Positions 1 through 64,000 of a stretch of 64,000 nt of DNA are shown piece after piece. The position numbers and the translations under genes are program-made. The notes below the pieces were generated by a model, which saw only the letters and a list, made by a program, of their open reading frames with translations, searched no databases and was not told the origin of the DNA. This stretch comes from Kiritimatiellia bacterium (GTDB lineage: Bacteria; Verrucomicrobiota; Kiritimatiellia; RFP12; DVOR01): contig JAFXKZ010000001.1 in NCBI GenBank assembly GCA_017531445.1, positions 1,522 to 65,521 on the forward strand, read 5' to 3'. The first letter of the stretch is position 1. Each line of letters begins with the position of its first letter.

Positions 1-303
1 GGGTCGGACTTTCTTGCCTCAAATGCGGACCTCACGGTCGGGAACACGTATAATTTTTATTTGTTGGTCTTAGACAATAGTGATGCTGCACAAGCGCAAA
101 ATTACTTCCTTTCTGGGACAACCCCCGGAACGCTTATCTCTGAAGGTGGTCCGACAGATCAAAATACATTGGCTTTGAAGTTTGGAGGGAAGGGGACTTC
201 AAATATGCCCGCGACTCCGGATTGGGCAACTGTGCCGGAGCCGACGGCGTTGGCGTTGTTGGCACTCGGTGTGGCCGGGTTGGCTTTGCGCCGCCGTGCG
301 TAA
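1..303 (+). CDS. PEP-CTERM sorting domain protein (5' truncated by window edge)
   Basis: Frame open from base 1; C-terminus VPEPTALALLALGVAGLALRRRA = PEP motif, TM helix, basic tail. Confidence 0.9.
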   Translation, partial: GSDFLASNADLTVGNTYNFYLLVLDNSDAAQAQNYFLSGTTPGTLISEGGPTDQNTLALKFGGKGTSNMPATPDWATVPEPTALALLALGVAGLALRRRA

Positions 304-338
304 TTCGTAGTAACGCTTTCCCCTTTCGGGAAGCACGC

Positions 339-371
339 AAACAGGAAGCGGAAAGTGCCGCTTCCTGTTTT
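339..371. terminator. Intrinsic terminator, probably bidirectional
   Basis: Perfect 13-bp stem AAACAGGAAGCGG / CCGCTTCCTGTTT with 6-nt loop, between convergent genes. Confidence 0.8.
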
Positions 372-581
372 ATTATTGTAGGGCGGAGCAGGGCTTAAAA
401 AGAGTTACGCGCGCCGTGATAAGGGAGCGGGGCATTTGGGTAGAGCGGGTGGAGTATTCACCCCGCGCAAGGGGATAGAACGCATTTTGGGGGCGCACGG
501 CACGGCGTTACTGCAAGGGGGGGGAAGAAAGGAACGGAGCCGGGCGTAAGTGTGGCTAAAGCACGTGAGAATCCGGGACAA

Positions 582-1358
582 TCATTCCGGAGGCATATCG
601 TCGGCAAAACGCAAGTCTGCGGGACGTTCAAGCGCGGTGGCAGCGCGTTGGTGGGCGCGGTGGTAAGCGGCTTCGAGGGTTTTGCGGAAATCGTCCGTGC
701 CGCGCCAGTAGGGGAGATTGCCAAGTCGCCTCGGAACGGTGGCGGCATCCGGGCAGGGATGCAACTTCATGATCGCTTCCGGCGGGAGGGTTTGCGGCGT
801 GAGATCGGGGGCTTCTTCCGGAAAAATAATCCCTCTGAAGCGCAGCAGCAGCAAGGGGTCGGAGGCGATCGCGTCAGCAAAGAGGCATAACACCGCGATG
901 AGGTGTTTGCAGGGGCGTGTCCAGTCTTTGCAGGAGCACTTGAAAACAACGTCGTTTCGTGTGGTTGGGAAGAGCGACATGCCGTGCTGTTGCAGGCGTT
1001 CCTGAAAGGCGAACGGCAGTACGCGTGCCGCGACCTGTGCCGCATAGATGGGCGTGTCGCACAGGAGGTCCCATGCTTTTTCGGCGTCCAGAGGCGGCAT
1101 TTCCACCGCAAGATGGTAGGGGTGTGATTCGGCACCTTGCACCTCTGCGGTAATTGCGCCGGGCATCACTTCCATCCGGAGGACTTGACCTGTCTGCGCA
1201 TAGTTCCGTCCGCGTCCGAGCCGCGCACCGAGCTGAAGTTCTTCCAACCACGTGATCCAGCGTTTCCGCCACCAAGCATCACGGTTGCCTCCTTGCGGGC
1301 GCAGACCGCCGCGAACCGATCGGGCAAAGCGTGGGGCGTAGGGGTGTTTCTTGCTCAT
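582..1358 (-). CDS. SWIM zinc-finger protein
   Basis: CSCKDWTRPCKH SWIM motif; ARLGRGRNYA and AEVQG motifs typical of this bacterial family. Confidence 0.85.
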   Translation of the reverse strand: MSKKHPYAPRFARSVRGGLRPQGGNRDAWWRKRWITWLEELQLGARLGRGRNYAQTGQVLRMEVMPGAITAEVQGAESHPYHLAVEMPPLDAEKAWDLLCDTPIYAAQVAARVLPFAFQERLQQHGMSLFPTTRNDVVFKCSCKDWTRPCKHLIAVLCLFADAIASDPLLLLRFRGIIFPEEAPDLTPQTLPPEAIMKLHPCPDAATVPRRLGNLPYWRGTDDFRKTLEAAYHRAHQRAATALERPADLRFADDMPPE

Positions 1359-1591
1359 GGGAGAGGTCTTTGAGGGGAAATGGAGCGGTAAGGGGAGGGG
1401 CGTTTGGGCGGAAGAAGCCGTGCGAGCGGGTGAAAAGGCGGCGCGGGTGGCGGGGGAAAGTGCGTGAACCGGGTGGAAAAAGAATGGTGTTATCGCGTAA
1501 AAGAAGTGGCGGTTGGGGAAGGATTGGCGGGGATGAACGGAGATAAAAAGAGGGCAAGGGAGGAGGAGATGCGGCGCAGAGCCGGGCGCGA

Positions 1592-2248
1592 TCAGTGCGC
1601 ATCGTCGCCGATTTTCCCGGTACAGAGGAAGTCAAAGGTAACGACGTTGCCGGAGGCTTCGGAAGCTTCCAAGTCGTAGATCCGCAGAGAGAAAGGGCGG
1701 GTTGTGCCGTTGGCGCGCACGGTGATGGAAAATGTTTTCTGAGATTGCCGTTTCAATTCTCCCGCCTCTGCATTGGTTTCTCCGGCGACACGCCGCTCAA
1801 AGTCGGCCCTCTCACGATTGGAAGCGCGTCCCATTTTGATGGAATCATCAAAGGAAAGAAACTCAAAGCCCACGTTTTCGTAGTATTTGACCAATCCAAC
1901 GGCCTCGATGTCTCCGGCTTTGAGTGCGCTTCCTGTTCGCGGCGGCTCTTCTGAACGTGCTTCCGATTGCCCGTCTGTTTCGGCATCGGTAGGCGGCGAA
2001 CTCGCTGATGCAGTATCAAAAGGTGAATCCAAGGTCACCACGCCCGGCGCAAAGGTCAGCGTGATGGGTTGCTGCGTTTGGAGTGCCATATTGCGGGCGT
2101 AGCGCATCAAGCGCAGGGAATCTTTGGTCGCCATCGAGAGCTGCGTGGCACTTACCATCCCTCCGGAAATCACAATAATGGCCATCATCACACCGAGGAT
2201 GGCCATCACGATCAAAAGTTCAATCAGCGTAAATCCGCGCCGCATCAC
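1592..2248 (-). CDS. Prepilin-type N-terminal cleavage/methylation protein (GspH/FimT-like pseudopilin)
   Basis: RRG|FTLIELLIVMAILG class III signal peptide; YARNMAL helix as in GspH/FimT. Confidence 0.85.
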   Translation of the reverse strand: MMRRGFTLIELLIVMAILGVMMAIIVISGGMVSATQLSMATKDSLRLMRYARNMALQTQQPITLTFAPGVVTLDSPFDTASASSPPTDAETDGQSEARSEEPPRTGSALKAGDIEAVGLVKYYENVGFEFLSFDDSIKMGRASNRERADFERRVAGETNAEAGELKRQSQKTFSITVRANGTTRPFSLRIYDLEASEASGNVVTFDFLCTGKIGDDAH

Positions 2249-2755
2249 TTAGGAATTACCGTTGAGTTTCATCACCAGAAGAATCGCCGCAATGACGATT
2301 GCAATCCCCGAAATGATGAGCACTACATTGAAAAACTTCTTGCCTTCGGACTTCTTGGTGAACCCGTCTACCGCAGTGCTTGTGCCGCTTTTCGGCTTGA
2401 TGATAATCGTTGTGCGGGGGAGGGAATCAATCGGAGCTGCGGCAGGCTCCGCCGCAGGCACATCGTCACCCCGGATGATGGCGGTGATATCACCGAAGGC
2501 AATCACATCATTGCGATAGACCATTGCCATTGTGATCCGCTGACTGTGATTCACACGCGTACCATTGGTAGAGCCGTTATCTTTGATGCGCCAACCGCCT
2601 TCGCACGGTTCAATAATGCAGTGCTCACCGGAGACAGAAGAATTCGGGATGACGAAATCGTTGGCATTGTTGCGACCGATACGGATGCCGGTCCCTGCGC
2701 TCCACTCATACTTGCGTCCGATTTCTTCGCCTTCTACAATCTCAAGTATTGGCAT
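2249..2755 (-). CDS. FHA domain protein with C-terminal TM anchor
   Basis: IGR, SVSGEH and DNGSTNGT FHA motifs; hydrophobic C-terminus. Confidence 0.9.
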   Translation of the reverse strand: MPILEIVEGEEIGRKYEWSAGTGIRIGRNNANDFVIPNSSVSGEHCIIEPCEGGWRIKDNGSTNGTRVNHSQRITMAMVYRNDVIAFGDITAIIRGDDVPAAEPAAAPIDSLPRTTIIIKPKSGTSTAVDGFTKKSEGKKFFNVVLIISGIAIVIAAILLVMKLNGNS

Positions 2756-2783
2756 GGTAAAACTCCTTAATCAATTCAAAAAG

Positions 2784-2812
2784 AGTATAAACAAGTTTCG
2801 GCTTGCTGTCAA
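2784..2812 (-). promoter_or_regulatory. Sigma70 promoter for the FHA-pseudopilin genes
   Basis: TTGACA-N17-TATACT on the minus strand. Confidence 0.75.
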
Positions 2813-2824
2813 GAGGCGATTTGA

Positions 2825-5346
<2,522 letters not shown>

Positions 5347-5573
5347 TATTCCGATTGATTTTGAAAGGGTTAATCAAAGATTAAAGGGGCGCGGAAGCTC
5401 CTTTCCGCCGCTTTCCGGAGGTGCTGTTGCCGAAGGGGAAAGCGTTTATGCGTGGGGGGAAGCGGAACCTTTTGCGCAACCGGAGAGGTGCCGATCGCAC
5501 AGCGGGAATGCCGTTGGAGGGCGGGAACAACCCGGAGCGGTTGAACACAGAAGGTGCGCCGCAGGAGCTCATG

Positions 5574-5680
5574 CTTCAACCTGCGGCAAAACTGCCGCCA
5601 TTTTGCAGGCTCGCGCTACTTGCGTCCTGCCCGCTCCCTACGCTTTCAAGCTGCGGTAAAACCGCCGCCATCTTGCAGGC
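5574..5680. repeat. Pair of 37-bp direct repeats with an internal hairpin, separated by 33 bp
   Basis: 5574-5610 and 5644-5680 match at 32/37 positions; GCGGCA-4nt-TGCCGC palindrome in copy 1. Confidence 0.75.
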
Positions 5681-5750
5681 AGTTCCGGAAAAGAACGGGC
5701 GGCAGCTTCTTGCGAAGCCGCCGCCATTGAAGCGCGCATCAGGATGAAGT

Positions 5751-6356
5751 TCAGGCAATTTTGCGCTTGAGTGCCAGCCCTGCCACGCCGAGGGCGAGCA
5801 GCGCAAGTGCCGTCGGCTCGGGAACACCGGGCGCAGGGACATCGGAAGCGGTAAGCGTCATTGAAGGGATCCACGCATTTGCGGCTTCGTTCCGCACAAC
5901 GCTTGCGCCGAATTTATCCATGCGACTGCCCTCTGCGTCATAACCAAAAAGCGTATAGGTTTTTGTGACATCTACGATTAAATCTGTAAAGGTGATAAGG
6001 CTGGATTTGCGCGTATAGAATCCATTATTACTGAGCGTTGTGACATAATCGCCGTTTGCAGTCACTGTGCCGGTGGCGATTTCAGTGTCGCCTTCAAACA
6101 ACTTTACGGTTGCGGGAACGTTTTCCTCATGTTGACGACGTGCAATAAGGATTGTTTCCAAAACGACGTTCCCGGAAGTGGGAAGTGTGCTGGTGATGGT
6201 GGCATCAGCAGCAAATGAAATCGTAATACCTGCGGGAAAATCATAGTTCCCACCCCATGTTACAGCGGTGCCGTTGCTGTTTGTCCATGTGTAGGTCACT
6301 GCCTGTGCGAGTGTAGCGCAGAAGAGCGCAACAGAAAGAAGCATCAGTTTTTTCAT
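5751..6356 (-). CDS. PEP-CTERM sorting domain protein with signal peptide
   Basis: MKKLMLLSVALFCATLAQA signal peptide; C-terminus VPEPTALALLALGVAGLALKRKIA. Confidence 0.9.
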   Translation of the reverse strand: MKKLMLLSVALFCATLAQAVTYTWTNSNGTAVTWGGNYDFPAGITISFAADATITSTLPTSGNVVLETILIARRQHEENVPATVKLFEGDTEIATGTVTANGDYVTTLSNNGFYTRKSSLITFTDLIVDVTKTYTLFGYDAEGSRMDKFGASVVRNEAANAWIPSMTLTASDVPAPGVPEPTALALLALGVAGLALKRKIA

Positions 6357-6405
6357 CAGAAACATCCTTGCAAACGTCAATTCTCCAAAACGGAAAAACA
6401 TCACA

Positions 6406-6434
6406 AGGATAGCATAAGTCGCGGGGGGGGGCAA
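6406..6434 (-). promoter_or_regulatory. Sigma70 promoter containing a C9 tract (PEP-CTERM gene)
   Basis: TTGCCC-N17-TATCCT with TG extension; G9 on + strand at 6423-6431. Confidence 0.6.
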
Positions 6435-6557
6435 GACTTATTTAGCATGGAGATGAAAAGGGAGTGCTTTCCTGCGGGGGGTGGAGAGGTGTTTTCCCCG
6501 AAGGAAGTTTTCCGGAGGCGGAAGGCGTTGGGCTTTTCTGCCGTGCAGAAGGCATTT

Positions 6558-6663
6558 GGACATCGCCCATGTTGCGCGGTAATGTGGGCGAAGTGTGCGC
6601 TCAACTCCGCCGATCTTGTTGCGCAACATGGGCGATGTTCTCCGGTGAAGTCTGGCGGGATGG
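6558..6663. repeat. 22-bp phased pseudo-palindrome array A
   Basis: Cores CGCCC/GGGCG/CGCCG/GGGCG/TGGCG at 6564, 6586, 6608, 6630, 6653. Confidence 0.85.
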
Positions 6664-6752
6664 ACCGGGGGTGTGGCGATGGGCGGCACGGTGTAAAAAC
6701 GACACGCGGCGCGGAAAAGTTTCCGTGCCGCGTGTGTGTGCGCTTGAGGCGA

Positions 6753-9700
6753 TTATTCGATAATGCCGATTTCCGCCATGGAAGCGAATTCGTTTCCGTT
6801 CTGTTCGCTCTGCGCGATGAAACGGACATAGCGGACATTGGCGACAGGTTGCGCGAAGTGGATTTCCTGCACATCGGCGGTGTTTTTGAGGGTGCCGGTG
6901 GCGGCGGTCTTCCACGTTTTGCGGTCGGGCGAGACTTCTACCGTGAAGGTTTTTACACGTCCGTTGGTGCCGTCCTGACGCGCCATGCAGGTGATGCCTT
7001 TCAGGGTGCGCGTCTTATTGAGATCCATCGCCACGCTGTGCGGATATTTACCGAGGGTGACGCCATACTGCGAGTGCCAGTAGGTCATCGGGTCGCCGTC
7101 GCAGGCTTTGCCGCCTTCATAGCCCGGTTCCTGTGAGGAGCATTCCACAGCGAGGAAGGTTTCGGGGGGCGGGGGCATGGTTTCATCCAGCGTGACGACC
7201 TGTTCACGTACTGGCAGGAGCGGGGCAGCCGCTGCCGGGCGGAAGGCGAGGTTCAGGCGATAGGGCACAGTGGAGCGGGGAATATCGCGATTGAGCGGCC
7301 CCGGTCCGCAGCTGGCACCGCCCAGACCGCGATTGGTGCAGAGCAGGGTCAGCACGGTCTTGTCACTGGCGGGCAGTTCCTGTGGATGGCGGGCTTCACA
7401 GAGTTCGGTCGCCGTGTAGGGGAGTGCAGAGAAGGCAAAATCGCCCTCGTTAAGTGCGCTGACAGCGAGCCCTTGCGCGGTTTTCCCATTGGGGGTGAGG
7501 GCGAGGGCGAGGGTGTTTTCGCGATTGCCCATATCGTTGGGGCGGGCATAGTTGACGACCATATCTTTCACCGTGGAGGCATAGCAGGCCCGGAAAGCTC
7601 CGGTCTTGCGGTCGGGATAGTTTTCAAACGGTCCGCGCCCGAGGTAGGAGACGGTGTTCATGTCGCCCTTGAATGTGAGCGAATAACCCAACCGCGGCAG
7701 TTCAATTACGCGGCCGCGCGGGAGGATGGCCGATTGCAGGGTGAGGGTGCCGTCGGGGTAGACGCGCCAAGCGGCGTTGACCACAAAGTGGGTGTTCTTT
7801 TCGGAGACGGGGGTCTTCAGCGTCTCAAAGAAAGTCTTGTGCGTCATGCCGTTGTCGAAGTCGCGCAGACGTTCCAACGCCGCGCCCATTACGGTGGCGG
7901 AGGTGGTGAAGGTGACCGAACCATCGGACTGCGTTACCACGCCGGAGAGCTCGCCCTTGACGGGCACCAGTTTGCGCAGACCCTGCTGCGCCCAAGTGTT
8001 GCCCATCGGCACTTCGTTGGAAGAGGGGCAGCGGAAAGCATCCACGGTGAGCGGTTGGGTGAGCAGATCGGTGCCGTTGAGGGTGTATTGCACCAGGGTG
8101 GCACTCTTCTTGCAGAAGGTGGCCGTAAAGTGCTTGCCTTTGAATTGAACCGTCTTATCGGTGTCGATCACCTGTACGTTGCCTTTTGCCGTCACAGGAA
8201 TCGGCGCGGCCGCCTGGAGGGGGAGCTGATCCGAAGCAACCACGAAGCCCTTTTTCATCATTTGCTCATCTTGCTTGAGGGCAAACGTCACACGCAGGTC
8301 GTAACCGTTGGTGTCGCGCGGGATGCGCACGGGCAGGGCATAGGTGCCGCGCTGTTGGGGCCGGATGCCCGCCACATCAAAGTGTCCCTGTTGGTTGGTG
8401 GGCTGACCATTCTTGTAGAGCGTCCATGTGGCCGTTACGTAATCCAGCGGACGGAAGTAGTTCTTGTTCAGGATTTCCACCTGCCCCTCTTTCAGCGTGG
8501 CTTTGATGTTCTGGTAGACATGCGCCACTTCGTAGTAGCCCGGTTCGGGCGTGTGATCGGCAAGGATGGTGCCGTTGCAGACGAATTGCCCGGAGTTCGG
8601 GTGGTCGCCCCAGTCGCCGCCATAGGCGAGGATACGTTTGCCGCTGATGGGCGAGTCGTACCAGAGGGCTTGGTCGACCCAGTCCCAGATGGCACCGCCC
8701 ATGATGACATCCGAACTCTCGATTGCCGCCTGATAGTCTGCGAAGTTGCCGAGGGCATTCATCATGTTGTGGGCGTATTCGGAGATGTAGAAGGGCTTGT
8801 CGGCCTCCAGATGGGCGGCTTTCTGCTGTGTCCAGCCCACGGAGGGATATTGATTGGAGCCCATATCCACAATGTCGTTGTTGCGCTCATAGTGGGTGGG
8901 GCGGGTGAAGTCGCGCGCTTTGATGGTGCGTTCGGCCACGGCGAAATTGCGCCCGGGCCCGGCTTCGTTTCCGAGCGACCAGATCACAACGCAGGGCTGG
9001 TTTTTGTTGCGCTCCACCATGGTCATGATGCGGTCAACGTGGGCATCCATCCATTCCACGGGGTGGGAAAGGGATTCTTTACCATAGTAGTAACCGTGCG
9101 ATTCAATGTTGGCCTCATCTTCCACATAGATGCCATAGCGGTTGCACAGGTAGTAGAAATAGGGGTCGGCAGGGTAGTGCGAGCAGCGCACGTGGTTGAT
9201 GTTGGCCTCCTTCATCAGGCGGATTTCTTCTTCGCACCAGGCCTCTGGAATGGTGTGCCCCAAGTAGGGATTGGCTTCATGGCGGTTGACACCTTTGAGC
9301 TTGATCTTCTGACCATTGACCCAAAAGCGTTTCTTTTTGTCGCCATTGCGGGCGGCGACTTCCACCTTGCGGAAGCCGAGTTGCGCCGGGACGGCTTCGA
9401 TGAGGGCACCGGCTTCATCGCGCAATTCCAGCACGAGGGTATAGAGATTGGGTGTTTCTGCCGACCAGAGTGCCGGCGCGTCAAAGCGCATCAGCAGGCC
9501 TGTTTTCCATGATTTCTGCCCGGTGATATCAATCTTCTTGGAGGCGATTCCGTCCCACGGAGCATCTTTGGGGGTGACGGCGGTAACGGCTTTACCTTGT
9601 GCGTCGTAGACTTTGGCAGAGAGCGTAGCCTTGGCAGGGGTGAGGTCGGTGAAGTGATTCTTGAGCTCCACATCTACGACCACTTCCCACTGTCCGCCCT

Positions 9701-10541
9701 GGAAGGATTGGCCGGGGAGCGGTTCGGTGGTGGCGAAGAAGTCGCGGATATGCACCTTGGGCACAGCGTAGAGCTGCACGGTGCGGAAAATGCCTGAAAG
9801 GCGCGTCATATCCTGACATTCCAGATAGGCCGCATCGCTGTGACGGTAGACTTCGGCGGCGACAACGTTCTTGCCCTTCTTCAGATAGGGAGTGATACGG
9901 AACGCGGCCGGGTCGCGGGAGTTCTTGGAGAAGCCGATATACTTGCCGTTGATCCACAGGTAGAAGAAAGAATCCACACCGTCAAACTGGATGTAGACTT
10001 CCTCGCCTTTCCATTCAGCCGGCACGGTGAAGTCGCGGCGGTAGCAGCCCACGGGATTGCGCTCGGCGTAGTTGGTGTAGTGTTTGGGCGGCGTAGTCAT
10101 CACGCGCGGCCAATCACGTGCGAACGGGTAGGGCTGGTTGCTGTAAAGTGCCGTGCCCCAGCCTTTTTTGCCTTCCGGATGGGCTCCGATGGCTTGCCAG
10201 TTGGCCGGGACAACGATGGTTTCCCACTTGGAGACATCATAATCGGGATTCTGGAACCCGATCGGCCGCTCCGAGGGGTCTTTGCTCCACTTGAATTTCC
10301 ACTCGGTCTTGGAATTGAGCGAGTGCCAGCGTGTGCTGTAGCGCGGCAGAATCCGCTTGGCCGCTTCGGTATCTTTGAAGCTGAAGGCCCAGGCGCGGGC
10401 GGGCTCTTTGTTCAGGGAGAGGTTTTGTTCCTGTTCCCATTCAAGCCCCGTTGGTGCGGCAACTTCGCCAAACTGCGCCACCGCAAGCCCCATTGTCGCC
10501 AAACAGCAGAGACTGCCCAGCAGAAGTGTTTCTTTAATCAT
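6753..10541 (-). CDS. lacZ: Secreted GH2 beta-galactosidase with C-terminal F5/8 type C (CBM32) domain
   Basis: KGVNRHE, NHVRCSHYP, WSLGNE, ISEYAH, GGAIWDWVDQ, GRGPFENYPDR; C-terminal DGDPMTYWHS...YVRF...SMAEI; signal peptide. Confidence 0.93.
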   Translation of the reverse strand: MIKETLLLGSLCCLATMGLAVAQFGEVAAPTGLEWEQEQNLSLNKEPARAWAFSFKDTEAAKRILPRYSTRWHSLNSKTEWKFKWSKDPSERPIGFQNPDYDVSKWETIVVPANWQAIGAHPEGKKGWGTALYSNQPYPFARDWPRVMTTPPKHYTNYAERNPVGCYRRDFTVPAEWKGEEVYIQFDGVDSFFYLWINGKYIGFSKNSRDPAAFRITPYLKKGKNVVAAEVYRHSDAAYLECQDMTRLSGIFRTVQLYAVPKVHIRDFFATTEPLPGQSFQGGQWEVVVDVELKNHFTDLTPAKATLSAKVYDAQGKAVTAVTPKDAPWDGIASKKIDITGQKSWKTGLLMRFDAPALWSAETPNLYTLVLELRDEAGALIEAVPAQLGFRKVEVAARNGDKKKRFWVNGQKIKLKGVNRHEANPYLGHTIPEAWCEEEIRLMKEANINHVRCSHYPADPYFYYLCNRYGIYVEDEANIESHGYYYGKESLSHPVEWMDAHVDRIMTMVERNKNQPCVVIWSLGNEAGPGRNFAVAERTIKARDFTRPTHYERNNDIVDMGSNQYPSVGWTQQKAAHLEADKPFYISEYAHNMMNALGNFADYQAAIESSDVIMGGAIWDWVDQALWYDSPISGKRILAYGGDWGDHPNSGQFVCNGTILADHTPEPGYYEVAHVYQNIKATLKEGQVEILNKNYFRPLDYVTATWTLYKNGQPTNQQGHFDVAGIRPQQRGTYALPVRIPRDTNGYDLRVTFALKQDEQMMKKGFVVASDQLPLQAAAPIPVTAKGNVQVIDTDKTVQFKGKHFTATFCKKSATLVQYTLNGTDLLTQPLTVDAFRCPSSNEVPMGNTWAQQGLRKLVPVKGELSGVVTQSDGSVTFTTSATVMGAALERLRDFDNGMTHKTFFETLKTPVSEKNTHFVVNAAWRVYPDGTLTLQSAILPRGRVIELPRLGYSLTFKGDMNTVSYLGRGPFENYPDRKTGAFRACYASTVKDMVVNYARPNDMGNRENTLALALTPNGKTAQGLAVSALNEGDFAFSALPYTATELCEARHPQELPASDKTVLTLLCTNRGLGGASCGPGPLNRDIPRSTVPYRLNLAFRPAAAAPLLPVREQVVTLDETMPPPPETFLAVECSSQEPGYEGGKACDGDPMTYWHSQYGVTLGKYPHSVAMDLNKTRTLKGITCMARQDGTNGRVKTFTVEVSPDRKTWKTAATGTLKNTADVQEIHFAQPVANVRYVRFIAQSEQNGNEFASMAEIGIIE

Positions 10542-10582
10542 GATGTCTGATCCTTGTTAAAGCAGGGTAATTCAACACGGAT

Positions 10583-10611
10583 AGTATTGCATTTCCCCGG
10601 GGGAAAGTCAA
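10583..10611 (-). promoter_or_regulatory. Putative promoter of the GH2 gene with a palindrome in the spacer
   Basis: TTGACT-N17-AATACT with TG extension; spacer contains TTTCCCCGGGGGAAA dyad (possible operator). Confidence 0.5.
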
Positions 10612-10745
10612 ACCGTTTTGCCGGAAATTGGGGGCTGCTTCCCGGATAGTCCAGTCGCTTCCCGGGTGTCATAAACGGCGGCATTGTGCTATCATTAGCG
10701 GTAATCTTGTCGCGAGCAGTGGACATTACAGAGAGAGGTTATGGA

Positions 10746-13700
10746 ATGAGTCGGTCGTTGAAAAAACTCCTTTTACTCCCCTTTTCAATAATGAAGAAGT
10801 TGAATGAGGTGGGTAAAATCCTTTGGAAGTGTTGGGTAGCGGCATGGAAACGGCGGAACATCTGTGTCTATCTGCTGGCGCGGCGTTACTGCAAAATCCA
10901 AGAAAAGACCATCCTCTGGGAAGCATTTAATGGGCGTGGTATTTTAGATAATCCGAAAGCCCTCTTTGAGGCGATGCTTGCAGATCCGGACTTTAAGGAT
11001 TGGAAACATATTTGGGTGTTGGATCGTCTTGAAAATCATAAAGACATATTAGAACACTTCAGAAAGTGGAGCAATGTTCGCTTTGTTACTTTTCAAAGTC
11101 TAAAGAATGCATATGCTTTTGCTCGATCAAAAGTTCTCGTTGGAAATGTAGGGTTCTATTCTTATGTTGTAAAAAGAGAAGGACAGATTCTGATTAATAC
11201 ATGGCATGGAATACCATTAAAATACATTGGAAAGAGTACTCGGAACTTAAATCTTTCCGAAAGTTCCTATATGATTCGCAGTTTCATGCCTTCAACGCTT
11301 ATTTCCGCCTCCCCATTTTTAACAAAAATTTATAATCGTGATTTTCAACTTGGGTCATTATTTACTGAAAATATCATTGAAGAGGGTTATGCGCGTTTAG
11401 ATACATTACTTTGTGTTGAGAAATTGCAAATTTTTACAGCCCTTAAAAAAGACAATGTAGCCATTGCTGCTAATAAAAAAATCATTCTTTTTGCACCGAC
11501 TTGGCGTGGGAATCTTGGAAAAGTAGAGACGTCAATCAAGAGCTATATTGATGTTAAAGTAGCGATTGAAAGTGTTATAGATACCACGCAATGGCAAGTC
11601 TTAGTCAAGCCACATCAGATTGTCTACAATGCCGCACGGGAACAGTTCAAAGATTTGGACTTCATGATTCCGGCAACGATTGACGCCAATGAAGTGCTGG
11701 CAATTACAGATGTTTTAGTGAGCGACTTTTCTTCCATCTTCTATGATTTCTTACTCACCAAGCGCCCCATTGTCTTCTACATTCCCGACCTGGAAGAATA
11801 TAAGGCTTCGCGCGGGCTCTATCATTCGGTGGATACATTGCCGGGACCTGTCTGTCAGTCGCTGGAGGAACTGGAGAAGGTCTTCGCCGATGTGGATGCC
11901 GCAGTCGCGCCTTTTGCCGAACGTTACGCAGAACAGCGCACCTGGGCCGGATGCGACTTTGATAAGGGGACGAACTCCCGCACCATTATGCGCCACATTC
12001 TTTTGGGGGAACCTGCTACAATTGCGGAGAAAGAACCGGAGAAGAAAAAACTGCTCTTTACATTGCCTCCCCGCGCGAAACGGCAGATTGTCACTACGCT
12101 GATTACGGTGCTCAACAAAATTGATTTCACACAATATGATGTCACCCTATTTACCGAAGGTGATAAGATTGGGACTTTAGAGCGTTTGGCGAACGAGCTT
12201 TCCAAAGAGGTGCGCGTTCTGGTGCGTCGCGGCATCTTCCGCACGTTTATTGATGAAGTGCGGTGGTATTATTACAGCAAGTGGGGCACGGGCACCCGTA
12301 AGGGGCGGAAGCTGCTTCCCAAACGCTATTTTCAAGAGGAAATTACGCGCTATCTGGCGCACAACACCTTCGATGAAGTGATCAACGTTGCTGGTTCCTC
12401 GCTCTTCTACACGACCTTTGCCTCGCTCGTTCCTGCGAAAAAACGGATGGTTTGGGCACATGACAATCTCTGTGAAGCGGCGGTAACTACGCAAAAACAT
12501 CTTGCAAAATGCTTTGGGCTTTACCCGATGTTTGATGCCGTTGCGTTCCATTGTGCGGAAGCGTTTGAAGCTAATCGGGCGGCGTTGCCGCAGGCTGTGC
12601 CGGGAGGAAAATGCAACGTTGTGCAGCTCCAATCGCTTGCCGATGTCGCGCTGAAGGCTTGTGTAGATACCCCCTCCCGTTGCGAGTCGCGCTTTGATTT
12701 CTCCATCATCATGGCGGTCTACAATGTAGAACCGTATTTGCGTGAAGCGATTGAAAGTGTCGTAAAGCAGGATATCGGGTTTGAAAACCATGTGCAGTTG
12801 ATCTTGGTGGATGATGGTTCGCCGGATGGCAGTGGGGCCATTTGTGATGAATATGCGGCAAAATATCCAGAAAATATCATTGTTCTTCATCAGGACCATC
12901 AAGGCGTTGCGGCTGCGCGAAATGCTGGTATTGAAGTGGCGAGGGGAGAACTGTTTTACTTCCTTGATCCGGATGATAAGATTCCCACGACGACACTTTT
13001 GCGAGTAAAGGAATTTGCATGTGCACATAATGATGTGGATGTGATTGCTATTCCAGGTCAATTCTATGGCGCATTAAAGGATGTATTTTCTGTGAATGCC
13101 AAGTGTGCCAAGACGGATGTGGTGATTGATTTACAGGATAATCCAACGCTTATTCAAACCATTTGTGCAACGACATTTATTCGGAGAGACGCTTTAGGGG
13201 CCCTTCGTTTTGGGACGCTCCCCATCGCTTTTGAAGAGGCGAGCCTTATCCAGCGCATTCTCTTAACGAATCCAAAAATTGGCGCAGTAAAGAGTGCCAA
13301 AACGATGTGTCATAGCCGGAAATCTGAAGCAGAATGGATGACGCAAAGCAAAGGAATACGGGAATTTTATGCTATTCCTAAGGAGACGTTAAGCACTTTG
13401 ATTCGTCCATGTTTAAATCAGGCAATGGCTACTGATGAGGTGGATGAGGCAGGAAAAATATTACACGAAATCCCACGCTTCATTCAATGTTATGTTGCAC
13501 ATTATGTACAGTGGATGTTGAAGCGACTTTTGAAGATTGATATTGAGGTGGGGCTTTCTGAAGATGAACGGGCGGCATTTGTTACAGATTTAGATGAATT
13601 AATTCACTATTCTGATGATGAATTTCTTTTAAATGCACGTGGCCTTGGCTTTGATCATCGTTTAGTGTATCTTCGTAAAAAATACCAGAAAGCTCCTTCT

Positions 13701-15389
13701 CTCATACGAACAGAGAAGGGAGATGCGTGTGTTACATTTGAAAATCTTCCCTATGAGATGACATATCCGTTTTTACAATGGCATTCGATGCGTGCAGAAA
13801 AGGGGAAGATTTTCCTCTGTGTTGCATTTACGCAGTTTACTGGCTTGCCAGAGGTAACATCTGTTTTTGCAAAATGTGATACGATGATTTTCAATGCGCG
13901 TCCGCTCGTTTGCCACGAGGGAACAACTTTCTTGGATGAACCGAAATTCTATCGCTATCTGTATGAATTTGAATTTAAAGAGGCGGACTTGCCTCGTACG
14001 GCTCGTCTCACCTTCCATTTCACGCAAGGGGGTGAAACCTATCAAGCTGTGAAGCTCTCGCGCCACTTCCGCTTCCCGTTGAGCGATCAATTTGCAGCTG
14101 CGTATTGTATCCTGAATAAGAAGTGTATCTTGGCACGTGGTGCTACACTCATTATTACCGATGAGTATCGTCACTGGAAGAAAGAACTCAAACTTCTCCT
14201 TGAGATTTTCAAGAAGCGTAAAGGGCGTTGGAAAGAGGATCTTTTTATTCGTGTGTTGCGTTTTGTGCGTCAAAAGTTGCATTGCAAACCGATTTGGCTC
14301 TTGAAAGATCGTGCGGCGAATGCAGATGACAATGCCGAGGCCATGTTTATTCATTTGTGTGAAAAACACCCTGAGGTGAAGGCTTATTTTGTGATTGATA
14401 AAACGAGTCCGGATGGGAAACGATTAGAACGGTTTGGAAAGATTCTTCCTTTTTCCTCTCGCAAGAATCGTATCTTAAGCGCGTTCTCTTCTGTAATATT
14501 GTCTTCACAGGTGGATTCATGGTTTTTACCGGAAGAACGCAAAAATCATGCATTGCGTGATATGATTGCGTTACGCCCATTTGTCTTCTTACAACATGGT
14601 GTAACGAAAGATTTTGTTGGCTGGTTGTGGAAGTATACTCAAAATTTGGCCGGACTTGTTGTTGCTGCAACGTCAGAAGAAGAAGCATTTTTGGATGAAC
14701 CATATGGATACTCTAATCGTGAGATTTGGTTAACAGGGTTCCCGCGCTTTGATCGGCTTTATCATGATGAACAGAAACTGATTACATTTATGCCTACTTG
14801 GAGACAGTGGTTATTTCGTCGGCCGAATCAAACGACGGGCGTGTGGCAGCCCCTTCCAGGGTTCACTGAGAGCGCGTACTTTAAGTTCTATAATCAACTG
14901 TTATCACATCCACGCCTTATTTCAGCTGCTCAATCCTTTGGCTACACGCTTGCGTTTTTCCCACATCCAATGGTGCGGTTGAATGGACTTGTTGATGAGT
15001 TTAACCTTTTGGATGTTAAGGTTTTGTCGTCAGAGACACCTTATCGCGAGATTTATGCTAAGAGTAATCTCGTGGTTACAGACTATTCCTCTGCAGTCTT
15101 TGACTTTGCTTATTTGAGAAAGCCCGTCCTTTATACACATTTTGATAAGGAAGATATGTTCTCTGGAAAGCATACATTAGAAAAAGGCTACTTTGATTAT
15201 GAGCGTGATGGTTTTGGTGAGGTAACTTATACCCTTGAGGAAACGGTGGATTACCTCATTGATTACATGAAGAATGGGTGTCAATTGAAGGATAAGTATC
15301 GTGAACGTATTGATCACTTCTTTGCTTTCAATGACCAAAACAACTGCGAACGCGTGTACCAAAAGGTATGTGAATTGATTCAACAATAA
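10746..15389 (+). CDS. Multidomain CDP-glycerol glycerophosphotransferase (TagF-like)-GT2-TagF-like fusion
   Basis: N-terminal NTWHGIPLK, FAPTWR, VKPH, SDFSSIFYDF; central SIIMAVYNVE, LVDDGSPD, FLDPDD; C-terminal FLQHGVTKD, TGFPRFD, MPTWR, TDYSSAVFDF; start after GAGAGG. Confidence 0.9.
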   Translation: MSRSLKKLLLLPFSIMKKLNEVGKILWKCWVAAWKRRNICVYLLARRYCKIQEKTILWEAFNGRGILDNPKALFEAMLADPDFKDWKHIWVLDRLENHKDILEHFRKWSNVRFVTFQSLKNAYAFARSKVLVGNVGFYSYVVKREGQILINTWHGIPLKYIGKSTRNLNLSESSYMIRSFMPSTLISASPFLTKIYNRDFQLGSLFTENIIEEGYARLDTLLCVEKLQIFTALKKDNVAIAANKKIILFAPTWRGNLGKVETSIKSYIDVKVAIESVIDTTQWQVLVKPHQIVYNAAREQFKDLDFMIPATIDANEVLAITDVLVSDFSSIFYDFLLTKRPIVFYIPDLEEYKASRGLYHSVDTLPGPVCQSLEELEKVFADVDAAVAPFAERYAEQRTWAGCDFDKGTNSRTIMRHILLGEPATIAEKEPEKKKLLFTLPPRAKRQIVTTLITVLNKIDFTQYDVTLFTEGDKIGTLERLANELSKEVRVLVRRGIFRTFIDEVRWYYYSKWGTGTRKGRKLLPKRYFQEEITRYLAHNTFDEVINVAGSSLFYTTFASLVPAKKRMVWAHDNLCEAAVTTQKHLAKCFGLYPMFDAVAFHCAEAFEANRAALPQAVPGGKCNVVQLQSLADVALKACVDTPSRCESRFDFSIIMAVYNVEPYLREAIESVVKQDIGFENHVQLILVDDGSPDGSGAICDEYAAKYPENIIVLHQDHQGVAAARNAGIEVARGELFYFLDPDDKIPTTTLLRVKEFACAHNDVDVIAIPGQFYGALKDVFSVNAKCAKTDVVIDLQDNPTLIQTICATTFIRRDALGALRFGTLPIAFEEASLIQRILLTNPKIGAVKSAKTMCHSRKSEAEWMTQSKGIREFYAIPKETLSTLIRPCLNQAMATDEVDEAGKILHEIPRFIQCYVAHYVQWMLKRLLKIDIEVGLSEDERAAFVTDLDELIHYSDDEFLLNARGLGFDHRLVYLRKKYQKAPSLIRTEKGDACVTFENLPYEMTYPFLQWHSMRAEKGKIFLCVAFTQFTGLPEVTSVFAKCDTMIFNARPLVCHEGTTFLDEPKFYRYLYEFEFKEADLPRTARLTFHFTQGGETYQAVKLSRHFRFPLSDQFAAAYCILNKKCILARGATLIITDEYRHWKKELKLLLEIFKKRKGRWKEDLFIRVLRFVRQKLHCKPIWLLKDRAANADDNAEAMFIHLCEKHPEVKAYFVIDKTSPDGKRLERFGKILPFSSRKNRILSAFSSVILSSQVDSWFLPEERKNHALRDMIALRPFVFLQHGVTKDFVGWLWKYTQNLAGLVVAATSEEEAFLDEPYGYSNREIWLTGFPRFDRLYHDEQKLITFMPTWRQWLFRRPNQTTGVWQPLPGFTESAYFKFYNQLLSHPRLISAAQSFGYTLAFFPHPMVRLNGLVDEFNLLDVKVLSSETPYREIYAKSNLVVTDYSSAVFDFAYLRKPVLYTHFDKEDMFSGKHTLEKGYFDYERDGFGEVTYTLEETVDYLIDYMKNGCQLKDKYRERIDHFFAFNDQNNCERVYQKVCELIQQ

Positions 15390-15402
15390 AAGGTGTAAAA
15401 CA

Positions 15403-17007
15403 ATGAAGTTTGAGAATGAAGACATTTCTGCGATTTGGACACTCCATGGCGGCGAGCGCGTAAAAGCACTTGAAGCCGCATATGAGCAATTTGGTCCGCG
15501 TATGTTTGCCTTTCGATCGTTTTATGGTGTAAGTCATTACATAAATGCGTTGGGATCACTGTTAAGTGCTTCTGTTTTCAATCGACGACCACAATCAATT
15601 AAAACTATCGCATTGTACTATTTTACATATGGATTTGGTGGGGTAGAACGTTGTATCTCCTATTTGATGCCGCAATTTTTATCCCTTGGTTATAACGTTA
15701 TTCTTATTACAGATACGGATGCGTCGTCTGATGCGTACCCAACACCCAAGGGGGTAAAACGGCTTGTTTTTAATGCGTCTAATTCGCGTGTTCATCCATT
15801 TCATCAACTGCAAGGACGATGTACGCAATGGGAAACATTTATTAAAGAGAATCACATTGATGCGGTGTATTATGCATATTTATCGAATCATGTACGAATG
15901 ATAGACTTCCCCGTTATTCGTGCAAGTGGTGCTTATTTATTTTATCACTTCCATAATTGTTTCTCTCACTCGTTACATACTGAAAGTGCAAAACATTTCT
16001 ATAATTTTTCAAAATACATCCGATTTGCGGATTCGATCATAACGCTTTCAAGGGCTGACACGCGTTTCTTTGAGTTGTGTGGAGTGCGAGCATACTATAT
16101 TCCCAATAAATGTTTTTTTGATATTAAACAATATAAACAAAAAAAAGTTAATCTAAGACAAGTGAAATGCCTTTGGAGTGGCAGGTTTGCTCCGCAGAAG
16201 AGTCCACTTGAGATTATCCCTATCTTTTCTAAAATCTATCAAGCTATTCCAAACGCTACGTTGACTATTTTAGGGTCTACAACTCCGGCTTTTCAGCGTT
16301 TGCAATACGATAAAAAAATGCGAAAGCAGGCAAAGGATTTAGGGTGTGCAGATGCGATTCGCTGGGAAGGCTTTCAAGAAGATGTGCAACCTTACTATGA
16401 TAGTTCGGATTTATTAATCTGCACATCATTATTTGAAGGTTTTCCGCTCACGCATATTGAGGCTTATGCTCATGGGTTGCCGATTGTTAGTTACGATATG
16501 CCGTATTTGGAAACGTTGAAAGACGAAAAGGCTTCGCGCTGTGTGCCGCAGGGCGATCAACAGGCGGCGGCAGAAGCGGCGATTGAACTTTTAACCAATC
16601 CCGAGGTTTATCGGGAAGCTTCGCAGGCGGCGCGAAAGGTGGCAGAGACATTTATGGATTTTGATCAGGATTCTGCCTGGAAAAAGGTGATTGAAGAGCT
16701 GCCTCAACCGTATACACCGCAGGAAACGGAAGCCGATCAAATTGATCGTGTGATGCTGGAAACCATCCTTTTGCACGGCACATGGGCGAGATTGCCGCAG
16801 CAAACTCAGAATCAATTGGTGCAAACCCGGAAGCAATTGGCGGCGGCGCAGACAGAGCTCCGGAAGCTGCGTGCCACGCGGGCATGGCGGATCGGACGGG
16901 CGGTAACCTTTTTGCCGCGCAAGGCGAAAGGCGGCATAAAGTGTCTTCGCGAGAACGGTTTGCGCTATACGCTCCGCCGTGCGGTGAAAAAAGTGTTGCG
17001 GCATTGA
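15403..17007 (+). CDS. Glycosyltransferase family 4
   Basis: GGVER, GRFAPQK, EGFPLTHIEAYAHGLPIVS; coiled-coil/amphipathic C-terminal tail. Confidence 0.9.
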   Translation: MKFENEDISAIWTLHGGERVKALEAAYEQFGPRMFAFRSFYGVSHYINALGSLLSASVFNRRPQSIKTIALYYFTYGFGGVERCISYLMPQFLSLGYNVILITDTDASSDAYPTPKGVKRLVFNASNSRVHPFHQLQGRCTQWETFIKENHIDAVYYAYLSNHVRMIDFPVIRASGAYLFYHFHNCFSHSLHTESAKHFYNFSKYIRFADSIITLSRADTRFFELCGVRAYYIPNKCFFDIKQYKQKKVNLRQVKCLWSGRFAPQKSPLEIIPIFSKIYQAIPNATLTILGSTTPAFQRLQYDKKMRKQAKDLGCADAIRWEGFQEDVQPYYDSSDLLICTSLFEGFPLTHIEAYAHGLPIVSYDMPYLETLKDEKASRCVPQGDQQAAAEAAIELLTNPEVYREASQAARKVAETFMDFDQDSAWKKVIEELPQPYTPQETEADQIDRVMLETILLHGTWARLPQQTQNQLVQTRKQLAAAQTELRKLRATRAWRIGRAVTFLPRKAKGGIKCLRENGLRYTLRRAVKKVLRH

Positions 17008-17020
17008 CAGCATCGTTTTC

Positions 17021-17126
17021 CGGTGTTGCCCGCATTGGAAATCACTGTCGGCGAAACTGCGTGTGCGTTTCGGCGGGATTGAAACGCGACATGGGCGGGA
17101 TTGCCCCCTCAATCCCGCCCATGTTG
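17021..17126. repeat. 22-bp phased pseudo-palindrome array B
   Basis: Cores at 17027 (degenerate), 17049, 17071, 17093, 17116. Confidence 0.85.
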
Positions 17127-17230
17127 TTTTTACGTCCGGAAGGGTGCTTTCCTGAAGGTGGCGGTGTGTGCTTTCCGGAGGCGCGGAGGCTCTTTGCAAA
17201 GCAGGGGGTTTGTGCTATGATGATAAACGT

Positions 17231-18316
17231 ATGAAACGGTGGATTTCCTTTCTTTTTCTCTTGGTGACGTTGCCGATGTTCGCGCTTGCTCCTGCGACAA
17301 AGACGCAGACGGAAGCGGCCCTGCAAAAGGGGTTTTCGTGGCTCCGAGCAGCGCAGGCGGCAGATGGAAGCTGGTCGGATAAGCGTTTCCCCGGGATGAG
17401 TGCGCTCGCGCTCTGGGCGATGGCCGCGGCCAAGCTTCCGGAAAATGCCGCAGCGGCACAAAAGGCAGAAGCGTTTCTGGTATCCTGTGCGCAACCGGAC
17501 GGAGGAATTTATGTACCGATTCCGGGGCGGCGCGGAGGCGGTTTGGGGAATTACAACACGTGTTTATGCCTTACGGCGTTGCACGCCGCCGGTGCGCAGA
17601 TGCGCCATGCGTCCACGTTGCTCGCGGCGCGCAGTTACATTGCTTCCACGCAGATTGAAACGGAGGGTTTGCACGAGGGCGGTTTCGGCTATGACAAAAA
17701 GAGCCCCCGGGAATACACCGATTTGAACAACACGCTCTATGCCGTCAGTGCGATGCGTCTGACGCAGGATTTGGAGGAGCTTCGCCCGTCCAATCAGAAG
17801 CGGGTGGAGATCAATTGGGAAGCGGCCCGGCGGTATGTGCTCTCGATGCAACAGACGCAGGGGGAAGACGAGGGCGGCTTTGTCTACAATCGCCAGGTGC
17901 CGCGGACATCGGCGGCCGATGGAGAACGTCCGCAATTGAAAGCCTATGGGTCGATGACCTATGCCGGGCTGCTGGCGATGCTGCATTGCGATCTTTCCCG
18001 GGATGATCCGCGGGTGCGGTCGGTTTACCAATACATTGGCAAACACTGGACGCTGGAAGAGAATCCGGGACAGGGCAATCAGGGGCTCTATTTCTATTAT
18101 GACATTCTCGCACGGGCGTTGGATGCGGCAGGTGTTCAGCGTGTAACGCTCGCAGACGGTTCGCAGCTTGATTGGAAAGAAGCTCTCGCGCAGGCACTTC
18201 TGAAGCGTCAGCAAGCCGATGGCTCCTGGGTGAATGAGAACAACCGTTTTTGGGAGGCCGATCCGGTGCTCTCCACCAGTTACGCGCTCCTGGCCCTCAC
18301 GTTGGTTTTGGATTGA
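17231..18316 (+). CDS. Exported prenyltransferase/squalene-oxidase-repeat (QW-motif) alpha-barrel protein
   Basis: Signal peptide; WLRAAQAADGSW, AQPDGG, EGGFGY, QQADGSW repeats; TGcTATGAT -10 at 17213-17221. Confidence 0.8.
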   Translation: MKRWISFLFLLVTLPMFALAPATKTQTEAALQKGFSWLRAAQAADGSWSDKRFPGMSALALWAMAAAKLPENAAAAQKAEAFLVSCAQPDGGIYVPIPGRRGGGLGNYNTCLCLTALHAAGAQMRHASTLLAARSYIASTQIETEGLHEGGFGYDKKSPREYTDLNNTLYAVSAMRLTQDLEELRPSNQKRVEINWEAARRYVLSMQQTQGEDEGGFVYNRQVPRTSAADGERPQLKAYGSMTYAGLLAMLHCDLSRDDPRVRSVYQYIGKHWTLEENPGQGNQGLYFYYDILARALDAAGVQRVTLADGSQLDWKEALAQALLKRQQADGSWVNENNRFWEADPVLSTSYALLALTLVLD

Positions 18317-18317
18317 G

Positions 18318-19211
18318 ATGAATACGCAGCTTCCGAATCTTGGACTTACGGGCATCCTGGGCAAGGGGGGCACCGCCACGGTTTACCGGGGGGTGCAGCT
18401 TTCCACGGGCCGGGAGGTGGCTGTAAAAGTGCTGGAGTCCGATTTTGTCAAGTCGCCGGAAGATATCACGCGCTTTGTGAACGAGGCGAAAGCCTGTGCG
18501 CGGTTCAAACACAAAAACATTGTCCGCGTGTATGATGCCGGTGAAGCGCAGGGCATCTACTACTTTGTGATGGAGTTGATCAACGGTTACACGTTTGCAG
18601 CTTATCTTGCGCGGAAGAAGCAAATCGCCGTGGAAGATGTGCTCATCATTCTGGAATCGGTGGTGGAAGCGTTGCGCTATGCGTGGCAAACCTATCGTGT
18701 AATCCATTGCGATATCAAACCCGACAATCTGATGGTGGATGCCGATGGGACGATCAAAGTAATGGACTTGGGCATCGCAAAGTCGCTCCTTACAGTTACA
18801 CGGGAAAGTGCAGAAAGCGCAGAAGAAATTATGGGCACTCCCGCTTACATGAGCCCGGATCAGATTTATGATTTGCGCGACATCGATTGCAGGTCCGATA
18901 TTTACGCACTCGGAGCGACCGCGTATCACCTGCTCACGGGGGTGAGTCTCTTCCCCGGAAAGACCGATCAACAGGTGGTGGATTCGCACATCGGAGCCAG
19001 TTTTGCCCGCGATCCGCGTCGTCTTGCTCCGCGTATCCCCTATGCACTTGCACTAATTTTGAACAGAATGCTTGCCAAAGATCGCAATCTGCGCTATCCT
19101 AATTGGGAAACGTTAAGTGCGGATATTCAGCGGCTGTATGCAGGCGAACCGCTTTTAGCAACCCCCTTAAAACCCGGAGAAAGCTCCGTCGGCTTGGCTT
19201 CGGATCTGTAA
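18318..19211 (+). CDS. Hanks-type Ser/Thr protein kinase
   Basis: LGKGGTATVY, VAVK, HCDIKPDN, DLGIA, GTPAYMSPDQ, SDIYALG. Confidence 0.93.
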   Translation: MNTQLPNLGLTGILGKGGTATVYRGVQLSTGREVAVKVLESDFVKSPEDITRFVNEAKACARFKHKNIVRVYDAGEAQGIYYFVMELINGYTFAAYLARKKQIAVEDVLIILESVVEALRYAWQTYRVIHCDIKPDNLMVDADGTIKVMDLGIAKSLLTVTRESAESAEEIMGTPAYMSPDQIYDLRDIDCRSDIYALGATAYHLLTGVSLFPGKTDQQVVDSHIGASFARDPRRLAPRIPYALALILNRMLAKDRNLRYPNWETLSADIQRLYAGEPLLATPLKPGESSVGLASDL

Positions 19212-19228
19212 CGAAAGGACGAATTCTT

Positions 19229-20245
19229 ATGCATATTCTCGTCACTGGTGGTGCAGGCTACATCGGCACCCATACCGTTATCCAACTTCAAGAAGCCGGT
19301 TATGAAGTCACCATCGTGGATAACCTCTACAACTCGCAGGAAGAAGCTGTCCGCCGTGGCGCGGAGCTTGCCGGCAAGACCCCGCACTTCTATAAAGTTG
19401 ACCTTCTGGATTACGCAGGTTTGGAAGAGGTGTTCAAAAAGGCGCACTACGATGCGGTGATTCACTTTGCCGGACTGAAAGCCGTGGGCGAATCGGTGGC
19501 CAAGCCGCTCTTTTACTACGATAATAACATGACAGGCACCTTCAACCTGCTCCGTTTGATGAAGCAGTATGACTGCCGTAACATCGTTTTCTCCTCTTCG
19601 GCCACGGTGTACGGTATGCCCGAAAAAGTGCCTTTGGATGAAAGCTGCTCCACCGGTGCGCTCAATCCTTACGGCGCGACCAAGCTTTTCCTTGAACGCG
19701 TCATCTCCGATGTCAAGGCGGCAGAGCCGGATTTGGGCGTGGTGCTTCTGCGCTACTTCAATCCCGTTGGCGCACACCCCTCGGGCCGCATCGGTGAAAA
19801 TCCCAACGGCATCCCCAACAATCTGATGCCCTATATCGCGCAGGTTGCGGTGGGACGTCTGCCCAAAGTGCGCGTTTTCGGCGATGACTATCCTACGAAA
19901 GACGGCACCGGTGTGCGCGACTACATTCACGTAGACGACCTGGCGCGCGGACACTTGGCCGCACTCAAGAAGTTGGAGCAGACCCCCGGCGAGATCTATA
20001 CGGTCAATCTCGGCACCGGCACCGGCTACTCCGTGCTTGACATGATCAAGGCCTTTTCCAAAGCGTGCGGCAAGGAAATCCCCTACGAAATCGCCCCGCG
20101 CCGCCCCGGAGATGCGCCCGAATGCTATGCCGATCCCACCTATGCCAAGGAATTGCTCGGATGGGAAGCGACGCGTACGCTGGATGATATGTGCGCCTCT
20201 TCCTGGAAGTGGCAGTCGATGAACCCCAATGGTTACGACGCGTAA
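19229..20245 (+). CDS. galE: UDP-glucose 4-epimerase
   Basis: ILVTGGAGYIGTH, FAGLKAVGES, FSSSATVYG, YGATK, LRYFNPVGAH, GVRDYIHV. Confidence 0.97.
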   Translation: MHILVTGGAGYIGTHTVIQLQEAGYEVTIVDNLYNSQEEAVRRGAELAGKTPHFYKVDLLDYAGLEEVFKKAHYDAVIHFAGLKAVGESVAKPLFYYDNNMTGTFNLLRLMKQYDCRNIVFSSSATVYGMPEKVPLDESCSTGALNPYGATKLFLERVISDVKAAEPDLGVVLLRYFNPVGAHPSGRIGENPNGIPNNLMPYIAQVAVGRLPKVRVFGDDYPTKDGTGVRDYIHVDDLARGHLAALKKLEQTPGEIYTVNLGTGTGYSVLDMIKAFSKACGKEIPYEIAPRRPGDAPECYADPTYAKELLGWEATRTLDDMCASSWKWQSMNPNGYDA

Positions 20246-20338
20246 GCTTGGCGATGTGACCGAAATGAAAGGTGCTTGCGCCGTATAGCAACAGACGGTT
20301 GCCACCGTGTGCGACACCGCTTTCAACGTCTCAGAGCC

Positions 20339-20379
20339 TCCGGGATGCCGTGGAGAATCACGCATCCCGGATGTTTTTT
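20339..20379 (+). terminator. Intrinsic terminator after galE
   Basis: TCCGGGATGC...GCATCCCGGA followed by TGTTTTTT. Confidence 0.7.
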
Positions 20380-20692
20380 AGGCGGCAGTGGCGCGCGCTT
20401 GCCGTGCGTCTTGCAATGTCAAAAGTGCCGTGCGGCGTCTCCGGCGGCACGTAGAATCGCGTGGGGATTACGGTTTGTCATCGGGAGTGGGAATGCTGCC
20501 CGGAAGAATGAACCGCCGCTTCCGTTTCAATCCTTCCGCAAACGGCGGCTGCACGTCTGGTAGCGGCTGCATCGCTTTTTGGGGAGTGTTTTCACCGCGT
20601 GGAGGGGGAAATCGTGCTTGCGCAATGGCAGAAAAGATGTTATTTTACGCAGATAGTCCTCTTCTTCAGAGGTGATGCACCTGGAGATTCTT

Positions 20693-21457
20693 ATGTATTG
20701 TGACGCTTACCGCCGCCTCTGTGGTTCTGCATTGGCAAAGATTTCACTCTATTTCCGCAATCCGCGTGGCTACATCATTTCGTCAATGGTCGCCGGGATG
20801 TTCATCACCTTTGGCAGTATGGTGGCATTGAGTATCGGAGGACTTTTGACGCCATTGATGGGAGGGGCGGCGAAGATTATTGCTGCAATCGCCTTCTCTT
20901 CGGCTTTGAGTTTGGCCGTAATGGCCGGGTGTGAACTCTTCACAGGGAATAACTTAGTGCTCTCGGCTGCCGCGTGGGAAAAGAAGATCTCATGGAAGAT
21001 GGCGTGGATGTTGTGGCTTGTCAATTGGTTGGGTAACTTGGTGGGGACGTGGTCGTTGATCGGACTTTACTGGGTTTCCGGGGCGAATAAAGTGCCCGAT
21101 GTGGTGAGTTATTTCCATGCAGTAGCCGCTTCAAAGGTGGCATTGGGGCCGCTTGAAATGGTGGTACGCGGCATCTTGTGCAATATCTGTGTGTGTCTGG
21201 CTATCTGGTGTGGTGTACGGATGAAGAGTGAATCCGGAAAATTGATCATGACCATCTGGTGCATCCTGATCTTTATGGTCTGCGGGTTTGAACACAGCAT
21301 TGCCAATATGAGTATCATCGGGATTGCGCTTGTGAATGCCGCAGGGCCGGAAGTCTCCGTGACAGGTTATCTCGTCAATCTCTTCTTTGTGACGATTGGA
21401 AATATCCTGGGTGCAATCTTTTTTGTGACGTTGCCTTATCAAAAGATGCGTCACTAA
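20693..21457 (+). CDS. Formate/nitrite transporter (FNT, NirC-like)
   Basis: ELFTGNN, GNLVG, GILCNICVCLA, GFEHSIANM, GNILG; ATG after GGAG (alternative GTG at 20672). Confidence 0.92.
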   Translation: MYCDAYRRLCGSALAKISLYFRNPRGYIISSMVAGMFITFGSMVALSIGGLLTPLMGGAAKIIAAIAFSSALSLAVMAGCELFTGNNLVLSAAAWEKKISWKMAWMLWLVNWLGNLVGTWSLIGLYWVSGANKVPDVVSYFHAVAASKVALGPLEMVVRGILCNICVCLAIWCGVRMKSESGKLIMTIWCILIFMVCGFEHSIANMSIIGIALVNAAGPEVSVTGYLVNLFFVTIGNILGAIFFVTLPYQKMRH

Positions 21458-21549
21458 AACAACCGATTGCGCCGATTGTGCTTGGCAGAACCGATGAAAG
21501 CGGTCTTGAACTTGCTGCGAATGTTGCGGTAAAGCTTTTGAAAAGAGTA

Positions 21550-21589
21550 AAACAAACGCACGATGCTTTTCGGCATCGTGCGTTTGTTT
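21550..21589. terminator. Bidirectional terminator
   Basis: 17-bp perfect stem AAACAAACGCACGATGC / GCATCGTGCGTTTGTTT between convergent genes. Confidence 0.8.
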
Positions 21590-21603
21590 AGAGAGCAAGA
21601 CTG

Positions 21604-22041
21604 TCAGCGCGCGTTCTTCAGTGCGCACTGGGCGCAAAAGCCCCACATCGTTACAGCCGTAGAGTGCGGCTGAAACCCTTTGGGAAGCCCCACCGATTCC
21701 TGCACGGTGGAAGGGATGTCATCCAAATCCACCAACGTGCCGCACCGGGTGCATTTGAAGTGCGCATGTTGGGAGGTGTTCCCATCATAGCGCAACTCCA
21801 AATCCTCGGAATGCACCTTGTCAGCAAGCCCGCATTCCACAAAGGCATGGAGCACATTGTAGACGGTCGTCCGCGACAGGGAGTGCAGGTGCGGGCGGAG
21901 CGCATTATAGACCACATCGACTGTGGGATGCACCGGGTGCATGGTCAGCCATTCGTAGATGGCTACACGCGCCTTGGAAGGCTGCAGTCCGTATTCCCGG
22001 AGTTTCTGATGTGTCACAGAAGATGAGGGCAAACGCGCCAT
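21604..22041 (-). CDS. perR: Fur-family regulator, PerR-like
   Basis: HPT, SRTTVYN, RYDGN, HAHFKCTRCG, CAQC; directly downstream of rubrerythrin. Confidence 0.8.
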   Translation of the reverse strand: MARLPSSSVTHQKLREYGLQPSKARVAIYEWLTMHPVHPTVDVVYNALRPHLHSLSRTTVYNVLHAFVECGLADKVHSEDLELRYDGNTSQHAHFKCTRCGTLVDLDDIPSTVQESVGLPKGFQPHSTAVTMWGFCAQCALKNAR

Positions 22042-22053
22042 GAGCCACCTCGC

Positions 22054-22605
22054 TTACTTGGCAAAATAACGCTTCAAGAGACCTTCAAAACCAGCTCCAT
22101 GGCGTGCTTCATCCTTGCACATTTCATGGACGGTATCGTGGATGGCATCAAGACCCAGCTGCTTGGCCTTCTTGGCAAGGTCGAGCTTGCCCTGGCAGGC
22201 ACCCTGCTCGGCTGCGGCGCGCAATTCAAGGTTTTTCTGCGTGGAGTCGGTAATCACTTCTCCCAGCAATTCGGCGAACTTGCAGGCGTGTTCGGCTTCT
22301 TCGTAAGCGGCCTTTTCGTAGAAAGCGGCAATCTCGGGATAACCTTCACGGGTGGCTACACGCGCCATGGCCAAATACATTCCCACCTCGGTGCACTCTC
22401 CGGTGAAGTTCATGCGCAGACCCTCGATGATCTCAGGATCGACGCCTTGCGCAACGCCTACGCGGTGTTCATCCGCCCATTCCATCTTACCGGTCTCGGC
22501 TTTTTCGATGAACTTTGTGCCGATGCAACCGCACTGGGGGCATTTATCAGGGGCGGCTTCTCCGGCGTGGACATAACCGCAAATGGGGCAAACATACTTT
22601 TTCAT
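22054..22605 (-). CDS. rbr: Reverse rubrerythrin (NADH peroxidase)
   Basis: N-terminal rubredoxin CPICGY...CPQC; [22 protein letters not shown] di-iron ligands. Confidence 0.93.
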
Positions 22606-22632
22606 AGGGATGATATTCCTTTCGGTTTGAAA

Positions 22633-22712
22633 CTGGAATGATTATAACATAGGTCTATGAAGCATTGCAATAACAATTTTATCTGAAATAAACTTTTTTG
22701 TAATCGCTACAG
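22633..22712 (-). promoter_or_regulatory. rbr-perR promoter with two putative Per/Fur boxes
   Basis: TTGCAA-N18-TATAAT (22670-22641); TTATAATCATTCCAG overlaps the -10; TTGTAATCGCTACAG at 22698-22712. Confidence 0.6.
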
Positions 22713-22869
22713 AATCGCGTCTGTTCCGGGGGCGGTTTTCACTGCAGTTGCTGTCCGGAAACGGCAGCTGTGATAAAATGTGTCACCTCTCCGGCGTGAA
22801 CGCGTAATGTGAAGCGAAAGGTCGTATCAGCTTTTGGCAATGTTCGCATCGGGCGAAAAACTTTGAAAG

Positions 22870-23382
22870 GTGGGTGTAAGGCGGATGTCTTTTACGGGAA
22901 AACAAGGGTGGTACAAGGCGGTTTTCTGGTGTCGGCAAGCCTTGGCCTGTGCAGTGTTGCTGGCGGTTTTGTGGGCATCGGTAGCGGATAGTGATGGGAT
23001 GCGTCAGCATGAACTGATGCATTTTTTGGTTGCACTTCACCGTTTAACGGGGTGGGAAGTGGATAAAATTGTCCACGGGATAATGTATTGTATCGTGTGC
23101 GGTGCGTTTTGGATTGCCTTGCCGCCGAAGCTCTGGAGATGGTCGTCTCCATGGTGGGCGTTTCTCTTTGCTTCGGTGTGGGGGCTGCTGATGGAGATAT
23201 TGCAAGGGGTGATGTGGCAGCTTGATCTTGGGACGCGTTCGTTTGATGTGATGGATATCGTAGCGAATCTGATGGGGGCTGGCTGCACGGCAGTATGTGC
23301 GATGGGCGTGATGCATTTGTGGCGGCGCGTCAGGGGGAATACGCTGAAAGAGCAGATATTTTTGTGTGAAAGCGACGGATAA
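22870..23382 (+). CDS. VanZ-family membrane protein
   Basis: DKIVHGIMY, MEILQG, RSFDVMDIVANLMG; start uncertain. Confidence 0.85.
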   Translation: MGVRRMSFTGKQGWYKAVFWCRQALACAVLLAVLWASVADSDGMRQHELMHFLVALHRLTGWEVDKIVHGIMYCIVCGAFWIALPPKLWRWSSPWWAFLFASVWGLLMEILQGVMWQLDLGTRSFDVMDIVANLMGAGCTAVCAMGVMHLWRRVRGNTLKEQIFLCESDG

Positions 23383-23491
23383 AATGCGTGAAAAGGGGCG
23401 CAAAGTGCAGAGTTGTGCTAAAGTATTAACAGGTCGTTTTGAAGGCGCGTTGCCCATGACGGCCTGTGAGTTTTTCTGAAAGGAGTCAAAG

Positions 23492-24358
23492 ATGACTTGG
23501 GGCTTTTCTTCCTATGAAACGCGTTTCCGTTGGGCGGCGGCGGTATGGGTGGTGCTGATGACCATCTGGTGTATGAGCCCGCTCCCTTGGCAGGTGCGGC
23601 TGACAGGCGCGGCGATCTGGTTGGGCATTACCGTGCTGATTTCGCTTTGGGTCGCCTGGTGGCGGCCGCGTTCCGAGCGCGATGTGCCGATTTTCCTCTG
23701 CTTTAATCATGTTGCCGAGCAGCCGGTAGAGGCGGCGCATCCGGAGCAAACGATTTCGCCGCGCGCGTTGGAAACCTTGATCCGCAACTTGAAAGCTGCG
23801 GGTTATCGTCTGCAAACCGCTTCCGAAGCGATTGCAGCGCCGGATCGGAAATCGGTGGTGATGACCTTTGATGGGGGCGCACGGAATGCGTTTTTTGAGC
23901 TTTTCCCGATTTTGCGCCGGTTGAATGCCAAAGCAACGTGTCTGATTCCAGCGCATGATCCGCTCGATGCCGACCAGCTGCGCGTGTTGGAGATTCAGGA
24001 AATGATGCGCTCGGGTCTGGTGGAATTTGGTGCAACGCTGACTGCCGATCAGGCGGCTTCGGCTACGTTAAAAGACGACGTTGTACGTACGCGCCGTTGG
24101 ATGACCGGTGTGCTGGGGCGGCAACCGGAAACGTTTTCGCTGCCCGATGGCGCAGAGGTTCAGACGGTGCGTGAGGCAATTGTCGCGGCAGGCTATCGGT
24201 ATCTCTTTACAAAGGGCAAGTATATGCGCCCTGTCGCGGAAAACCCCTTGGATATTCATCGGCGCATGATTCCCGGCAACCGCCGCCCGCTGCAAATCTA
24301 TCTGTTGGCGACCCGCGGACGGTACCGCGTGGGCTCCTCGCTGAAGCAGTCGCGCTAA
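23492..24358 (+). CDS. Polysaccharide deacetylase (CE4/NodB)-like protein, membrane-anchored, degenerate active site
   Basis: PIFLCFNHV, SVVMTFDGG, FPILRRLNAKAT, MRSGLVEFG; two N-terminal hydrophobic segments. Confidence 0.75.
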   Translation: MTWGFSSYETRFRWAAAVWVVLMTIWCMSPLPWQVRLTGAAIWLGITVLISLWVAWWRPRSERDVPIFLCFNHVAEQPVEAAHPEQTISPRALETLIRNLKAAGYRLQTASEAIAAPDRKSVVMTFDGGARNAFFELFPILRRLNAKATCLIPAHDPLDADQLRVLEIQEMMRSGLVEFGATLTADQAASATLKDDVVRTRRWMTGVLGRQPETFSLPDGAEVQTVREAIVAAGYRYLFTKGKYMRPVAENPLDIHRRMIPGNRRPLQIYLLATRGRYRVGSSLKQSR

Positions 24359-24438
24359 GTGGGCGATAGTGAGGGATCAACATCGGCGACATTGCGCTCT
24401 GAAGTGGGCGACATTGCAAGCCAACTTCGGCGATCTGT
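24355..24438. repeat. 22-bp phased pseudo-palindrome array C
   Basis: Cores at 24361, 24384, 24406, 24428. Confidence 0.85.
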
Positions 24439-24509
24439 AAAAGGCTTTCCGGGGGGAGTCTTTCCGGCGTAGTGCCGGAAGCGAAAAAGCATCGGGAGGG
24501 AATACGGTT

Positions 24510-25433
24510 ATGTCCATTTGCGATTCAGTATTGAATACCATCCATCATACGCCGCTAATTCGTCTCAACCGCTTCAATGACGGGGCGGCGGAAATTCTGG
24601 CCAAAGTGGAATCGTTCAATCCCGGCGGCAGTATCAAAGACCGGGTGGCACTTGCAATGATTGAAGCTGCCGAGCGCGACGGTGTGCTCTCTGCGGGGGG
24701 AATGATTATCGAGCCGACCAGCGGCAATACCGGCATCGGTCTGGCACTGGTGGCGGCCGTAAAGGGTTATCGGCTCATTCTGACGATGCCTGAAACCATG
24801 AGCGCGGAACGCCGGAAGCTTCTGGCGGCGTATGGTGCAGAGATTGTGCTTACGCCCGGCGCGGAGGGAATGCGCGGAGCGATCGAGAAGGCTTTTGCAC
24901 TGCAACGTGAACATCCGGGGAGTTTTATCCCGCAACAGTTTGAAAATCCGGCCAATCCGGAGGCGCACCGTCAGCAGACAGCACAGGAACTTTTGGCAGA
25001 TACAGAGGAGCAAATGGATGTTCTTGTGGCCGGCGTTGGGACGGGAGGGACGCTTTCCGGCATCGGAGCTGCACTGCGCGAACGCTTGCCTTCGTTGGAA
25101 ATCATCGCGGTTGAGCCCGATACCTCGGCGGTGCTCAGTGGCGGAAAACCCGGAGCCCACCTCTTGCAGGGCATCGGTGCGGGCTTCGTCCCAAAGAATC
25201 TTGAGACGGCTTTGATTACGCGTGTGTTCGCCGTTTCGGCAGAGGCTGCCGGCATCGCTGCGCGCAACGTGGCAAAACAGGAGGGATTGCTGGTGGGAAT
25301 TTCCTCCGGGGCTGCGCTTCATGCCGCCCGGCAACTCTCGCACGAGGCGGCCTATGCCGGTAAGCGGATTGTGGTTGTCCTTCCCGATGGCGGCGACCGT
25401 TATCTTTCAACATGGCTCTTTGAAACGCCTTGA
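24510..25433 (+). CDS. cysK: Cysteine synthase A
   Basis: NPGGSIKDR, EPTSGNTG, QQFENPAN, GVGTGGT, QGIGAG, GISSGA. Confidence 0.95.
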   Translation: MSICDSVLNTIHHTPLIRLNRFNDGAAEILAKVESFNPGGSIKDRVALAMIEAAERDGVLSAGGMIIEPTSGNTGIGLALVAAVKGYRLILTMPETMSAERRKLLAAYGAEIVLTPGAEGMRGAIEKAFALQREHPGSFIPQQFENPANPEAHRQQTAQELLADTEEQMDVLVAGVGTGGTLSGIGAALRERLPSLEIIAVEPDTSAVLSGGKPGAHLLQGIGAGFVPKNLETALITRVFAVSAEAAGIAARNVAKQEGLLVGISSGAALHAARQLSHEAAYAGKRIVVVLPDGGDRYLSTWLFETP

Positions 25434-25675
25434 GTGTGCGCCGCGGAGCGTGTTGTGCCCGCAAGGGGTGAGACGTTTTGAAGGGGCGTTGTGCCGCAGG
25501 GGATCTTCCCGCGTCGCCGTGTGATTGCGGCAGCTGCATTGAATCGTTTTCAGCGCATCTGCTTGAGGTGCCCGTTCCCCGGGCGGGATGATACTTTAGG
25601 CTTGATTTTCCTGCGTCAAAAGCGTATCCTTTTATAAAAAGGTAGTCAGCGTTGTCTGCCATTAAGGATGGTGAT

Positions 25676-26764
25676 ATGGAAGCGGAATCCAGAAAAGCCG
25701 ACCCCACCGTAGAGGTCGAACAATTCGGCAAGTTGCCGGATGGCACCGTGGTGCTGAAGTATACGCTCAAAAACGGGCTCGGCGCAGAGCTTGAAGTTTT
25801 GGAGTATGGCGGCACCGTGCGTGCGTTCAAAGTGCCGGCTCCGGATGGACAATTGCGGAATATCATTGTCGGCCCTGATACATTGGAAGGTTGGCTGGAA
25901 AATCCCTACTATGGCGCGCTCATCGGGCGTGTAGGCAATCGTATCGCCGATGGCAAATTCACTTTAGGGGGGAAGACCTACGCACTGGCTACCAATAATG
26001 CACCGGGCGGCATCCCCTGCGCATTGCACGGAGGCGAAGAGGGCTTTAATGCGAAACTCTGGAAGATTCGTGCCTTTTTTGAGGGAGATGATGCGTGTAT
26101 CCGGTTGACATTAGACTCCCCTGACGGCGACCAAGGTTATCCGGGAAATGTTCATGCCGAGGTGGTTTACGCGCTTACTCCCGACAATACATGGCGCATC
26201 ACCTATGCGCTTACAGCAGATGCGCCCACGCCGGTCAGCATGACGCAGCATGCTTATTTCAACTTGAAAGGATGCGCGCAGGGCGATGTGCTCGACCACA
26301 CCTTGCTGGTAGACGCCGCGCGCTATACACCGGTCAATGCCGGTTTGATTCCTTTGGGCGACCTGGCTCCTGTGGCAGGGACGCCGTTTGACTTTACCAC
26401 ACCCCACACGCTTGGCGGGCAGATTGAGGCAGAGAACGAACAAATCCGGTTCGGTGCGGGGTATGATCACAATTTTGTGTTGGATCATCCTGAAGGAGAA
26501 TTGGGGCGCGCGTGCGTGCTTACGGCTCCCGATGGCATGAAAATGGAAGTATGGACAGACCAACCCGGCATGCAGGTCTACACGGGAAATTACATCCCTG
26601 ATGGCATGATGACGCCGGAAGGTGCAACGGTTCGCCGTGGCGGTGTGGCGTTGGAAACGCAGCACTTCGCCGACAGTGTGAATCAACCTCACTTCCCGAG
26701 CATCATTCTCCGCCCCGGAGAAGTGTTGCGCACCACCACAGAATATCGTTTCCCCCGGGCATGA
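25676..26764 (+). CDS. galM: Aldose 1-epimerase (galactose mutarotase)
   Basis: GRVGNRI, LHGG, GYPGN, QHAYFNL, YDHNF, QVYTGN, ALETQ. Confidence 0.93.
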   Translation: MEAESRKADPTVEVEQFGKLPDGTVVLKYTLKNGLGAELEVLEYGGTVRAFKVPAPDGQLRNIIVGPDTLEGWLENPYYGALIGRVGNRIADGKFTLGGKTYALATNNAPGGIPCALHGGEEGFNAKLWKIRAFFEGDDACIRLTLDSPDGDQGYPGNVHAEVVYALTPDNTWRITYALTADAPTPVSMTQHAYFNLKGCAQGDVLDHTLLVDAARYTPVNAGLIPLGDLAPVAGTPFDFTTPHTLGGQIEAENEQIRFGAGYDHNFVLDHPEGELGRACVLTAPDGMKMEVWTDQPGMQVYTGNYIPDGMMTPEGATVRRGGVALETQHFADSVNQPHFPSIILRPGEVLRTTTEYRFPRA

Positions 26765-26814
26765 CTTGAGGGGATTTTCCTACGTTATCATCAACTCTTA
26801 GCAAGGAATCTATC

Positions 26815-28827
26815 ATGGGAGACCTCATTATCGACGCGTTAGTCTTCTTTGGCTTTATCGCGTGTGTCCTCTTTGTCGGCTTCTTCAAAAGCCGTAAAAA
26901 AGCCGGAGAAGGCGAGCAGAACGCGGAAGACTACTTCCTTGCCGGACGCGGCCTCAGCTGGTGGCTCATCGGTTTTTCGTTGATTGCTGCCAACATCTCC
27001 GCCGAACAGTTTGTCGGTATGTCGGGGCAGGGTGCCGGTCTTGAAGGCATCTCTTGCGCCTCATGGGAATGGATTGCCGCCATTACGTTGGTCGTGGTGG
27101 CCTTTTGTATGTTGCCTTACTTCCTGAAGACCGGTATCACAACCATGCCGGAGTTTCTGGAGGTGCGCTACAACCACGTCGCCCGTACGCTGATGACGGT
27201 CTCGATGATCGGGATTCTCATTGTCGCTTCGTTGATTGGCGTTACCTATGCCGGTTCGCTCGTGATGTGGCAGCTGTTCAATGCGTTTGGCGTGGGAATT
27301 ACGTTCCCCACGTGTTGCATTATTATGTCGGTAATTGCCGGAGCGTATGTGCTGTTTGGCGGGCTCAAAGCCTGTGCGTGGGCAGATCTTATTCAGGGAG
27401 CTGCACTTATCGTCGGTGGTGGGGTGATTGCTTACTTCGCCATCAAGTATCTGGGTGAAGCTCCGGCAGACACGCTTGTCGGCTTTGGGGGTGAGACCAC
27501 GGAAGCAGCAGGCGCACTTGAACGTTTTCAGGATCTCAACGCTGCCAAGATGCACATGGGGCGTCCTGCTACGGATGCGGCCATGCCGTGGACAATTCTC
27601 ATTATGGGTATCTGGATTCCCAATTTCTATTATTGGGGTTTGAATCAGTACATTACCCAGCGCATTCTCGGCTCGGGTTCGCTCGCGGAAGGTCAGAAGG
27701 GCATTGTCTTTGCGGCGGCCCTCAAGCTTATTATTCCCTTTATCATCGTGATTCCCGGCATTATTGCGTTCAATCTCTGCGCGCCGAAAATGGCGCAAGA
27801 CTCTGCCAAGTCCATCGTGGAAAAGGTGCAGAAGGGTGAATACAAGGCGGATGAACTGGTGGTGTGCTATTCGCTTTCGGCAGATATGGCAACGGCTGAT
27901 CAATCCAATATCGCGCTTTCCAAGGCGTTAGGTCCTGAGGTTGTGGGCAAGTTGCAGACGCACAATGCGCCGCTTCTTGCCAAGATTGCCGATACGCTCG
28001 GTTGCCCGGTTGCGGCACTGGGCCCCGACAAGATTATTCCCGCTGCCGCCAAGGGAAAGGCCGGTTACATCACGTTGAAGGACGGTACCGACATCAAGGT
28101 GGTTGACAATACCTACAAGTATGATGGTGCGCTCGGTCATTTGATGGATATGCTCCCGAAGAATAAGGGTGTACTCGGCTTCGTGCTCGCCGCACTGCTC
28201 GGTGCGATTGTTTCTTCACTTGCCGCCGTGCTCAATGCCACCTCCACGCTTTTCACGATGGATATCTTCCAGCGTTATCTCAAGCCGGATGCCAAGCCTG
28301 CAACGCTGGTGTTCATGGGGCGTATGGTCACAATCGTGCTGGCCGTGCTCGGATGTGTGGTTGCTGCCGGTTTGAAGTCGGAGTCGATTTTCAAGTACAT
28401 TCAGGAAGTGCAGTGCTACGTTTCGCCCGGCATCTTTGCGGTGTTCGCTTTCGGTATGCTCAATCGCTCGGGCGGACGCTGGGGTGGCGTGTGCGGTCTT
28501 ATCTTCGCGCCTGTGGTGTTCTACTTCCTCAACACTTGGGGGTGGGACTGCTTCCCCTCGTGGATTCTTGGACCGCTCAGCGGTATTGAATGTCTCGGCA
28601 TCCCGGCTGATGGCGGCTCGATGCACTATCTGATCGCCGCTTCCTACACGCTGGTGCTGACGCTTCTTTTCATGCTGATCTACAGCTTGATCTGGAAGCT
28701 TCCGACGGCGGAAAAGGTGGAATTCAAGACCAATACCACGCTGGATCTGACCATGTCCAAGGGCGCATTGATTGCCGGCTTTGTGGTCTGCATTCTCACT
28801 ATCGCGCTCTACGTTTACTTCTGGTAA
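26815..28827 (+). CDS. Sodium:solute symporter (SGLT-like sugar transporter)
   Basis: DYFLAGR, ANISAEQFVGMSG, TMPEFLEVRY, GGLKA, YWGLNQYITQR; multiple TM helices. Confidence 0.93.
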   Translation: MGDLIIDALVFFGFIACVLFVGFFKSRKKAGEGEQNAEDYFLAGRGLSWWLIGFSLIAANISAEQFVGMSGQGAGLEGISCASWEWIAAITLVVVAFCMLPYFLKTGITTMPEFLEVRYNHVARTLMTVSMIGILIVASLIGVTYAGSLVMWQLFNAFGVGITFPTCCIIMSVIAGAYVLFGGLKACAWADLIQGAALIVGGGVIAYFAIKYLGEAPADTLVGFGGETTEAAGALERFQDLNAAKMHMGRPATDAAMPWTILIMGIWIPNFYYWGLNQYITQRILGSGSLAEGQKGIVFAAALKLIIPFIIVIPGIIAFNLCAPKMAQDSAKSIVEKVQKGEYKADELVVCYSLSADMATADQSNIALSKALGPEVVGKLQTHNAPLLAKIADTLGCPVAALGPDKIIPAAAKGKAGYITLKDGTDIKVVDNTYKYDGALGHLMDMLPKNKGVLGFVLAALLGAIVSSLAAVLNATSTLFTMDIFQRYLKPDAKPATLVFMGRMVTIVLAVLGCVVAAGLKSESIFKYIQEVQCYVSPGIFAVFAFGMLNRSGGRWGGVCGLIFAPVVFYFLNTWGWDCFPSWILGPLSGIECLGIPADGGSMHYLIAASYTLVLTLLFMLIYSLIWKLPTAEKVEFKTNTTLDLTMSKGALIAGFVVCILTIALYVYFW

Positions 28828-28853
28828 GACGCAGTTCCTGCGCATTGCTGTTC

Positions 28854-28893
28854 AACGCGTCTCCGGTTTTTCCCGGAGGCGCGTTTCATTTTC
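28854..28893 (+). terminator. Intrinsic terminator
   Basis: AACGCGTCTCCGG / CCGGAGGCGCGTT stem followed by TCATTTT. Confidence 0.7.
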
Positions 28894-28989
28894 AGCAGGC
28901 GTGTGCGCCAAAATGGGGCGGTTCATGTGCGTAACGTGTGCGGTTTGCATATTGACATGGGGGCCGTTTTGATTCTTTCGGGATCTTAA

Positions 28990-29082
28990 TGCTGCGGAAA
29001 AAGGCCAAAAAATAGTCCCTGTACCAATGCACCTGCGGCATCGCGGGGACTCAGTGCTGCGGAGAAAAGGCCGAAAAATAGT
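28990..29082. repeat. Two 27-28 bp direct repeats flanking a hairpin
   Basis: TGCTGCGGAAAAAGGCCAAAAAATAGT (28990) and TGCTGCGGAGAAAAGGCCGAAAAATAGT (29055); AGTCCC...GGGACT stem between them. Confidence 0.7.
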
Positions 29083-29171
29083 ATCAACGCGATGGCGGAT
29101 GCTTTTGACAGATCCCGTGATCGCGGCGGATTCTTAGCATGGTTGTTTTTTCAAAGCAAAGCTCTTGCGCG

Positions 29172-29388
29172 TGAAGATGCCCGTTGGTGGCGTTGAAGAG
29201 GGGCAAAGTGGTGCTACAATGTGGGCGAACTGCAGAAGCAATCCGGGCGAAGTTGAAGTTTACTGCCGCCCAAATTGAAACGCCTTTCCGCCTTGCTGTG
29301 TGCCAGTGAGCCCGCGCCACTCCAGATTTAATGCCGCTCAATTGAAAAGACTTTCCGCCGGGAGAGACCTTGCGCTCCGGCGAAAGCA
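29172..29388. repeat. Long degenerate 22-bp phased array I
   Basis: Cores at 29178, 29201, 29223, 29245, 29267, 29289, then 29356, 29378 still in register. Confidence 0.7.
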
Positions 29389-29487
29389 CGTTTTCTAAAT
29401 CCGCAGGAAAGCGGGGGGGTCAAGACGTGTGTTACATTTCTTTAGTGCGATTAACGACTGCGCCAGCGATGGGTGCGATTTCCGGTT

Positions 29488-31053
29488 TCAGGGCTGTTGT
29501 TGCCGTTTCTCCAGGGTAATGCCGCGGTAGGTTACGCCGATATGCTGCGTCTTTCCGGCGATGCCGGAATAGAAGATGAGTTGCCAATGACCGCTCTTGG
29601 GCGTGGAAAATTCATAGGTAAGACCACCCTTTGCCCGGATGTAATCGAGGTCGTAAAGGGCGCGCGTGAAGCATTTTTTGGCGCAGGGATCGTAAATCCC
29701 CAACGAAATCCCGGCCGTCTCTCCGGCATTTACCTCAACGGCATTTACGTTCAGCACGTAGGTCGCGCCATTTTCCAGAGGCGCATTCAGAGCCCGAAAA
29801 TGGCAGGTTTTCTTTTTCTCAGGCGGGAGAGTTAAGGTCTCCATTGCCGCAACGGGAGTGGTGGCAGTCTCGGCGAGGGGTGTTTCGCTTTCGCTTAACT
29901 TTAGGAGAATACTCCTCCGGCTGGAGGGGTTGAGCATAATCATCACAAGGTCCGGACGCGTCCGGCGGATGTATTCCAATGCCGAGCAGTCTTTGAAGTG
30001 ACGCAGGTCGATCAGGTCAACCTCCCGGTAGCAGAGCGCGAGGAATCCGGCGATGGCATTGACAAACGAATCTTTGATGATTAAGAGGCGTTTGGAGGAA
30101 GTTGCTTGGGGATTCCAACATTTGACGAGTGGATGGTCGCCCCCCAAATAGACCACATAGGCGCAGGTTTGATAGAAATCGTGGCGTTGATCAATCCATT
30201 TCCGCTCCAGAAAAGTATCGGCATACGCTCCTTTACGCAAGTTGTTTTTTGCGGGAATGGCCACCGAAAACGAGGTTTCAAAGCGCGGTTCATACCAGAG
30301 CAGTGTGTCCAATCCGCCGTAGTAACGCCCCACACGTCTGCCTTCCGAGCCCAACCACCAGGCGTTTCGCGTATGGAGCGTCCAGCGGGTTTCCTCCAAA
30401 AGTCCAAGATCGCGCTCGGGCGTACCCAGGATGCCGTCAATCTTTTTCACAATCAACGGCGCCGCTTTCAGTGCGCCGCGCGCGTTCCAGTGGTGGTCGG
30501 TGGCATAGAAGTAGCGGGCAAGATCTTCCGGACGTTCGTTTATTACCGATCGCATGTCCAGGGTGTCGATGTGGCGTTGCGCCAGCATTTCCAACAGTAA
30601 ATCAGAATCCTGATTCGTCGTCCGCTGCGTACCGGTGGGCAAGAGTTCGCTGTGGCGGTCGGGCTTATCGGGCAGATTGATATAGAGCAACCGGCTGCCC
30701 AGCTTTTCCGCCTCCGCCTTGGTATGGGCGATTTTCGCTGCGGCCTCCGGGAGCTCTTTGTCGAGATTCCATGTATCCAAACGTGCCAACATCCCATTGT
30801 TCAGGCGGGCAATCTTGTTGTAGACCCTTTGTCCGAGCAAACGGGCATAGGCGCCATTCAATTCTATAAAGGTGTTTTTCCCTTTGAACTGCTGTACATA
30901 TTTTGTGTGCGTAGCGTGGATCAGCTTGCTGAACGAGCGGTGGTCTGGCGTTTCCAGAAGACAACGTAGTGCCACTTTCAGGTTGGCTATCGTCAGCACA
31001 GTAATCAATCCGATGAAGCAGAACGCGAGACTCTTTTTGGCAATGTTCTTCAT
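29488..31053 (-). CDS. AlgX/AlgJ-like (DHHW, SGNH) polysaccharide O-acetyltransferase with extra C-terminal domain
   Basis: N-terminal TM; PDK, YYATDHHWN, LLIIKDSF; downstream of an MBOAT gene. Confidence 0.85.
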   Translation of the reverse strand: MKNIAKKSLAFCFIGLITVLTIANLKVALRCLLETPDHRSFSKLIHATHTKYVQQFKGKNTFIELNGAYARLLGQRVYNKIARLNNGMLARLDTWNLDKELPEAAAKIAHTKAEAEKLGSRLLYINLPDKPDRHSELLPTGTQRTTNQDSDLLLEMLAQRHIDTLDMRSVINERPEDLARYFYATDHHWNARGALKAAPLIVKKIDGILGTPERDLGLLEETRWTLHTRNAWWLGSEGRRVGRYYGGLDTLLWYEPRFETSFSVAIPAKNNLRKGAYADTFLERKWIDQRHDFYQTCAYVVYLGGDHPLVKCWNPQATSSKRLLIIKDSFVNAIAGFLALCYREVDLIDLRHFKDCSALEYIRRTRPDLVMIMLNPSSRRSILLKLSESETPLAETATTPVAAMETLTLPPEKKKTCHFRALNAPLENGATYVLNVNAVEVNAGETAGISLGIYDPCAKKCFTRALYDLDYIRAKGGLTYEFSTPKSGHWQLIFYSGIAGKTQHIGVTYRGITLEKRQQQP

Positions 31054-31059
31054 GAGACC

Positions 31060-32493
31060 TCAGAAATTGAAGTAGATAAAGGGATTGTGTGCGTTCATGA
31101 TCAGATAGGAAACCCCTATCAGGAAGAGGAGCAGTTGCACGGCATAACCGAGCGTTGTGAGGGCTTTTGCCAAACGAATCTGACGCTGTGCCAGACGCTG
31201 TGTCAACGTTTTGAAGAGGGGAATCGAGCAGAGAATGCCGACGAGCAGCACCCATTTAATCTCGTTGAAATGGAAGTAAAAGGCATCGTCAATCCATGCT
31301 ACAGCCGAGCCGCCTGCCATGATTTTCAGATAGTCGCCCGCCGCCGTCAGATTTTCGGCACGGAAGATCACCCAGCCGCAGACGACCGCAAGCAGCGTCA
31401 CTCCCCGGTAAAGTCCGCGCCACCAGACACCACTTTCCAATTTTTGCGGCACGGAAAACCATTTTTCTGCTGTAATCATTACGCCGTAGAGTGCGCCCCA
31501 TACAATGAAGGTCCAGTTCGCACCATGCCAGATGCCGGTGGTAAACCAGGTGAGAAAGAGATTGAAAGAAAGCCGCACTTTGTTCTTTACGCGTGAACCG
31601 CCCAGCGGGAAATAGAGGTAGTCTCTGAACCAGCTTCCCAGCGAGATGTGCCAGCGTCTCCAGAACTCCGTCGCGCTTTTGGCGATATAAGGATAGTTGA
31701 AGTTCATGGGGAAGTTGAAGCCGAACATCAGCCCAAGCCCGATGGCCATTTCGGAATATCCGCTGAAGTCGAAATAGATTTGCAGGGTGTAGCAAATTGC
31801 ACCCAACCACGCCATGCTTACGGAAAGACCCTCCATTTCAAAGGCTTTGTCGGCCACGATGGCAAAGAGATTGGCCAGCAACATCTTTTTGTTGAAGCCG
31901 TAAAGGAAGCGCAGAACGCCCTGTGAGAACATTCCGAGGGTGACTTTACGGTATTCAATTTGCCGGCGGATGGTGGTATAGCGCACGATGGGTCCGGCAA
32001 TCAGTTGCGGGAAAAGCGCGATATAAAGCCCCAGAAAGGCCGGGTTCTTTTGTGCCGGCACACCGCGGTAGACATCGATGACATAACTCATTGCCTGGAA
32101 GGTGAAAAAGGAGATCCCGATGGGAAGCACAAAACTGGTTTGCGGGATAATGCCCTGCCATCCGGGAAAGAGCGTACGGCAAATGTCGGTGATGAAGTTG
32201 CAATACTTGTAGAGAAACAGCACCGAGCAGTTCCCCAGAATTGCGAGGGTCAGGGCTCCTTTTGCGCAGCGGTTCCAGAGGTTTTTCTGAAGATGCCCCA
32301 CGATGATCGCCGCCACATAGTTGAACAGGATGGAGGCAATCATCACCAGCACAAACTTCGGTTCGCCCCATGCGTAGAAGAAAAGCGATGCGGCCAGCAA
32401 CCAATAATTCTTTATTCGCTCTGCCAGAAGGAAGTAGGTGCCGATGACAATCGGAAAGAAGAGAAAGAGAAATTCCAGACTGGTAAATAGCAT
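31060..32493 (-). CDS. MBOAT O-acyltransferase, AlgI/DltB/PatA-like
   Basis: PIGISFFTFQ, FPQLIAGPIVR, YFDFSGYS, FWRRWHISL, GIWHGANW, NPFIYFNF. Confidence 0.95.
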   Translation of the reverse strand: MLFTSLEFLFLFFPIVIGTYFLLAERIKNYWLLAASLFFYAWGEPKFVLVMIASILFNYVAAIIVGHLQKNLWNRCAKGALTLAILGNCSVLFLYKYCNFITDICRTLFPGWQGIIPQTSFVLPIGISFFTFQAMSYVIDVYRGVPAQKNPAFLGLYIALFPQLIAGPIVRYTTIRRQIEYRKVTLGMFSQGVLRFLYGFNKKMLLANLFAIVADKAFEMEGLSVSMAWLGAICYTLQIYFDFSGYSEMAIGLGLMFGFNFPMNFNYPYIAKSATEFWRRWHISLGSWFRDYLYFPLGGSRVKNKVRLSFNLFLTWFTTGIWHGANWTFIVWGALYGVMITAEKWFSVPQKLESGVWWRGLYRGVTLLAVVCGWVIFRAENLTAAGDYLKIMAGGSAVAWIDDAFYFHFNEIKWVLLVGILCSIPLFKTLTQRLAQRQIRLAKALTTLGYAVQLLLFLIGVSYLIMNAHNPFIYFNF

Positions 32494-32554
32494 CTGCCAC
32501 TCCTTATTATTGTCTTACCGGGCTGCCACTGCCACTGTATGCCCATTTCTTACA

Positions 32555-32583
32555 AGTATACTCCCCCCCCCCCAGACTGTCAA
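32555..32583 (-). promoter_or_regulatory. Near-consensus sigma70 promoter with a G11 tract in the spacer
   Basis: TTGACA-gtct-G11-ag-TATACT (17-bp spacer); C11 on + strand at 32563-32573. Confidence 0.85.
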
Positions 32584-32600
32584 GCGGGGGCGTAGAATAG

Positions 32601-32750
32601 ACGCGTCGGCAAGGGTGGCAACCGCCCCCGGCGGAGCGGTTTTTGAACATCGGCGAAACAGCGGGGGGAAGATCGCCGAAAGTCGGGGTGAGAGTCGCCC
32701 ATATGGCACGTGAATATCGGCGAAAGTGAAAAACGCTTCCGGCGGAGTGT
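32601..32750. repeat. 22-bp phased pseudo-palindrome array D
   Basis: Cores at 32607, 32629, 32651, 32674, 32696, 32718, 32740. Confidence 0.85.
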
Positions 32751-33051
32751 AAGCTCTCACCGGATGCGGTTGAAAAACGTCTTCGGGTCTCTTCTTTGCG
32801 GATGCGCCCGGCGGGGGAGCGCAGCTGCCGTGGAAAAGCGCAGAGCGCACCTGTGTTTGGATGCCTTTGTCGCTGGGGTGGCAAAGGCGGGTGCGCACGG
32901 GGATGAGGGCAGAGCATACGCGACGTTTCACACACAGTTGGCGTGGCGGCAAGGCGTTGTAGCGCGCGGCGAAGAAACGGGGAGGGGGATTTTCCAGCAG
33001 GGAACTGCGGCTTTTGCTTCCGTTTTTCACGCGTTTTCGCTATACTATTAG

Positions 33052-33423
33052 ATGAATATGCGTGTATCGGCAAACGATTTCGTCTGTCAATGTTGCGGTG
33101 CTTGTTGCAAAGTGCCGGGCTATGTGCGTCTCACCGAGGCGGATGTGGAGGCCATGGCCGGGGAGCTGGGGCTCACAGAAGAGGCTTTTATCGAAGCGTA
33201 TACCGAGCTTTCCCCCACGCGCAGCGGATTGGTCCTGAAGGGCGATCCTGCCGCGCCGTGCTGTTTTTTGACGGCGGAAAATCTGTGCCGGATACACGCG
33301 GCGCGTCCGCAGCAGTGCCGGGACTATCCGGCGCGTTGGCGGAGCGAAGCCATTGAATCGGTTTGTGCAGCCGCGCGTTTGCGCCGCTCCGGCGTGGGCG
33401 CAGCAACGGAGCAGACGGATTGA
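33052..33423 (+). CDS. YkgJ-family cysteine-cluster protein
   Basis: CQCCGACC, CCFL...CRIH..RPQQCRDYP. Confidence 0.9.
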   Translation: MNMRVSANDFVCQCCGACCKVPGYVRLTEADVEAMAGELGLTEEAFIEAYTELSPTRSGLVLKGDPAAPCCFLTAENLCRIHAARPQQCRDYPARWRSEAIESVCAAARLRRSGVGAATEQTD

Positions 33424-33436
33424 AAAGGAGTGGATA

Positions 33437-34054
33437 ATGGAACTTTTCTGGACGGGTGGATTCATTTTCTGGGTGATTGTCGCGATGATTTTCGTGGCTG
33501 TTGTGACCTTTGTTGAACGGTTGCTCTATCTGCGCCGGGTGACCATTGATCCGCGTGATTTCCTGCCCGGCGTTTTCAATGTGTTGGATAAGGGCAACAT
33601 CAAAGAGGCACTTGAAAATTGCGATGAGGCGGCCGGCCCCTTGCCGACGCTGGTGGCCGAGGCGATTGTCTACCGGGCCAGCTCGCCGGAAAGCCTGAGG
33701 GAAGTGCTCGCGGCCCGCACCCATACGGAAGTGTCGCGTCTGGAACGCCGGACAATGTTGCTTTCGCTTTTGGCGCAACTGCTGCCGCTTTTGGGATTGA
33801 TTGGCACCTTTATCGGGGCCTATGCCGTGATGACCGCGCTGGATGTGCAGGCGCCGTTGGTGCAGACCGGTGCGGTGGCACAAGCCGTAGCCGGCGCATT
33901 GGTCAATACCATTGCCGGTTTGATCGGGGCGGCGTTTTGCTACGCGGCGCATCACATTCTGGTGTTGAAAGCCGACGCGTTGAGCCTGGATATGGATACG
34001 TGTGTGGCATTGATGCTGGAACATTTGGACGCAGCTCGGCGCGGAGAAAAATGA
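33437..34054 (+). CDS. MotA/TolQ/ExbB proton-channel family protein
   Basis: ER after TM1, LPLLGLIGT, ALVNTIAGL; ATG after AAGGAG. Confidence 0.88.
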   Translation: MELFWTGGFIFWVIVAMIFVAVVTFVERLLYLRRVTIDPRDFLPGVFNVLDKGNIKEALENCDEAAGPLPTLVAEAIVYRASSPESLREVLAARTHTEVSRLERRTMLLSLLAQLLPLLGLIGTFIGAYAVMTALDVQAPLVQTGAVAQAVAGALVNTIAGLIGAAFCYAAHHILVLKADALSLDMDTCVALMLEHLDAARRGEK

Positions 34055-34548
34055 TGGATCCCAAAGACTCCGTTCACGAACCCTATGTGTGGAAGCGGCA
34101 CTCCTTTACGGGGGCGAAGTTCCCCAAACGCAGAATCGTGCGTTCGTTTTTGATGATGGTGCCGTGGATCAATTTGATGGTTATCGGAATGTTGCTGTGG
34201 TGCGTCTCGCGTCAAACGCTGGTGCAGCCGGGGCGCGTGGCGGTGCTGCCCAAGGGACCGGTGGAAGAAGGTCTGTCGGTGCAGACGCCTTCGGCTGTGA
34301 TCCGTCCGCTGAAGGCACCGGGGCGTGAAGGCGTTACCGTGCTGTTGCTGGATGACGGACGCTACTGTTCCGATGTGCCATCGGAGTTGGCCGCGCTTGA
34401 ACACGCCCATCCGGGGCATGAATTGAATCTGATTGTTGATGTCGCCGTGCCTTATGGTGTGGCAATGACCTGGGTGGAACGGCTGCGCGCTTGCGGCGTG
34501 GAGCGGATCAATCTGGTGACTGTCGCCGAAACAGAGCAGGAAAAGTAA
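34051..34548 (+). CDS. Divergent ExbD/TolR-family protein
   Basis: Single TM (VPWINLMV), LPK, LIVDVAVPYG...LRACGVERINLV ExbD-type C-terminus; overlaps the exbB stop. Confidence 0.75.
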   Translation: MMDPKDSVHEPYVWKRHSFTGAKFPKRRIVRSFLMMVPWINLMVIGMLLWCVSRQTLVQPGRVAVLPKGPVEEGLSVQTPSAVIRPLKAPGREGVTVLLLDDGRYCSDVPSELAALEHAHPGHELNLIVDVAVPYGVAMTWVERLRACGVERINLVTVAETEQEK

Positions 34549-34567
34549 CCCCGCCGGACGCAGAAAC

Positions 34568-35341
34568 ATGAGCCCTAACGACGAACGCCTCTGGGAACGC
34601 AGCCGCCAATACGTGCCGAATAAGCGCGTGTCGATGTTGCGCCTGTTGCGTTGGCGGAAGATGCGGCGCACCAAGCGCAACCGGAAGAGTTTGCTGGCCT
34701 ATTGGTGGGCGCCTGTGGCGGTTACCCTTACGATGGCCGCCGGAATCTTTTTTGCAGCTATGGGCTTGCCGGAAGGTAACCTCCGCGAAGGAGAAAGCCT
34801 GCCGGAGCCGGGATTGTATGTGGTCTACACCACGCAAGAGATGATGACGAGACTGGTGCGGGCGGAGAATGTGCGGCGGATCGCGTTGGCATTGAATGAT
34901 GATGAAGTGGGAATCTCACTGAAAGCAATCTTGCCCGAACCGCCGCTTTATCGTGCGCAAACGTTGGAATCGCAGGATTATTACGCGCTTCCCGTGAGCG
35001 AGAAGCATCTCTCTGTCGAGGGATTTCTGCCGCCGATGGCCGAAGAAGTGATGGCATATCCTGCGCAATATGCGGTGAAATGGTTGCCGGATGCGGCGTT
35101 GTCCGCGAGCGGTTTCAAGGTGGAGCTGCCTTCGCCCGGAGCAGATGTGCGCGAAACTTCGGCGCGTTTCGGTGTGCGATTGAACGCTGCCGGGCACGTG
35201 GTTGACGTGCTGCGGCTTGCGCCTGCCGGCAGAGAAACCGCGTGGTTGCGGCAGCTTCGCATGGCACTTTTGAAAGGGCGCGGCACAAATGCCGCGCAAG
35301 GTGTGATCAGAATTTACTGGAATGCAGAGGGCGAAGAATGA
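34568..35341 (+). CDS. Membrane-anchored protein with possible TonB-like C-terminal domain
   Basis: Basic N-terminus, one TM, Pro-containing linker, ARFGVRLNAAGHVVDVLRL resembles TonB_C; follows exbBD. Confidence 0.5.
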   Translation: MSPNDERLWERSRQYVPNKRVSMLRLLRWRKMRRTKRNRKSLLAYWWAPVAVTLTMAAGIFFAAMGLPEGNLREGESLPEPGLYVVYTTQEMMTRLVRAENVRRIALALNDDEVGISLKAILPEPPLYRAQTLESQDYYALPVSEKHLSVEGFLPPMAEEVMAYPAQYAVKWLPDAALSASGFKVELPSPGADVRETSARFGVRLNAAGHVVDVLRLAPAGRETAWLRQLRMALLKGRGTNAAQGVIRIYWNAEGEE

Positions 35342-37578
35342 AAGTTCTCTTGAGCTTGAGCGCATTGTTGGTGTGGACGCAGGTGATGTTCGCACAGGTA
35401 AGCTTCCGGGGAGCCGGTCCGGTTGAGACCGATTCGCAGGGGCATGTGATTGAGAAGTTGGACTATGATCGCAAGATTGTGGCGACCAATGGTCTGCCTT
35501 CTGCTGCCGAGTATCGGGCGGAACTTGCCGAGCGTGAGCGCATGAAAAAGGTGGCACGCGAGGTAGGACCGTGGTTTGAAGCCATCCAGCATCTTGAGAT
35601 TGTTCAGAAGGAAGGCGAAGCGAAGTACGATGCTGACGGTGGCGGTTTGGCCGGAGATGGTGCCGGACCTACGCCGGGACAGTCGGGCGAAGGCATGGCA
35701 GCCTACATTGAGGCAATGCGCGTTTTCAACAGCAATACAGCCGAAGGCGGCTCTGTTTCCAAGGATGCCCGCCAATTGAAAGCGGCGTTGGAGGAATTGC
35801 TTTACCGGCGTGGCGGGGAAGTGGTGTGCGGTCCTTCGCGGGGGGTAAGCATCAAATATCCGTTGGAATTGCTCCTGGTGCGGTATCAGAGTTGGAAGGC
35901 ACAGAGTGTGCCGATAAAGGAACTTTATGCGGCAAAGTCGGCAGATTTGTGGCCGGGTAAGGTGCCGGAAGATGCGGAACGTGTGACGAAAAAGGTGACG
36001 CTTTATCCGGGTGAAGGCGGATATATCAGCACGGGTTTGTATGTACCGCCGGGCGAGGTGATAACGATCAAGTGCGGGGGGCTGACGGGGAATCTGACGG
36101 CTCAAATCGGCTGTCATACGGATAAATTGGATCCGAAGATTGTGCCTTTGGATGAGGATGGCAACCCGATGGACGATCCGTATAATCCGGTTGTGCCGAA
36201 TCTTGCCAAGGTAAAGATGGGCTGGCAGCAGATTACGGATAATCGCCCTTTGTGGCGTTGGCCGGATATGGTGCGTCGGTTTCCAATTAAAAAGAAGCGT
36301 GAAGAGATCGGCCATGTGCTTGGTGGTGTGCTGTGGCTCCAATGGAGTGGCGGATCGCGTCCGATGGAGGTGGAAGTGAGCGGCTGTGTACAAATGCCGT
36401 GGTTCCGTCTGGGGATCGATTCCAATAAGGACTGGATTGAGACGATTTCCAAGTATCCTGCGCCGTGGGCAGAGTTGCAAACCAAGACGATTATTCTCAC
36501 AGTGGAATCGAAATATGTCCGCAATGTGAAGAATATGGAGGCGTTGGCGCAATGGTGGGGTAAGGCGGCTTGCATTATGCTGCGCGTGAGCGGACGTGCG
36601 CTTCCTACCGATACCGAGGCGGCGAATTTCCGTGCTTCCAAGCGCGAATGGGGCATTTTGAACAAAAAATTGGTGCAGATGAATCCGGAGGCTCCGCCGG
36701 ATGTGGAGGGGATGGTGCGCGAAGCGGAGAAGACGCCTTCGGTGAGCGACCGTTATGGAATCCCCATGGAGCAGGAGCCGGTGCCGGTAGATCCGAAGAA
36801 ACCTAAGGCGATTAAAATCCCTTCCCGCGAGAATGAACCGAAGCATACACCGATGCGCATTGTGGACGATGTGCAGATTTCTGTGGGCGCAGGTCACTCG
36901 GGTTATCCCATCATGTGTATGGAGTGGGGTGGCGGCATGATGAATTTGAAGCATCTGCAACGCTCCGGTTCGTGGGGGGCGTTGCATGAAATCGGGCATA
37001 ACATGGGGCAGGGTGTCAATGGCATTTTTGCCCTTCCGGGAAATGGCGAGGTGGTGAACAACTTCTTCGGCACGTGCACGATGAACTTGCTTAACGGGAC
37101 GCGTTTTACCCGAATCTGCAAGGATGCCTGGCAGGCCGTTGCCCAAAATGCAGAGAAGAAAATGCCGGATTTATGGATGAAGTCGCAGGTGTTTGAGCGG
37201 TTGGTCTTCTACATGACCCTGGCGCATTACTTCGGTGTGGAGAGCGTGGTCACCGTGGTGAATGACAAAAACGACAAGTATCCCACGGCCGCTACGGGCG
37301 ATCGGCTCTGTTGTGCGTGGTCGAAAGCCGTTCAGCGCGACCTCACGCCCTATTTTGAAATTTGGGGGCTTCCGCTCTCCAAAGCCGCTTACACCTACAC
37401 GCAAGACTGGGCACCCTGGCCGACCGATGCGGAAAAAGGCCTGCTCTTCACCGAGCCGCCGACGTATCGCGGTGAGCCGATGGGCGACTTTGAAATCGAG
37501 GTTTCCACGCCCGAAGAGGTGAAGACGCGCCGCCAGCTCCGTGCGCGTGAGCATTTCAAAAAGACGGTGAAAGAATAA
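35338..37578 (+). CDS. Secreted M60-like (enhancin family) zinc metallopeptidase
   Basis: STGLYVPPGE, IGCHTD, PAPWAEL, DVQISVGAGHSGYP, WGALHEIGHN...GEVVNN; signal peptide. Confidence 0.9.
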   Translation: MKVLLSLSALLVWTQVMFAQVSFRGAGPVETDSQGHVIEKLDYDRKIVATNGLPSAAEYRAELAERERMKKVAREVGPWFEAIQHLEIVQKEGEAKYDADGGGLAGDGAGPTPGQSGEGMAAYIEAMRVFNSNTAEGGSVSKDARQLKAALEELLYRRGGEVVCGPSRGVSIKYPLELLLVRYQSWKAQSVPIKELYAAKSADLWPGKVPEDAERVTKKVTLYPGEGGYISTGLYVPPGEVITIKCGGLTGNLTAQIGCHTDKLDPKIVPLDEDGNPMDDPYNPVVPNLAKVKMGWQQITDNRPLWRWPDMVRRFPIKKKREEIGHVLGGVLWLQWSGGSRPMEVEVSGCVQMPWFRLGIDSNKDWIETISKYPAPWAELQTKTIILTVESKYVRNVKNMEALAQWWGKAACIMLRVSGRALPTDTEAANFRASKREWGILNKKLVQMNPEAPPDVEGMVREAEKTPSVSDRYGIPMEQEPVPVDPKKPKAIKIPSRENEPKHTPMRIVDDVQISVGAGHSGYPIMCMEWGGGMMNLKHLQRSGSWGALHEIGHNMGQGVNGIFALPGNGEVVNNFFGTCTMNLLNGTRFTRICKDAWQAVAQNAEKKMPDLWMKSQVFERLVFYMTLAHYFGVESVVTVVNDKNDKYPTAATGDRLCCAWSKAVQRDLTPYFEIWGLPLSKAAYTYTQDWAPWPTDAEKGLLFTEPPTYRGEPMGDFEIEVSTPEEVKTRRQLRAREHFKKTVKE

Positions 37579-37644
37579 CGTTTGCCCGGCGCAGTGTTTG
37601 GCTCTTCGCGGGAGGTGAAAAACTGTTTGAGGGGAGTGCGCCGG

Positions 37645-37751
37645 CAATGTCCCCGAAACGGGGTGGACAACGTCGCCCACACTGAAGCGGAACATCGCCG
37701 AAAGACTACCGCAACATGGGCGATGTTGGACGGCAGGTTTCGCCCATGTTG
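37645..37751. repeat. 22-bp phased pseudo-palindrome array E
   Basis: Cores at 37651, 37674, 37696, 37718, 37741. Confidence 0.85.
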
Positions 37752-37781
37752 AAAAACGCTTCCAGAGGAGGTGCGAAAAAG

Positions 37782-38681
37782 ATGAGTTGGCTTTTTGGAC
37801 CCGTACCCTCGCGCCGCTACGGACGCAGCCTCGGCATTGACCTTGTGCCGATGAAGACTTGTTGCTACGATTGCGTGTTCTGTCAATTGGGCGTTACGCC
37901 GCAAACCACGTGCGAGCGAAGCGACTATGTGCCGCTGAATGAGGTTTTTCAAGAACTGGAAGCGTGGTTTTCAAAAGGTGGTCAGGCCGATATGCTGACG
38001 CTTTGCGGTTCGGGGGAACCCACACTTCATGCGCATTTCGGTGATGTGTTGCGCTGGATCCGCGATCAAACGTCGCTGCCCTCGCTTTTGATGAGTAATG
38101 GTGCGCTCTTTGCTGATCCTGTCGTGCGCAAAGACGCCGCCGTGGCCAATCGCGTTAAGATTTCAATGCACTTTTGGGATGAGGCCAGTTTTGCCGCTGT
38201 TGTGCGTCCGCACGCTTCGCTGCACTTCCGCAGTGTATATGAAGCGTGGCTGCGTTTCCGTCAGGAATACGAAGGCGCACTGGATGTGGAATTCTTCGCG
38301 CTTCCCGGGCTTAATGTTGAGCCGGAACAATTGGAAAAAATCTATCGGTTGATAGAGCCCTTATGCCCGGATACCGTAACGGTAAACAGTGCAGCCCGTC
38401 CTCCGGCAGAATCCTGTGTGCGTACCGTCTCTGAGGAAACGCTGGCGCATCTGCGCGCTTTTTTTGCTCCGCTTGCCGGCGAACGTCATACCGCTATGGC
38501 TGCTGCCGTGCAACCCTATTCCGAGCAGGCCCTCCTGGCTTTGGCACGGAGACATCCGTTGACGCCTGCACAATTCGCCCGCTATTTCGGCGTTCCGGAA
38601 GCGCAGATTCTCCAAACTCTCCGGCAGTTTGCCGCGACAGATGAATATGCTGCGCGCGCATTATTGCCTCGGGAGGAGTAG
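37782..38681 (+). CDS. Radical SAM protein
   Basis: FGPVPSRRYGRSLGID, CCYDCVFC (CxxxCxxC), GSGEPTL; start after GAGGAGG. Confidence 0.9.
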   Translation: MSWLFGPVPSRRYGRSLGIDLVPMKTCCYDCVFCQLGVTPQTTCERSDYVPLNEVFQELEAWFSKGGQADMLTLCGSGEPTLHAHFGDVLRWIRDQTSLPSLLMSNGALFADPVVRKDAAVANRVKISMHFWDEASFAAVVRPHASLHFRSVYEAWLRFRQEYEGALDVEFFALPGLNVEPEQLEKIYRLIEPLCPDTVTVNSAARPPAESCVRTVSEETLAHLRAFFAPLAGERHTAMAAAVQPYSEQALLALARRHPLTPAQFARYFGVPEAQILQTLRQFAATDEYAARALLPREE

Positions 38682-38773
38682 CAAGGAGATGTGCATTCTA
38701 TCGGCAAGACGCACGGAAATGGACAGGAAAGCGGAAGAATGCTGACGCGATAACGAAACGAATTCGGGCAGGG

Positions 38774-40408
38774 ATGGTATCATTTTTTGAGAAACTGTTT
38801 GATCAGGAGGTGGGTTTTTGCCGCCATCGTCCACTCTTCGGTTGGACAATGGCACTTGCGTTCGGCACTGGGTTGGGTTATTTTTTCGGTGGAGCCTGGG
38901 GATGGTTGCTTTTGGCCACGGGGCTGCTCTTCGCAGCATGGCGCACAAAGACGATTTCGGTCGCGGTGGCATTATGGGGGTGTTGCTTCGCACTTGCCGC
39001 GTGGCGCGCGGCACTTTTACATGATCGCAACGAGGCTGTCTTAACGCAACTGCGGGAATATCAAGCCGCAGGAACGCTCTTTGAACTGAAGGTTGTCGTC
39101 GCAAATGACCGGCAAATCGTGCAGCGGAAGCGTGGCGGTCCTTACTGCCGTTTTTCGGCAGATGAGGCGTGGCTGCCCGATGGTACAGAGGTGCATGGTA
39201 CAAATCTGCTGGTGTATTACTATGACCGGAAGGGCGACTTTCCGGAAACAGGCGAGACGTGGTTGCTGAAGGCCAAGCTCAGAGGCGGCGCGTATCTCCA
39301 TCGGCTTTCACTGTCTGCCCGGGGTGAACACGCCCGACCCTTGCCGCAGGAAAACCGTCAAAGCGCGCTCCAGTACCGTCTGGCCTCCTTGCGCAATCGA
39401 TTGGCAGAAACGTTGGCTTTGGGGGTGAGTGAAGCGGAGGCACTGCTGACGCAAACGATGGTTTTGGGCACACGTTCGCGTTTGCCGATGGCATTGCGTC
39501 AGCGATATGCCGATGCCGGGATTCTCCATATTTTTGCCATCAGCGGACTGCATGTGGGAATTATTGCAGGGCTCTTGATCTGGTTGCTTTCATGGCTTGG
39601 TATACGATTGCGGATGAGAATCTTTCTGATTTTGCCCGCGCTGTTGGGGTATTTATTGCTGACCGGCATTCCGCCTTCGGCGGCACGGGCCTGCTTGATG
39701 GCGATCATTTTCTGCTTTGCACCGTCGATTTTGCGGAAGTCGGATGGTGCAAGTGCGCTTTTTGCCACGGCGGCGGTGGTGTTGCTGATTGAGCCGGGCT
39801 GGATCGCCAATGTGGGGGCGTTGCTCTCGTTTTGCGTGATGGGCGGAATCTTTCTCTTCACGAAACCGTTTACCTATTTCCTCAATCGCTTTTTCCGTTC
39901 GGCGGTGCATCGGACGCCCGATGGTGCGCTTGCAGAAGAGCTGCCGTGGCATTTGATATTGCGTCAGCGGGCGGCAATGATTCTGGGGCTCTCCTGTGCT
40001 GCCTGGCTTGCGGTGTTGCCACTGAGTTTGTTTTTCTTCGGGAGAGTGTCGGTGGTTGGATTGCTGCTCAATTTGTTTGTGCCGTCACTTGTGGTGATGA
40101 TTGTCTGGTGTGCGTGCCTGAGTGTACTGTTTGGGTGGTGGCTTCCGGTTGTTGCGGTGGCATTGAATAATTTGAACGCCTTGTTGTTTGCGCTGATTGA
40201 CCGGGTGTCGGCAGGGGCACTCCGATTGCCGTTTTCCGCGTATGAACTGGAGCATAGGCCCGGAGTTACGCTGGTGTTGATTATGGGCTTGGGGTTGGTC
40301 TCCCTGGGGATGTGGCTGGGATGCCTGGAGCGGACGTATCGGAAGAAGGACCCGCTTGATCCTGAAAACTTCCGTTTTTTACCGGAATCTTCGCCGGAGC
40401 TCCGCTGA
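38774..40408 (+). CDS. comEC: ComEC/Rec2 competence channel (no C-terminal beta-lactamase domain)
   Basis: AGILHIFAISGLHVG, PSAARACLM, LLSF; multi-TM. Confidence 0.88.
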   Translation: MVSFFEKLFDQEVGFCRHRPLFGWTMALAFGTGLGYFFGGAWGWLLLATGLLFAAWRTKTISVAVALWGCCFALAAWRAALLHDRNEAVLTQLREYQAAGTLFELKVVVANDRQIVQRKRGGPYCRFSADEAWLPDGTEVHGTNLLVYYYDRKGDFPETGETWLLKAKLRGGAYLHRLSLSARGEHARPLPQENRQSALQYRLASLRNRLAETLALGVSEAEALLTQTMVLGTRSRLPMALRQRYADAGILHIFAISGLHVGIIAGLLIWLLSWLGIRLRMRIFLILPALLGYLLLTGIPPSAARACLMAIIFCFAPSILRKSDGASALFATAAVVLLIEPGWIANVGALLSFCVMGGIFLFTKPFTYFLNRFFRSAVHRTPDGALAEELPWHLILRQRAAMILGLSCAAWLAVLPLSLFFFGRVSVVGLLLNLFVPSLVVMIVWCACLSVLFGWWLPVVAVALNNLNALLFALIDRVSAGALRLPFSAYELEHRPGVTLVLIMGLGLVSLGMWLGCLERTYRKKDPLDPENFRFLPESSPELR

Positions 40409-40512
40409 AAATCGGGGAGCATTTGCGGGGGCTTCCATCGGGATTTCACCTGTGTTTGGGTGTAAATACGTTGGGGGACAGGCGATTTTTAGCGTGATGA
40501 GCCCGTGAAGAT

Positions 40513-40544
40513 AAAATAAAAAAATCGACCGTTCCCGATCGATT
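40513..40544 (-). terminator. Terminator of the tRNA operon
   Basis: Minus strand AATCGATCG-GGAA-CGGTCGATT followed by a T run. Confidence 0.7.
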
Positions 40545-40556
40545 CCTTCCGGTTTA

Positions 40557-40632
40557 TGGTAGGGGTGCACGGGCTTGAACCGTGGACCCAGTGATTAAGA
40601 GTCACTTGCTCTACCAACTGAGCTACACCCCC
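40557..40632 (-). tRNA. tRNA-Lys(CTT)
   Basis: 76-nt cloverleaf, anticodon arm AGTGA-CT-CTT-AA-TCACT, GGTTCAAG T-loop, encoded CCA. Confidence 0.95.
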
Positions 40633-40639
40633 ATAAAGA

Positions 40640-40715
<76 letters not shown>

Positions 40716-40750
40716 TTTGGTAGGTTGTCTTTGGCGTTCCATCTTCGGAA

Positions 40751-40826
40751 TGGTAGGGGTGCACGGGCTTGAACCGTGGACCCAGTGATTAAGAGTCACT
40801 TGCTCTACCAACTGAGCTACACCCCC
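40751..40826 (-). tRNA. tRNA-Lys(CTT), second identical copy
   Basis: Identical to 40557-40632. Confidence 0.95.
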
Positions 40827-40834
40827 ATAAGAGA

Positions 40835-40910
<76 letters not shown>

Positions 40911-40929
40911 ACGCTCAAAAACGGGTCAT

Positions 40930-40958
40930 ATGATAGCAGTTCTCTTCTGGGGATGCAA
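40930..40958 (-). promoter_or_regulatory. tRNA operon promoter
   Basis: TTGCAT-N17-TATCAT with TG extension; A-rich upstream. Confidence 0.75.
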
Positions 40959-41051
40959 GTATTTTTTTCAAACAGGATTAAAAAAATGAAAAGGCGTAGG
41001 GTTTCTGTGCATTTATCAACGTGTGGAAGAAAGGATGAGAGGGGCTCAAAG

Positions 41052-41179
41052 CGGCTGGGGCGAAAGAGGTGAAAAGCTTGATAAATCAAGGTTTTGAAGA
41101 TGGGCGAAAGTGAGGGTGGAACGTGGGCGAAATTGCGCGGTCGTTTCGCCCATATGACGCAAGAAGATGGGCGAAACTG
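41052..41179. repeat. 22-bp phased pseudo-palindrome array F
   Basis: Cores at 41058, (one unit skipped), 41102, 41125, 41147, 41169. Confidence 0.85.
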
Positions 41180-41371
41180 AATGCGCGTTCCGCTGGAGCC
41201 GTGGAATGAGGGCGTAAAAAGGTGGCATTGCTTCCGCCGGGCGTGGTGGTCTCCGGCGTTGATTCCGGTGAGACAGCGGCGCGAAAAAGACTTTTGTCAT
41301 GGTCGCCGCGGGCACACGAAAAAGGCGATGGCAACAGACGTTTGGCAGAGACGGATGTGCTATAATAATAG

Positions 41372-41500
41372 ACGTCATTTTCAGGGACGGGTGAGATTCC
41401 CTATCGGTGGTATTCAGCCCACGGGGTCTTTGTCGGGTGGCAGGGGCCGGATGCGATATTGCGCAGCCGACGGTTAGAGTCCGGAATGAAGAAGATGACG
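41372..41500 (+). ncRNA. FMN riboswitch (RFN element)
   Basis: CGTCATTTTC-AGGGACGGGTGAGATTCCC-TATCGGTGGT...AGCCCAC...GCCGACGGTTAGAGTCCGG...GAAGATGACG; upstream of ribBA; TGcTATAAT at 41358-41366. Confidence 0.9.
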
Positions 41501-41530
41501 GGCGCCCCTTTGGGGGCATTGGATGAAAGT

Positions 41531-42742
41531 ATGTCAACGGAAGCGTTTGATTCGATAGAGGCTTGCTTGGAAGAACTCCGGGCGGGTCGCTTCATCGTAA
41601 TTACCGACGATGCGCAGCGCGAGAACGAGGGCGACCTTGTGATGGCGGCCGAGTGCGTGACGCCGGAGGCGGTGAATTTCTGCATGATGCAGGCGCGTGG
41701 GCTGCTGTGTGCGCCCTGTGCCGGTGAGATTTTGGATCGTATGGGCGTGGCGCAGGCTCCGAGTGTCAATCGGGGAGATGCCTTTTCAACGGCGTTTACC
41801 AATAGCATTGACGGTGCGCCGCACACGGGGGTGACGACGGGGATTTCCGCAGCAGATCGCGCTGTAGCGGTGCGGTTGCTGGTGGATGATGCCGCAACGC
41901 CGGCAGATTTGGTTTCGCCCGGGCATCTTTTCCCGCTCCGGGCGCGGGAAGGGGGCGTTTTGGTGCGCGCAGGTCATACGGAGGCAACGGTGGATCTGGC
42001 GCGTTTGGCAGGATTCAAACCCGCCGGAATTTGCTGCGAAATCGCGAAGGACGATGGCACGATGGCGCGTCTTCCCGATCTGATTCCCTTTGCACGGAAG
42101 CACGGATTGAAGTTGTGCTCGGTGGAGCAGTTGATTGCCTACCGCAAGAAACATGAAACGTTGATTGAGCAGGTGGAAGAGGTGGATTTGCCTACGGCTT
42201 ACGGGCATTTCCGGTTGCATATGTTCCGCAGTCGCGTGGATGGTCTGGAGCATTTGGCTCTGACGATGGGCGATCTTTCCGTCGGGGAGCCTCCGCTTGT
42301 GCGTGTGCACAGTGAATGTCTGACGGGGGATGTGTTCGGCAGTGCGCGGTGTGATTGCGGATGGCAATTGCAGAATGCCATGCGGCAAATCGCCGCCGAA
42401 GGGCGCGGATGTGTGCTCTATATGCGTCAGGAAGGGCGCGGAATCGGGTTGGCCAATAAGCTGCATGCCTACCGGTTGCAAGAGCAGGGATGCGATACTG
42501 TCGAGGCGAATGTGCGGCTCGGTTTCGCGCCGGATTTGAGAGACTACGGCGTAGGCGCGCAGATCCTTGCGGCGCTGGGTATCCGCAGATTGCGTCTGCT
42601 GACCAATAATCCGCAGAAGGTAATCGGACTTGCCGGGCATGATTTGGAAATCGTCAGTCGCGAACCCATCGTGGCGGAAGCCGGGCCGTTCAATGCCCAT
42701 TATCTCGAAACCAAAAAAGAAAAGATGGGACATTTGCTCTGA
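41531..42742 (+). CDS. ribBA: Bifunctional DHBP synthase / GTP cyclohydrolase II
   Basis: RENEGDL, TTGISAADR, RAGHTEA; RVHSECLTGDVFGSARCDCG, QEGRGIGL, LLTNNP. Confidence 0.96.
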   Translation: MSTEAFDSIEACLEELRAGRFIVITDDAQRENEGDLVMAAECVTPEAVNFCMMQARGLLCAPCAGEILDRMGVAQAPSVNRGDAFSTAFTNSIDGAPHTGVTTGISAADRAVAVRLLVDDAATPADLVSPGHLFPLRAREGGVLVRAGHTEATVDLARLAGFKPAGICCEIAKDDGTMARLPDLIPFARKHGLKLCSVEQLIAYRKKHETLIEQVEEVDLPTAYGHFRLHMFRSRVDGLEHLALTMGDLSVGEPPLVRVHSECLTGDVFGSARCDCGWQLQNAMRQIAAEGRGCVLYMRQEGRGIGLANKLHAYRLQEQGCDTVEANVRLGFAPDLRDYGVGAQILAALGIRRLRLLTNNPQKVIGLAGHDLEIVSREPIVAEAGPFNAHYLETKKEKMGHLL

Positions 42743-42790
42743 GAAATGTCCGTAACCAACAGCAAACCTCATTTGAAAAGGAATCAACTT

Positions 42791-43252
42791 ATGACCGAAA
42801 TCACCGGAGACTTGACTGCAAAAGGAATGCGCCTTGCCCTTGTTGTCAGCCGCTTTAACGCCATTTTTACCGAGCAACTCCTCAAAGGCGCGTTGGATGC
42901 CGCTGCCCGTCATGGCGTGGAAACGGATGACATCACCGTGGTGCGGGTGCCGGGAGCCAATGAAATTCCTCTCGCGGTGCGTCGCCTGATCGCGGCAAAG
43001 CGTCCGGACGCTGTGGTGGCATTGGGTGCCGTTATCGACGGCGCGACCGATCATGCCATGCTGATCAACACATCTGTGGCGCGCGCATTGTGTCAGATTG
43101 GGCTGGATACCGGGCTTCCGGTGCTGAACGGAATCGTTTGCGCTCATTCCCTTGATCAGGCCATTGAACGCTCGGGTTCAAAAGCAGGAAACAAAGGTTT
43201 CGACACCGTTGTCGCTGCGATTGAAACCGTAAATGTGCTGAAACAACTCTAA
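42791..43252 (+). CDS. ribH: 6,7-dimethyl-8-ribityllumazine synthase
   Basis: VSRFN, VPGANEIP, LGAVIDGATDH, QAIERSGSKAGNKG. Confidence 0.95.
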   Translation: MTEITGDLTAKGMRLALVVSRFNAIFTEQLLKGALDAAARHGVETDDITVVRVPGANEIPLAVRRLIAAKRPDAVVALGAVIDGATDHAMLINTSVARALCQIGLDTGLPVLNGIVCAHSLDQAIERSGSKAGNKGFDTVVAAIETVNVLKQL

Positions 43253-43265
43253 GGAGTGCCGAAAA

Positions 43266-43772
43266 ATGAAGACCTCTCCTACCACCAAGCGTCGCAGTGC
43301 CCGCGAATGGGCATTGCAAATGATTGTGCAAGCGGATTTGAATCCCTTCGTTGATGTAGAGATGATTCTCAAGCATTTTTGGGAACAACAGTGGAGTTAT
43401 CTTCAGGAAGACGCCGGGACTGACGGCGAAGAGCCGGATGTAATTACCAACTTGTTGAAGCCGAATGAACGTCTTGCCGCGCCTTCCATTCAGGAATTTA
43501 CGGAGGCTTTGGTGCGCGGAGTCCTCGGTAATGTGGAGCAGTTGGATGCGGAAATCACGCCGTATTGCGAGAATTGGAGCTTGGAGCGCGCCGGAGTGAT
43601 TGAACGGTGTGTGCTGCGTTTGGCCTTTTACGAGATGACTTCAATGGATACGCCTGTCCCGGTCGTGATCAATGAAGCGGTGGATTTGGCGAAATACTTC
43701 TCGAATCCGGAGTCGGGAGCCTTCGTTAATGGGATTCTGGATCGTCATGCCCGTAAGCGCAAATCGTGCTGA
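43266..43772 (+). CDS. nusB: Transcription antitermination factor NusB
   Basis: RRSAREWALQ, NWSLER, VINEAVDLAK, FVNGILD; ribH-nusB synteny. Confidence 0.93.
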   Translation: MKTSPTTKRRSAREWALQMIVQADLNPFVDVEMILKHFWEQQWSYLQEDAGTDGEEPDVITNLLKPNERLAAPSIQEFTEALVRGVLGNVEQLDAEITPYCENWSLERAGVIERCVLRLAFYEMTSMDTPVPVVINEAVDLAKYFSNPESGAFVNGILDRHARKRKSC

Positions 43773-43885
43773 TTGGGGCGTTGATCCGGCATGATCGGCT
43801 CGGCTTGCCGTCCGGAATGACGGCGCACGTTGTGCAAACGCAAGGGCAGAAACAGTGATTATTTGAAGCGGAGAGGACGGCATTT

Positions 43886-44797
43886 ATGGCAAAGATGGCA
43901 GTGAATCTGGGTGGGATTGCGATGAAGAATCCCGTGACAGTCGCCTCGGGGACGTTTGGTTACGGCCAGGAGTATGCGCAATTGTTCGACATTTCGCGCT
44001 TGGGTGCCGTCACGGTGAAGGGGATCCGTGCTTGTCCCTGGCCGGGCAATCCGTTGCCACGCCACACCGAAGTCCCCGGCGGAATGATCAATGCAATCGG
44101 CTTGCAGGGACCGGGAGTGGAGGAGTTTATCCGCGAAGATATGCCATTTTTGGTGGAGAAGGGCGTCCCTGCGATTATCAATATCTGGGGGACTTCAGTA
44201 GACGAATATGCGCAAGTGGCGGCGCGTTTGGAGGGTGTGCCGGGGGTGGCTGGTCTGGAATTGAACGTTTCCTGCCCGAATGTGAAGGAGGGCGGTGCCA
44301 GTTTCGGGACGCGGGTTGAAACGTTTACGGAGGTGGTGCGGGCGGTACGTGCGGCAACAACGCTTCCGATTATGCCCAAACTTGCTCCGAATGTGCCGGA
44401 TGTCCGCCCCTTTGTGCTGGCGGCACAGGAGGCAGGCGCGGACGCTGTGGCTCTGATCAACACGCTGCCGGCGATGGCAGTGGATTTGGAGACGCGCCGC
44501 CCGATTCTTGCGAACAAGGTGGGCGGTCTTTCCGGTGCGGGCATCCATCCGATTGCTCTCAAGCATGTTTACGAGGCAGCGCAGGTGGCTTCGGTGCCGT
44601 TGTTGGCGATGGGCGGTATCTTTTCTGCCAAAGATGCACTTGATTTTATTCTGGTTGGCGCGACGGCTGTGGCGGTGGGGACAGCGACATTTATCGATCC
44701 TTTGGCTCCGATTCATGTGCTTGAGGGTATGGAGCAGTGGTTGGATGCGCATGGCATCGCTGATGTGAACGAGTTCCGCGGCACACTTCGCGTTTAA
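43886..44797 (+). CDS. pyrD: Dihydroorotate dehydrogenase, class 1 catalytic subunit
   Basis: KNPVTVASGTFGYG, NAIGLQ, ELNVSCPNV, KLAPN, INT, GGLSG. Confidence 0.95.
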   Translation: MAKMAVNLGGIAMKNPVTVASGTFGYGQEYAQLFDISRLGAVTVKGIRACPWPGNPLPRHTEVPGGMINAIGLQGPGVEEFIREDMPFLVEKGVPAIINIWGTSVDEYAQVAARLEGVPGVAGLELNVSCPNVKEGGASFGTRVETFTEVVRAVRAATTLPIMPKLAPNVPDVRPFVLAAQEAGADAVALINTLPAMAVDLETRRPILANKVGGLSGAGIHPIALKHVYEAAQVASVPLLAMGGIFSAKDALDFILVGATAVAVGTATFIDPLAPIHVLEGMEQWLDAHGIADVNEFRGTLRV

Positions 44798-46396
44798 GTG
44801 TCTCTGCTGCCGATGGCCGAGATGTCGCCAGAATGGTTTACGCAAGGGCCGGCAGCGGAATTGCAGGTCTGGCGGGCGTTGCGGAACAATCTTCCGGACG
44901 CGTGGACAGTATGGCACCGGTTTGCATATTCTTCGGTTGATCATTCCGGGCAACACTCCGGGGAGATTGATTTCGTTTGCTTCCATCCCCGTCGTGGGCT
45001 TGCCGTCATTGAGGTGAAAGGCGGAGCACTTTCGTTTGAGGACGGGCGTTGGTTTCAAGCGGGGCACGTGCTTAAGCGCAGCCCGTTTGCCCAACTTTCA
45101 ATGGCGCGTTCGGCTTTGTTGGCATTGCTTCCGCGCCGGGAGGGTGCGCCGCTTCGGATGCCTGTTGCGGCGTTTGTGTGGATGCCGGCGGTGAATCGCG
45201 TGGAGAGTGAACCGCCGGAGGGCGCGGGAAGAATGCTTTATCTGGAGGATCTTGCCGCTCCGGAAAAGGCACTTACAGCGGCGTTGCCCCTGTTGGAAGA
45301 GGGAGAAATCACCCTCTCTGCTGCGCAGTTGAAGGCGTTGCTGACGCCTAAAGTCGCCTATGCGCTTGCTTGGCAACAGCGGCAAACGTTGGCCGATGCG
45401 CGCTTATTGCAGCTTACGCTCGAGCAGGCGCGCACACTTGATGCCTTCGCGCAATTTCCGCGCTTGCGTGTGCGCGGATGTGCCGGTTCGGGCAAGACGC
45501 TGCTTGCGCTTCGCCGGGCCTATCAACTGACATCGCAGGGCAAACGTGTCCTTCTGCTCTGCTTCAATCTCCTGCTTGCGGCGCATTTGCGGAAGATTGC
45601 CGGTCACACACCCGGCTTGCGGATCGACGCGGTAAATGATCTCTTCCTGGAACTTTTGAATCGCACCGAAACCAACGATCCGGAGTTTTGGCATCGGCTT
45701 GCCGAAGATGCCGTGCCCGAAGCCGCGCGTTTCTCCCGCGAACAGCCTTATGATGCCATCATCATTGACGAGGGACAGGATTTTTCGCCACGGATTTGGA
45801 AGGCCGTCAAAGCACTTGTCCCACCGGAAGCTGAGTGGATTATCTTTTACGACCCTGCGCAAAATATTTTTCAGCGATCTTTGGAGGCAATGCCGGTCTT
45901 TCCCTGGCCCGAAGCTGTGCTTACGCGCAATTGCCGTAATACGCGCACCATCTGTGAAGCGTTGCAACCTTACGTCTCCGATGCGATCGCCATCCCGGAA
46001 GAGACGCCGCAGGGTGAGGCTCCGGAGTGCTATGTTGCCGCGTCCATTTCTGCGCTCCGAGCCCGGTTGATTGCGCTGTTGGAGCGGCTGACGCTGCACG
46101 AAAACATTCCGCTGGAATCGATTGTGATTATGGGGGCACACGCACGTGCCCGGATGGCATTGACCTCCGTAGAAGCACGTTTCCCCGACCTGCGCTACTT
46201 CACTTACCGTAAATTCAAAGGGTTGGAAGCCCCGGTGCTCATCCTGCTGGATGTGGATGAGACCCATCCGCTCTGGGATGCTTCAGCCCGGTATACCGCG
46301 ATATCGCGTGCAGTCCACAAGCTGATTATCCTTTCGCTTGAAACACCTGCTGCGGAAACTCCGGCATCAGAAACAGCTTCCACCGGGCGGACTTGA
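44798..46396 (+). CDS. NERD nuclease domain fused to an SF1 (UvrD-like) helicase/ATPase
   Basis: GEIDFV...IEVKGG (NERD); GCAGSGKT Walker A; IIIDEGQD; RNCRN; FKGLE; YTAISRA. Confidence 0.88.
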   Translation: MSLLPMAEMSPEWFTQGPAAELQVWRALRNNLPDAWTVWHRFAYSSVDHSGQHSGEIDFVCFHPRRGLAVIEVKGGALSFEDGRWFQAGHVLKRSPFAQLSMARSALLALLPRREGAPLRMPVAAFVWMPAVNRVESEPPEGAGRMLYLEDLAAPEKALTAALPLLEEGEITLSAAQLKALLTPKVAYALAWQQRQTLADARLLQLTLEQARTLDAFAQFPRLRVRGCAGSGKTLLALRRAYQLTSQGKRVLLLCFNLLLAAHLRKIAGHTPGLRIDAVNDLFLELLNRTETNDPEFWHRLAEDAVPEAARFSREQPYDAIIIDEGQDFSPRIWKAVKALVPPEAEWIIFYDPAQNIFQRSLEAMPVFPWPEAVLTRNCRNTRTICEALQPYVSDAIAIPEETPQGEAPECYVAASISALRARLIALLERLTLHENIPLESIVIMGAHARARMALTSVEARFPDLRYFTYRKFKGLEAPVLILLDVDETHPLWDASARYTAISRAVHKLIILSLETPAAETPASETASTGRT

Positions 46397-46399
46397 AAA

Positions 46400-46527
46400 C
46401 ACCTTGGGCATCTTCGGTTTTCAGTTTCGGCGATGTTCCCCCTCCACTTTCGCCGAAACTGACGCTCAATGCGGGCGATGTTGCCCGTCAATCCCGCCCA
46501 TGTTGATGACGGCCTTCGGCGCAAGCA
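46400..46527. repeat. 22-bp phased pseudo-palindrome array G
   Basis: Cores at 46406 (degenerate), 46428, 46451, 46473, 46495, 46517. Confidence 0.85.
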
Positions 46528-46705
46528 GTTTCAGCTTCTTGCCGTTGGCTCCGACGAATTGTCAAAGGTGGTTGTGGGTAGGGTGCCGGTTGTATTCCGC
46601 AGATGCGTGTGTTACACTTTAGGTGCTGGTCAAACGGAATGAATGTCGCCCGGAGGTGAACCGGGGAAATCGTGCGTTCTAAAACAAAAACAGAAGGTGT
46701 TGAAA

Positions 46706-47677
46706 ATGAATCTGCATATGAAAACGGCAGTTTTGCTGTGGATAGGGCTGTTTCCTGTAGGGATGATGGCGCAAAAAATTATTCTTGATGGCGAAGGTGC
46801 AGCATTGGAAGCGCAAATGGAATTATATTCCCGCAGGACGAACAGTGCGGCGATGAAGCAGCAATATGCTTCGTATGCGACGAGAGAAGACTATACGGAT
46901 TTCTCTGCGGTGCAGTTCAAAGAAATCTATGAAAAGCAGTTAAAGGCGATGTTTCTGATGGTTGGTGGTAAACTCATTCAAGTGAAAGAATGGCGATATC
47001 GTGATCCGTTATCGTATCCTATTGCACCGAGGGCGAGGTTGGAACCGATTGAAAATCTTCCGGTGCCGATACCGGAAAAGTATCGCGTGCAAGTGAAAAC
47101 GCCGCTGGGAAATGGGTGTTATCTGGCGAAGGTCTGCAAAGGGCGGCAGGGTTATCTCTACAAGGGACTTGTGGTGTTTGAGGGTGCAAATGCGGCAAAT
47201 TATCGGCCGGATACGGTATTGGAAGCCTATTTGATAAAGATCAATCCGCTGGAAGTTACGGGCATAACGCTTCCGGAACCGGTTGCGATTGCTTGGAAAT
47301 GCGTCCCGGATGAGATGGGTGATTCGGTGCATCCGCCGACATTGCAAGAAATGGCGGCGGCAATGAAAAGCGGGCGTGTCGCGCCGATTGTTCTTGTTCC
47401 GGAAGGTGATTTACCGTGTGAAATGTGTGCTGCGACCGGGATTGATCAAGCCAAAATCGATGCCGCTGCTGCCGCAGCCAAAGCAGAGAGTCGCCGTTTG
47501 GGGAAAAGCAGACGAACGTATGATCCTTTGGGGAAAGCAACGGTAAAACGGAACGATCTGGGAGAATCAAAGGCGTTTACTGCCGCGAAGCTGAAACGCA
47601 ACAAGCCGAAATGTCAAACGTGCGGCGGCGATGGGAAAGTGCCTTGCGAGGTGTTTCGCCGCTTGATCCAGAAATAA
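46706..47677 (+). CDS. Exported hypothetical protein with a split DnaJ-type zinc knuckle pair
   Basis: Signal-peptide-like N-terminus; CEMCAATG and CQTCGGDG. Confidence 0.7.
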   Translation: MNLHMKTAVLLWIGLFPVGMMAQKIILDGEGAALEAQMELYSRRTNSAAMKQQYASYATREDYTDFSAVQFKEIYEKQLKAMFLMVGGKLIQVKEWRYRDPLSYPIAPRARLEPIENLPVPIPEKYRVQVKTPLGNGCYLAKVCKGRQGYLYKGLVVFEGANAANYRPDTVLEAYLIKINPLEVTGITLPEPVAIAWKCVPDEMGDSVHPPTLQEMAAAMKSGRVAPIVLVPEGDLPCEMCAATGIDQAKIDAAAAAAKAESRRLGKSRRTYDPLGKATVKRNDLGESKAFTAAKLKRNKPKCQTCGGDGKVPCEVFRRLIQK

Positions 47678-48068
47678 TCCGCCGCAAAAGGCGGTGTCCG
47701 CATGATGAGAGGTTTGCGCCCTTCCGAAGATACATACAGGATGGCGGCTGTCTGTGTGTAAGAATTTTGGTGGAGGGGCGGCATCTCTTTGAATGTTCAT
47801 TCAAAAACTCCGGTAGTGTGCGTGGCCGATGATTATCCGGTATTGGTACAACCTTCCGGGGGAGATGAACGCTTTGGGAAAAACGGTGGTGTGCGGCCAC
47901 TGCGTTGTTCCCGGTTTACGTGAAAATGCTCCTCCGTTTTTCCCGGATCAAGAATCCTGATTGTTACTGTTAATGGCCGCAAGCTTCATCAAAATAAACC
48001 ACGGTTTCCTCCGGATCGGGAAGATGAGCGCAGGGTGTGGGGTACGCACGGAGAACGCCGCCAAAGGG

Positions 48069-50126
48069 TCACTCGTAGGCGCGGATGAGTGCGAGGAGTG
48101 CTTCACCGTGTTTGGCAATACGCCGTTCGCCGATGCCGGGGATCAGGCGGAGTTCTTCCTCGGTGGTGGGGCGTTTTCTGGCGAGTTCTGCGATGAGTTT
48201 GCTGTTGAGAATACAAAAGGGCGGGAGAGCGTAACGGGCGGCCTCTTCGCGCACCCATTCGCGGAGCGCAGCCGCAAGACCTTGCAGGGGAAGGGAGGCT
48301 GCCGCGGCGGTTTGCGTTGCGGAAAACACCGTTTCCGGCAATTGGAGAAAGCGTTCCGGGAGTGCCCGTTCTTTAATGAGGTCGTAACCGAACGGCGTAA
48401 CGGTCATACCCGAGAGGCAGCCTTCCATCTCCAATGCTTCGCAGTTTGCCAGAATGGCCTCTTGGGAGGCGGCACGGAGTAATCCGAAGGTGGAGAGCTT
48501 TTGCCAGGAATCGGGCGCGGTGCCGCGCAGAATTTCCGCTGCGAGTGTGAAATCGCCACGCCCCTGCATCCGGACAATGCAGGAGAGAATTTTGCGCAAA
48601 TCGGTGCGTCGCGCTTCGGAAAGCGGCAGACGCGGCGGAAATGTGGTGCGCGGTGCGCAACGGTCGCAGTGGGTGCAGGCACTTTCGGATGAAGTGGTAT
48701 CACCAAAATAGTCAAGGAGAAAGCGGTGCCGGCAATGGGGCGTACCGACGAAGTCGATCATCCGGCGCAACTGTGCGTGGTCGGTTACGGCTTTCTGCTT
48801 GAGCGCATGACAAATGGTCGCGAGTGCGTCGGCATCAACCGTCTCCGGCACACGGATGGAAGAATAGGGTTCGCCGTTTTTCCGATGGCGTGTCAGCAGT
48901 CCGGCACGTTCAAAATGTGCCATGAGGTTGCGCACCATCAGGGGCGAGGGAAGTCCGGCGCGTCCGGCCCATTCTTCCGGACTGAACATTGCTGCGCCGT
49001 CTGTGGATTGACGGCAGGCATTACGGATGGCGGAGTAACATTCATAGACGAGCTCTTCGGGCGGATTGGCCGTTGTGATAAAGAACTCTTGCGTGTGGAT
49101 ATCGGCCGGAGAGAAGAGCAGCTCACACCAGGCATACGCGCCATCGCGTCCGGCGCGGCCGACCTCCTGATAGTAAGCTTCCACCGAACCGGGGATATCC
49201 CAATGGATAACAAAACGGATGTCCGGCCGGTCAACGCCCATACCAAAGGCGTTAGTGGCAACGACAATCGGAAGCGTTCCGCGCATAAAGGCGTCCTGTA
49301 CCCGGGTGCGTTCCTCATCATTCATCGCGCCGTGATAGATCATTACACGGTAACCGTGCGGTTTGAGAAGTGCTTGCACTTTCTCCACCGCCCGGCGTGT
49401 GGCACAGTAGATAATGCCGGTACGGAAGGTCTCTAAAATCTTTAAGACGCGTTCCAGTTTTTCGTCATGACTTACGGTGCGCGAAACAGTGAGCCGAAGA
49501 TTGGGACGGGCAAAACCATTGACAAAGATTTCCGGAGCGGTGCGTCCGTTTTTCCCCAAACCGAGGTGATGGAGGATGTCTTTCCGGACGCTATCGGTGG
49601 CGGTTGCCGTGACGGCGATAATGCGAATCTCAGGTGAAAGCGTAGCGACAATCCGCTCAAGATGAAGGTAGTCCGGTCGAAAGTCGTGTCCCCATGTGCT
49701 GATACAATGGGCTTCGTCAATGGCAAGCATCGTGAGCGGCGTTTCGTGCAATGCCTCCAGAAACCGGGGATTCCGGAAACGTTCCGGCGCGACGTAGACC
49801 AGACGATAACGCCCGGAACGCATGGCATTCAGGCGAAAGGCCGATTCTGAAGGCGTCAGCGTGGAGTTGAGAAAGGTCGCCGGGATTTTACGCGCGGAAA
49901 GCGCGTCTACCTGATCTTTCATAAGGGCAATGAGGGGTGAGACCACGATCATTGTGCCTTCAGAAAGCATCGCGGGGAGCTGGAAACACAGGCTCTTTCC
50001 GGAGCCTGTGGGCATGACAATCAGTGCATCTTTCCCTCCAAGAACCGCACGGATTGCGGCTTCTTGCCCCGGACGAAAAGAGGAAAACCCAAAGCCGGAT
50101 TTCAGGGCTGCGTGAAGCGCATCCAT
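48069..50126 (-). CDS. recQ: ATP-dependent DNA helicase RecQ
   Basis: MPTGSGKS, IDEAHCISTWGHDFRP, TATA, YYQEVGRAGRDG, Zn site CRH..CTHCDRC, C-terminal HRDC. Confidence 0.95.
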   Translation of the reverse strand: MDALHAALKSGFGFSSFRPGQEAAIRAVLGGKDALIVMPTGSGKSLCFQLPAMLSEGTMIVVSPLIALMKDQVDALSARKIPATFLNSTLTPSESAFRLNAMRSGRYRLVYVAPERFRNPRFLEALHETPLTMLAIDEAHCISTWGHDFRPDYLHLERIVATLSPEIRIIAVTATATDSVRKDILHHLGLGKNGRTAPEIFVNGFARPNLRLTVSRTVSHDEKLERVLKILETFRTGIIYCATRRAVEKVQALLKPHGYRVMIYHGAMNDEERTRVQDAFMRGTLPIVVATNAFGMGVDRPDIRFVIHWDIPGSVEAYYQEVGRAGRDGAYAWCELLFSPADIHTQEFFITTANPPEELVYECYSAIRNACRQSTDGAAMFSPEEWAGRAGLPSPLMVRNLMAHFERAGLLTRHRKNGEPYSSIRVPETVDADALATICHALKQKAVTDHAQLRRMIDFVGTPHCRHRFLLDYFGDTTSSESACTHCDRCAPRTTFPPRLPLSEARRTDLRKILSCIVRMQGRGDFTLAAEILRGTAPDSWQKLSTFGLLRAASQEAILANCEALEMEGCLSGMTVTPFGYDLIKERALPERFLQLPETVFSATQTAAAASLPLQGLAAALREWVREEAARYALPPFCILNSKLIAELARKRPTTEEELRLIPGIGERRIAKHGEALLALIRAYE

Positions 50127-50645
50127 TTAAGGTTGCCACGCGGCGTAGTCGTCACGGGCATCGCGCATCATCTTGTTGTATTCATCGGGCGTTCCAAGTC
50201 CGGAACGAAAGGCGAGCTGCGAACCGTCGGGGCCCATCACCACCAGAAAGGGATAGTAGCGGCCGGCATCGGTCACCGAGAAGGTTTCTTCAAAGGTTGC
50301 GCGCGTCTCGGGGTCGTCAACAGAGACATCGGCATACATGAAATCTTCAGGAAGCGGAATACTGCCATTGCCGAGCATATTCCAGACCTTCTGGCAGTTG
50401 GTGCAATTGTCGCGTCCATACTGGATGAGTAAAAACTTGTTTTGTGCTTTGGCGTCTGCCATGGCTTTGCGCAAATCGTGCTCGCCTTTCGGCTTTTTGA
50501 CGGTTAACTGTTCGCATCCGGGTCCGGCCGGCACGGTGGAGGGGGCGAAGCCTTTTGTTGGTGCAGGAGTGCCTTGGGCAAGCGCGAAATGCGGGGCGGC
50601 AAGGAGAAGAAGAAGCGTGAGGAAGCAGGGAAGGGGGGTGGACAT
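50127..50645 (-). CDS. Exported thioredoxin-fold protein
   Basis: Signal peptide; AKAQNKFLLIQYGRDNCTNC; YPFLVVMGPDG. Confidence 0.75.
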   Translation of the reverse strand: MSTPLPCFLTLLLLLAAPHFALAQGTPAPTKGFAPSTVPAGPGCEQLTVKKPKGEHDLRKAMADAKAQNKFLLIQYGRDNCTNCQKVWNMLGNGSIPLPEDFMYADVSVDDPETRATFEETFSVTDAGRYYPFLVVMGPDGSQLAFRSGLGTPDEYNKMMRDARDDYAAWQP

Positions 50646-50683
50646 AAGCAAACCTTTCTGTAAGCATTCAAGCAAAGGATGGA

Positions 50684-52177
50684 TTAACGCACGGTGCGCG
50701 CTCCGGTGTTCTGTCCCGGGAATTGCTTCGCAGGGACTTTCCAATAAAAGGTGCAGGGAGCCTCTACCGTGACGGTTTGCGGCGACCAGTAGTTCTCATC
50801 ATTGAAGCGGAGTTTCTTCGTGCTGAGGTGCTGCCCCATCGGATCTGTTGCCAGCCGCACCGTAACTTCTTCGGCAGGTCTCCGCCAAAGCGAAAAGGCG
50901 AAACGTCTCTCGCCCACCGCTCTGCAGAAGATGGCGTTGACATCCTTACGGAGACGCTGTTGGCGGAGCATGACGTCCAGACCGATGTCCATTGCCGTGG
51001 TAATGCGTTGGTCGCTGTTGGGCGGGATGACAACGGTGCCGGTCCACTTCAGATAAAGCATTGTGGCGAACATGGCAGCGGTAGCTTCTGTGGGAAGTGC
51101 GCCCTCGTAAACGGGCAGATCCGGGCAGCGGCGCGTCCATTCTGCAATGGCAAGCGGGAATGGCATCCATCCCTTTTTGGGGAGGTCGGTCTTGAGAATC
51201 AGTTCCAGATGCTTCAACTCTTCCCGTCCGGAATCGTCTTCAAAAGCCGGGCGCGTGTAGACGGAGGCTTTGGGCATTTTGCCGAGGGTGTGGGTGGAGC
51301 GGAAAAGACATGGCCAGCCGGTATCAATGGAGGTGTCGGTGGTATAGTGCAGTGTCAGCGTCCGCCCGTCTGATGCTGCAATTGCTTCCAGCCAGGCACC
51401 GATTTTACGTTCAAACGCACCATCATAGAGAATGGCATCAAATGTGTCGCCCACGCGGACGTTGAATCCCCCGGCAGGGAGGTGGGCTGCGGCATAAAGC
51501 ACATCTTCGGTCAGCTCCAATCCTTCCCGGATAGAGGTTTTCAACTCATCGGCCAACTCCGGATGGATACCACCAAGCGCAGGCAGTTCATAGTCGTCTC
51601 CGCGCAGCGCAAGTGCCAATCCTGCTGCATAGACATAGGCTTCGGAGATGGCACCTTTCGGCACTTTACCATTGTAAAAGGTGTCGTCGGTGTAGACCTG
51701 TTGCCACACTTTCGGAAGGGGGACGAAGGGAATATTCGCGCCAATGGCGAGGCGGGCCGTTTCCTGAAGCGGCAGATTCTCGCAAAGCCCCGACATCTTA
51801 TAAACCGGTTTCTGCACGGCAACCAGCGTTGTCTTCGGCAGATGAATCGGGCGCATTGCCTGAACGGTAGTCAATCCGAGGAAGGCTAATCCATCCGGCT
51901 CTCCGGCCGCAGGGGTCACTAAAAGGTGCTCTGCAGCAAGAAGTTGGGCACGTTTTCCTTCCGCATCGGGCATCATGCTCCATGCACTGAGATGGGAGAA
52001 CGAAACCACTTCCACAGGTTCTTCCGCAAGCAGATGGCTGAGCTGTTCGGCGATTGCCGGCGCATTGACTGCGGCATCTTTGCCGACGAGCCAGACGACC
52101 TTTGCCGATGCCGTTGGCATCCATGCAAAAAGGAAGAAGAGGAGGAGTGCCCGAAGCGAATGGGATAACAACGACAT
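50684..52177 (-). CDS. Exported hypothetical protein
   Basis: 497-aa ORF co-oriented with neighbours; signal peptide ending ASA. Confidence 0.7.
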   Translation of the reverse strand: MSLLSHSLRALLLFFLFAWMPTASAKVVWLVGKDAAVNAPAIAEQLSHLLAEEPVEVVSFSHLSAWSMMPDAEGKRAQLLAAEHLLVTPAAGEPDGLAFLGLTTVQAMRPIHLPKTTLVAVQKPVYKMSGLCENLPLQETARLAIGANIPFVPLPKVWQQVYTDDTFYNGKVPKGAISEAYVYAAGLALALRGDDYELPALGGIHPELADELKTSIREGLELTEDVLYAAAHLPAGGFNVRVGDTFDAILYDGAFERKIGAWLEAIAASDGRTLTLHYTTDTSIDTGWPCLFRSTHTLGKMPKASVYTRPAFEDDSGREELKHLELILKTDLPKKGWMPFPLAIAEWTRRCPDLPVYEGALPTEATAAMFATMLYLKWTGTVVIPPNSDQRITTAMDIGLDVMLRQQRLRKDVNAIFCRAVGERRFAFSLWRRPAEEVTVRLATDPMGQHLSTKKLRFNDENYWSPQTVTVEAPCTFYWKVPAKQFPGQNTGARTVR

Positions 52178-52306
52178 AAGGCAAGCCTTTCAGTGAAAGT
52201 GGCGCATGGTTTTGAGCGATGGGTCAGGAAAACAAGCCTGTCAGAAGATTGTAAGTCTCCAGCAGGATTCCTTCCAAAGGAGGCTTCATAACCGCGCTCA
52301 TGTGGG

Positions 52307-53572
52307 TTACTTAAAGGTTTTGAGTTGCTCAAAGTCCAACGTGGCAAAAAGGTCATCAAGCGTTTCTGCACGGCGGATTTCCACGACGGAGCCGTCTTCA
52401 CGCAGCAGCAATTCAGCCGAACGCAGCTTTCCATTGTAGTTGAAGCCCATTGCATGACCATGCGCTCCTGCATCGTGGAAGACGAGCAAATCACCCGGAA
52501 CAATCTCAGGAAGCGCACGTTGAATCGCGAACTTGTCGTTGTTCTCACAGAGTGAACCGGTAACGTCATAGGTGTGATCTGCCGGTGCGTCTGCTTTGCC
52601 TACAACCGTAATGTGATGATAGGCTCCATACAACGCCGGGCGCATCAGATTGGCCATGCAGGCATCCATACCGACGTAATCGCGGTAAGTATGCTTGAGA
52701 TGCCGCACAGTGCTGACGAGATAACCGTAAGGTCCTGTGATGCAACGGCCGCACTCCAGATAGATCTTCAACTCGGGATGCCCCTTGGCAATCAGACGCT
52801 CTTCGTAGGCTTTGCGGATGCCTTCACCTACAATTTCAAGGTTGACGCCCTCCTGTTCCGGACGATAGGGAATGCCGATGCCGCCGCCGAGATTGACGAA
52901 TTCAAAGGTGATACCAAGGGCGGCCTGAAGCTCGGTGATAAGGTCGAAGAGCAGAATTGCCGTGTCAATGAAGTATTGTGGATTCAGCTCGTTGGAGGCG
53001 ACCATGGTATGCAAGCCGAAGCGTTTGACGCCTTTTTCCTTCAAGAGGCGATAACCTTCAAAGAGTTGCTCGCGGGTAAACCCGTACTTTGCTTCTTCCG
53101 GCTTGCCGATAATGGCGTTGCCGCCTTTCAGCGGACCGGGATTATAACGGAAGCAGACCAATTCCGGAAGTTTGCCGCAAGCTTGCTCTAAAAAGGCAAT
53201 GTGAGAGAGGTCGTCAAGGTTGATGTTGGCTCTCATTTCTACGGCATGGACAAATTCTTCTGCAGGAGTATCGTTGGAGGTGAACATGATTGCTTCACCT
53301 TCCAGACCCACCTGTTGCGAGAGCAAAAGCTCCGGCAGCGAAGAGCAGTCTGCACCAAATCCTTCCTCCTGAAGCACACGCATCAAGAAGGGGTTCGGGG
53401 CGGCTTTTACAGCAAAGAAGTTGCGAAAACCTTTATTCCATGCGAACGCTGCCTTAAGACGACGGGCATTTGCACGAATGGCTTTTTCGTCGTAAAGGTG
53501 AAACGGCGTCGGCCATTTGGAGGCGATTGCACGCAATTGTGCTTCAGAACACGGTAAACTCTTTTCAGTCAT
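52307..53572 (-). CDS. lysA: Diaminopimelate decarboxylase
   Basis: TPFHLYDE, FAVKA, NLGGGIG, ECGR, RPALYGAYH, GSLCENND, MGFNYNG. Confidence 0.95.
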   Translation of the reverse strand: MTEKSLPCSEAQLRAIASKWPTPFHLYDEKAIRANARRLKAAFAWNKGFRNFFAVKAAPNPFLMRVLQEEGFGADCSSLPELLLSQQVGLEGEAIMFTSNDTPAEEFVHAVEMRANINLDDLSHIAFLEQACGKLPELVCFRYNPGPLKGGNAIIGKPEEAKYGFTREQLFEGYRLLKEKGVKRFGLHTMVASNELNPQYFIDTAILLFDLITELQAALGITFEFVNLGGGIGIPYRPEQEGVNLEIVGEGIRKAYEERLIAKGHPELKIYLECGRCITGPYGYLVSTVRHLKHTYRDYVGMDACMANLMRPALYGAYHHITVVGKADAPADHTYDVTGSLCENNDKFAIQRALPEIVPGDLLVFHDAGAHGHAMGFNYNGKLRSAELLLREDGSVVEIRRAETLDDLFATLDFEQLKTFK

Positions 53573-53583
53573 AGCAGTCTCGC

Positions 53584-53943
53584 TCAGGGGTTTGAGGGGG
53601 TGAAAGGAATCTCTTTTGCACCTTGCCAAAGTGCTTCAATGTCGTAATATTCACGTGCTTCCGGCGCAAAGATATGGGTTACCACGGTGAAAGCATCCAG
53701 TAATACCCACCCGCTGTCAGATTCGCCGGAGGTGCGATAGCGCGTGTTGCTTCCGGCTTTCAGAAAGGTTTGTGCCGCTTTTTGCAAAGCTTTCAGGTGC
53801 GGAGCTGAGGTGCCGGAGGCGACAACGCAAATGTCGGTTACAGTGGAAATGCCACGCACATCCAGCACACGGATATCTTCTGCCTGCTTGTCATAGAGTG
53901 CTTGTGCGATGCCTAATGCGAGCGCTTCATTGGTTTGTGTCAT
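53584..53943 (-). CDS. rsfS: Ribosome silencing factor RsfS (Iojap)
   Basis: DKQAEDI, WVLLD, HIF...REYYDIEALW. Confidence 0.93.
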   Translation of the reverse strand: MTQTNEALALGIAQALYDKQAEDIRVLDVRGISTVTDICVVASGTSAPHLKALQKAAQTFLKAGSNTRYRTSGESDSGWVLLDAFTVVTHIFAPEAREYYDIEALWQGAKEIPFTPSNP

Positions 53944-53960
53944 GGGATAATGAACTCCTT

Positions 53961-54554
53961 TTATAAGTAGAGATGGTGATCCCGAAGGTAGCGTTCTTCC
54001 AAATCACACATAGAATAGCGGATTGATTGATTCTTGGCAACTGCCGAGCGGATAGCAGTGCTTGAATGAGGATTGAGCGGACCAGTGAGCCGATGCGCCA
54101 GCAGTGTGGCGGCAAAAGCATGAGAAGGCGGCTCAACGCCGGGACGGTCAAAGACGATAAACTCACAGCTTTTTGAGAGTGCTTCAGCTTGATACCATCT
54201 TGGGAACGAGTTGGCAGAGTCCATACCCATGATGAACCAGAAACGGATGTCGGGGGCCTCTGCTTTGAGTTCCATAATTGTTTGATAGGTGTAGGTCTTG
54301 CCTTTCCGGAAGAGTTCCCTGCAATCAAGCGTGAAAGTTGCATGGGAGGCAATCGCCAAGCGTAACATTGCACAACGGTCTTGGGCAGATGCAGGGCACG
54401 TTTCTTTCAAGGCTTGTTGTGCGCATGGCAGAAAACGCACTTCGTCTAAGGCGAACGTCTTTTGTGCTTCTTCTGCAAGCGCAAGATGCCCGATGTGAAT
54501 CGGGTCAAATGTTCCTCCAAATAGACCGACGTGGCGCATACGCTTGAAAATCAT
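53961..54554 (-). CDS. nadD: Nicotinate-nucleotide adenylyltransferase
   Basis: GLFGGTFDPIHIGH, TYTYQT, IMGMD, SSTAIR. Confidence 0.93.
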   Translation of the reverse strand: MIFKRMRHVGLFGGTFDPIHIGHLALAEEAQKTFALDEVRFLPCAQQALKETCPASAQDRCAMLRLAIASHATFTLDCRELFRKGKTYTYQTIMELKAEAPDIRFWFIMGMDSANSFPRWYQAEALSKSCEFIVFDRPGVEPPSHAFAATLLAHRLTGPLNPHSSTAIRSAVAKNQSIRYSMCDLEERYLRDHHLYL

Positions 54555-55582
54555 TCAAAAAAAGGTTCTGGCGGCGCGGCAACCGGGCGCAATTCAAAGG
54601 TGCCGGAGGCCGATTGCGGTGTGATTCCATATTCCGATTGGGCTGCTTCCGAGAGACGGAAGACATGACGGAAGACGAGCACAATTCCGGTAAGTGCCAG
54701 CAGAATAAGGAAAATCAACAATGCTTGATGGAGCATTCGCGGAGTGTAATAGCGGCCTTCATCGCCTTGCAACCGCTTTACTTTCGGGCGTGTGGCGCGC
54801 GTAATCAAGCCGGAGCACGCACTGCCGATACCTTTGAAAAGGGCAACGAACGATCCCATTTGCGGGCTTGGCGGTTCGGATATCGGATATTGCGGTCCGA
54901 AAATCGGGCAGTCGCATCCTTGCCGGGGCTTCAACTCTTCCGAGCGGTCTCTGGGCGGAACAATAATCCGTTCGCGCTTTTCCTGCTCAAAAGATTGGCT
55001 GAAGATTGCTCGATGCGGGTGATCGTGTACCGGAGTGTCAGGAATTATGGACGGGATTTGCGGGGTAAGAGAAGGGGACGCTTCAGCATCGTGTTTTTCA
55101 GAGGTTCCCGCTGTCGGCTCCGACTTAGGTGCCGGAAGGTTGGCAAAGAGATCGCCTTCCATAACAGGAGAAGGAGATGCCGGAGGCGTTGTCGCTTCCG
55201 GGATGGAAGAGTGTTCAATGTTTTTGATTGGCGGATTTACAGGTTGCCGAGGCGTAGGAGCAGCGCGCTTCTCGGCGGGAGCCGGTGGTGTCACGGTACG
55301 CTTAGACGCAGCCGTTGTCGCGTGAGAGGCGGTCTTTGCAGGAGAAGCCGCTCCGGAGTTTATCTGCATATAATCTTCAATGAGGGGCGCAGCGTCGATT
55401 TTCAAGAGCGCAGTGTACTGCTTTATGAAGCCTCTTCCATAAATCGGCGCAGGGATTTTCCGGAAGTCTTCATTCTCTAACGCATCAATGGTTTTTACCA
55501 TCATATGCGTACGTTCCGCAACGTACTCTTTGGTCCAACCGCGTTCAAGTCGTGTTTGTTTCAGAATCTCACCGAATGCCAT
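54551..55582 (-). CDS. RodZ-like HTH protein with Pro-rich linker and C-terminal TM
   Basis: FGEILKQTR, ALENEDF..IP..IYGRGFIKQY; follows ftsK. Confidence 0.8.
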   Translation of the reverse strand: MAFGEILKQTRLERGWTKEYVAERTHMMVKTIDALENEDFRKIPAPIYGRGFIKQYTALLKIDAAPLIEDYMQINSGAASPAKTASHATTAASKRTVTPPAPAEKRAAPTPRQPVNPPIKNIEHSSIPEATTPPASPSPVMEGDLFANLPAPKSEPTAGTSEKHDAEASPSLTPQIPSIIPDTPVHDHPHRAIFSQSFEQEKRERIIVPPRDRSEELKPRQGCDCPIFGPQYPISEPPSPQMGSFVALFKGIGSACSGLITRATRPKVKRLQGDEGRYYTPRMLHQALLIFLILLALTGIVLVFRHVFRLSEAAQSEYGITPQSASGTFELRPVAAPPEPFFE

Positions 55583-55778
55583 AATTTACCTCAAGCGTTT
55601 GAAAGAGTTGTGAAATTGTGTGCTGCGGTCAATATTACGGAAGGCCGTGACCACTTACAGTGAAAGGGGGTGGTTTTTGCATCGTCCGCTCCGGGCGCAC
55701 GTATGCCTGCGCCGGATTTCAAACGGCAATACAGAGAAGGATATTCAATCGTTCGGTTTTCCGGTGCCATGATGACTT

Positions 55779-58619
55779 CTAACCTTGTGTGGGGTGTTTG
55801 ATTTCCGGAATCCCGAGCGAGGCGGGGTCGAAATCGCCCAGATCGAAATCCTCTTCCTGCGGAGCGGCATTGTAAGGAGCCTCTCCTTGCGAAGTGACCG
55901 TTGTGTAAGAAAGCGGTTCTGATGGTGTACCTTCTGCCGGATATCCGCCCACATCGTATGAATCATTGACGGAAGAGCGCGTATCAAAGGCGGCAGCTTC
56001 GCCATCGGTTCCTGCGACTTTCATCCGCTCTTCTGCATTAAGGTCTACCAAGATTTCTCTTGAACCGCCTGCCTTTGTCGCCGGTCCGATGATCCCACGT
56101 TCTTCAAGCATATCGGTGATGCGCCCCGCTTTGGAGTAGCCGATGCGGAATTTCCGTTGTAAAGCAGAGGTGGAGAATCGCCCGGTTTGCCGGATAAAGT
56201 CCAACGCTTTCAAGTAGTATCCCTCGTCTGAAGTGTCCTCGTCGGAGCCGGGTTCCACATAGACCGGTTCGCTCTTTGGCTCGGGAAGGAAGTCCTTAAG
56301 GATGGAATGAATGTCATTGGAAGCTTTTTCTTCCGGTATTCTTTCCATTGATCCGGCCAGAAGATTATCGAAAGCCGGCCCTGCTTGATTGCGGATGTAG
56401 TCGCAGATAGCGTCGATGGCTTCATTGGTCACCCATGCAGCCTGTGAACGCACGGTTGGCTTCCCGGAACGCCCCAACAGCATATCGCCCTTGCCGATGA
56501 GATTCTCTGCGCCGGATTCGTCCAGGATTGTCCGCGAGTCGTTTGCCTGAGCCACGCGCAACGCCACACGCCCGGGAATATTGGATTTGATTGTACCGGT
56601 GATAATATCGGTGGTCGGACGCTGTGTAGCGATAATCAGATGAATCCCGGCGGCCCGCGCTTTTGCGGTAAGTGCTGCAATGGGCGTTTCAATTTCAGCA
56701 CGCACGGCCGGATCGTTCATCAAGTCGGCCAATTCATCAATAATTAACACAATGAACGGCAAACGCGTGGTAGGATTGTCACGATGTGCCAGCGGTTGCT
56801 CCACGCGGCTGTTGTATTCTCCGATGTTGCGCACGCCATAACGCTGCAACAATTCATAGCGGCGTTCCATCTCCATCTTTGCCCAACGGAGCGAGAACAT
56901 CACCTTTTTCGGCTCAACCACCACAGGATTCAGCAGATGGGGGAGGTTATCATACGACGTGAACTCCACCCGCTTGGGGTCAACCATCAGCAACCGCAAC
57001 CGGTCGGGCTTGCGGCACATCAATAGACCGATCAGCATATCGTTCACCGCAACTGACTTGCCTGAACCGGTGCCGCCGGCCACGAGCAGGTGCGGCATCT
57101 CTGCCAAATCGACAATCAAATCGCCTCCGGTAGCGAGTTTGCCCATCGCCAACGGCAGCTCCATCTTCCGCTCGGCTTCACGCCACGCAGCACCCTCAAG
57201 GATTTCGCGCAACGTCACCGATTGGCGGATACTGTTGGGCACTTCGATACCTACAAGGTCGCGCCCCGGAATTGGAGCCTGAATACGGATCGATTCTGCG
57301 CGCAGGTTCATTAAAAGGTTCCGGCGCGTCCCTTCAAACTTTTTCAGGTCAACGCTGGCATCCGGGCGAATCTCGAATTGCGTCAAGACCGGACCGCGTT
57401 TGTAATTGACCACCTTGGCACTGATGCGGAATTGCTCGAAGACGCCTTCAATTGCCGCAATGGCACTCTGCACGTCTTCGGCATCATTTTTACGCGGCGG
57501 AATCGGTCCGAGCAGTTCCAGCGGCGGCAGACCATAATCCGGCACGACCACGTCGTCTCCGGTGTTGTCGTTGGCCGCCGGAACGGGCGCAGTGATGGAA
57601 CGCTCCGGCGATACCGGTTTGAGCGCGGGGGCATTGTCCGGTTTCAGTGTAAAAGGTTCGGGCGTAACTTCTGCCGGAGCTGGCTTCCGAAGCGGTGGCG
57701 TTTCGGGGGCGGGTGCAGTCTGGAACAGTGGGGCTTCCGGCTCTTTTCGCAGGGGAGGCACCCACGTTTGCCCGGCAAGGGCCGAGCGGTCACGCAAGAT
57801 AGCGGTGGTGGACGGCACGGATTCCTGCTTTGGCTGAGGTGCTTCAGCGCGATGGAACAGGCGCGACCAAAAGCCACCTTCAGGTGCAGCGGTGGGCGGT
57901 TGCGTCTGCGCCCGGGCTGCATATTGCGCTGCGAGGGCTTCCACTCCGGGTGAGAGCGTAGGGGGCGTGCGCGGCGTGACCAGACGCGTCAGCAGGCAGA
58001 GCGTGTTGCGGATGCCGATAATCAAAAAGAACAACATAAGTGCCAAGGGCCACAGGAGCAGGTGCAATCCGGTGGTGCCGATGAGCGGACGCAGCAGGTC
58101 GCTGACGACCCATTGCCCGATGGCACCGCCTGCATTCGGCATAATATTGAGCGTTGCCAGCAAGGGAAGCGCGCGTCCGTCGTCGCCGCCAATCGTCTGG
58201 AAAATGCACGCTAAAACAAGGTAAAGCAGGGCAATCCAGATGACGCGCAAGCGGAAGTATTTGACCTTGGCATAGAGCATGAATCCTGAAATCAGAAAGA
58301 GCAACGGCAAGGCGAAGTAGCGATAGGCAAGCCCGGCGAAACCATAACCGTAGAAGGTCAACCACGCGCCGAGTTTGCCGAGACGATTGAAGGCTTCTCC
58401 GCCATTGGTCACAGAGACGGGGTTGCACAACCACGAGATGTCGTGCCAATCGTAAGAGACGAGTGACAGCAGAAGAATGAAGCTCAGGGCGAGGATTCCC
58501 ACGCCGATGAGGCGCCGCCGAAGGAGATTGACCGATGTCGGCTGCGTCATCTCGCCGGAAAGCGGACTGGTTGTGGAAGCAGATGTTTTGGGTTTACTGG
58601 GCATAGCCGATCTATTCAC
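55779..58619 (-). CDS. ftsK: DNA translocase FtsK
   Basis: N-terminal 4TM; PHLLVAGGTGSGKS, DPKRVE, IIDELADL, ARAAGIHLIIATQRP; gamma domain LQRKFRIGYSKA. Confidence 0.96.
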   Translation of the reverse strand: MNRSAMPSKPKTSASTTSPLSGEMTQPTSVNLLRRRLIGVGILALSFILLLSLVSYDWHDISWLCNPVSVTNGGEAFNRLGKLGAWLTFYGYGFAGLAYRYFALPLLFLISGFMLYAKVKYFRLRVIWIALLYLVLACIFQTIGGDDGRALPLLATLNIMPNAGGAIGQWVVSDLLRPLIGTTGLHLLLWPLALMLFFLIIGIRNTLCLLTRLVTPRTPPTLSPGVEALAAQYAARAQTQPPTAAPEGGFWSRLFHRAEAPQPKQESVPSTTAILRDRSALAGQTWVPPLRKEPEAPLFQTAPAPETPPLRKPAPAEVTPEPFTLKPDNAPALKPVSPERSITAPVPAANDNTGDDVVVPDYGLPPLELLGPIPPRKNDAEDVQSAIAAIEGVFEQFRISAKVVNYKRGPVLTQFEIRPDASVDLKKFEGTRRNLLMNLRAESIRIQAPIPGRDLVGIEVPNSIRQSVTLREILEGAAWREAERKMELPLAMGKLATGGDLIVDLAEMPHLLVAGGTGSGKSVAVNDMLIGLLMCRKPDRLRLLMVDPKRVEFTSYDNLPHLLNPVVVEPKKVMFSLRWAKMEMERRYELLQRYGVRNIGEYNSRVEQPLAHRDNPTTRLPFIVLIIDELADLMNDPAVRAEIETPIAALTAKARAAGIHLIIATQRPTTDIITGTIKSNIPGRVALRVAQANDSRTILDESGAENLIGKGDMLLGRSGKPTVRSQAAWVTNEAIDAICDYIRNQAGPAFDNLLAGSMERIPEEKASNDIHSILKDFLPEPKSEPVYVEPGSDEDTSDEGYYLKALDFIRQTGRFSTSALQRKFRIGYSKAGRITDMLEERGIIGPATKAGGSREILVDLNAEERMKVAGTDGEAAAFDTRSSVNDSYDVGGYPAEGTPSEPLSYTTVTSQGEAPYNAAPQEEDFDLGDFDPASLGIPEIKHPTQG

Positions 58620-59028
58620 TCTCTGTCACCAATGAAAATTTCATCAGTCTTGCTTTTCGTAACACTTTAATCACGTCCATGATACGCCCGTAAGCTTGTG
58701 TTTCATCGCCCCGGATGTGCGCGGCCACGTCTTTGTTCCTGGCCACGGCTTCTTGTGCTTTGAGGAAAAGTTCTTCATCTGTCACGGGCTCTTTCCCGAT
58801 GAAGAGTTTTCCTTCTGCGGTGACATTGACCGTGAAAGGTTCATTATTCGGCAAAGGCTCTCCGGAGGCTTTCGGCAGCTGGACGGTAATACCGCCCTGC
58901 AAGGCCGGGAAGGTAATGATGAAGGCGATCAACAGCAGAAACGTCATGTCCAGAATCGGCGTCATGTTGATTTCGCCGTTGATCTGACGCGGTTTACGCT
59001 TTCTGCGTGACAATCTTGTGCGCAACAT
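58612..59028 (-). CDS. ExbD/TolR protein
   Basis: EINMTPILDMTFLLL with the conserved Asp; LPKA; IRGD...YG. Confidence 0.92.
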   Translation of the reverse strand: MLRTRLSRRKRKPRQINGEINMTPILDMTFLLLIAFIITFPALQGGITVQLPKASGEPLPNNEPFTVNVTAEGKLFIGKEPVTDEELFLKAQEAVARNKDVAAHIRGDETQAYGRIMDVIKVLRKARLMKFSLVTESE

Positions 59029-59030
59029 AC

Positions 59031-59783
59031 TTACCGATCCTCAAGGTAGTGCAATCGCAATTTGCCCAAAAGGTCTTCGCCGAAGCCTTCCAAGTCCACG
59101 CTGACGGCTTCAAGTTTGCTCTGCAAAAGGTTGTAGCCGATTGTCGATGGGATCGCCACCACCAAACCAACGACCGTGGTTAACAGTGCCGAAGAGATAC
59201 CGGGGGCCAACTGGGCGATATCCGCACTGCCGCTGGCCGCCATCGCCTGAAAGGCGTACATCACACCCCAGACGGTGCCGAAAAGCCCCATCAGCGGTGC
59301 CGAACTGGTGAAAATGGCAATCCAGGTCATTTCTGAACCGTTGAGCCGGACGCACGCTTCTTCAATCGTGTGAACGCAGACCGATTCCACCAAATCCATC
59401 TGCTTGCGCGTTAAACTGAGGCGATACGTGGGGTCGAGGTGCATTTTCTGGCGTTGTTCCACAGGGACCAATGCCGCCAGACGTTCACAGCTGTTGGCAT
59501 AAATCTGACCGATGGGTGTATCGGTGAGCGTCTGCAACTGGTGCGCATTCTCCACGAAAATCTCCAGCGGGTCGTTCGTCCGCACAAAGGCATCGACAAA
59601 TTGTGCCGACCGCGCACTGACCTCTGCGAGTTTCACTTTCTTGCTGAGCATCATTCCCCATGAGCAAATGCTCATCACAATCTGCGCGATGACAATGCAC
59701 TGCCCCATGAAGTCCGAGTCGGCAAAAGCACGAAATGGTCCCAGCGAGCCGATATTCAAAAGAAGCAAATCTGCCGGTATCAT
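59031..59783 (-). CDS. TolQ/ExbB protein
   Basis: APLMGLFGTVWGVM, LAPGISSALLTTVVGL..AIP. Confidence 0.92.
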   Translation of the reverse strand: MIPADLLLLNIGSLGPFRAFADSDFMGQCIVIAQIVMSICSWGMMLSKKVKLAEVSARSAQFVDAFVRTNDPLEIFVENAHQLQTLTDTPIGQIYANSCERLAALVPVEQRQKMHLDPTYRLSLTRKQMDLVESVCVHTIEEACVRLNGSEMTWIAIFTSSAPLMGLFGTVWGVMYAFQAMAASGSADIAQLAPGISSALLTTVVGLVVAIPSTIGYNLLQSKLEAVSVDLEGFGEDLLGKLRLHYLEDR

Positions 59784-59786
59784 TGC

Positions 59787-61496
59787 TTAAATCCTCTCGG
59801 GAGTGGGGATGCCCAGCAGGGTTAAGCCGCCGCGCAACACCTTGGAAACGGCGTCGCACAGACGGATGCGGCTGTCGCGCACTTCCGGCTCGGCCTTCAG
59901 GACGGGCGAACTCTGGTAGAAACTGCTGTAGAGCTGGCTCAACTGGTAGAGATAGTCGGCAAGGATGCTCGGCTTGCAGAGATCACCCGCCCGCTGCACG
60001 GTGTTGGGATATTGCAGCAGATGCAGGGCGAGCGACTTCTCGGCATCGGTGCCGAGCACGAGCGGATGCGCGGAGGGATCTTCGCCGGTCGCGGCGCGGT
60101 ATTTATCCAAAAGCGAATTCAACCGTGCATTGGCATATTGCAGATAGGGCCCGCTATTGCCTTCGAGCGCGAGCGCACGCTCCCAGGTGAAGACAATCAT
60201 TGTCGTGGGATCGTGCGAGAGATCGGCATACTTGATGGCACCGATTCCGATAGCTTCTGCCAATGCTGCACGTGCAGTGTCGCTCCAATCCGGATGACTC
60301 TCGTCCACGATTTTCCGTGCGCGTGCGGCTGCTTCATCCAGCAGGGTTTCCAATTTGATGACATTACCCTGACGCGTGGAGAACGTCCCTTCCGGAAGAC
60401 GCATCAACCCAAAATAGACGTGCTGTAACACTGTCTTGGCGCAGTAGCCGAGCTTGGCGCAGATGGCAAAAAACTGCTTGAAGTGCAGCTGCTGACGATC
60501 GTCGGTGACGTAAATAATCCGTGCAGGGGCAAAGGATTCGGTGCGGTCTTTCACCGTGGCGATATCGGTGGAGGTGTAGTTGAAGCCGCCATCGCGTTTG
60601 CGCACAATGGCCACTTCCAGCCCTTCGTCTTTCATGTCTACAATCCATGCGCCCTCGCTCTGGGTGGCGAGTCCTTTTTCTTTGAGCGTTTCCACCACGG
60701 GAGCGAGCATCGGCTGATAGTAACTTTCACCCCGGTAAAGATCAAAGTGGACGTCCAAGCGGTCGTAGATGCGCCCGAATTCTTTCAGCGAAATCTCAAT
60801 AAAGCGTTTCCACACCGCCAGATTCTCTGCATTGCCTGCCTGCAAACGCACAAGCTCTTCGCGGCATTGTTCCAACCACGCCGGGTCTTCCTTTGTGGCG
60901 TTGTAGCTCTTCACATACACCTTTTCAAGCAGTTCCACCGTGAGATTGTCGCGCTCTTCTTCGGTGAGGAAATGACGGTATCCCATGATGAGAATGCCGA
61001 ATTGCGTCCCCCAGTCGCCCAAATGATTGTCGGCGATAACCTCATATCCCAGTGCCCGCAGGATGCGGTCAATCGCATTGCCGATGACGGTGCTGCGGAT
61101 ATGACCGATGTGCATCGGTTTGGCCACGTTGGGTGATGAATAATCGATGACCACCTTTTCTCCCGCGCCGCTCTGGGCGATGCCGAGATGGGCATCTTGT
61201 GCAAGGGCGCAAACACCGGCGGCCACGGCCGATTTTGAAAGCGTCAGATTGATAAATCCCGGACCTGCCACTTCGGCTTTTTCCAATATCTCCGGAAGGG
61301 GAAGAGCGCGGATCACCTCTTCGGCCAATGCGCGTGGATTTTTCCCGGCACGTTTTGCAATTCCCATGGCATCATTGCACTGCCAATCCCCAAAACGCGT
61401 ATCTTTCGAGGGCACGACCTTGCCTCCGCCGCATCCCGGCACCACTGCCTCAAATGCTTCACTCAACCACTTTTTTGCAAGACCTTCGCAATCCAT
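59787..61496 (-). CDS. argS: Arginyl-tRNA synthetase
   Basis: FGDWQCN, AGPGFIN, DYSSPNVAKPMHIGH, HLGDWGTQFG, GNSGPYLQYA; alternative GTG start at 61544. Confidence 0.96.
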   Translation of the reverse strand: MDCEGLAKKWLSEAFEAVVPGCGGGKVVPSKDTRFGDWQCNDAMGIAKRAGKNPRALAEEVIRALPLPEILEKAEVAGPGFINLTLSKSAVAAGVCALAQDAHLGIAQSGAGEKVVIDYSSPNVAKPMHIGHIRSTVIGNAIDRILRALGYEVIADNHLGDWGTQFGILIMGYRHFLTEEERDNLTVELLEKVYVKSYNATKEDPAWLEQCREELVRLQAGNAENLAVWKRFIEISLKEFGRIYDRLDVHFDLYRGESYYQPMLAPVVETLKEKGLATQSEGAWIVDMKDEGLEVAIVRKRDGGFNYTSTDIATVKDRTESFAPARIIYVTDDRQQLHFKQFFAICAKLGYCAKTVLQHVYFGLMRLPEGTFSTRQGNVIKLETLLDEAAARARKIVDESHPDWSDTARAALAEAIGIGAIKYADLSHDPTTMIVFTWERALALEGNSGPYLQYANARLNSLLDKYRAATGEDPSAHPLVLGTDAEKSLALHLLQYPNTVQRAGDLCKPSILADYLYQLSQLYSSFYQSSPVLKAEPEVRDSRIRLCDAVSKVLRGGLTLLGIPTPERI

Positions 61497-61790
61497 CTTC
61501 TTCTGCTCCTGAAACTCGGATAATCTTTGTCGGCAAATAAACACGCCGATATTCTACCACAATCGGCGCACGGACACACGCGCCTACGCGTAAAAAGATG
61601 CAACTGTTGTGTCCGTTTCCGGCACTTCCGCTGCGCGGACAAGGTTTTGCTGCTTCACTCTTGCCGTACATTTCGTCTTCAGTCCGTTGCACGCTTCTGG
61701 GCAAAAGTGGCGGAGGATTAAGCCCGTCTGAAGAATAAAATAACCCGTTGCGCCAGAATGATAAATCTTCGTTTCCGCGTGGTGCGGCAG

Positions 61791-61895
61791 CACGTCCGCC
61801 GGAAGCCCTGTGCAACATGGGCGATACTGCCGCGCAACATGGGCGACTTTCGCCGTCATTATCGCCGATATCCGCCGTGCGTTTCGCCCATGTTG
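61791..61895. repeat. 22-bp phased pseudo-palindrome array H
   Basis: Cores at 61797, 61819, 61841, 61863, 61885. Confidence 0.88.
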
Positions 61896-61955
61896 CGCTT
61901 CGGCTTCCCGGGCAGTTTTTCCCATCCGCGTCGTGCGCCGCTTTCCATCGGTGCG

Positions 61956-62061
61956 GACACGTCTTTCAGAGCCCTGCGTTTCCAGTGCAACCTACGCTGA
62001 AAATCAATCCTTTTGCCGGATGAAGACTCGCCTTTCAGTGCCCTGCGTCTCCTATTGCAAC
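61956..62061. repeat. Pair of 36-37 bp imperfect direct repeats
   Basis: GACACGTCTTTCAGAGCCCTGCGTTTCCAGTGCAAC (61956) and GACTCGCCTTTCAGTGCCCTGCGTCTCCTATTGCAAC (62025). Confidence 0.7.
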
Positions 62062-62195
62062 GGCATCTCTTTTTCAAACGGGAAAGTGCAGTTTAATGTT
62101 GCAAGATGCGGATAAAAGGAGTAACATATTGATGAGGGTAGTTATTGTGTTGACGATTCCTTCAAATCCGTTTTCAATCAGAAAGTGTTTGGATT

Positions 62196-63389
62196 ATGTC
62201 GAAGCAACAGAAAAAACTCAAAGTCGCGATGGTCGGTGGCGGAATGGATTCGCTCGCCGGACGGATGCATCGTGCTGCGATTGAGGCGAGCGGTTGCTTG
62301 GAGCTCGTCTGCGGCGCATTCGGATCAACCCGTCAACGGTCAATCGAAACGGGGAAAGCATTGGGGTTGGAGCCGATGCGTGTCTATGGTGTTTACCGCG
62401 ATATGTTTCGTCGGGAATCGCGGATGACTGCGGAAGAGCGGGTGGATTTGGTGACGGTCATTGCGCCGAATAATATGCACTATCCGGTGACGATGGCGGC
62501 GTTTGATGCGGGTTTTCCGGTGTTTTCGGAGAAGCCGATGAGCTGCAATATGGATGAGGCGCAGAATCTGAAGCGTCGCACGTTGATGAGCAAAGAGTTG
62601 TATGCTACAGCGTATGTCTTTCCGTTTTATCCGGCGTTGAAGCAATTGCGCACCTTTGTATCGGAAGGCGGCATCGGTAATTTGCGCCGTGTGGATGTGC
62701 GTTATTACCACGGATGGATGGGGGTGCGCCTTGAGACAGCCGGCAGTCGCAGTGCCTCGTGGCGCGTGGATGCGAAGCGTTGCGGCGCGGCCGGAGCCAT
62801 CTATGACTTGGCCGGTTCGTGTGCGTTTCTGGCAGAGTGGGCGACAGGTCTGGAAATGTCGGCCCTGTGTGCCGTTGGTCGTCCGGCGGTGGCCGGGCGG
62901 CTCCTGGATGACGATGCTACCGTGTTGCTGCGTTTCAACAATGGCGCGCTGGGCATGATTGCCGTCAGTCAGATTGCTTTGGGCGAGGCAGACGGTGTGC
63001 AGCTTTCACTTTATGGCGACAAAGGTTCGGTGCATTGGCAGCAGGCTTCCGGAAACACATGGACGGTGGTAACCGCAGACGGCAAAGCGACCACAAAAAC
63101 TGTGCGCAACGCACCTGTGCCAACACGCGGTGCGAACCGTTTTGCAGAGCCGTATGGAGATGATGCCGCCTACGTGGCCGCGCTGACTGCAAACTACCGG
63201 GATTTCGCTGCGGAAATCATCGCTGCCCGCGCCGGAAAAACCGCGAAGACCAGTTATGTAAATGTGGATGCTGCGCTGCGTATTGCGACGTTCAACGATC
63301 TGGCTTATCGCAGCATGGTCTTTACATCAGAGGGGCGGCAGGAGAAATGGACAGCCTTCAATGTGCCTGAGGTTGTGCTGTTAAGTTGA
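62196..63389 (+). CDS. Gfo/Idh/MocA family oxidoreductase
   Basis: KVAMVGGG, APNNMH, SEKPM, GAIYDL. Confidence 0.9.
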   Translation: MSKQQKKLKVAMVGGGMDSLAGRMHRAAIEASGCLELVCGAFGSTRQRSIETGKALGLEPMRVYGVYRDMFRRESRMTAEERVDLVTVIAPNNMHYPVTMAAFDAGFPVFSEKPMSCNMDEAQNLKRRTLMSKELYATAYVFPFYPALKQLRTFVSEGGIGNLRRVDVRYYHGWMGVRLETAGSRSASWRVDAKRCGAAGAIYDLAGSCAFLAEWATGLEMSALCAVGRPAVAGRLLDDDATVLLRFNNGALGMIAVSQIALGEADGVQLSLYGDKGSVHWQQASGNTWTVVTADGKATTKTVRNAPVPTRGANRFAEPYGDDAAYVAALTANYRDFAAEIIAARAGKTAKTSYVNVDAALRIATFNDLAYRSMVFTSEGRQEKWTAFNVPEVVLLS

Positions 63390-63413
63390 AACCCTTTGCA
63401 TGAATATCACATT

Positions 63414-63445
63414 GCCGCGGCGTGAAAATGCTCCGCGGCTTTTTT
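63414..63445 (+). terminator. Intrinsic terminator
   Basis: GCCGCGG...CCGCGGC followed by TTTTTT. Confidence 0.65.
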
Positions 63446-63455
63446 GGAGAAGCAG

Positions 63456-64000
63456 ATGACGTGCCATCAGATTGCGGCATTGCTGGATGCGGAGTTGAAT
63501 CCGGCCGCCTACAAAGATGTCTCAAACAACGGTCTTCAAGTGGAAAATACCGGAGAGATTTCGGTTGTGGCAACGGCCGTGGATGCTTCGATAGAGACCT
63601 TTGAAGCAGCATCGCGTTTCGGCGCACAAATGGTAATTGTCCACCATGGGCTCTCGTGGGGCGGGTCGTTGGCACGGATCACCGGGCTGAATTACCGCTT
63701 GATTTCCTGCGCAATACGGTTGAATCTGGCGGTTTACGGGATGCACTTGCCGCTGGATGCGCATCCGGTATTGGGCAATAATGCGCAGCTTGTCCGTGCG
63801 CTCGGGTTGCAAGACGTGACGCGGTTTATGGACTATCACGGGCAGAAGATCGGCTATTGCGGTGTGTTGCCGGAGCCGCTTCCGCGCGAAGCGTTTGCAG
63901 CACTTGTGAAACAGGTGGTGAAATCTCCCCGTATTGAATGTTTGGAATTCGGCACACCTGTCATCCGTTCGGTCGGGGTGTGTTCCGGAGGCGCACCGGA
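63456..64000 (+). CDS. Nif3/YbgI dinuclear metal-centre protein (3' truncated; absent from the ORF track)
   Basis: Manual translation: MTCHQIAALLD...DVSNNGLQVE...AVDAS...VHHGL...HLPLDAHPVLGNN...CSGGA; GGAGA RBS. Confidence 0.9.
   Translation, partial: MTCHQIAALLDAELNPAAYKDVSNNGLQVENTGEISVVATAVDASIETFEAASRFGAQMVIVHHGLSWGGSLARITGLNYRLISCAIRLNLAVYGMHLPLDAHPVLGNNAQLVRALGLQDVTRFMDYHGQKIGYCGVLPEPLPREAFAALVKQVVKSPRIECLEFGTPVIRSVGVCSGGAP

Follow-up and report, generated by a model that had tools for sequence, protein, structure and literature searches.

Phased four-unit arrays of a 17-bp pseudo-palindrome in the intergenic DNA of a gut Kiritimatiellae bacterium

Results

Arrays in the window

The window, a 64,000-nucleotide stretch of the assembly studied here (G000), carries nine arrays set among genes that include argS, a tRNA operon and an FMN-riboswitch/ribBA unit. 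Each array consists of four strong 17-bp units, and the coordinates (Table 1) agree with the places named in an earlier note on this DNA. Units 3 and 4 of array 2 are exact reverse complements; drawn as a hairpin they pair perfectly over 16 bp, and a T-run follows. The ATG at 17222 stands directly 3' of the extended -10 element TGCTATGAT, so the transcript should have little or no leader. The assembly is a 1.40-Mb Kiritimatiellae MAG of the genus Candidatus Spyradenecus, from a gut bacterium, with a completeness of only 50%.

Table 1. Positions of the arrays and of selected extended -10 elements in the window
Feature	Position	Strand	Organization and context
Array 1	6558..6640		Units -+-+; 124 bp upstream of PEP-CTERM gene 5751-6434 (-)
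Array 2	17043..17126		Units +++-; upstream of gene starting 17222
Extended -10 TGCTATGAT, array 2	17213..17221	+	Outward-firing; begins 87 bp past last base of array 2
Array 3	24355..24438		Units +++-; upstream of PLP-enzyme gene 24510-25433
Array 4	29195..29277		Units +++-; convergent gap, 26815-28827 (+) / 29488-31053 (-)
Array 5	32645..32728		Units ++-+; divergent gap, MBOAT gene 31060-32493 (-) / ExbB-like operon (+)
Array 6	37668..37751		Units -++-; ends 22 bp before radical-SAM gene ATG 37773
Extended -10 TGCTATCAT, tRNA operon	40930..40938	-	About 160 bp from left edge of array 7; fires away from array
Array 7	41096..41179		Units ++-+; between divergent tRNA operon 40557-40910 (-) and FMN-riboswitch/ribBA unit 41373 onward (+)
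Extended -10 TGCTATAAT, array 7 right	41358..41366	+	Begins 179 bp past last base of array 7; ends 7 bp before FMN riboswitch
Array 8	46422..46505		Units +-+-; upstream of gene 46643-47677
Array 9	61813..61895		Units ++--; divergent gap, argS 59787-61544 (-) / oxidoreductase gene 62196-63389 (+)

Unit sequence and the four-unit frame

The unit of G000 is a 17-bp near-palindrome with the consensus SAAYAT-SGGCG-ANNTTG. The seed CAACATGGGCGATGTTG, allowing up to four mismatches, matches 369 times genome-wide against 46 times in an order-3 Markov genome, which served as the chance control, and PWM matches of at least 16 bits number 401 against 17. Chains of four units scoring at least 10 define 145 arrays, and those scoring at least 40 define 132; the control yields none at either threshold. 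Array totals vary with the criterion, from about 132–145 by chain score to 131 in the placement analysis and 156 in the tally of unit numbers.

Adjacent PWM matches lie 22 bp apart, centre to centre, in 287 pairs, 23 bp in 77 and 44 or 45 bp in 17, whereas every other distance up to 120 bp is represented by at most four pairs and the control by at most three at any distance. The period of 22 bp, occasionally 23 bp, that had been read from the window is thus in clear excess genome-wide, and it holds for all unit orientation pairs. The unit number is exactly four in 105 of 156 arrays, and in these the first and fourth centres stand 66 bp (43 arrays) or 67 bp (61 arrays) apart, except for one outlier at 90 bp. 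Where one linker is long, it may occupy any of the three slots (21/13/29), and no array has two or more long linkers, against about 10.9 expected if linkers were independent (P about 1e-5). Four evenly spaced sites give a module length of 88 bp.

Core positions are near-invariant, with a GGCG core, and the linkers are free (at most 0.3 bit per position); the earlier claim that conservation lies in the spacing and not in the linker sequence is borne out. The flipping of the core between units, also described there, mostly comes down to the central base of an odd-length palindrome, TCG-G/C-CGA. No hairpin covariation was detected in 510 units: Watson-Crick frequencies at the 11 mirrored pairs are all as expected under independence, mutual information does not exceed 0.025 bit, and the two halves of the unit vary independently. 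The constraint acts on sequence, not on base pairing. Units are barely more alike within than between arrays (13.0 versus 12.5 of 21 positions), and the same is true of their complementarity. The arrays are therefore unlike local duplications, unless these date far back and have since been kept to a shared consensus. Similarity between copies reaches at most about 80%, their flanks are not conserved, and Tandem Repeats Finder reported none of the nine window arrays because the units are too diverged.

The first unit is in the '+' orientation in 81% of arrays and the fourth in the '-' orientation in 73%, with consensus flanks that are T-rich preceding the array and A-rich following it. The decay of the flanking units noted in the window recurs as a mean PWM score that falls through -12, -16, -17.5, -20 and -22 at -22, -44, -66, -88 and -110 bp, compared with a genome mean of -25. 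Weaker phased sites extend to about 110 bp from the arrays, and an A+T lattice of 22-bp period to about 240 bp.

Genomic placement and promoter phasing

Nearly all arrays (130 of 131) are intergenic, as judged with gene calls from a home-made codon-usage model. Divergent, co-directional and convergent gaps all hold arrays, as had been stated from the window, but not evenly: they hold 51, 66 and 12, respectively, against 73, 258 and 60 such gaps of at least 100 bp. An array is found in 51 of the 73 divergent gaps of this size (53 of 88 in a second gene set), an enrichment with a chi-square of 31.9 relative to the gap-class background (P = 1e-7).

Of 171 array sides facing a gene start, 100 have an outward extended -10 element between the array and the gene, versus 6 of 91 sides facing a gene end (Fisher P = 5e-18), and the strict form of the pattern occurs 40 times outward and never inward. 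These promoters are typically 75–200 bp from the arrays. The distances from array to -10 element are best fitted by a period of 11.0 bp (Rayleigh R = 0.472, n = 54), and the loose -10 pattern is phased as well (R = 0.305, n = 145); none of 2000 jittered nulls reached R in the former case, nor any of 2000 nulls in the latter. Phase-locked promoters are found 30–320 bp from the arrays, and the flanks in between share no detectable similarity. Counting against a promoter-linked reading, a recognisable outward extended -10 is present at only 86 of 131 arrays, and thirteen convergent-gap arrays have no obvious promoter.

Arrays are present on both contigs at a median distance of 9.0 kb (minimum 3375 bp), wider than the interval of about 7 kb suggested by the window, and are more evenly spaced than chance (CV 0.69 versus 0.90 +/- 0.08 in the null, 0 of 1000). 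A 55-kb prophage-like stretch and a 31-kb low-GC island of G000 contain none.

Relatives and strains

Scanning of 24 genomes of the genus revealed that the 4 x 22-bp architecture recurs across it, with unit sequences that differ by species and several dispersed families in some genomes; a search of ten genomes from neighbouring families did not find it. The pattern matches 105 times in G000, 26 in G022, 10 in G019, 9 in G002 and once each in G005 and G014, the last being an unrelated unit, and is absent from the other 18. G022 holds at least two dispersed families, the second with 34 matches, and its copies are 72–92% identical inside a 500–780-bp cassette. In both G022 and G002 the arrays form modules within larger repeated cassettes and are often found at contig ends, where arrays of G003 also sit.

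The orthologous region upstream of a TetR gene carries 22-bp arrays of unrelated unit sequence in six relatives, four of them near-perfect tandem repeats (56–64 of 66 lag-22 matches), and the units differ there even among the close relatives G000, G013 and G022. Near-perfect 22-bp tandems of yet other units occur at the gyrB loci of relatives, in G003 and in G016. The genus-wide constant is the period, not the sequence, and array positions are poorly conserved between species. Contigs from three strains, 1.3–2.2% diverged, bridged all five of the arrays examined colinearly, with no presence/absence difference. Indels of 1–2 bp between strains cluster just outside array 3, the only flank examined in detail.

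Search for a binding protein, a transposase and element ends

No candidate binding protein held up among the regulators considered. Among the regulators, only the TetR-family protein is genus-restricted and fast-evolving and has an array upstream of its gene; it was rejected, its recognition helix being conserved across species with different unit families. An Lrp/AsnC protein and an HTH_17-EIIA protein were set aside, neither being lineage-specific. Since the units differ between species and form multiple families, a sole binder would have had to co-evolve rapidly with more than 100 sites; otherwise several binders would be required.

No direct flanking repeats (TSD) surround the arrays beyond matches made by the unit consensus itself. 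The 1.40 Mb contain no multi-copy repeat of at least 700 bp, and therefore no IS family. The Y1/RAYT family PF01797 has no match in G000 or in the array-rich relatives G016, G002 and G019 (91–93% complete), and no cognate transposase for the arrays was found. Rfam families had no match at the window arrays or at four G022 loci, and 72,556 plasmid records gave no match to the arrays.

Discussion

The geometry and the constraint pattern support cooperative binding by a putative dyad-symmetric protein on one DNA face. The earlier note had proposed as much; the strict 22/23-bp register, the span of 66–67 bp in 104 of 105 arrays, the lack of covariation and the phased flanking sites speak for it, whereas the search for the protein itself came back empty. 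Its comparison with solitary chromosome-organising sites such as parS, matS or SBS does not hold, as the arrays stand upstream of promoters and are helically phased with them. We give about an even chance to the reading that the arrays are cooperative protein-binding modules that organise promoter-upstream DNA and have spread as a dispersed repeat family. They point to what may be a DNA-binding protein system not previously described.

Each element would then nucleate the assembly of an oligomeric protein that binds double-stranded DNA. With four near-palindromic sites at intervals of exactly two helical turns, four dimers could sit side by side along about 88 bp of DNA, all on one face, and touch each other, a stoichiometry that we infer from the frame, and the weaker in-phase sites would let the assembly grow outward by about 100 bp or more. 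The modules stand where transcription units begin, upstream of outward-firing extended -10 promoters, and the 11.0-bp register implies that bound protein and RNA polymerase would share a helical face. The assembly may set the promoter-upstream architecture, with a possible effect on transcription or topology, and could act as a shared regulatory site upstream or form a barrier that separates adjacent units, above all divergent ones. A site register of 11.0–11.2 bp per turn corresponds to underwound DNA and suggests that binding senses or constrains negative supercoiling behind promoters. Both the spread and the turnover of the modules would have been those of dispersed repeat families, with the same 4 x 22-bp frame kept throughout and species-specific units.

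The main rival, which we consider rather unlikely, is a selfish non-autonomous repeat of the MITE or REPIN/BIME type, whose phased sites bind its own recombinase or transposase, whose promoter link reflects insertion preference or carried promoters, and whose conservation mirrors the needs of transposition. A decayed repeat family had been named earlier as the alternative, and the multi-copy, species-specific families, patchy within the genus and several to a genome, the repeated cassettes of G022, the contig-end arrays, the outer units inverted like terminal repeats and the unconserved positions agree with it. The missing TSD, IS family, PF01797 match, transposase and strain polymorphism do not. 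Moreover, neutral decay would not leave copies at most about 80% alike with their register, core and 66/67-bp span intact; the 11.0-bp phase lock spans dissimilar flanks, that of array 3 gathers indels between strains, and the prophage-like and low-GC regions are free of arrays. Less probable again is a sequence-independent structural DNA, in which tandem 22-bp duplication with A+T-rich arms and a G+C-rich core makes about 88 bp curved or anisotropically flexible, and this shape is selected upstream of promoters with no sequence-specific binder. Such an origin would account for the unrelated arrays and near-perfect tandems at the TetR and gyrB loci and in G003 and G016, for a period that outlasts sequence across the genus, and for an 11-bp A+T alternation in whose lattice the promoters sit. 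Shape alone would not demand one consensus with a near-invariant GGCG core in about 140 G000 arrays, nor does it fit units no more alike within an array than between arrays, or families that are dispersed multi-copy sequences.

That the arrays are transcribed, as a four-hairpin structured RNA or an intrinsic terminator or attenuator, seems very improbable. A 6-bp stem with a 5-nt loop can be drawn from a single unit, array 2 has its hairpin and T-run, and one RNA-library contig spans array 7 (41063–41404), at a depth of 4.7 that may represent carried-over DNA. Against this, covariation is absent within and between units, Rfam is silent, the T-rich and A-rich flanks are the reverse of a terminator, the units have mixed orientation and dyad symmetry, and the promoters fire away from arrays that lie upstream of them.

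Several known systems share features with the arrays. REP/BIME elements with RAYT transposases (REPINs) are short imperfect palindromes in hundreds of intergenic, species-specific copies, mainly at 3' ends, that cluster with alternating orientation at fixed spacing; a genome can hold several families. The arrays resemble them in being short imperfect intergenic palindromes clustered at fixed spacing, with several families in some genomes, but have 17-bp units in a rigid 4 x 22-bp frame of 66/67-bp span, no stem covariation and a phased, promoter-upstream location, and no Y1/RAYT gene accompanies them in G000 or the three array-rich relatives. MITEs are small, non-coding, dispersed intergenic elements with inverted ends, in families that differ between related species. 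The arrays are likewise small, dispersed and intergenic with inverted outer units, and near-identical in some relatives; they differ in lacking TSD and strain insertion polymorphism, the 1.40 Mb contain neither an IS nor a candidate autonomous element, and in G000 the diverged copies retain register and core. Pneumococcal BOX and Neisseria NIMEs/Correia elements are non-coding repeats of modular build, in which a sub-unit is iterated in tandem, and they lie near promoters and affect expression; to our knowledge, they have no transposase of their own, and no strict helical phasing has been reported for them. The arrays share the modular, iterated, promoter-proximal organization but differ in unit size, in having exactly four copies and in being phase-locked to the -10 element.

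Among protein-bound sites, lambdoid operators are 17-bp dyads separated by 6–7 bp and cooperatively bound by repressor dimers. They match the arrays in their 17-bp pseudo-palindromes of unequal strength, short non-conserved spacers (about 22–24 bp centre to centre) and nearby promoter; unlike them, the arrays number about 140 chromosomal copies per 1.4 Mb, have four sites per module, lie 75–200 bp from promoters rather than over them and have no repressor gene attached. The sites of SlmA (SBS), Noc (NBS), MatP (matS) and ParB (parS) are single palindromes with an origin-terminus-biased distribution, and some of these proteins spread from their site. The arrays similarly scatter palindromic sites, fitting a dimeric protein, over the chromosome, but as promoter-upstream four-site modules on both contigs with species-specific sequence. 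Plasmid iterons (R6K, RK2, pPS10) are 17–22-bp direct repeats of about 22-bp phase, bound by monomers at one locus beside a rep gene. Common to both are the two-helical-turn period, about four or five copies and replicon-specific sequences in one frame; the arrays differ in their mixed orientation, dyad sites and genome-wide dispersal with no nearby rep gene. The G022 cassette contains three TTATCAACA boxes that resemble DnaA boxes.

Occurrence and Distribution of the Arrays

The whole assembly, rather than the window alone, was analyzed (1,404,358 bp in two contigs, C1 and C2, with ~52% G+C and scored as 50% complete; hereafter G000). The window corresponds to C1:1522-65521. GyrB of this genome shares 93% identity with the protein of a Candidatus Spyradenecus sp. 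MAG and 78–92% with those of other animal-gut MAGs labelled Kiritimatiellae or Lentisphaeraceae. Genes were called with a home-made codon-usage score, the promoter calls are likewise home-made, and relatives were covered by samples of their sequence only. In the portions of the literature consulted, neither such repeats nor the genome features of the genus are described.

The units that the earlier note had claimed at nine loci of the window are present at all nine, with four units each. The seed 17-mer, with up to four mismatches, occurs 369 times in G000 versus 46 times in an order-3 Markov genome, and a position weight matrix (PWM) was built from these matches. Adjacent PWM hits peak at the spacings that had been anticipated, 22 bp (n = 287), 23 bp (n = 77) and 44/45 bp (n = 17), with every other distance up to 120 bp occurring at most four times and no peak in the Markov control. 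The unit spacing is identical for neighbours in the ++, +-, -+ and -- orientations. Chaining yields 156 arrays of at least two units (105 with four, 20 with three, 25 with two and six with five), and the four-unit chain score is bimodal, with 132–145 arrays in G000 versus 0 in the control. Tandem Repeats Finder returns 15 rows for the window, none of them on any of the nine arrays.

Distances between arrays have a minimum of 3375 bp and a genome-wide median of 8993 bp, which replaces the proposed figure of one array every ~7 kb. The arrays are spaced more evenly than random intergenic gaps (CV 0.69 vs 0.90 ± 0.08; 0 of 1000 sets). The longest array-free stretches are three: a 55-kb stretch, a 31-kb island and one of three giant genes. 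The 55-kb stretch contains 41 small genes, mostly on one strand and for the most part unassigned to any Pfam family, with one Terminase_5 hit, and looks like a prophage. The island has 45% G+C (genome 51–53%), carries Vsr and HNH endonuclease genes and was probably acquired horizontally.

Coordinates of the arrays and of other features in G000 and its relatives
Feature	Sequence	Position (strand)
Region between gyrB and GH2 gene, with array 1	window	5306-6753
Syntenic region of a relative	L023	2694-2954
CTTTCCGG..GGAG strings	window	5395-5420, 6465-6520, 17140-17185, 24445-24470
Array 2	window	17043-17126
Extended -10 promoters (examples)	window	17213-17224, 41358-41366
Array 3	window	24355-24438
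C run upstream of MBOAT gene	window	~32551-32563
Array 6	window	37668-37751
tRNA-Lys(CTT)/tRNA-Gly(GCC) cluster	window	40557-40910 (-)
Array 7	window	41096-41179
FMN riboswitch/ribBA	window	41373-41500 (+)
Cas2 gene	C1	87856-88203
55-kb array-free stretch	C1	291016-345807
TetR-family gene	C2	547473-548162
31-kb array-free island	C2	557856-588504
Lone array of another unit	C2	762242-762340
Cas2 gene	C2	936870-937178
Cassette of G022 (one of seven copies)	L014	1950-2440
Higher-order tandem of G016	L070	8250-9120

Anatomy of the Unit and the Module

The unit consensus is (C/G)AA(C/T)AT-(C/G)GGCG-A(N)(A/G)TTG, with positions 8–11 conserved at 90–100%. Linkers carry at most 0.3 bit per position, which bears out the view that spacing rather than linker sequence is conserved. 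A unit with C at position 7 is a perfect odd palindrome; the described flipping of the core between units holds as mixed orientation, but with C at position 7 it involves little beyond the centre base. In four-unit arrays, the '+' orientation prevails in slot 1 (81%) and the '-' orientation in slot 4 (73%), with the middle slots at ~50%, and the sequence to the left of the array is rich in T and that to the right rich in A, so that the module as a whole is dyad-symmetric.

The frame of the module is rigid. The distance from the first to the fourth centre is 66 bp in 43 arrays and 67 bp in 61, with one outlier (n = 105). A lone 23-bp linker occupies any slot (21/13/29), and no array has two or more long linkers, compared with ~10.9 expected under independence (P ~1e-5). 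Copy-to-copy similarity ends sharply at the edges of the ~88-bp module, the best pairs being 75–80% identical. Outside the four strong units the motif persists in phase, with mean best scores of -12 to -22 at -22 to -110 bp, compared with a genome-wide mean PWM score of -25. The arrays present the features of a cooperative operator array for a dimeric protein, a functional class rather than a family, namely dyad sites on one face, independently evolving half-sites, and conserved spacing with free linkers.

A hairpin or RNA structure was rejected because no covariation is found within or between units. At all 11 mirrored pairs (510 units) the Watson–Crick frequency is as expected from multiplying the column frequencies (for instance, observed 0.30, 0.32 and 0.56 vs expected 0.30, 0.34 and 0.59). 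Two units taken from one array match at hardly more positions than two from different arrays (13.0 vs 12.5 of 21), and their complementarity is barely greater either. Rfam 15 at the gathering score recognizes one FMN riboswitch and four tRNAs in the window (five matches), all of them off the arrays, and gives no match at four loci of G022, a relative of the same genus. The palindromy is, therefore, a property of the consensus read on double-stranded DNA. An RNA library compared with the window (X19) is of low depth, and parts of a 20-kb stretch are without cover.

Gene Context and Promoter Phasing

Of 131 arrays with at least three units, 20 overlap an ORF, nearly all at an over-extended 5' end, and 130 are intergenic once these starts are trimmed, as the expected intergenic enrichment would have it. 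Arrays lie in 51 divergent, 66 co-directional and 12 convergent gaps, compared with 73/258/60 among all gaps of at least 100 bp; with small ORFs added, the figures are 53/65/13 vs 88/254/79 (chi-square 31.9, P = 1e-7). Facing the window arrays are a tRNA operon, ribBA (preceded by an FMN riboswitch), argS and genes for a PEP-CTERM protein, a PLP enzyme, an MBOAT protein, ExbB, a radical-SAM protein and an oxidoreductase. These functions are diverse, and the arrays do not mark a pathway regulon. The duplicated tRNA-Lys(CTT)/tRNA-Gly(GCC) cluster and the adjacent FMN-riboswitch/ribBA unit diverge from array 7.

Flank k-mers gave the first indication of extended -10 elements near the arrays. Within 400 bp of an array, TGNTANNNT occurs 163 times pointing outward and 42 times inward, with a peak 75–200 bp from the edge; for the strict form, the counts are 40 and 0. 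An extended -10 lies between array and gene on 100/171 start-facing sides vs 6/91 end-facing sides (P = 5e-18), at least one outward element is found at 86/131 arrays, and 42 of the 124 non-coding extended -10 matches have an array at most 400 bp upstream. These promoters resemble an extended -10 of the form TG[C/G]TA[T/C]A[A/C]T without an obvious -35, both in the window and in the genome-wide list.

The distance from the centre of the outer unit to the -10 is phased, with a best period of 11.0 bp (Rayleigh R = 0.472 for 54 strict sites and 0.305 for 145 loose sites, each reached by 0/2000 jittered nulls), and the 22-bp lattice persists in the A+T profile to ~240 bp. Because the array flanks have no detectable similarity among copies, and because the one flank examined closely (array 3) gathers indels of 1–2 bp between strains, we read the promoter phase as selected rather than inherited. 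Strings of the type CTTTCCGG..GGAG recur in intergenic DNA near arrays, with no positional enrichment beside the arrays of G000.

Arrays in Related Genomes

A pattern of three cores at 22/23 bp matches 105 times in G000, 26 in G022, 10 in G019 and nine in G002, and once each in G005 and G014, the latter match being an unrelated unit; it has no match in the other 18 of 24 same-genus genomes or in 16 genomes of other families. G016 has a family of its own, GATCRGCSGCYGATC, with an 11-bp linker and the 22-bp period kept, which was found through the control pattern. An unbiased lag-22 autocorrelation, which recovers 73/131 arrays of G000, reveals 22-bp arrays of further units, namely CAACCCGGGGCGGGTC in G003 and several GenBank MAGs, and AAACCCTTAAGGGTTT, TTATCCCTNAGGGATAA and GACCTAGGGCCTACCTC. 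It counts 16 arrays in 100 kb of G016, six in 54.6 kb of G003 and three peaks in 100 kb of G019, two of which are arrays of the G000-type unit. No 22-bp array was found in 100 kb of G007, and 272 kb drawn from ten genomes of other families gave just one low-complexity hit. Canonical 7-mer spacing profiles are concordant with the per-genome array counts. In G007 (loci L063-L067 and L259), k-mer spacings of 14, 16 and 28 bp are in excess, and a run of CTGTTCT heptamers lies upstream of a TetR gene. G000 itself contains a lone array of another unit (CCATAATGGAAGAT...) with four copies at 22 bp and 50/66 lag-22 matches.

In G022 the G000-type array sits inside a non-coding cassette of 500–780 bp, whose copies are 72–92% identical and have a fixed layout: relative to a TACACT -10, the cores lie at -156, -134, -112 and -92, a solitary unit at -275, and TTATCAACA boxes at -418, -407 and -211. 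These boxes have no linkage to the arrays of G000. Blocks identical in 7/7 copies (the tabulated one and six further loci) comprise the paired TTATCAACA boxes 11 bp apart and, in onward order, AACTCCGCTACAG.GGCTTCCTTGCGAAA, the third TTATCAACA box, the array and a TTGAC-17-TACACT promoter. A second dispersed family in G022, GAATTTCAGTCAAATTC, has 34 matches, many of them ~130–250 bp from contig ends. The G002 arrays have a conserved hairpin-like head. In G016 one array adjoins AAAGTTATCAACAA, and in one place three arrays alternate with a ~200-bp repeat in a higher-order tandem of ~300 bp; a TGCTATAAT promoter with a leaderless ATG follows directly downstream. Contig ends hold many arrays in short-read MAGs, so that absence of arrays from fragmented MAGs is weak evidence, and arrays in short-read MAGs of the genus are possibly under-counted.

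Positions are poorly conserved between species. Around gyrB, 18 relatives have an array upstream in four cases, downstream in three and nowhere in 11, and three orthologue checks of array position gave one loose match and two mismatches. Upstream of an orthologous TetR-family gene, a 22-bp array occurs in G000 and in 6/20 relatives, with a different unit in each. Between gyrB and the GH2 gene, G000 is ~1.1 kb longer than the syntenic relative; the extra DNA contains a PEP-CTERM gene and array 1, and the relative lacks both.

Comparison with Known Element Classes

CRISPR arrays have repeats of at least 23 bp separated by unique spacers of ~26–72 bp, and the 17-bp units, 5–6-bp linkers and four copies observed here uphold the earlier exclusion of this class. 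Plasmid iterons are direct repeats beside an initiator gene at an origin; the mixed orientation, dispersed copies and housekeeping and otherwise diverse flanking genes likewise sustain their exclusion as direct iterons. Intrinsic terminators consist of a G+C-rich hairpin followed by a T-run at the 3' end of a gene. The arrays are, as proposed, not simply terminators, being flanked by T-rich sequence before and A-rich sequence after and facing gene starts on 171/262 sides; array 2, in which units 3 and 4 form a perfect 16-bp hairpin with a T-run after it, is an exception. Like REP/BIME-RAYT (REPIN) elements, the arrays are numerous (~140 in G000), intergenic (130/131) and mixed in orientation, but unlike them they have neither a cognate RAYT gene nor a maintained stem. 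The Y1/RAYT family PF01797 has no hit in G000 (50% complete) or in the array-rich G016, G002 and G019 (91–93% complete); it has hits in 5/28 genomes of the genus, four above the curated cut-off, with no correlation with arrays.

With regard to the alternative of a MITE family, target-site duplications were searched for k = 2–9, and the only excess arises from unit-internal offsets (TGAA of the consensus), with none at k >= 6; the outer units tend to be inverted but carry the same motif as the inner ones. A self-megablast of the assembled 1.40 Mb of this half-complete genome finds no multi-copy repeat of at least 700 bp, hence nothing IS-like. Five arrays in three strains (1.3–2.2% diverged) are bridged colinearly in 15/15 cases, with no joint passing over an array. 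One of two X17 contigs at array 6 has +1/-2 indels, half depth and loose ends at 37712 and 37750, which suggests a partial match from another array. The lack of duplications, of an IS-like repeat and of skipped arrays counts against a MITE origin. On the other side, the turnover of families, the cassettes in many copies and the weak conservation of position make it clear that the modules behave as a class of dispersed repeats as well. The arrays lack tested defining features of REP-RAYT elements, MITEs, CRISPR, iteron origins and terminators. By its putative workings the module is akin to lambdoid operator arrays or phased iterons, and in genomic behaviour it resembles the REP/BIME, BOX and MITE families.

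Array 6 has no blastn match among plasmids or phages. A pattern scan of viral contigs gave 36 stretches, and the three inspected are unrelated perfect tandem repeats of 23 and 11 bp. Metagenome contigs searched with the MBOAT protein yielded no close strain (best identity 82% over partial length and 62% over full length).

Search for a Binding Protein

The Pfam scan covered 234 non-membrane ORFs of at most 260 aa in the assembled half of the genome. The DNA binders found are few: Fur, Lrp/AsnC, CsoR, HTH_17-EIIA, YbaB, two HU proteins, DtxR, MraZ, TetR, Rex, NrdR, an ECF sigma factor and a serine resolvase. None of the candidates fits when Pfam family and occurrence among the genomes are considered. 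Lrp/AsnC (23/24 genus genomes, 10/16 other-genus genomes) and HTH_17-EIIA (24/24 and 13/16) were rejected as widespread. The TetR-family protein, whose gene in G000 has an array 75 bp upstream, occurs in 24/24 genus genomes and elsewhere only as hits of 30–33% identity in 3/16. It is 40–64% identical within the genus, with a fast-evolving C-terminal domain, compared with 74–97% for Lrp. Species that carry different unit families have almost the same helix-turn-helix (LTKGAVFWHFKSKE) in this protein, and because the recognition helix is conserved it cannot account for species-specific units and was rejected as the sequence-specific binder.

Interpretation

The rigid frame, the independent half-sites, the decaying in-phase neighbours and the promoter phase lock are what cooperative binding of a dimer on one face of the DNA would predict. 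Neither an RNA nor a mobile element in decay would lead one to expect these features. Since binding-like constraints and repeat-family behaviour occur together, we favour, with confidence that is evenly balanced, a hybrid reading in which the arrays are putative protein-binding modules, dispersed in the manner of repeats and kept where transcription units begin.

The sites keep a register of 11.0–11.2 bp per turn (66–67 bp for six turns, with an 11.0-bp period to the -10). Relaxed B-DNA has 10.5 bp per turn, so that the array register corresponds to ~5% underwinding, and on this ground the bound assembly may sense or constrain negative supercoils. A more far-reaching version, which we consider possible but rather doubtful, is a hitherto undescribed, genus-specific organization of promoter-upstream DNA. 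In such a system, a lineage-specific protein, or a few paralogues with fast-changing specificity, would place four dimers on each 88-bp module, and the assembly would spread on an 11-bp lattice that takes in the -10 element. As the register of the sites requires ~11.0–11.2 bp per turn, negative supercoiling between transcription units would be read or clamped by the assembly, which would serve across the genome as a topological insulator or activator addressed by sequence. The modules would propagate by copying without a classical transposase.

If a protein binds the modules, they would represent a new genome-wide promoter-architecture system in little-studied, uncultured gut Kiritimatiellae. 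The geometry of that system is simple and can be tested: four dyad sites spaced 22 bp apart that keep an 11.0-bp register with the -10. It would also offer an example from nature in which numerous DNA sites and the specificity of a protein turn over jointly between close species. If the modules are selfish, they would form a class of repeats whose internal frame is unusually rigid and for which no transposase is visible, informative on how short repeats spread in reduced genomes.

Additional Sequence Features

Three further features of G000 are recorded here. The genome has two Cas2 genes and therefore probably two CRISPR-Cas loci. The homopolymeric C run upstream of the MBOAT gene has two extra C in strain X13 and may therefore be phase-variable. 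An ATG lies only 7–10 nt past many of the extended -10 elements, which suggests that leaderless or very-short-leader mRNAs are widespread in G000.
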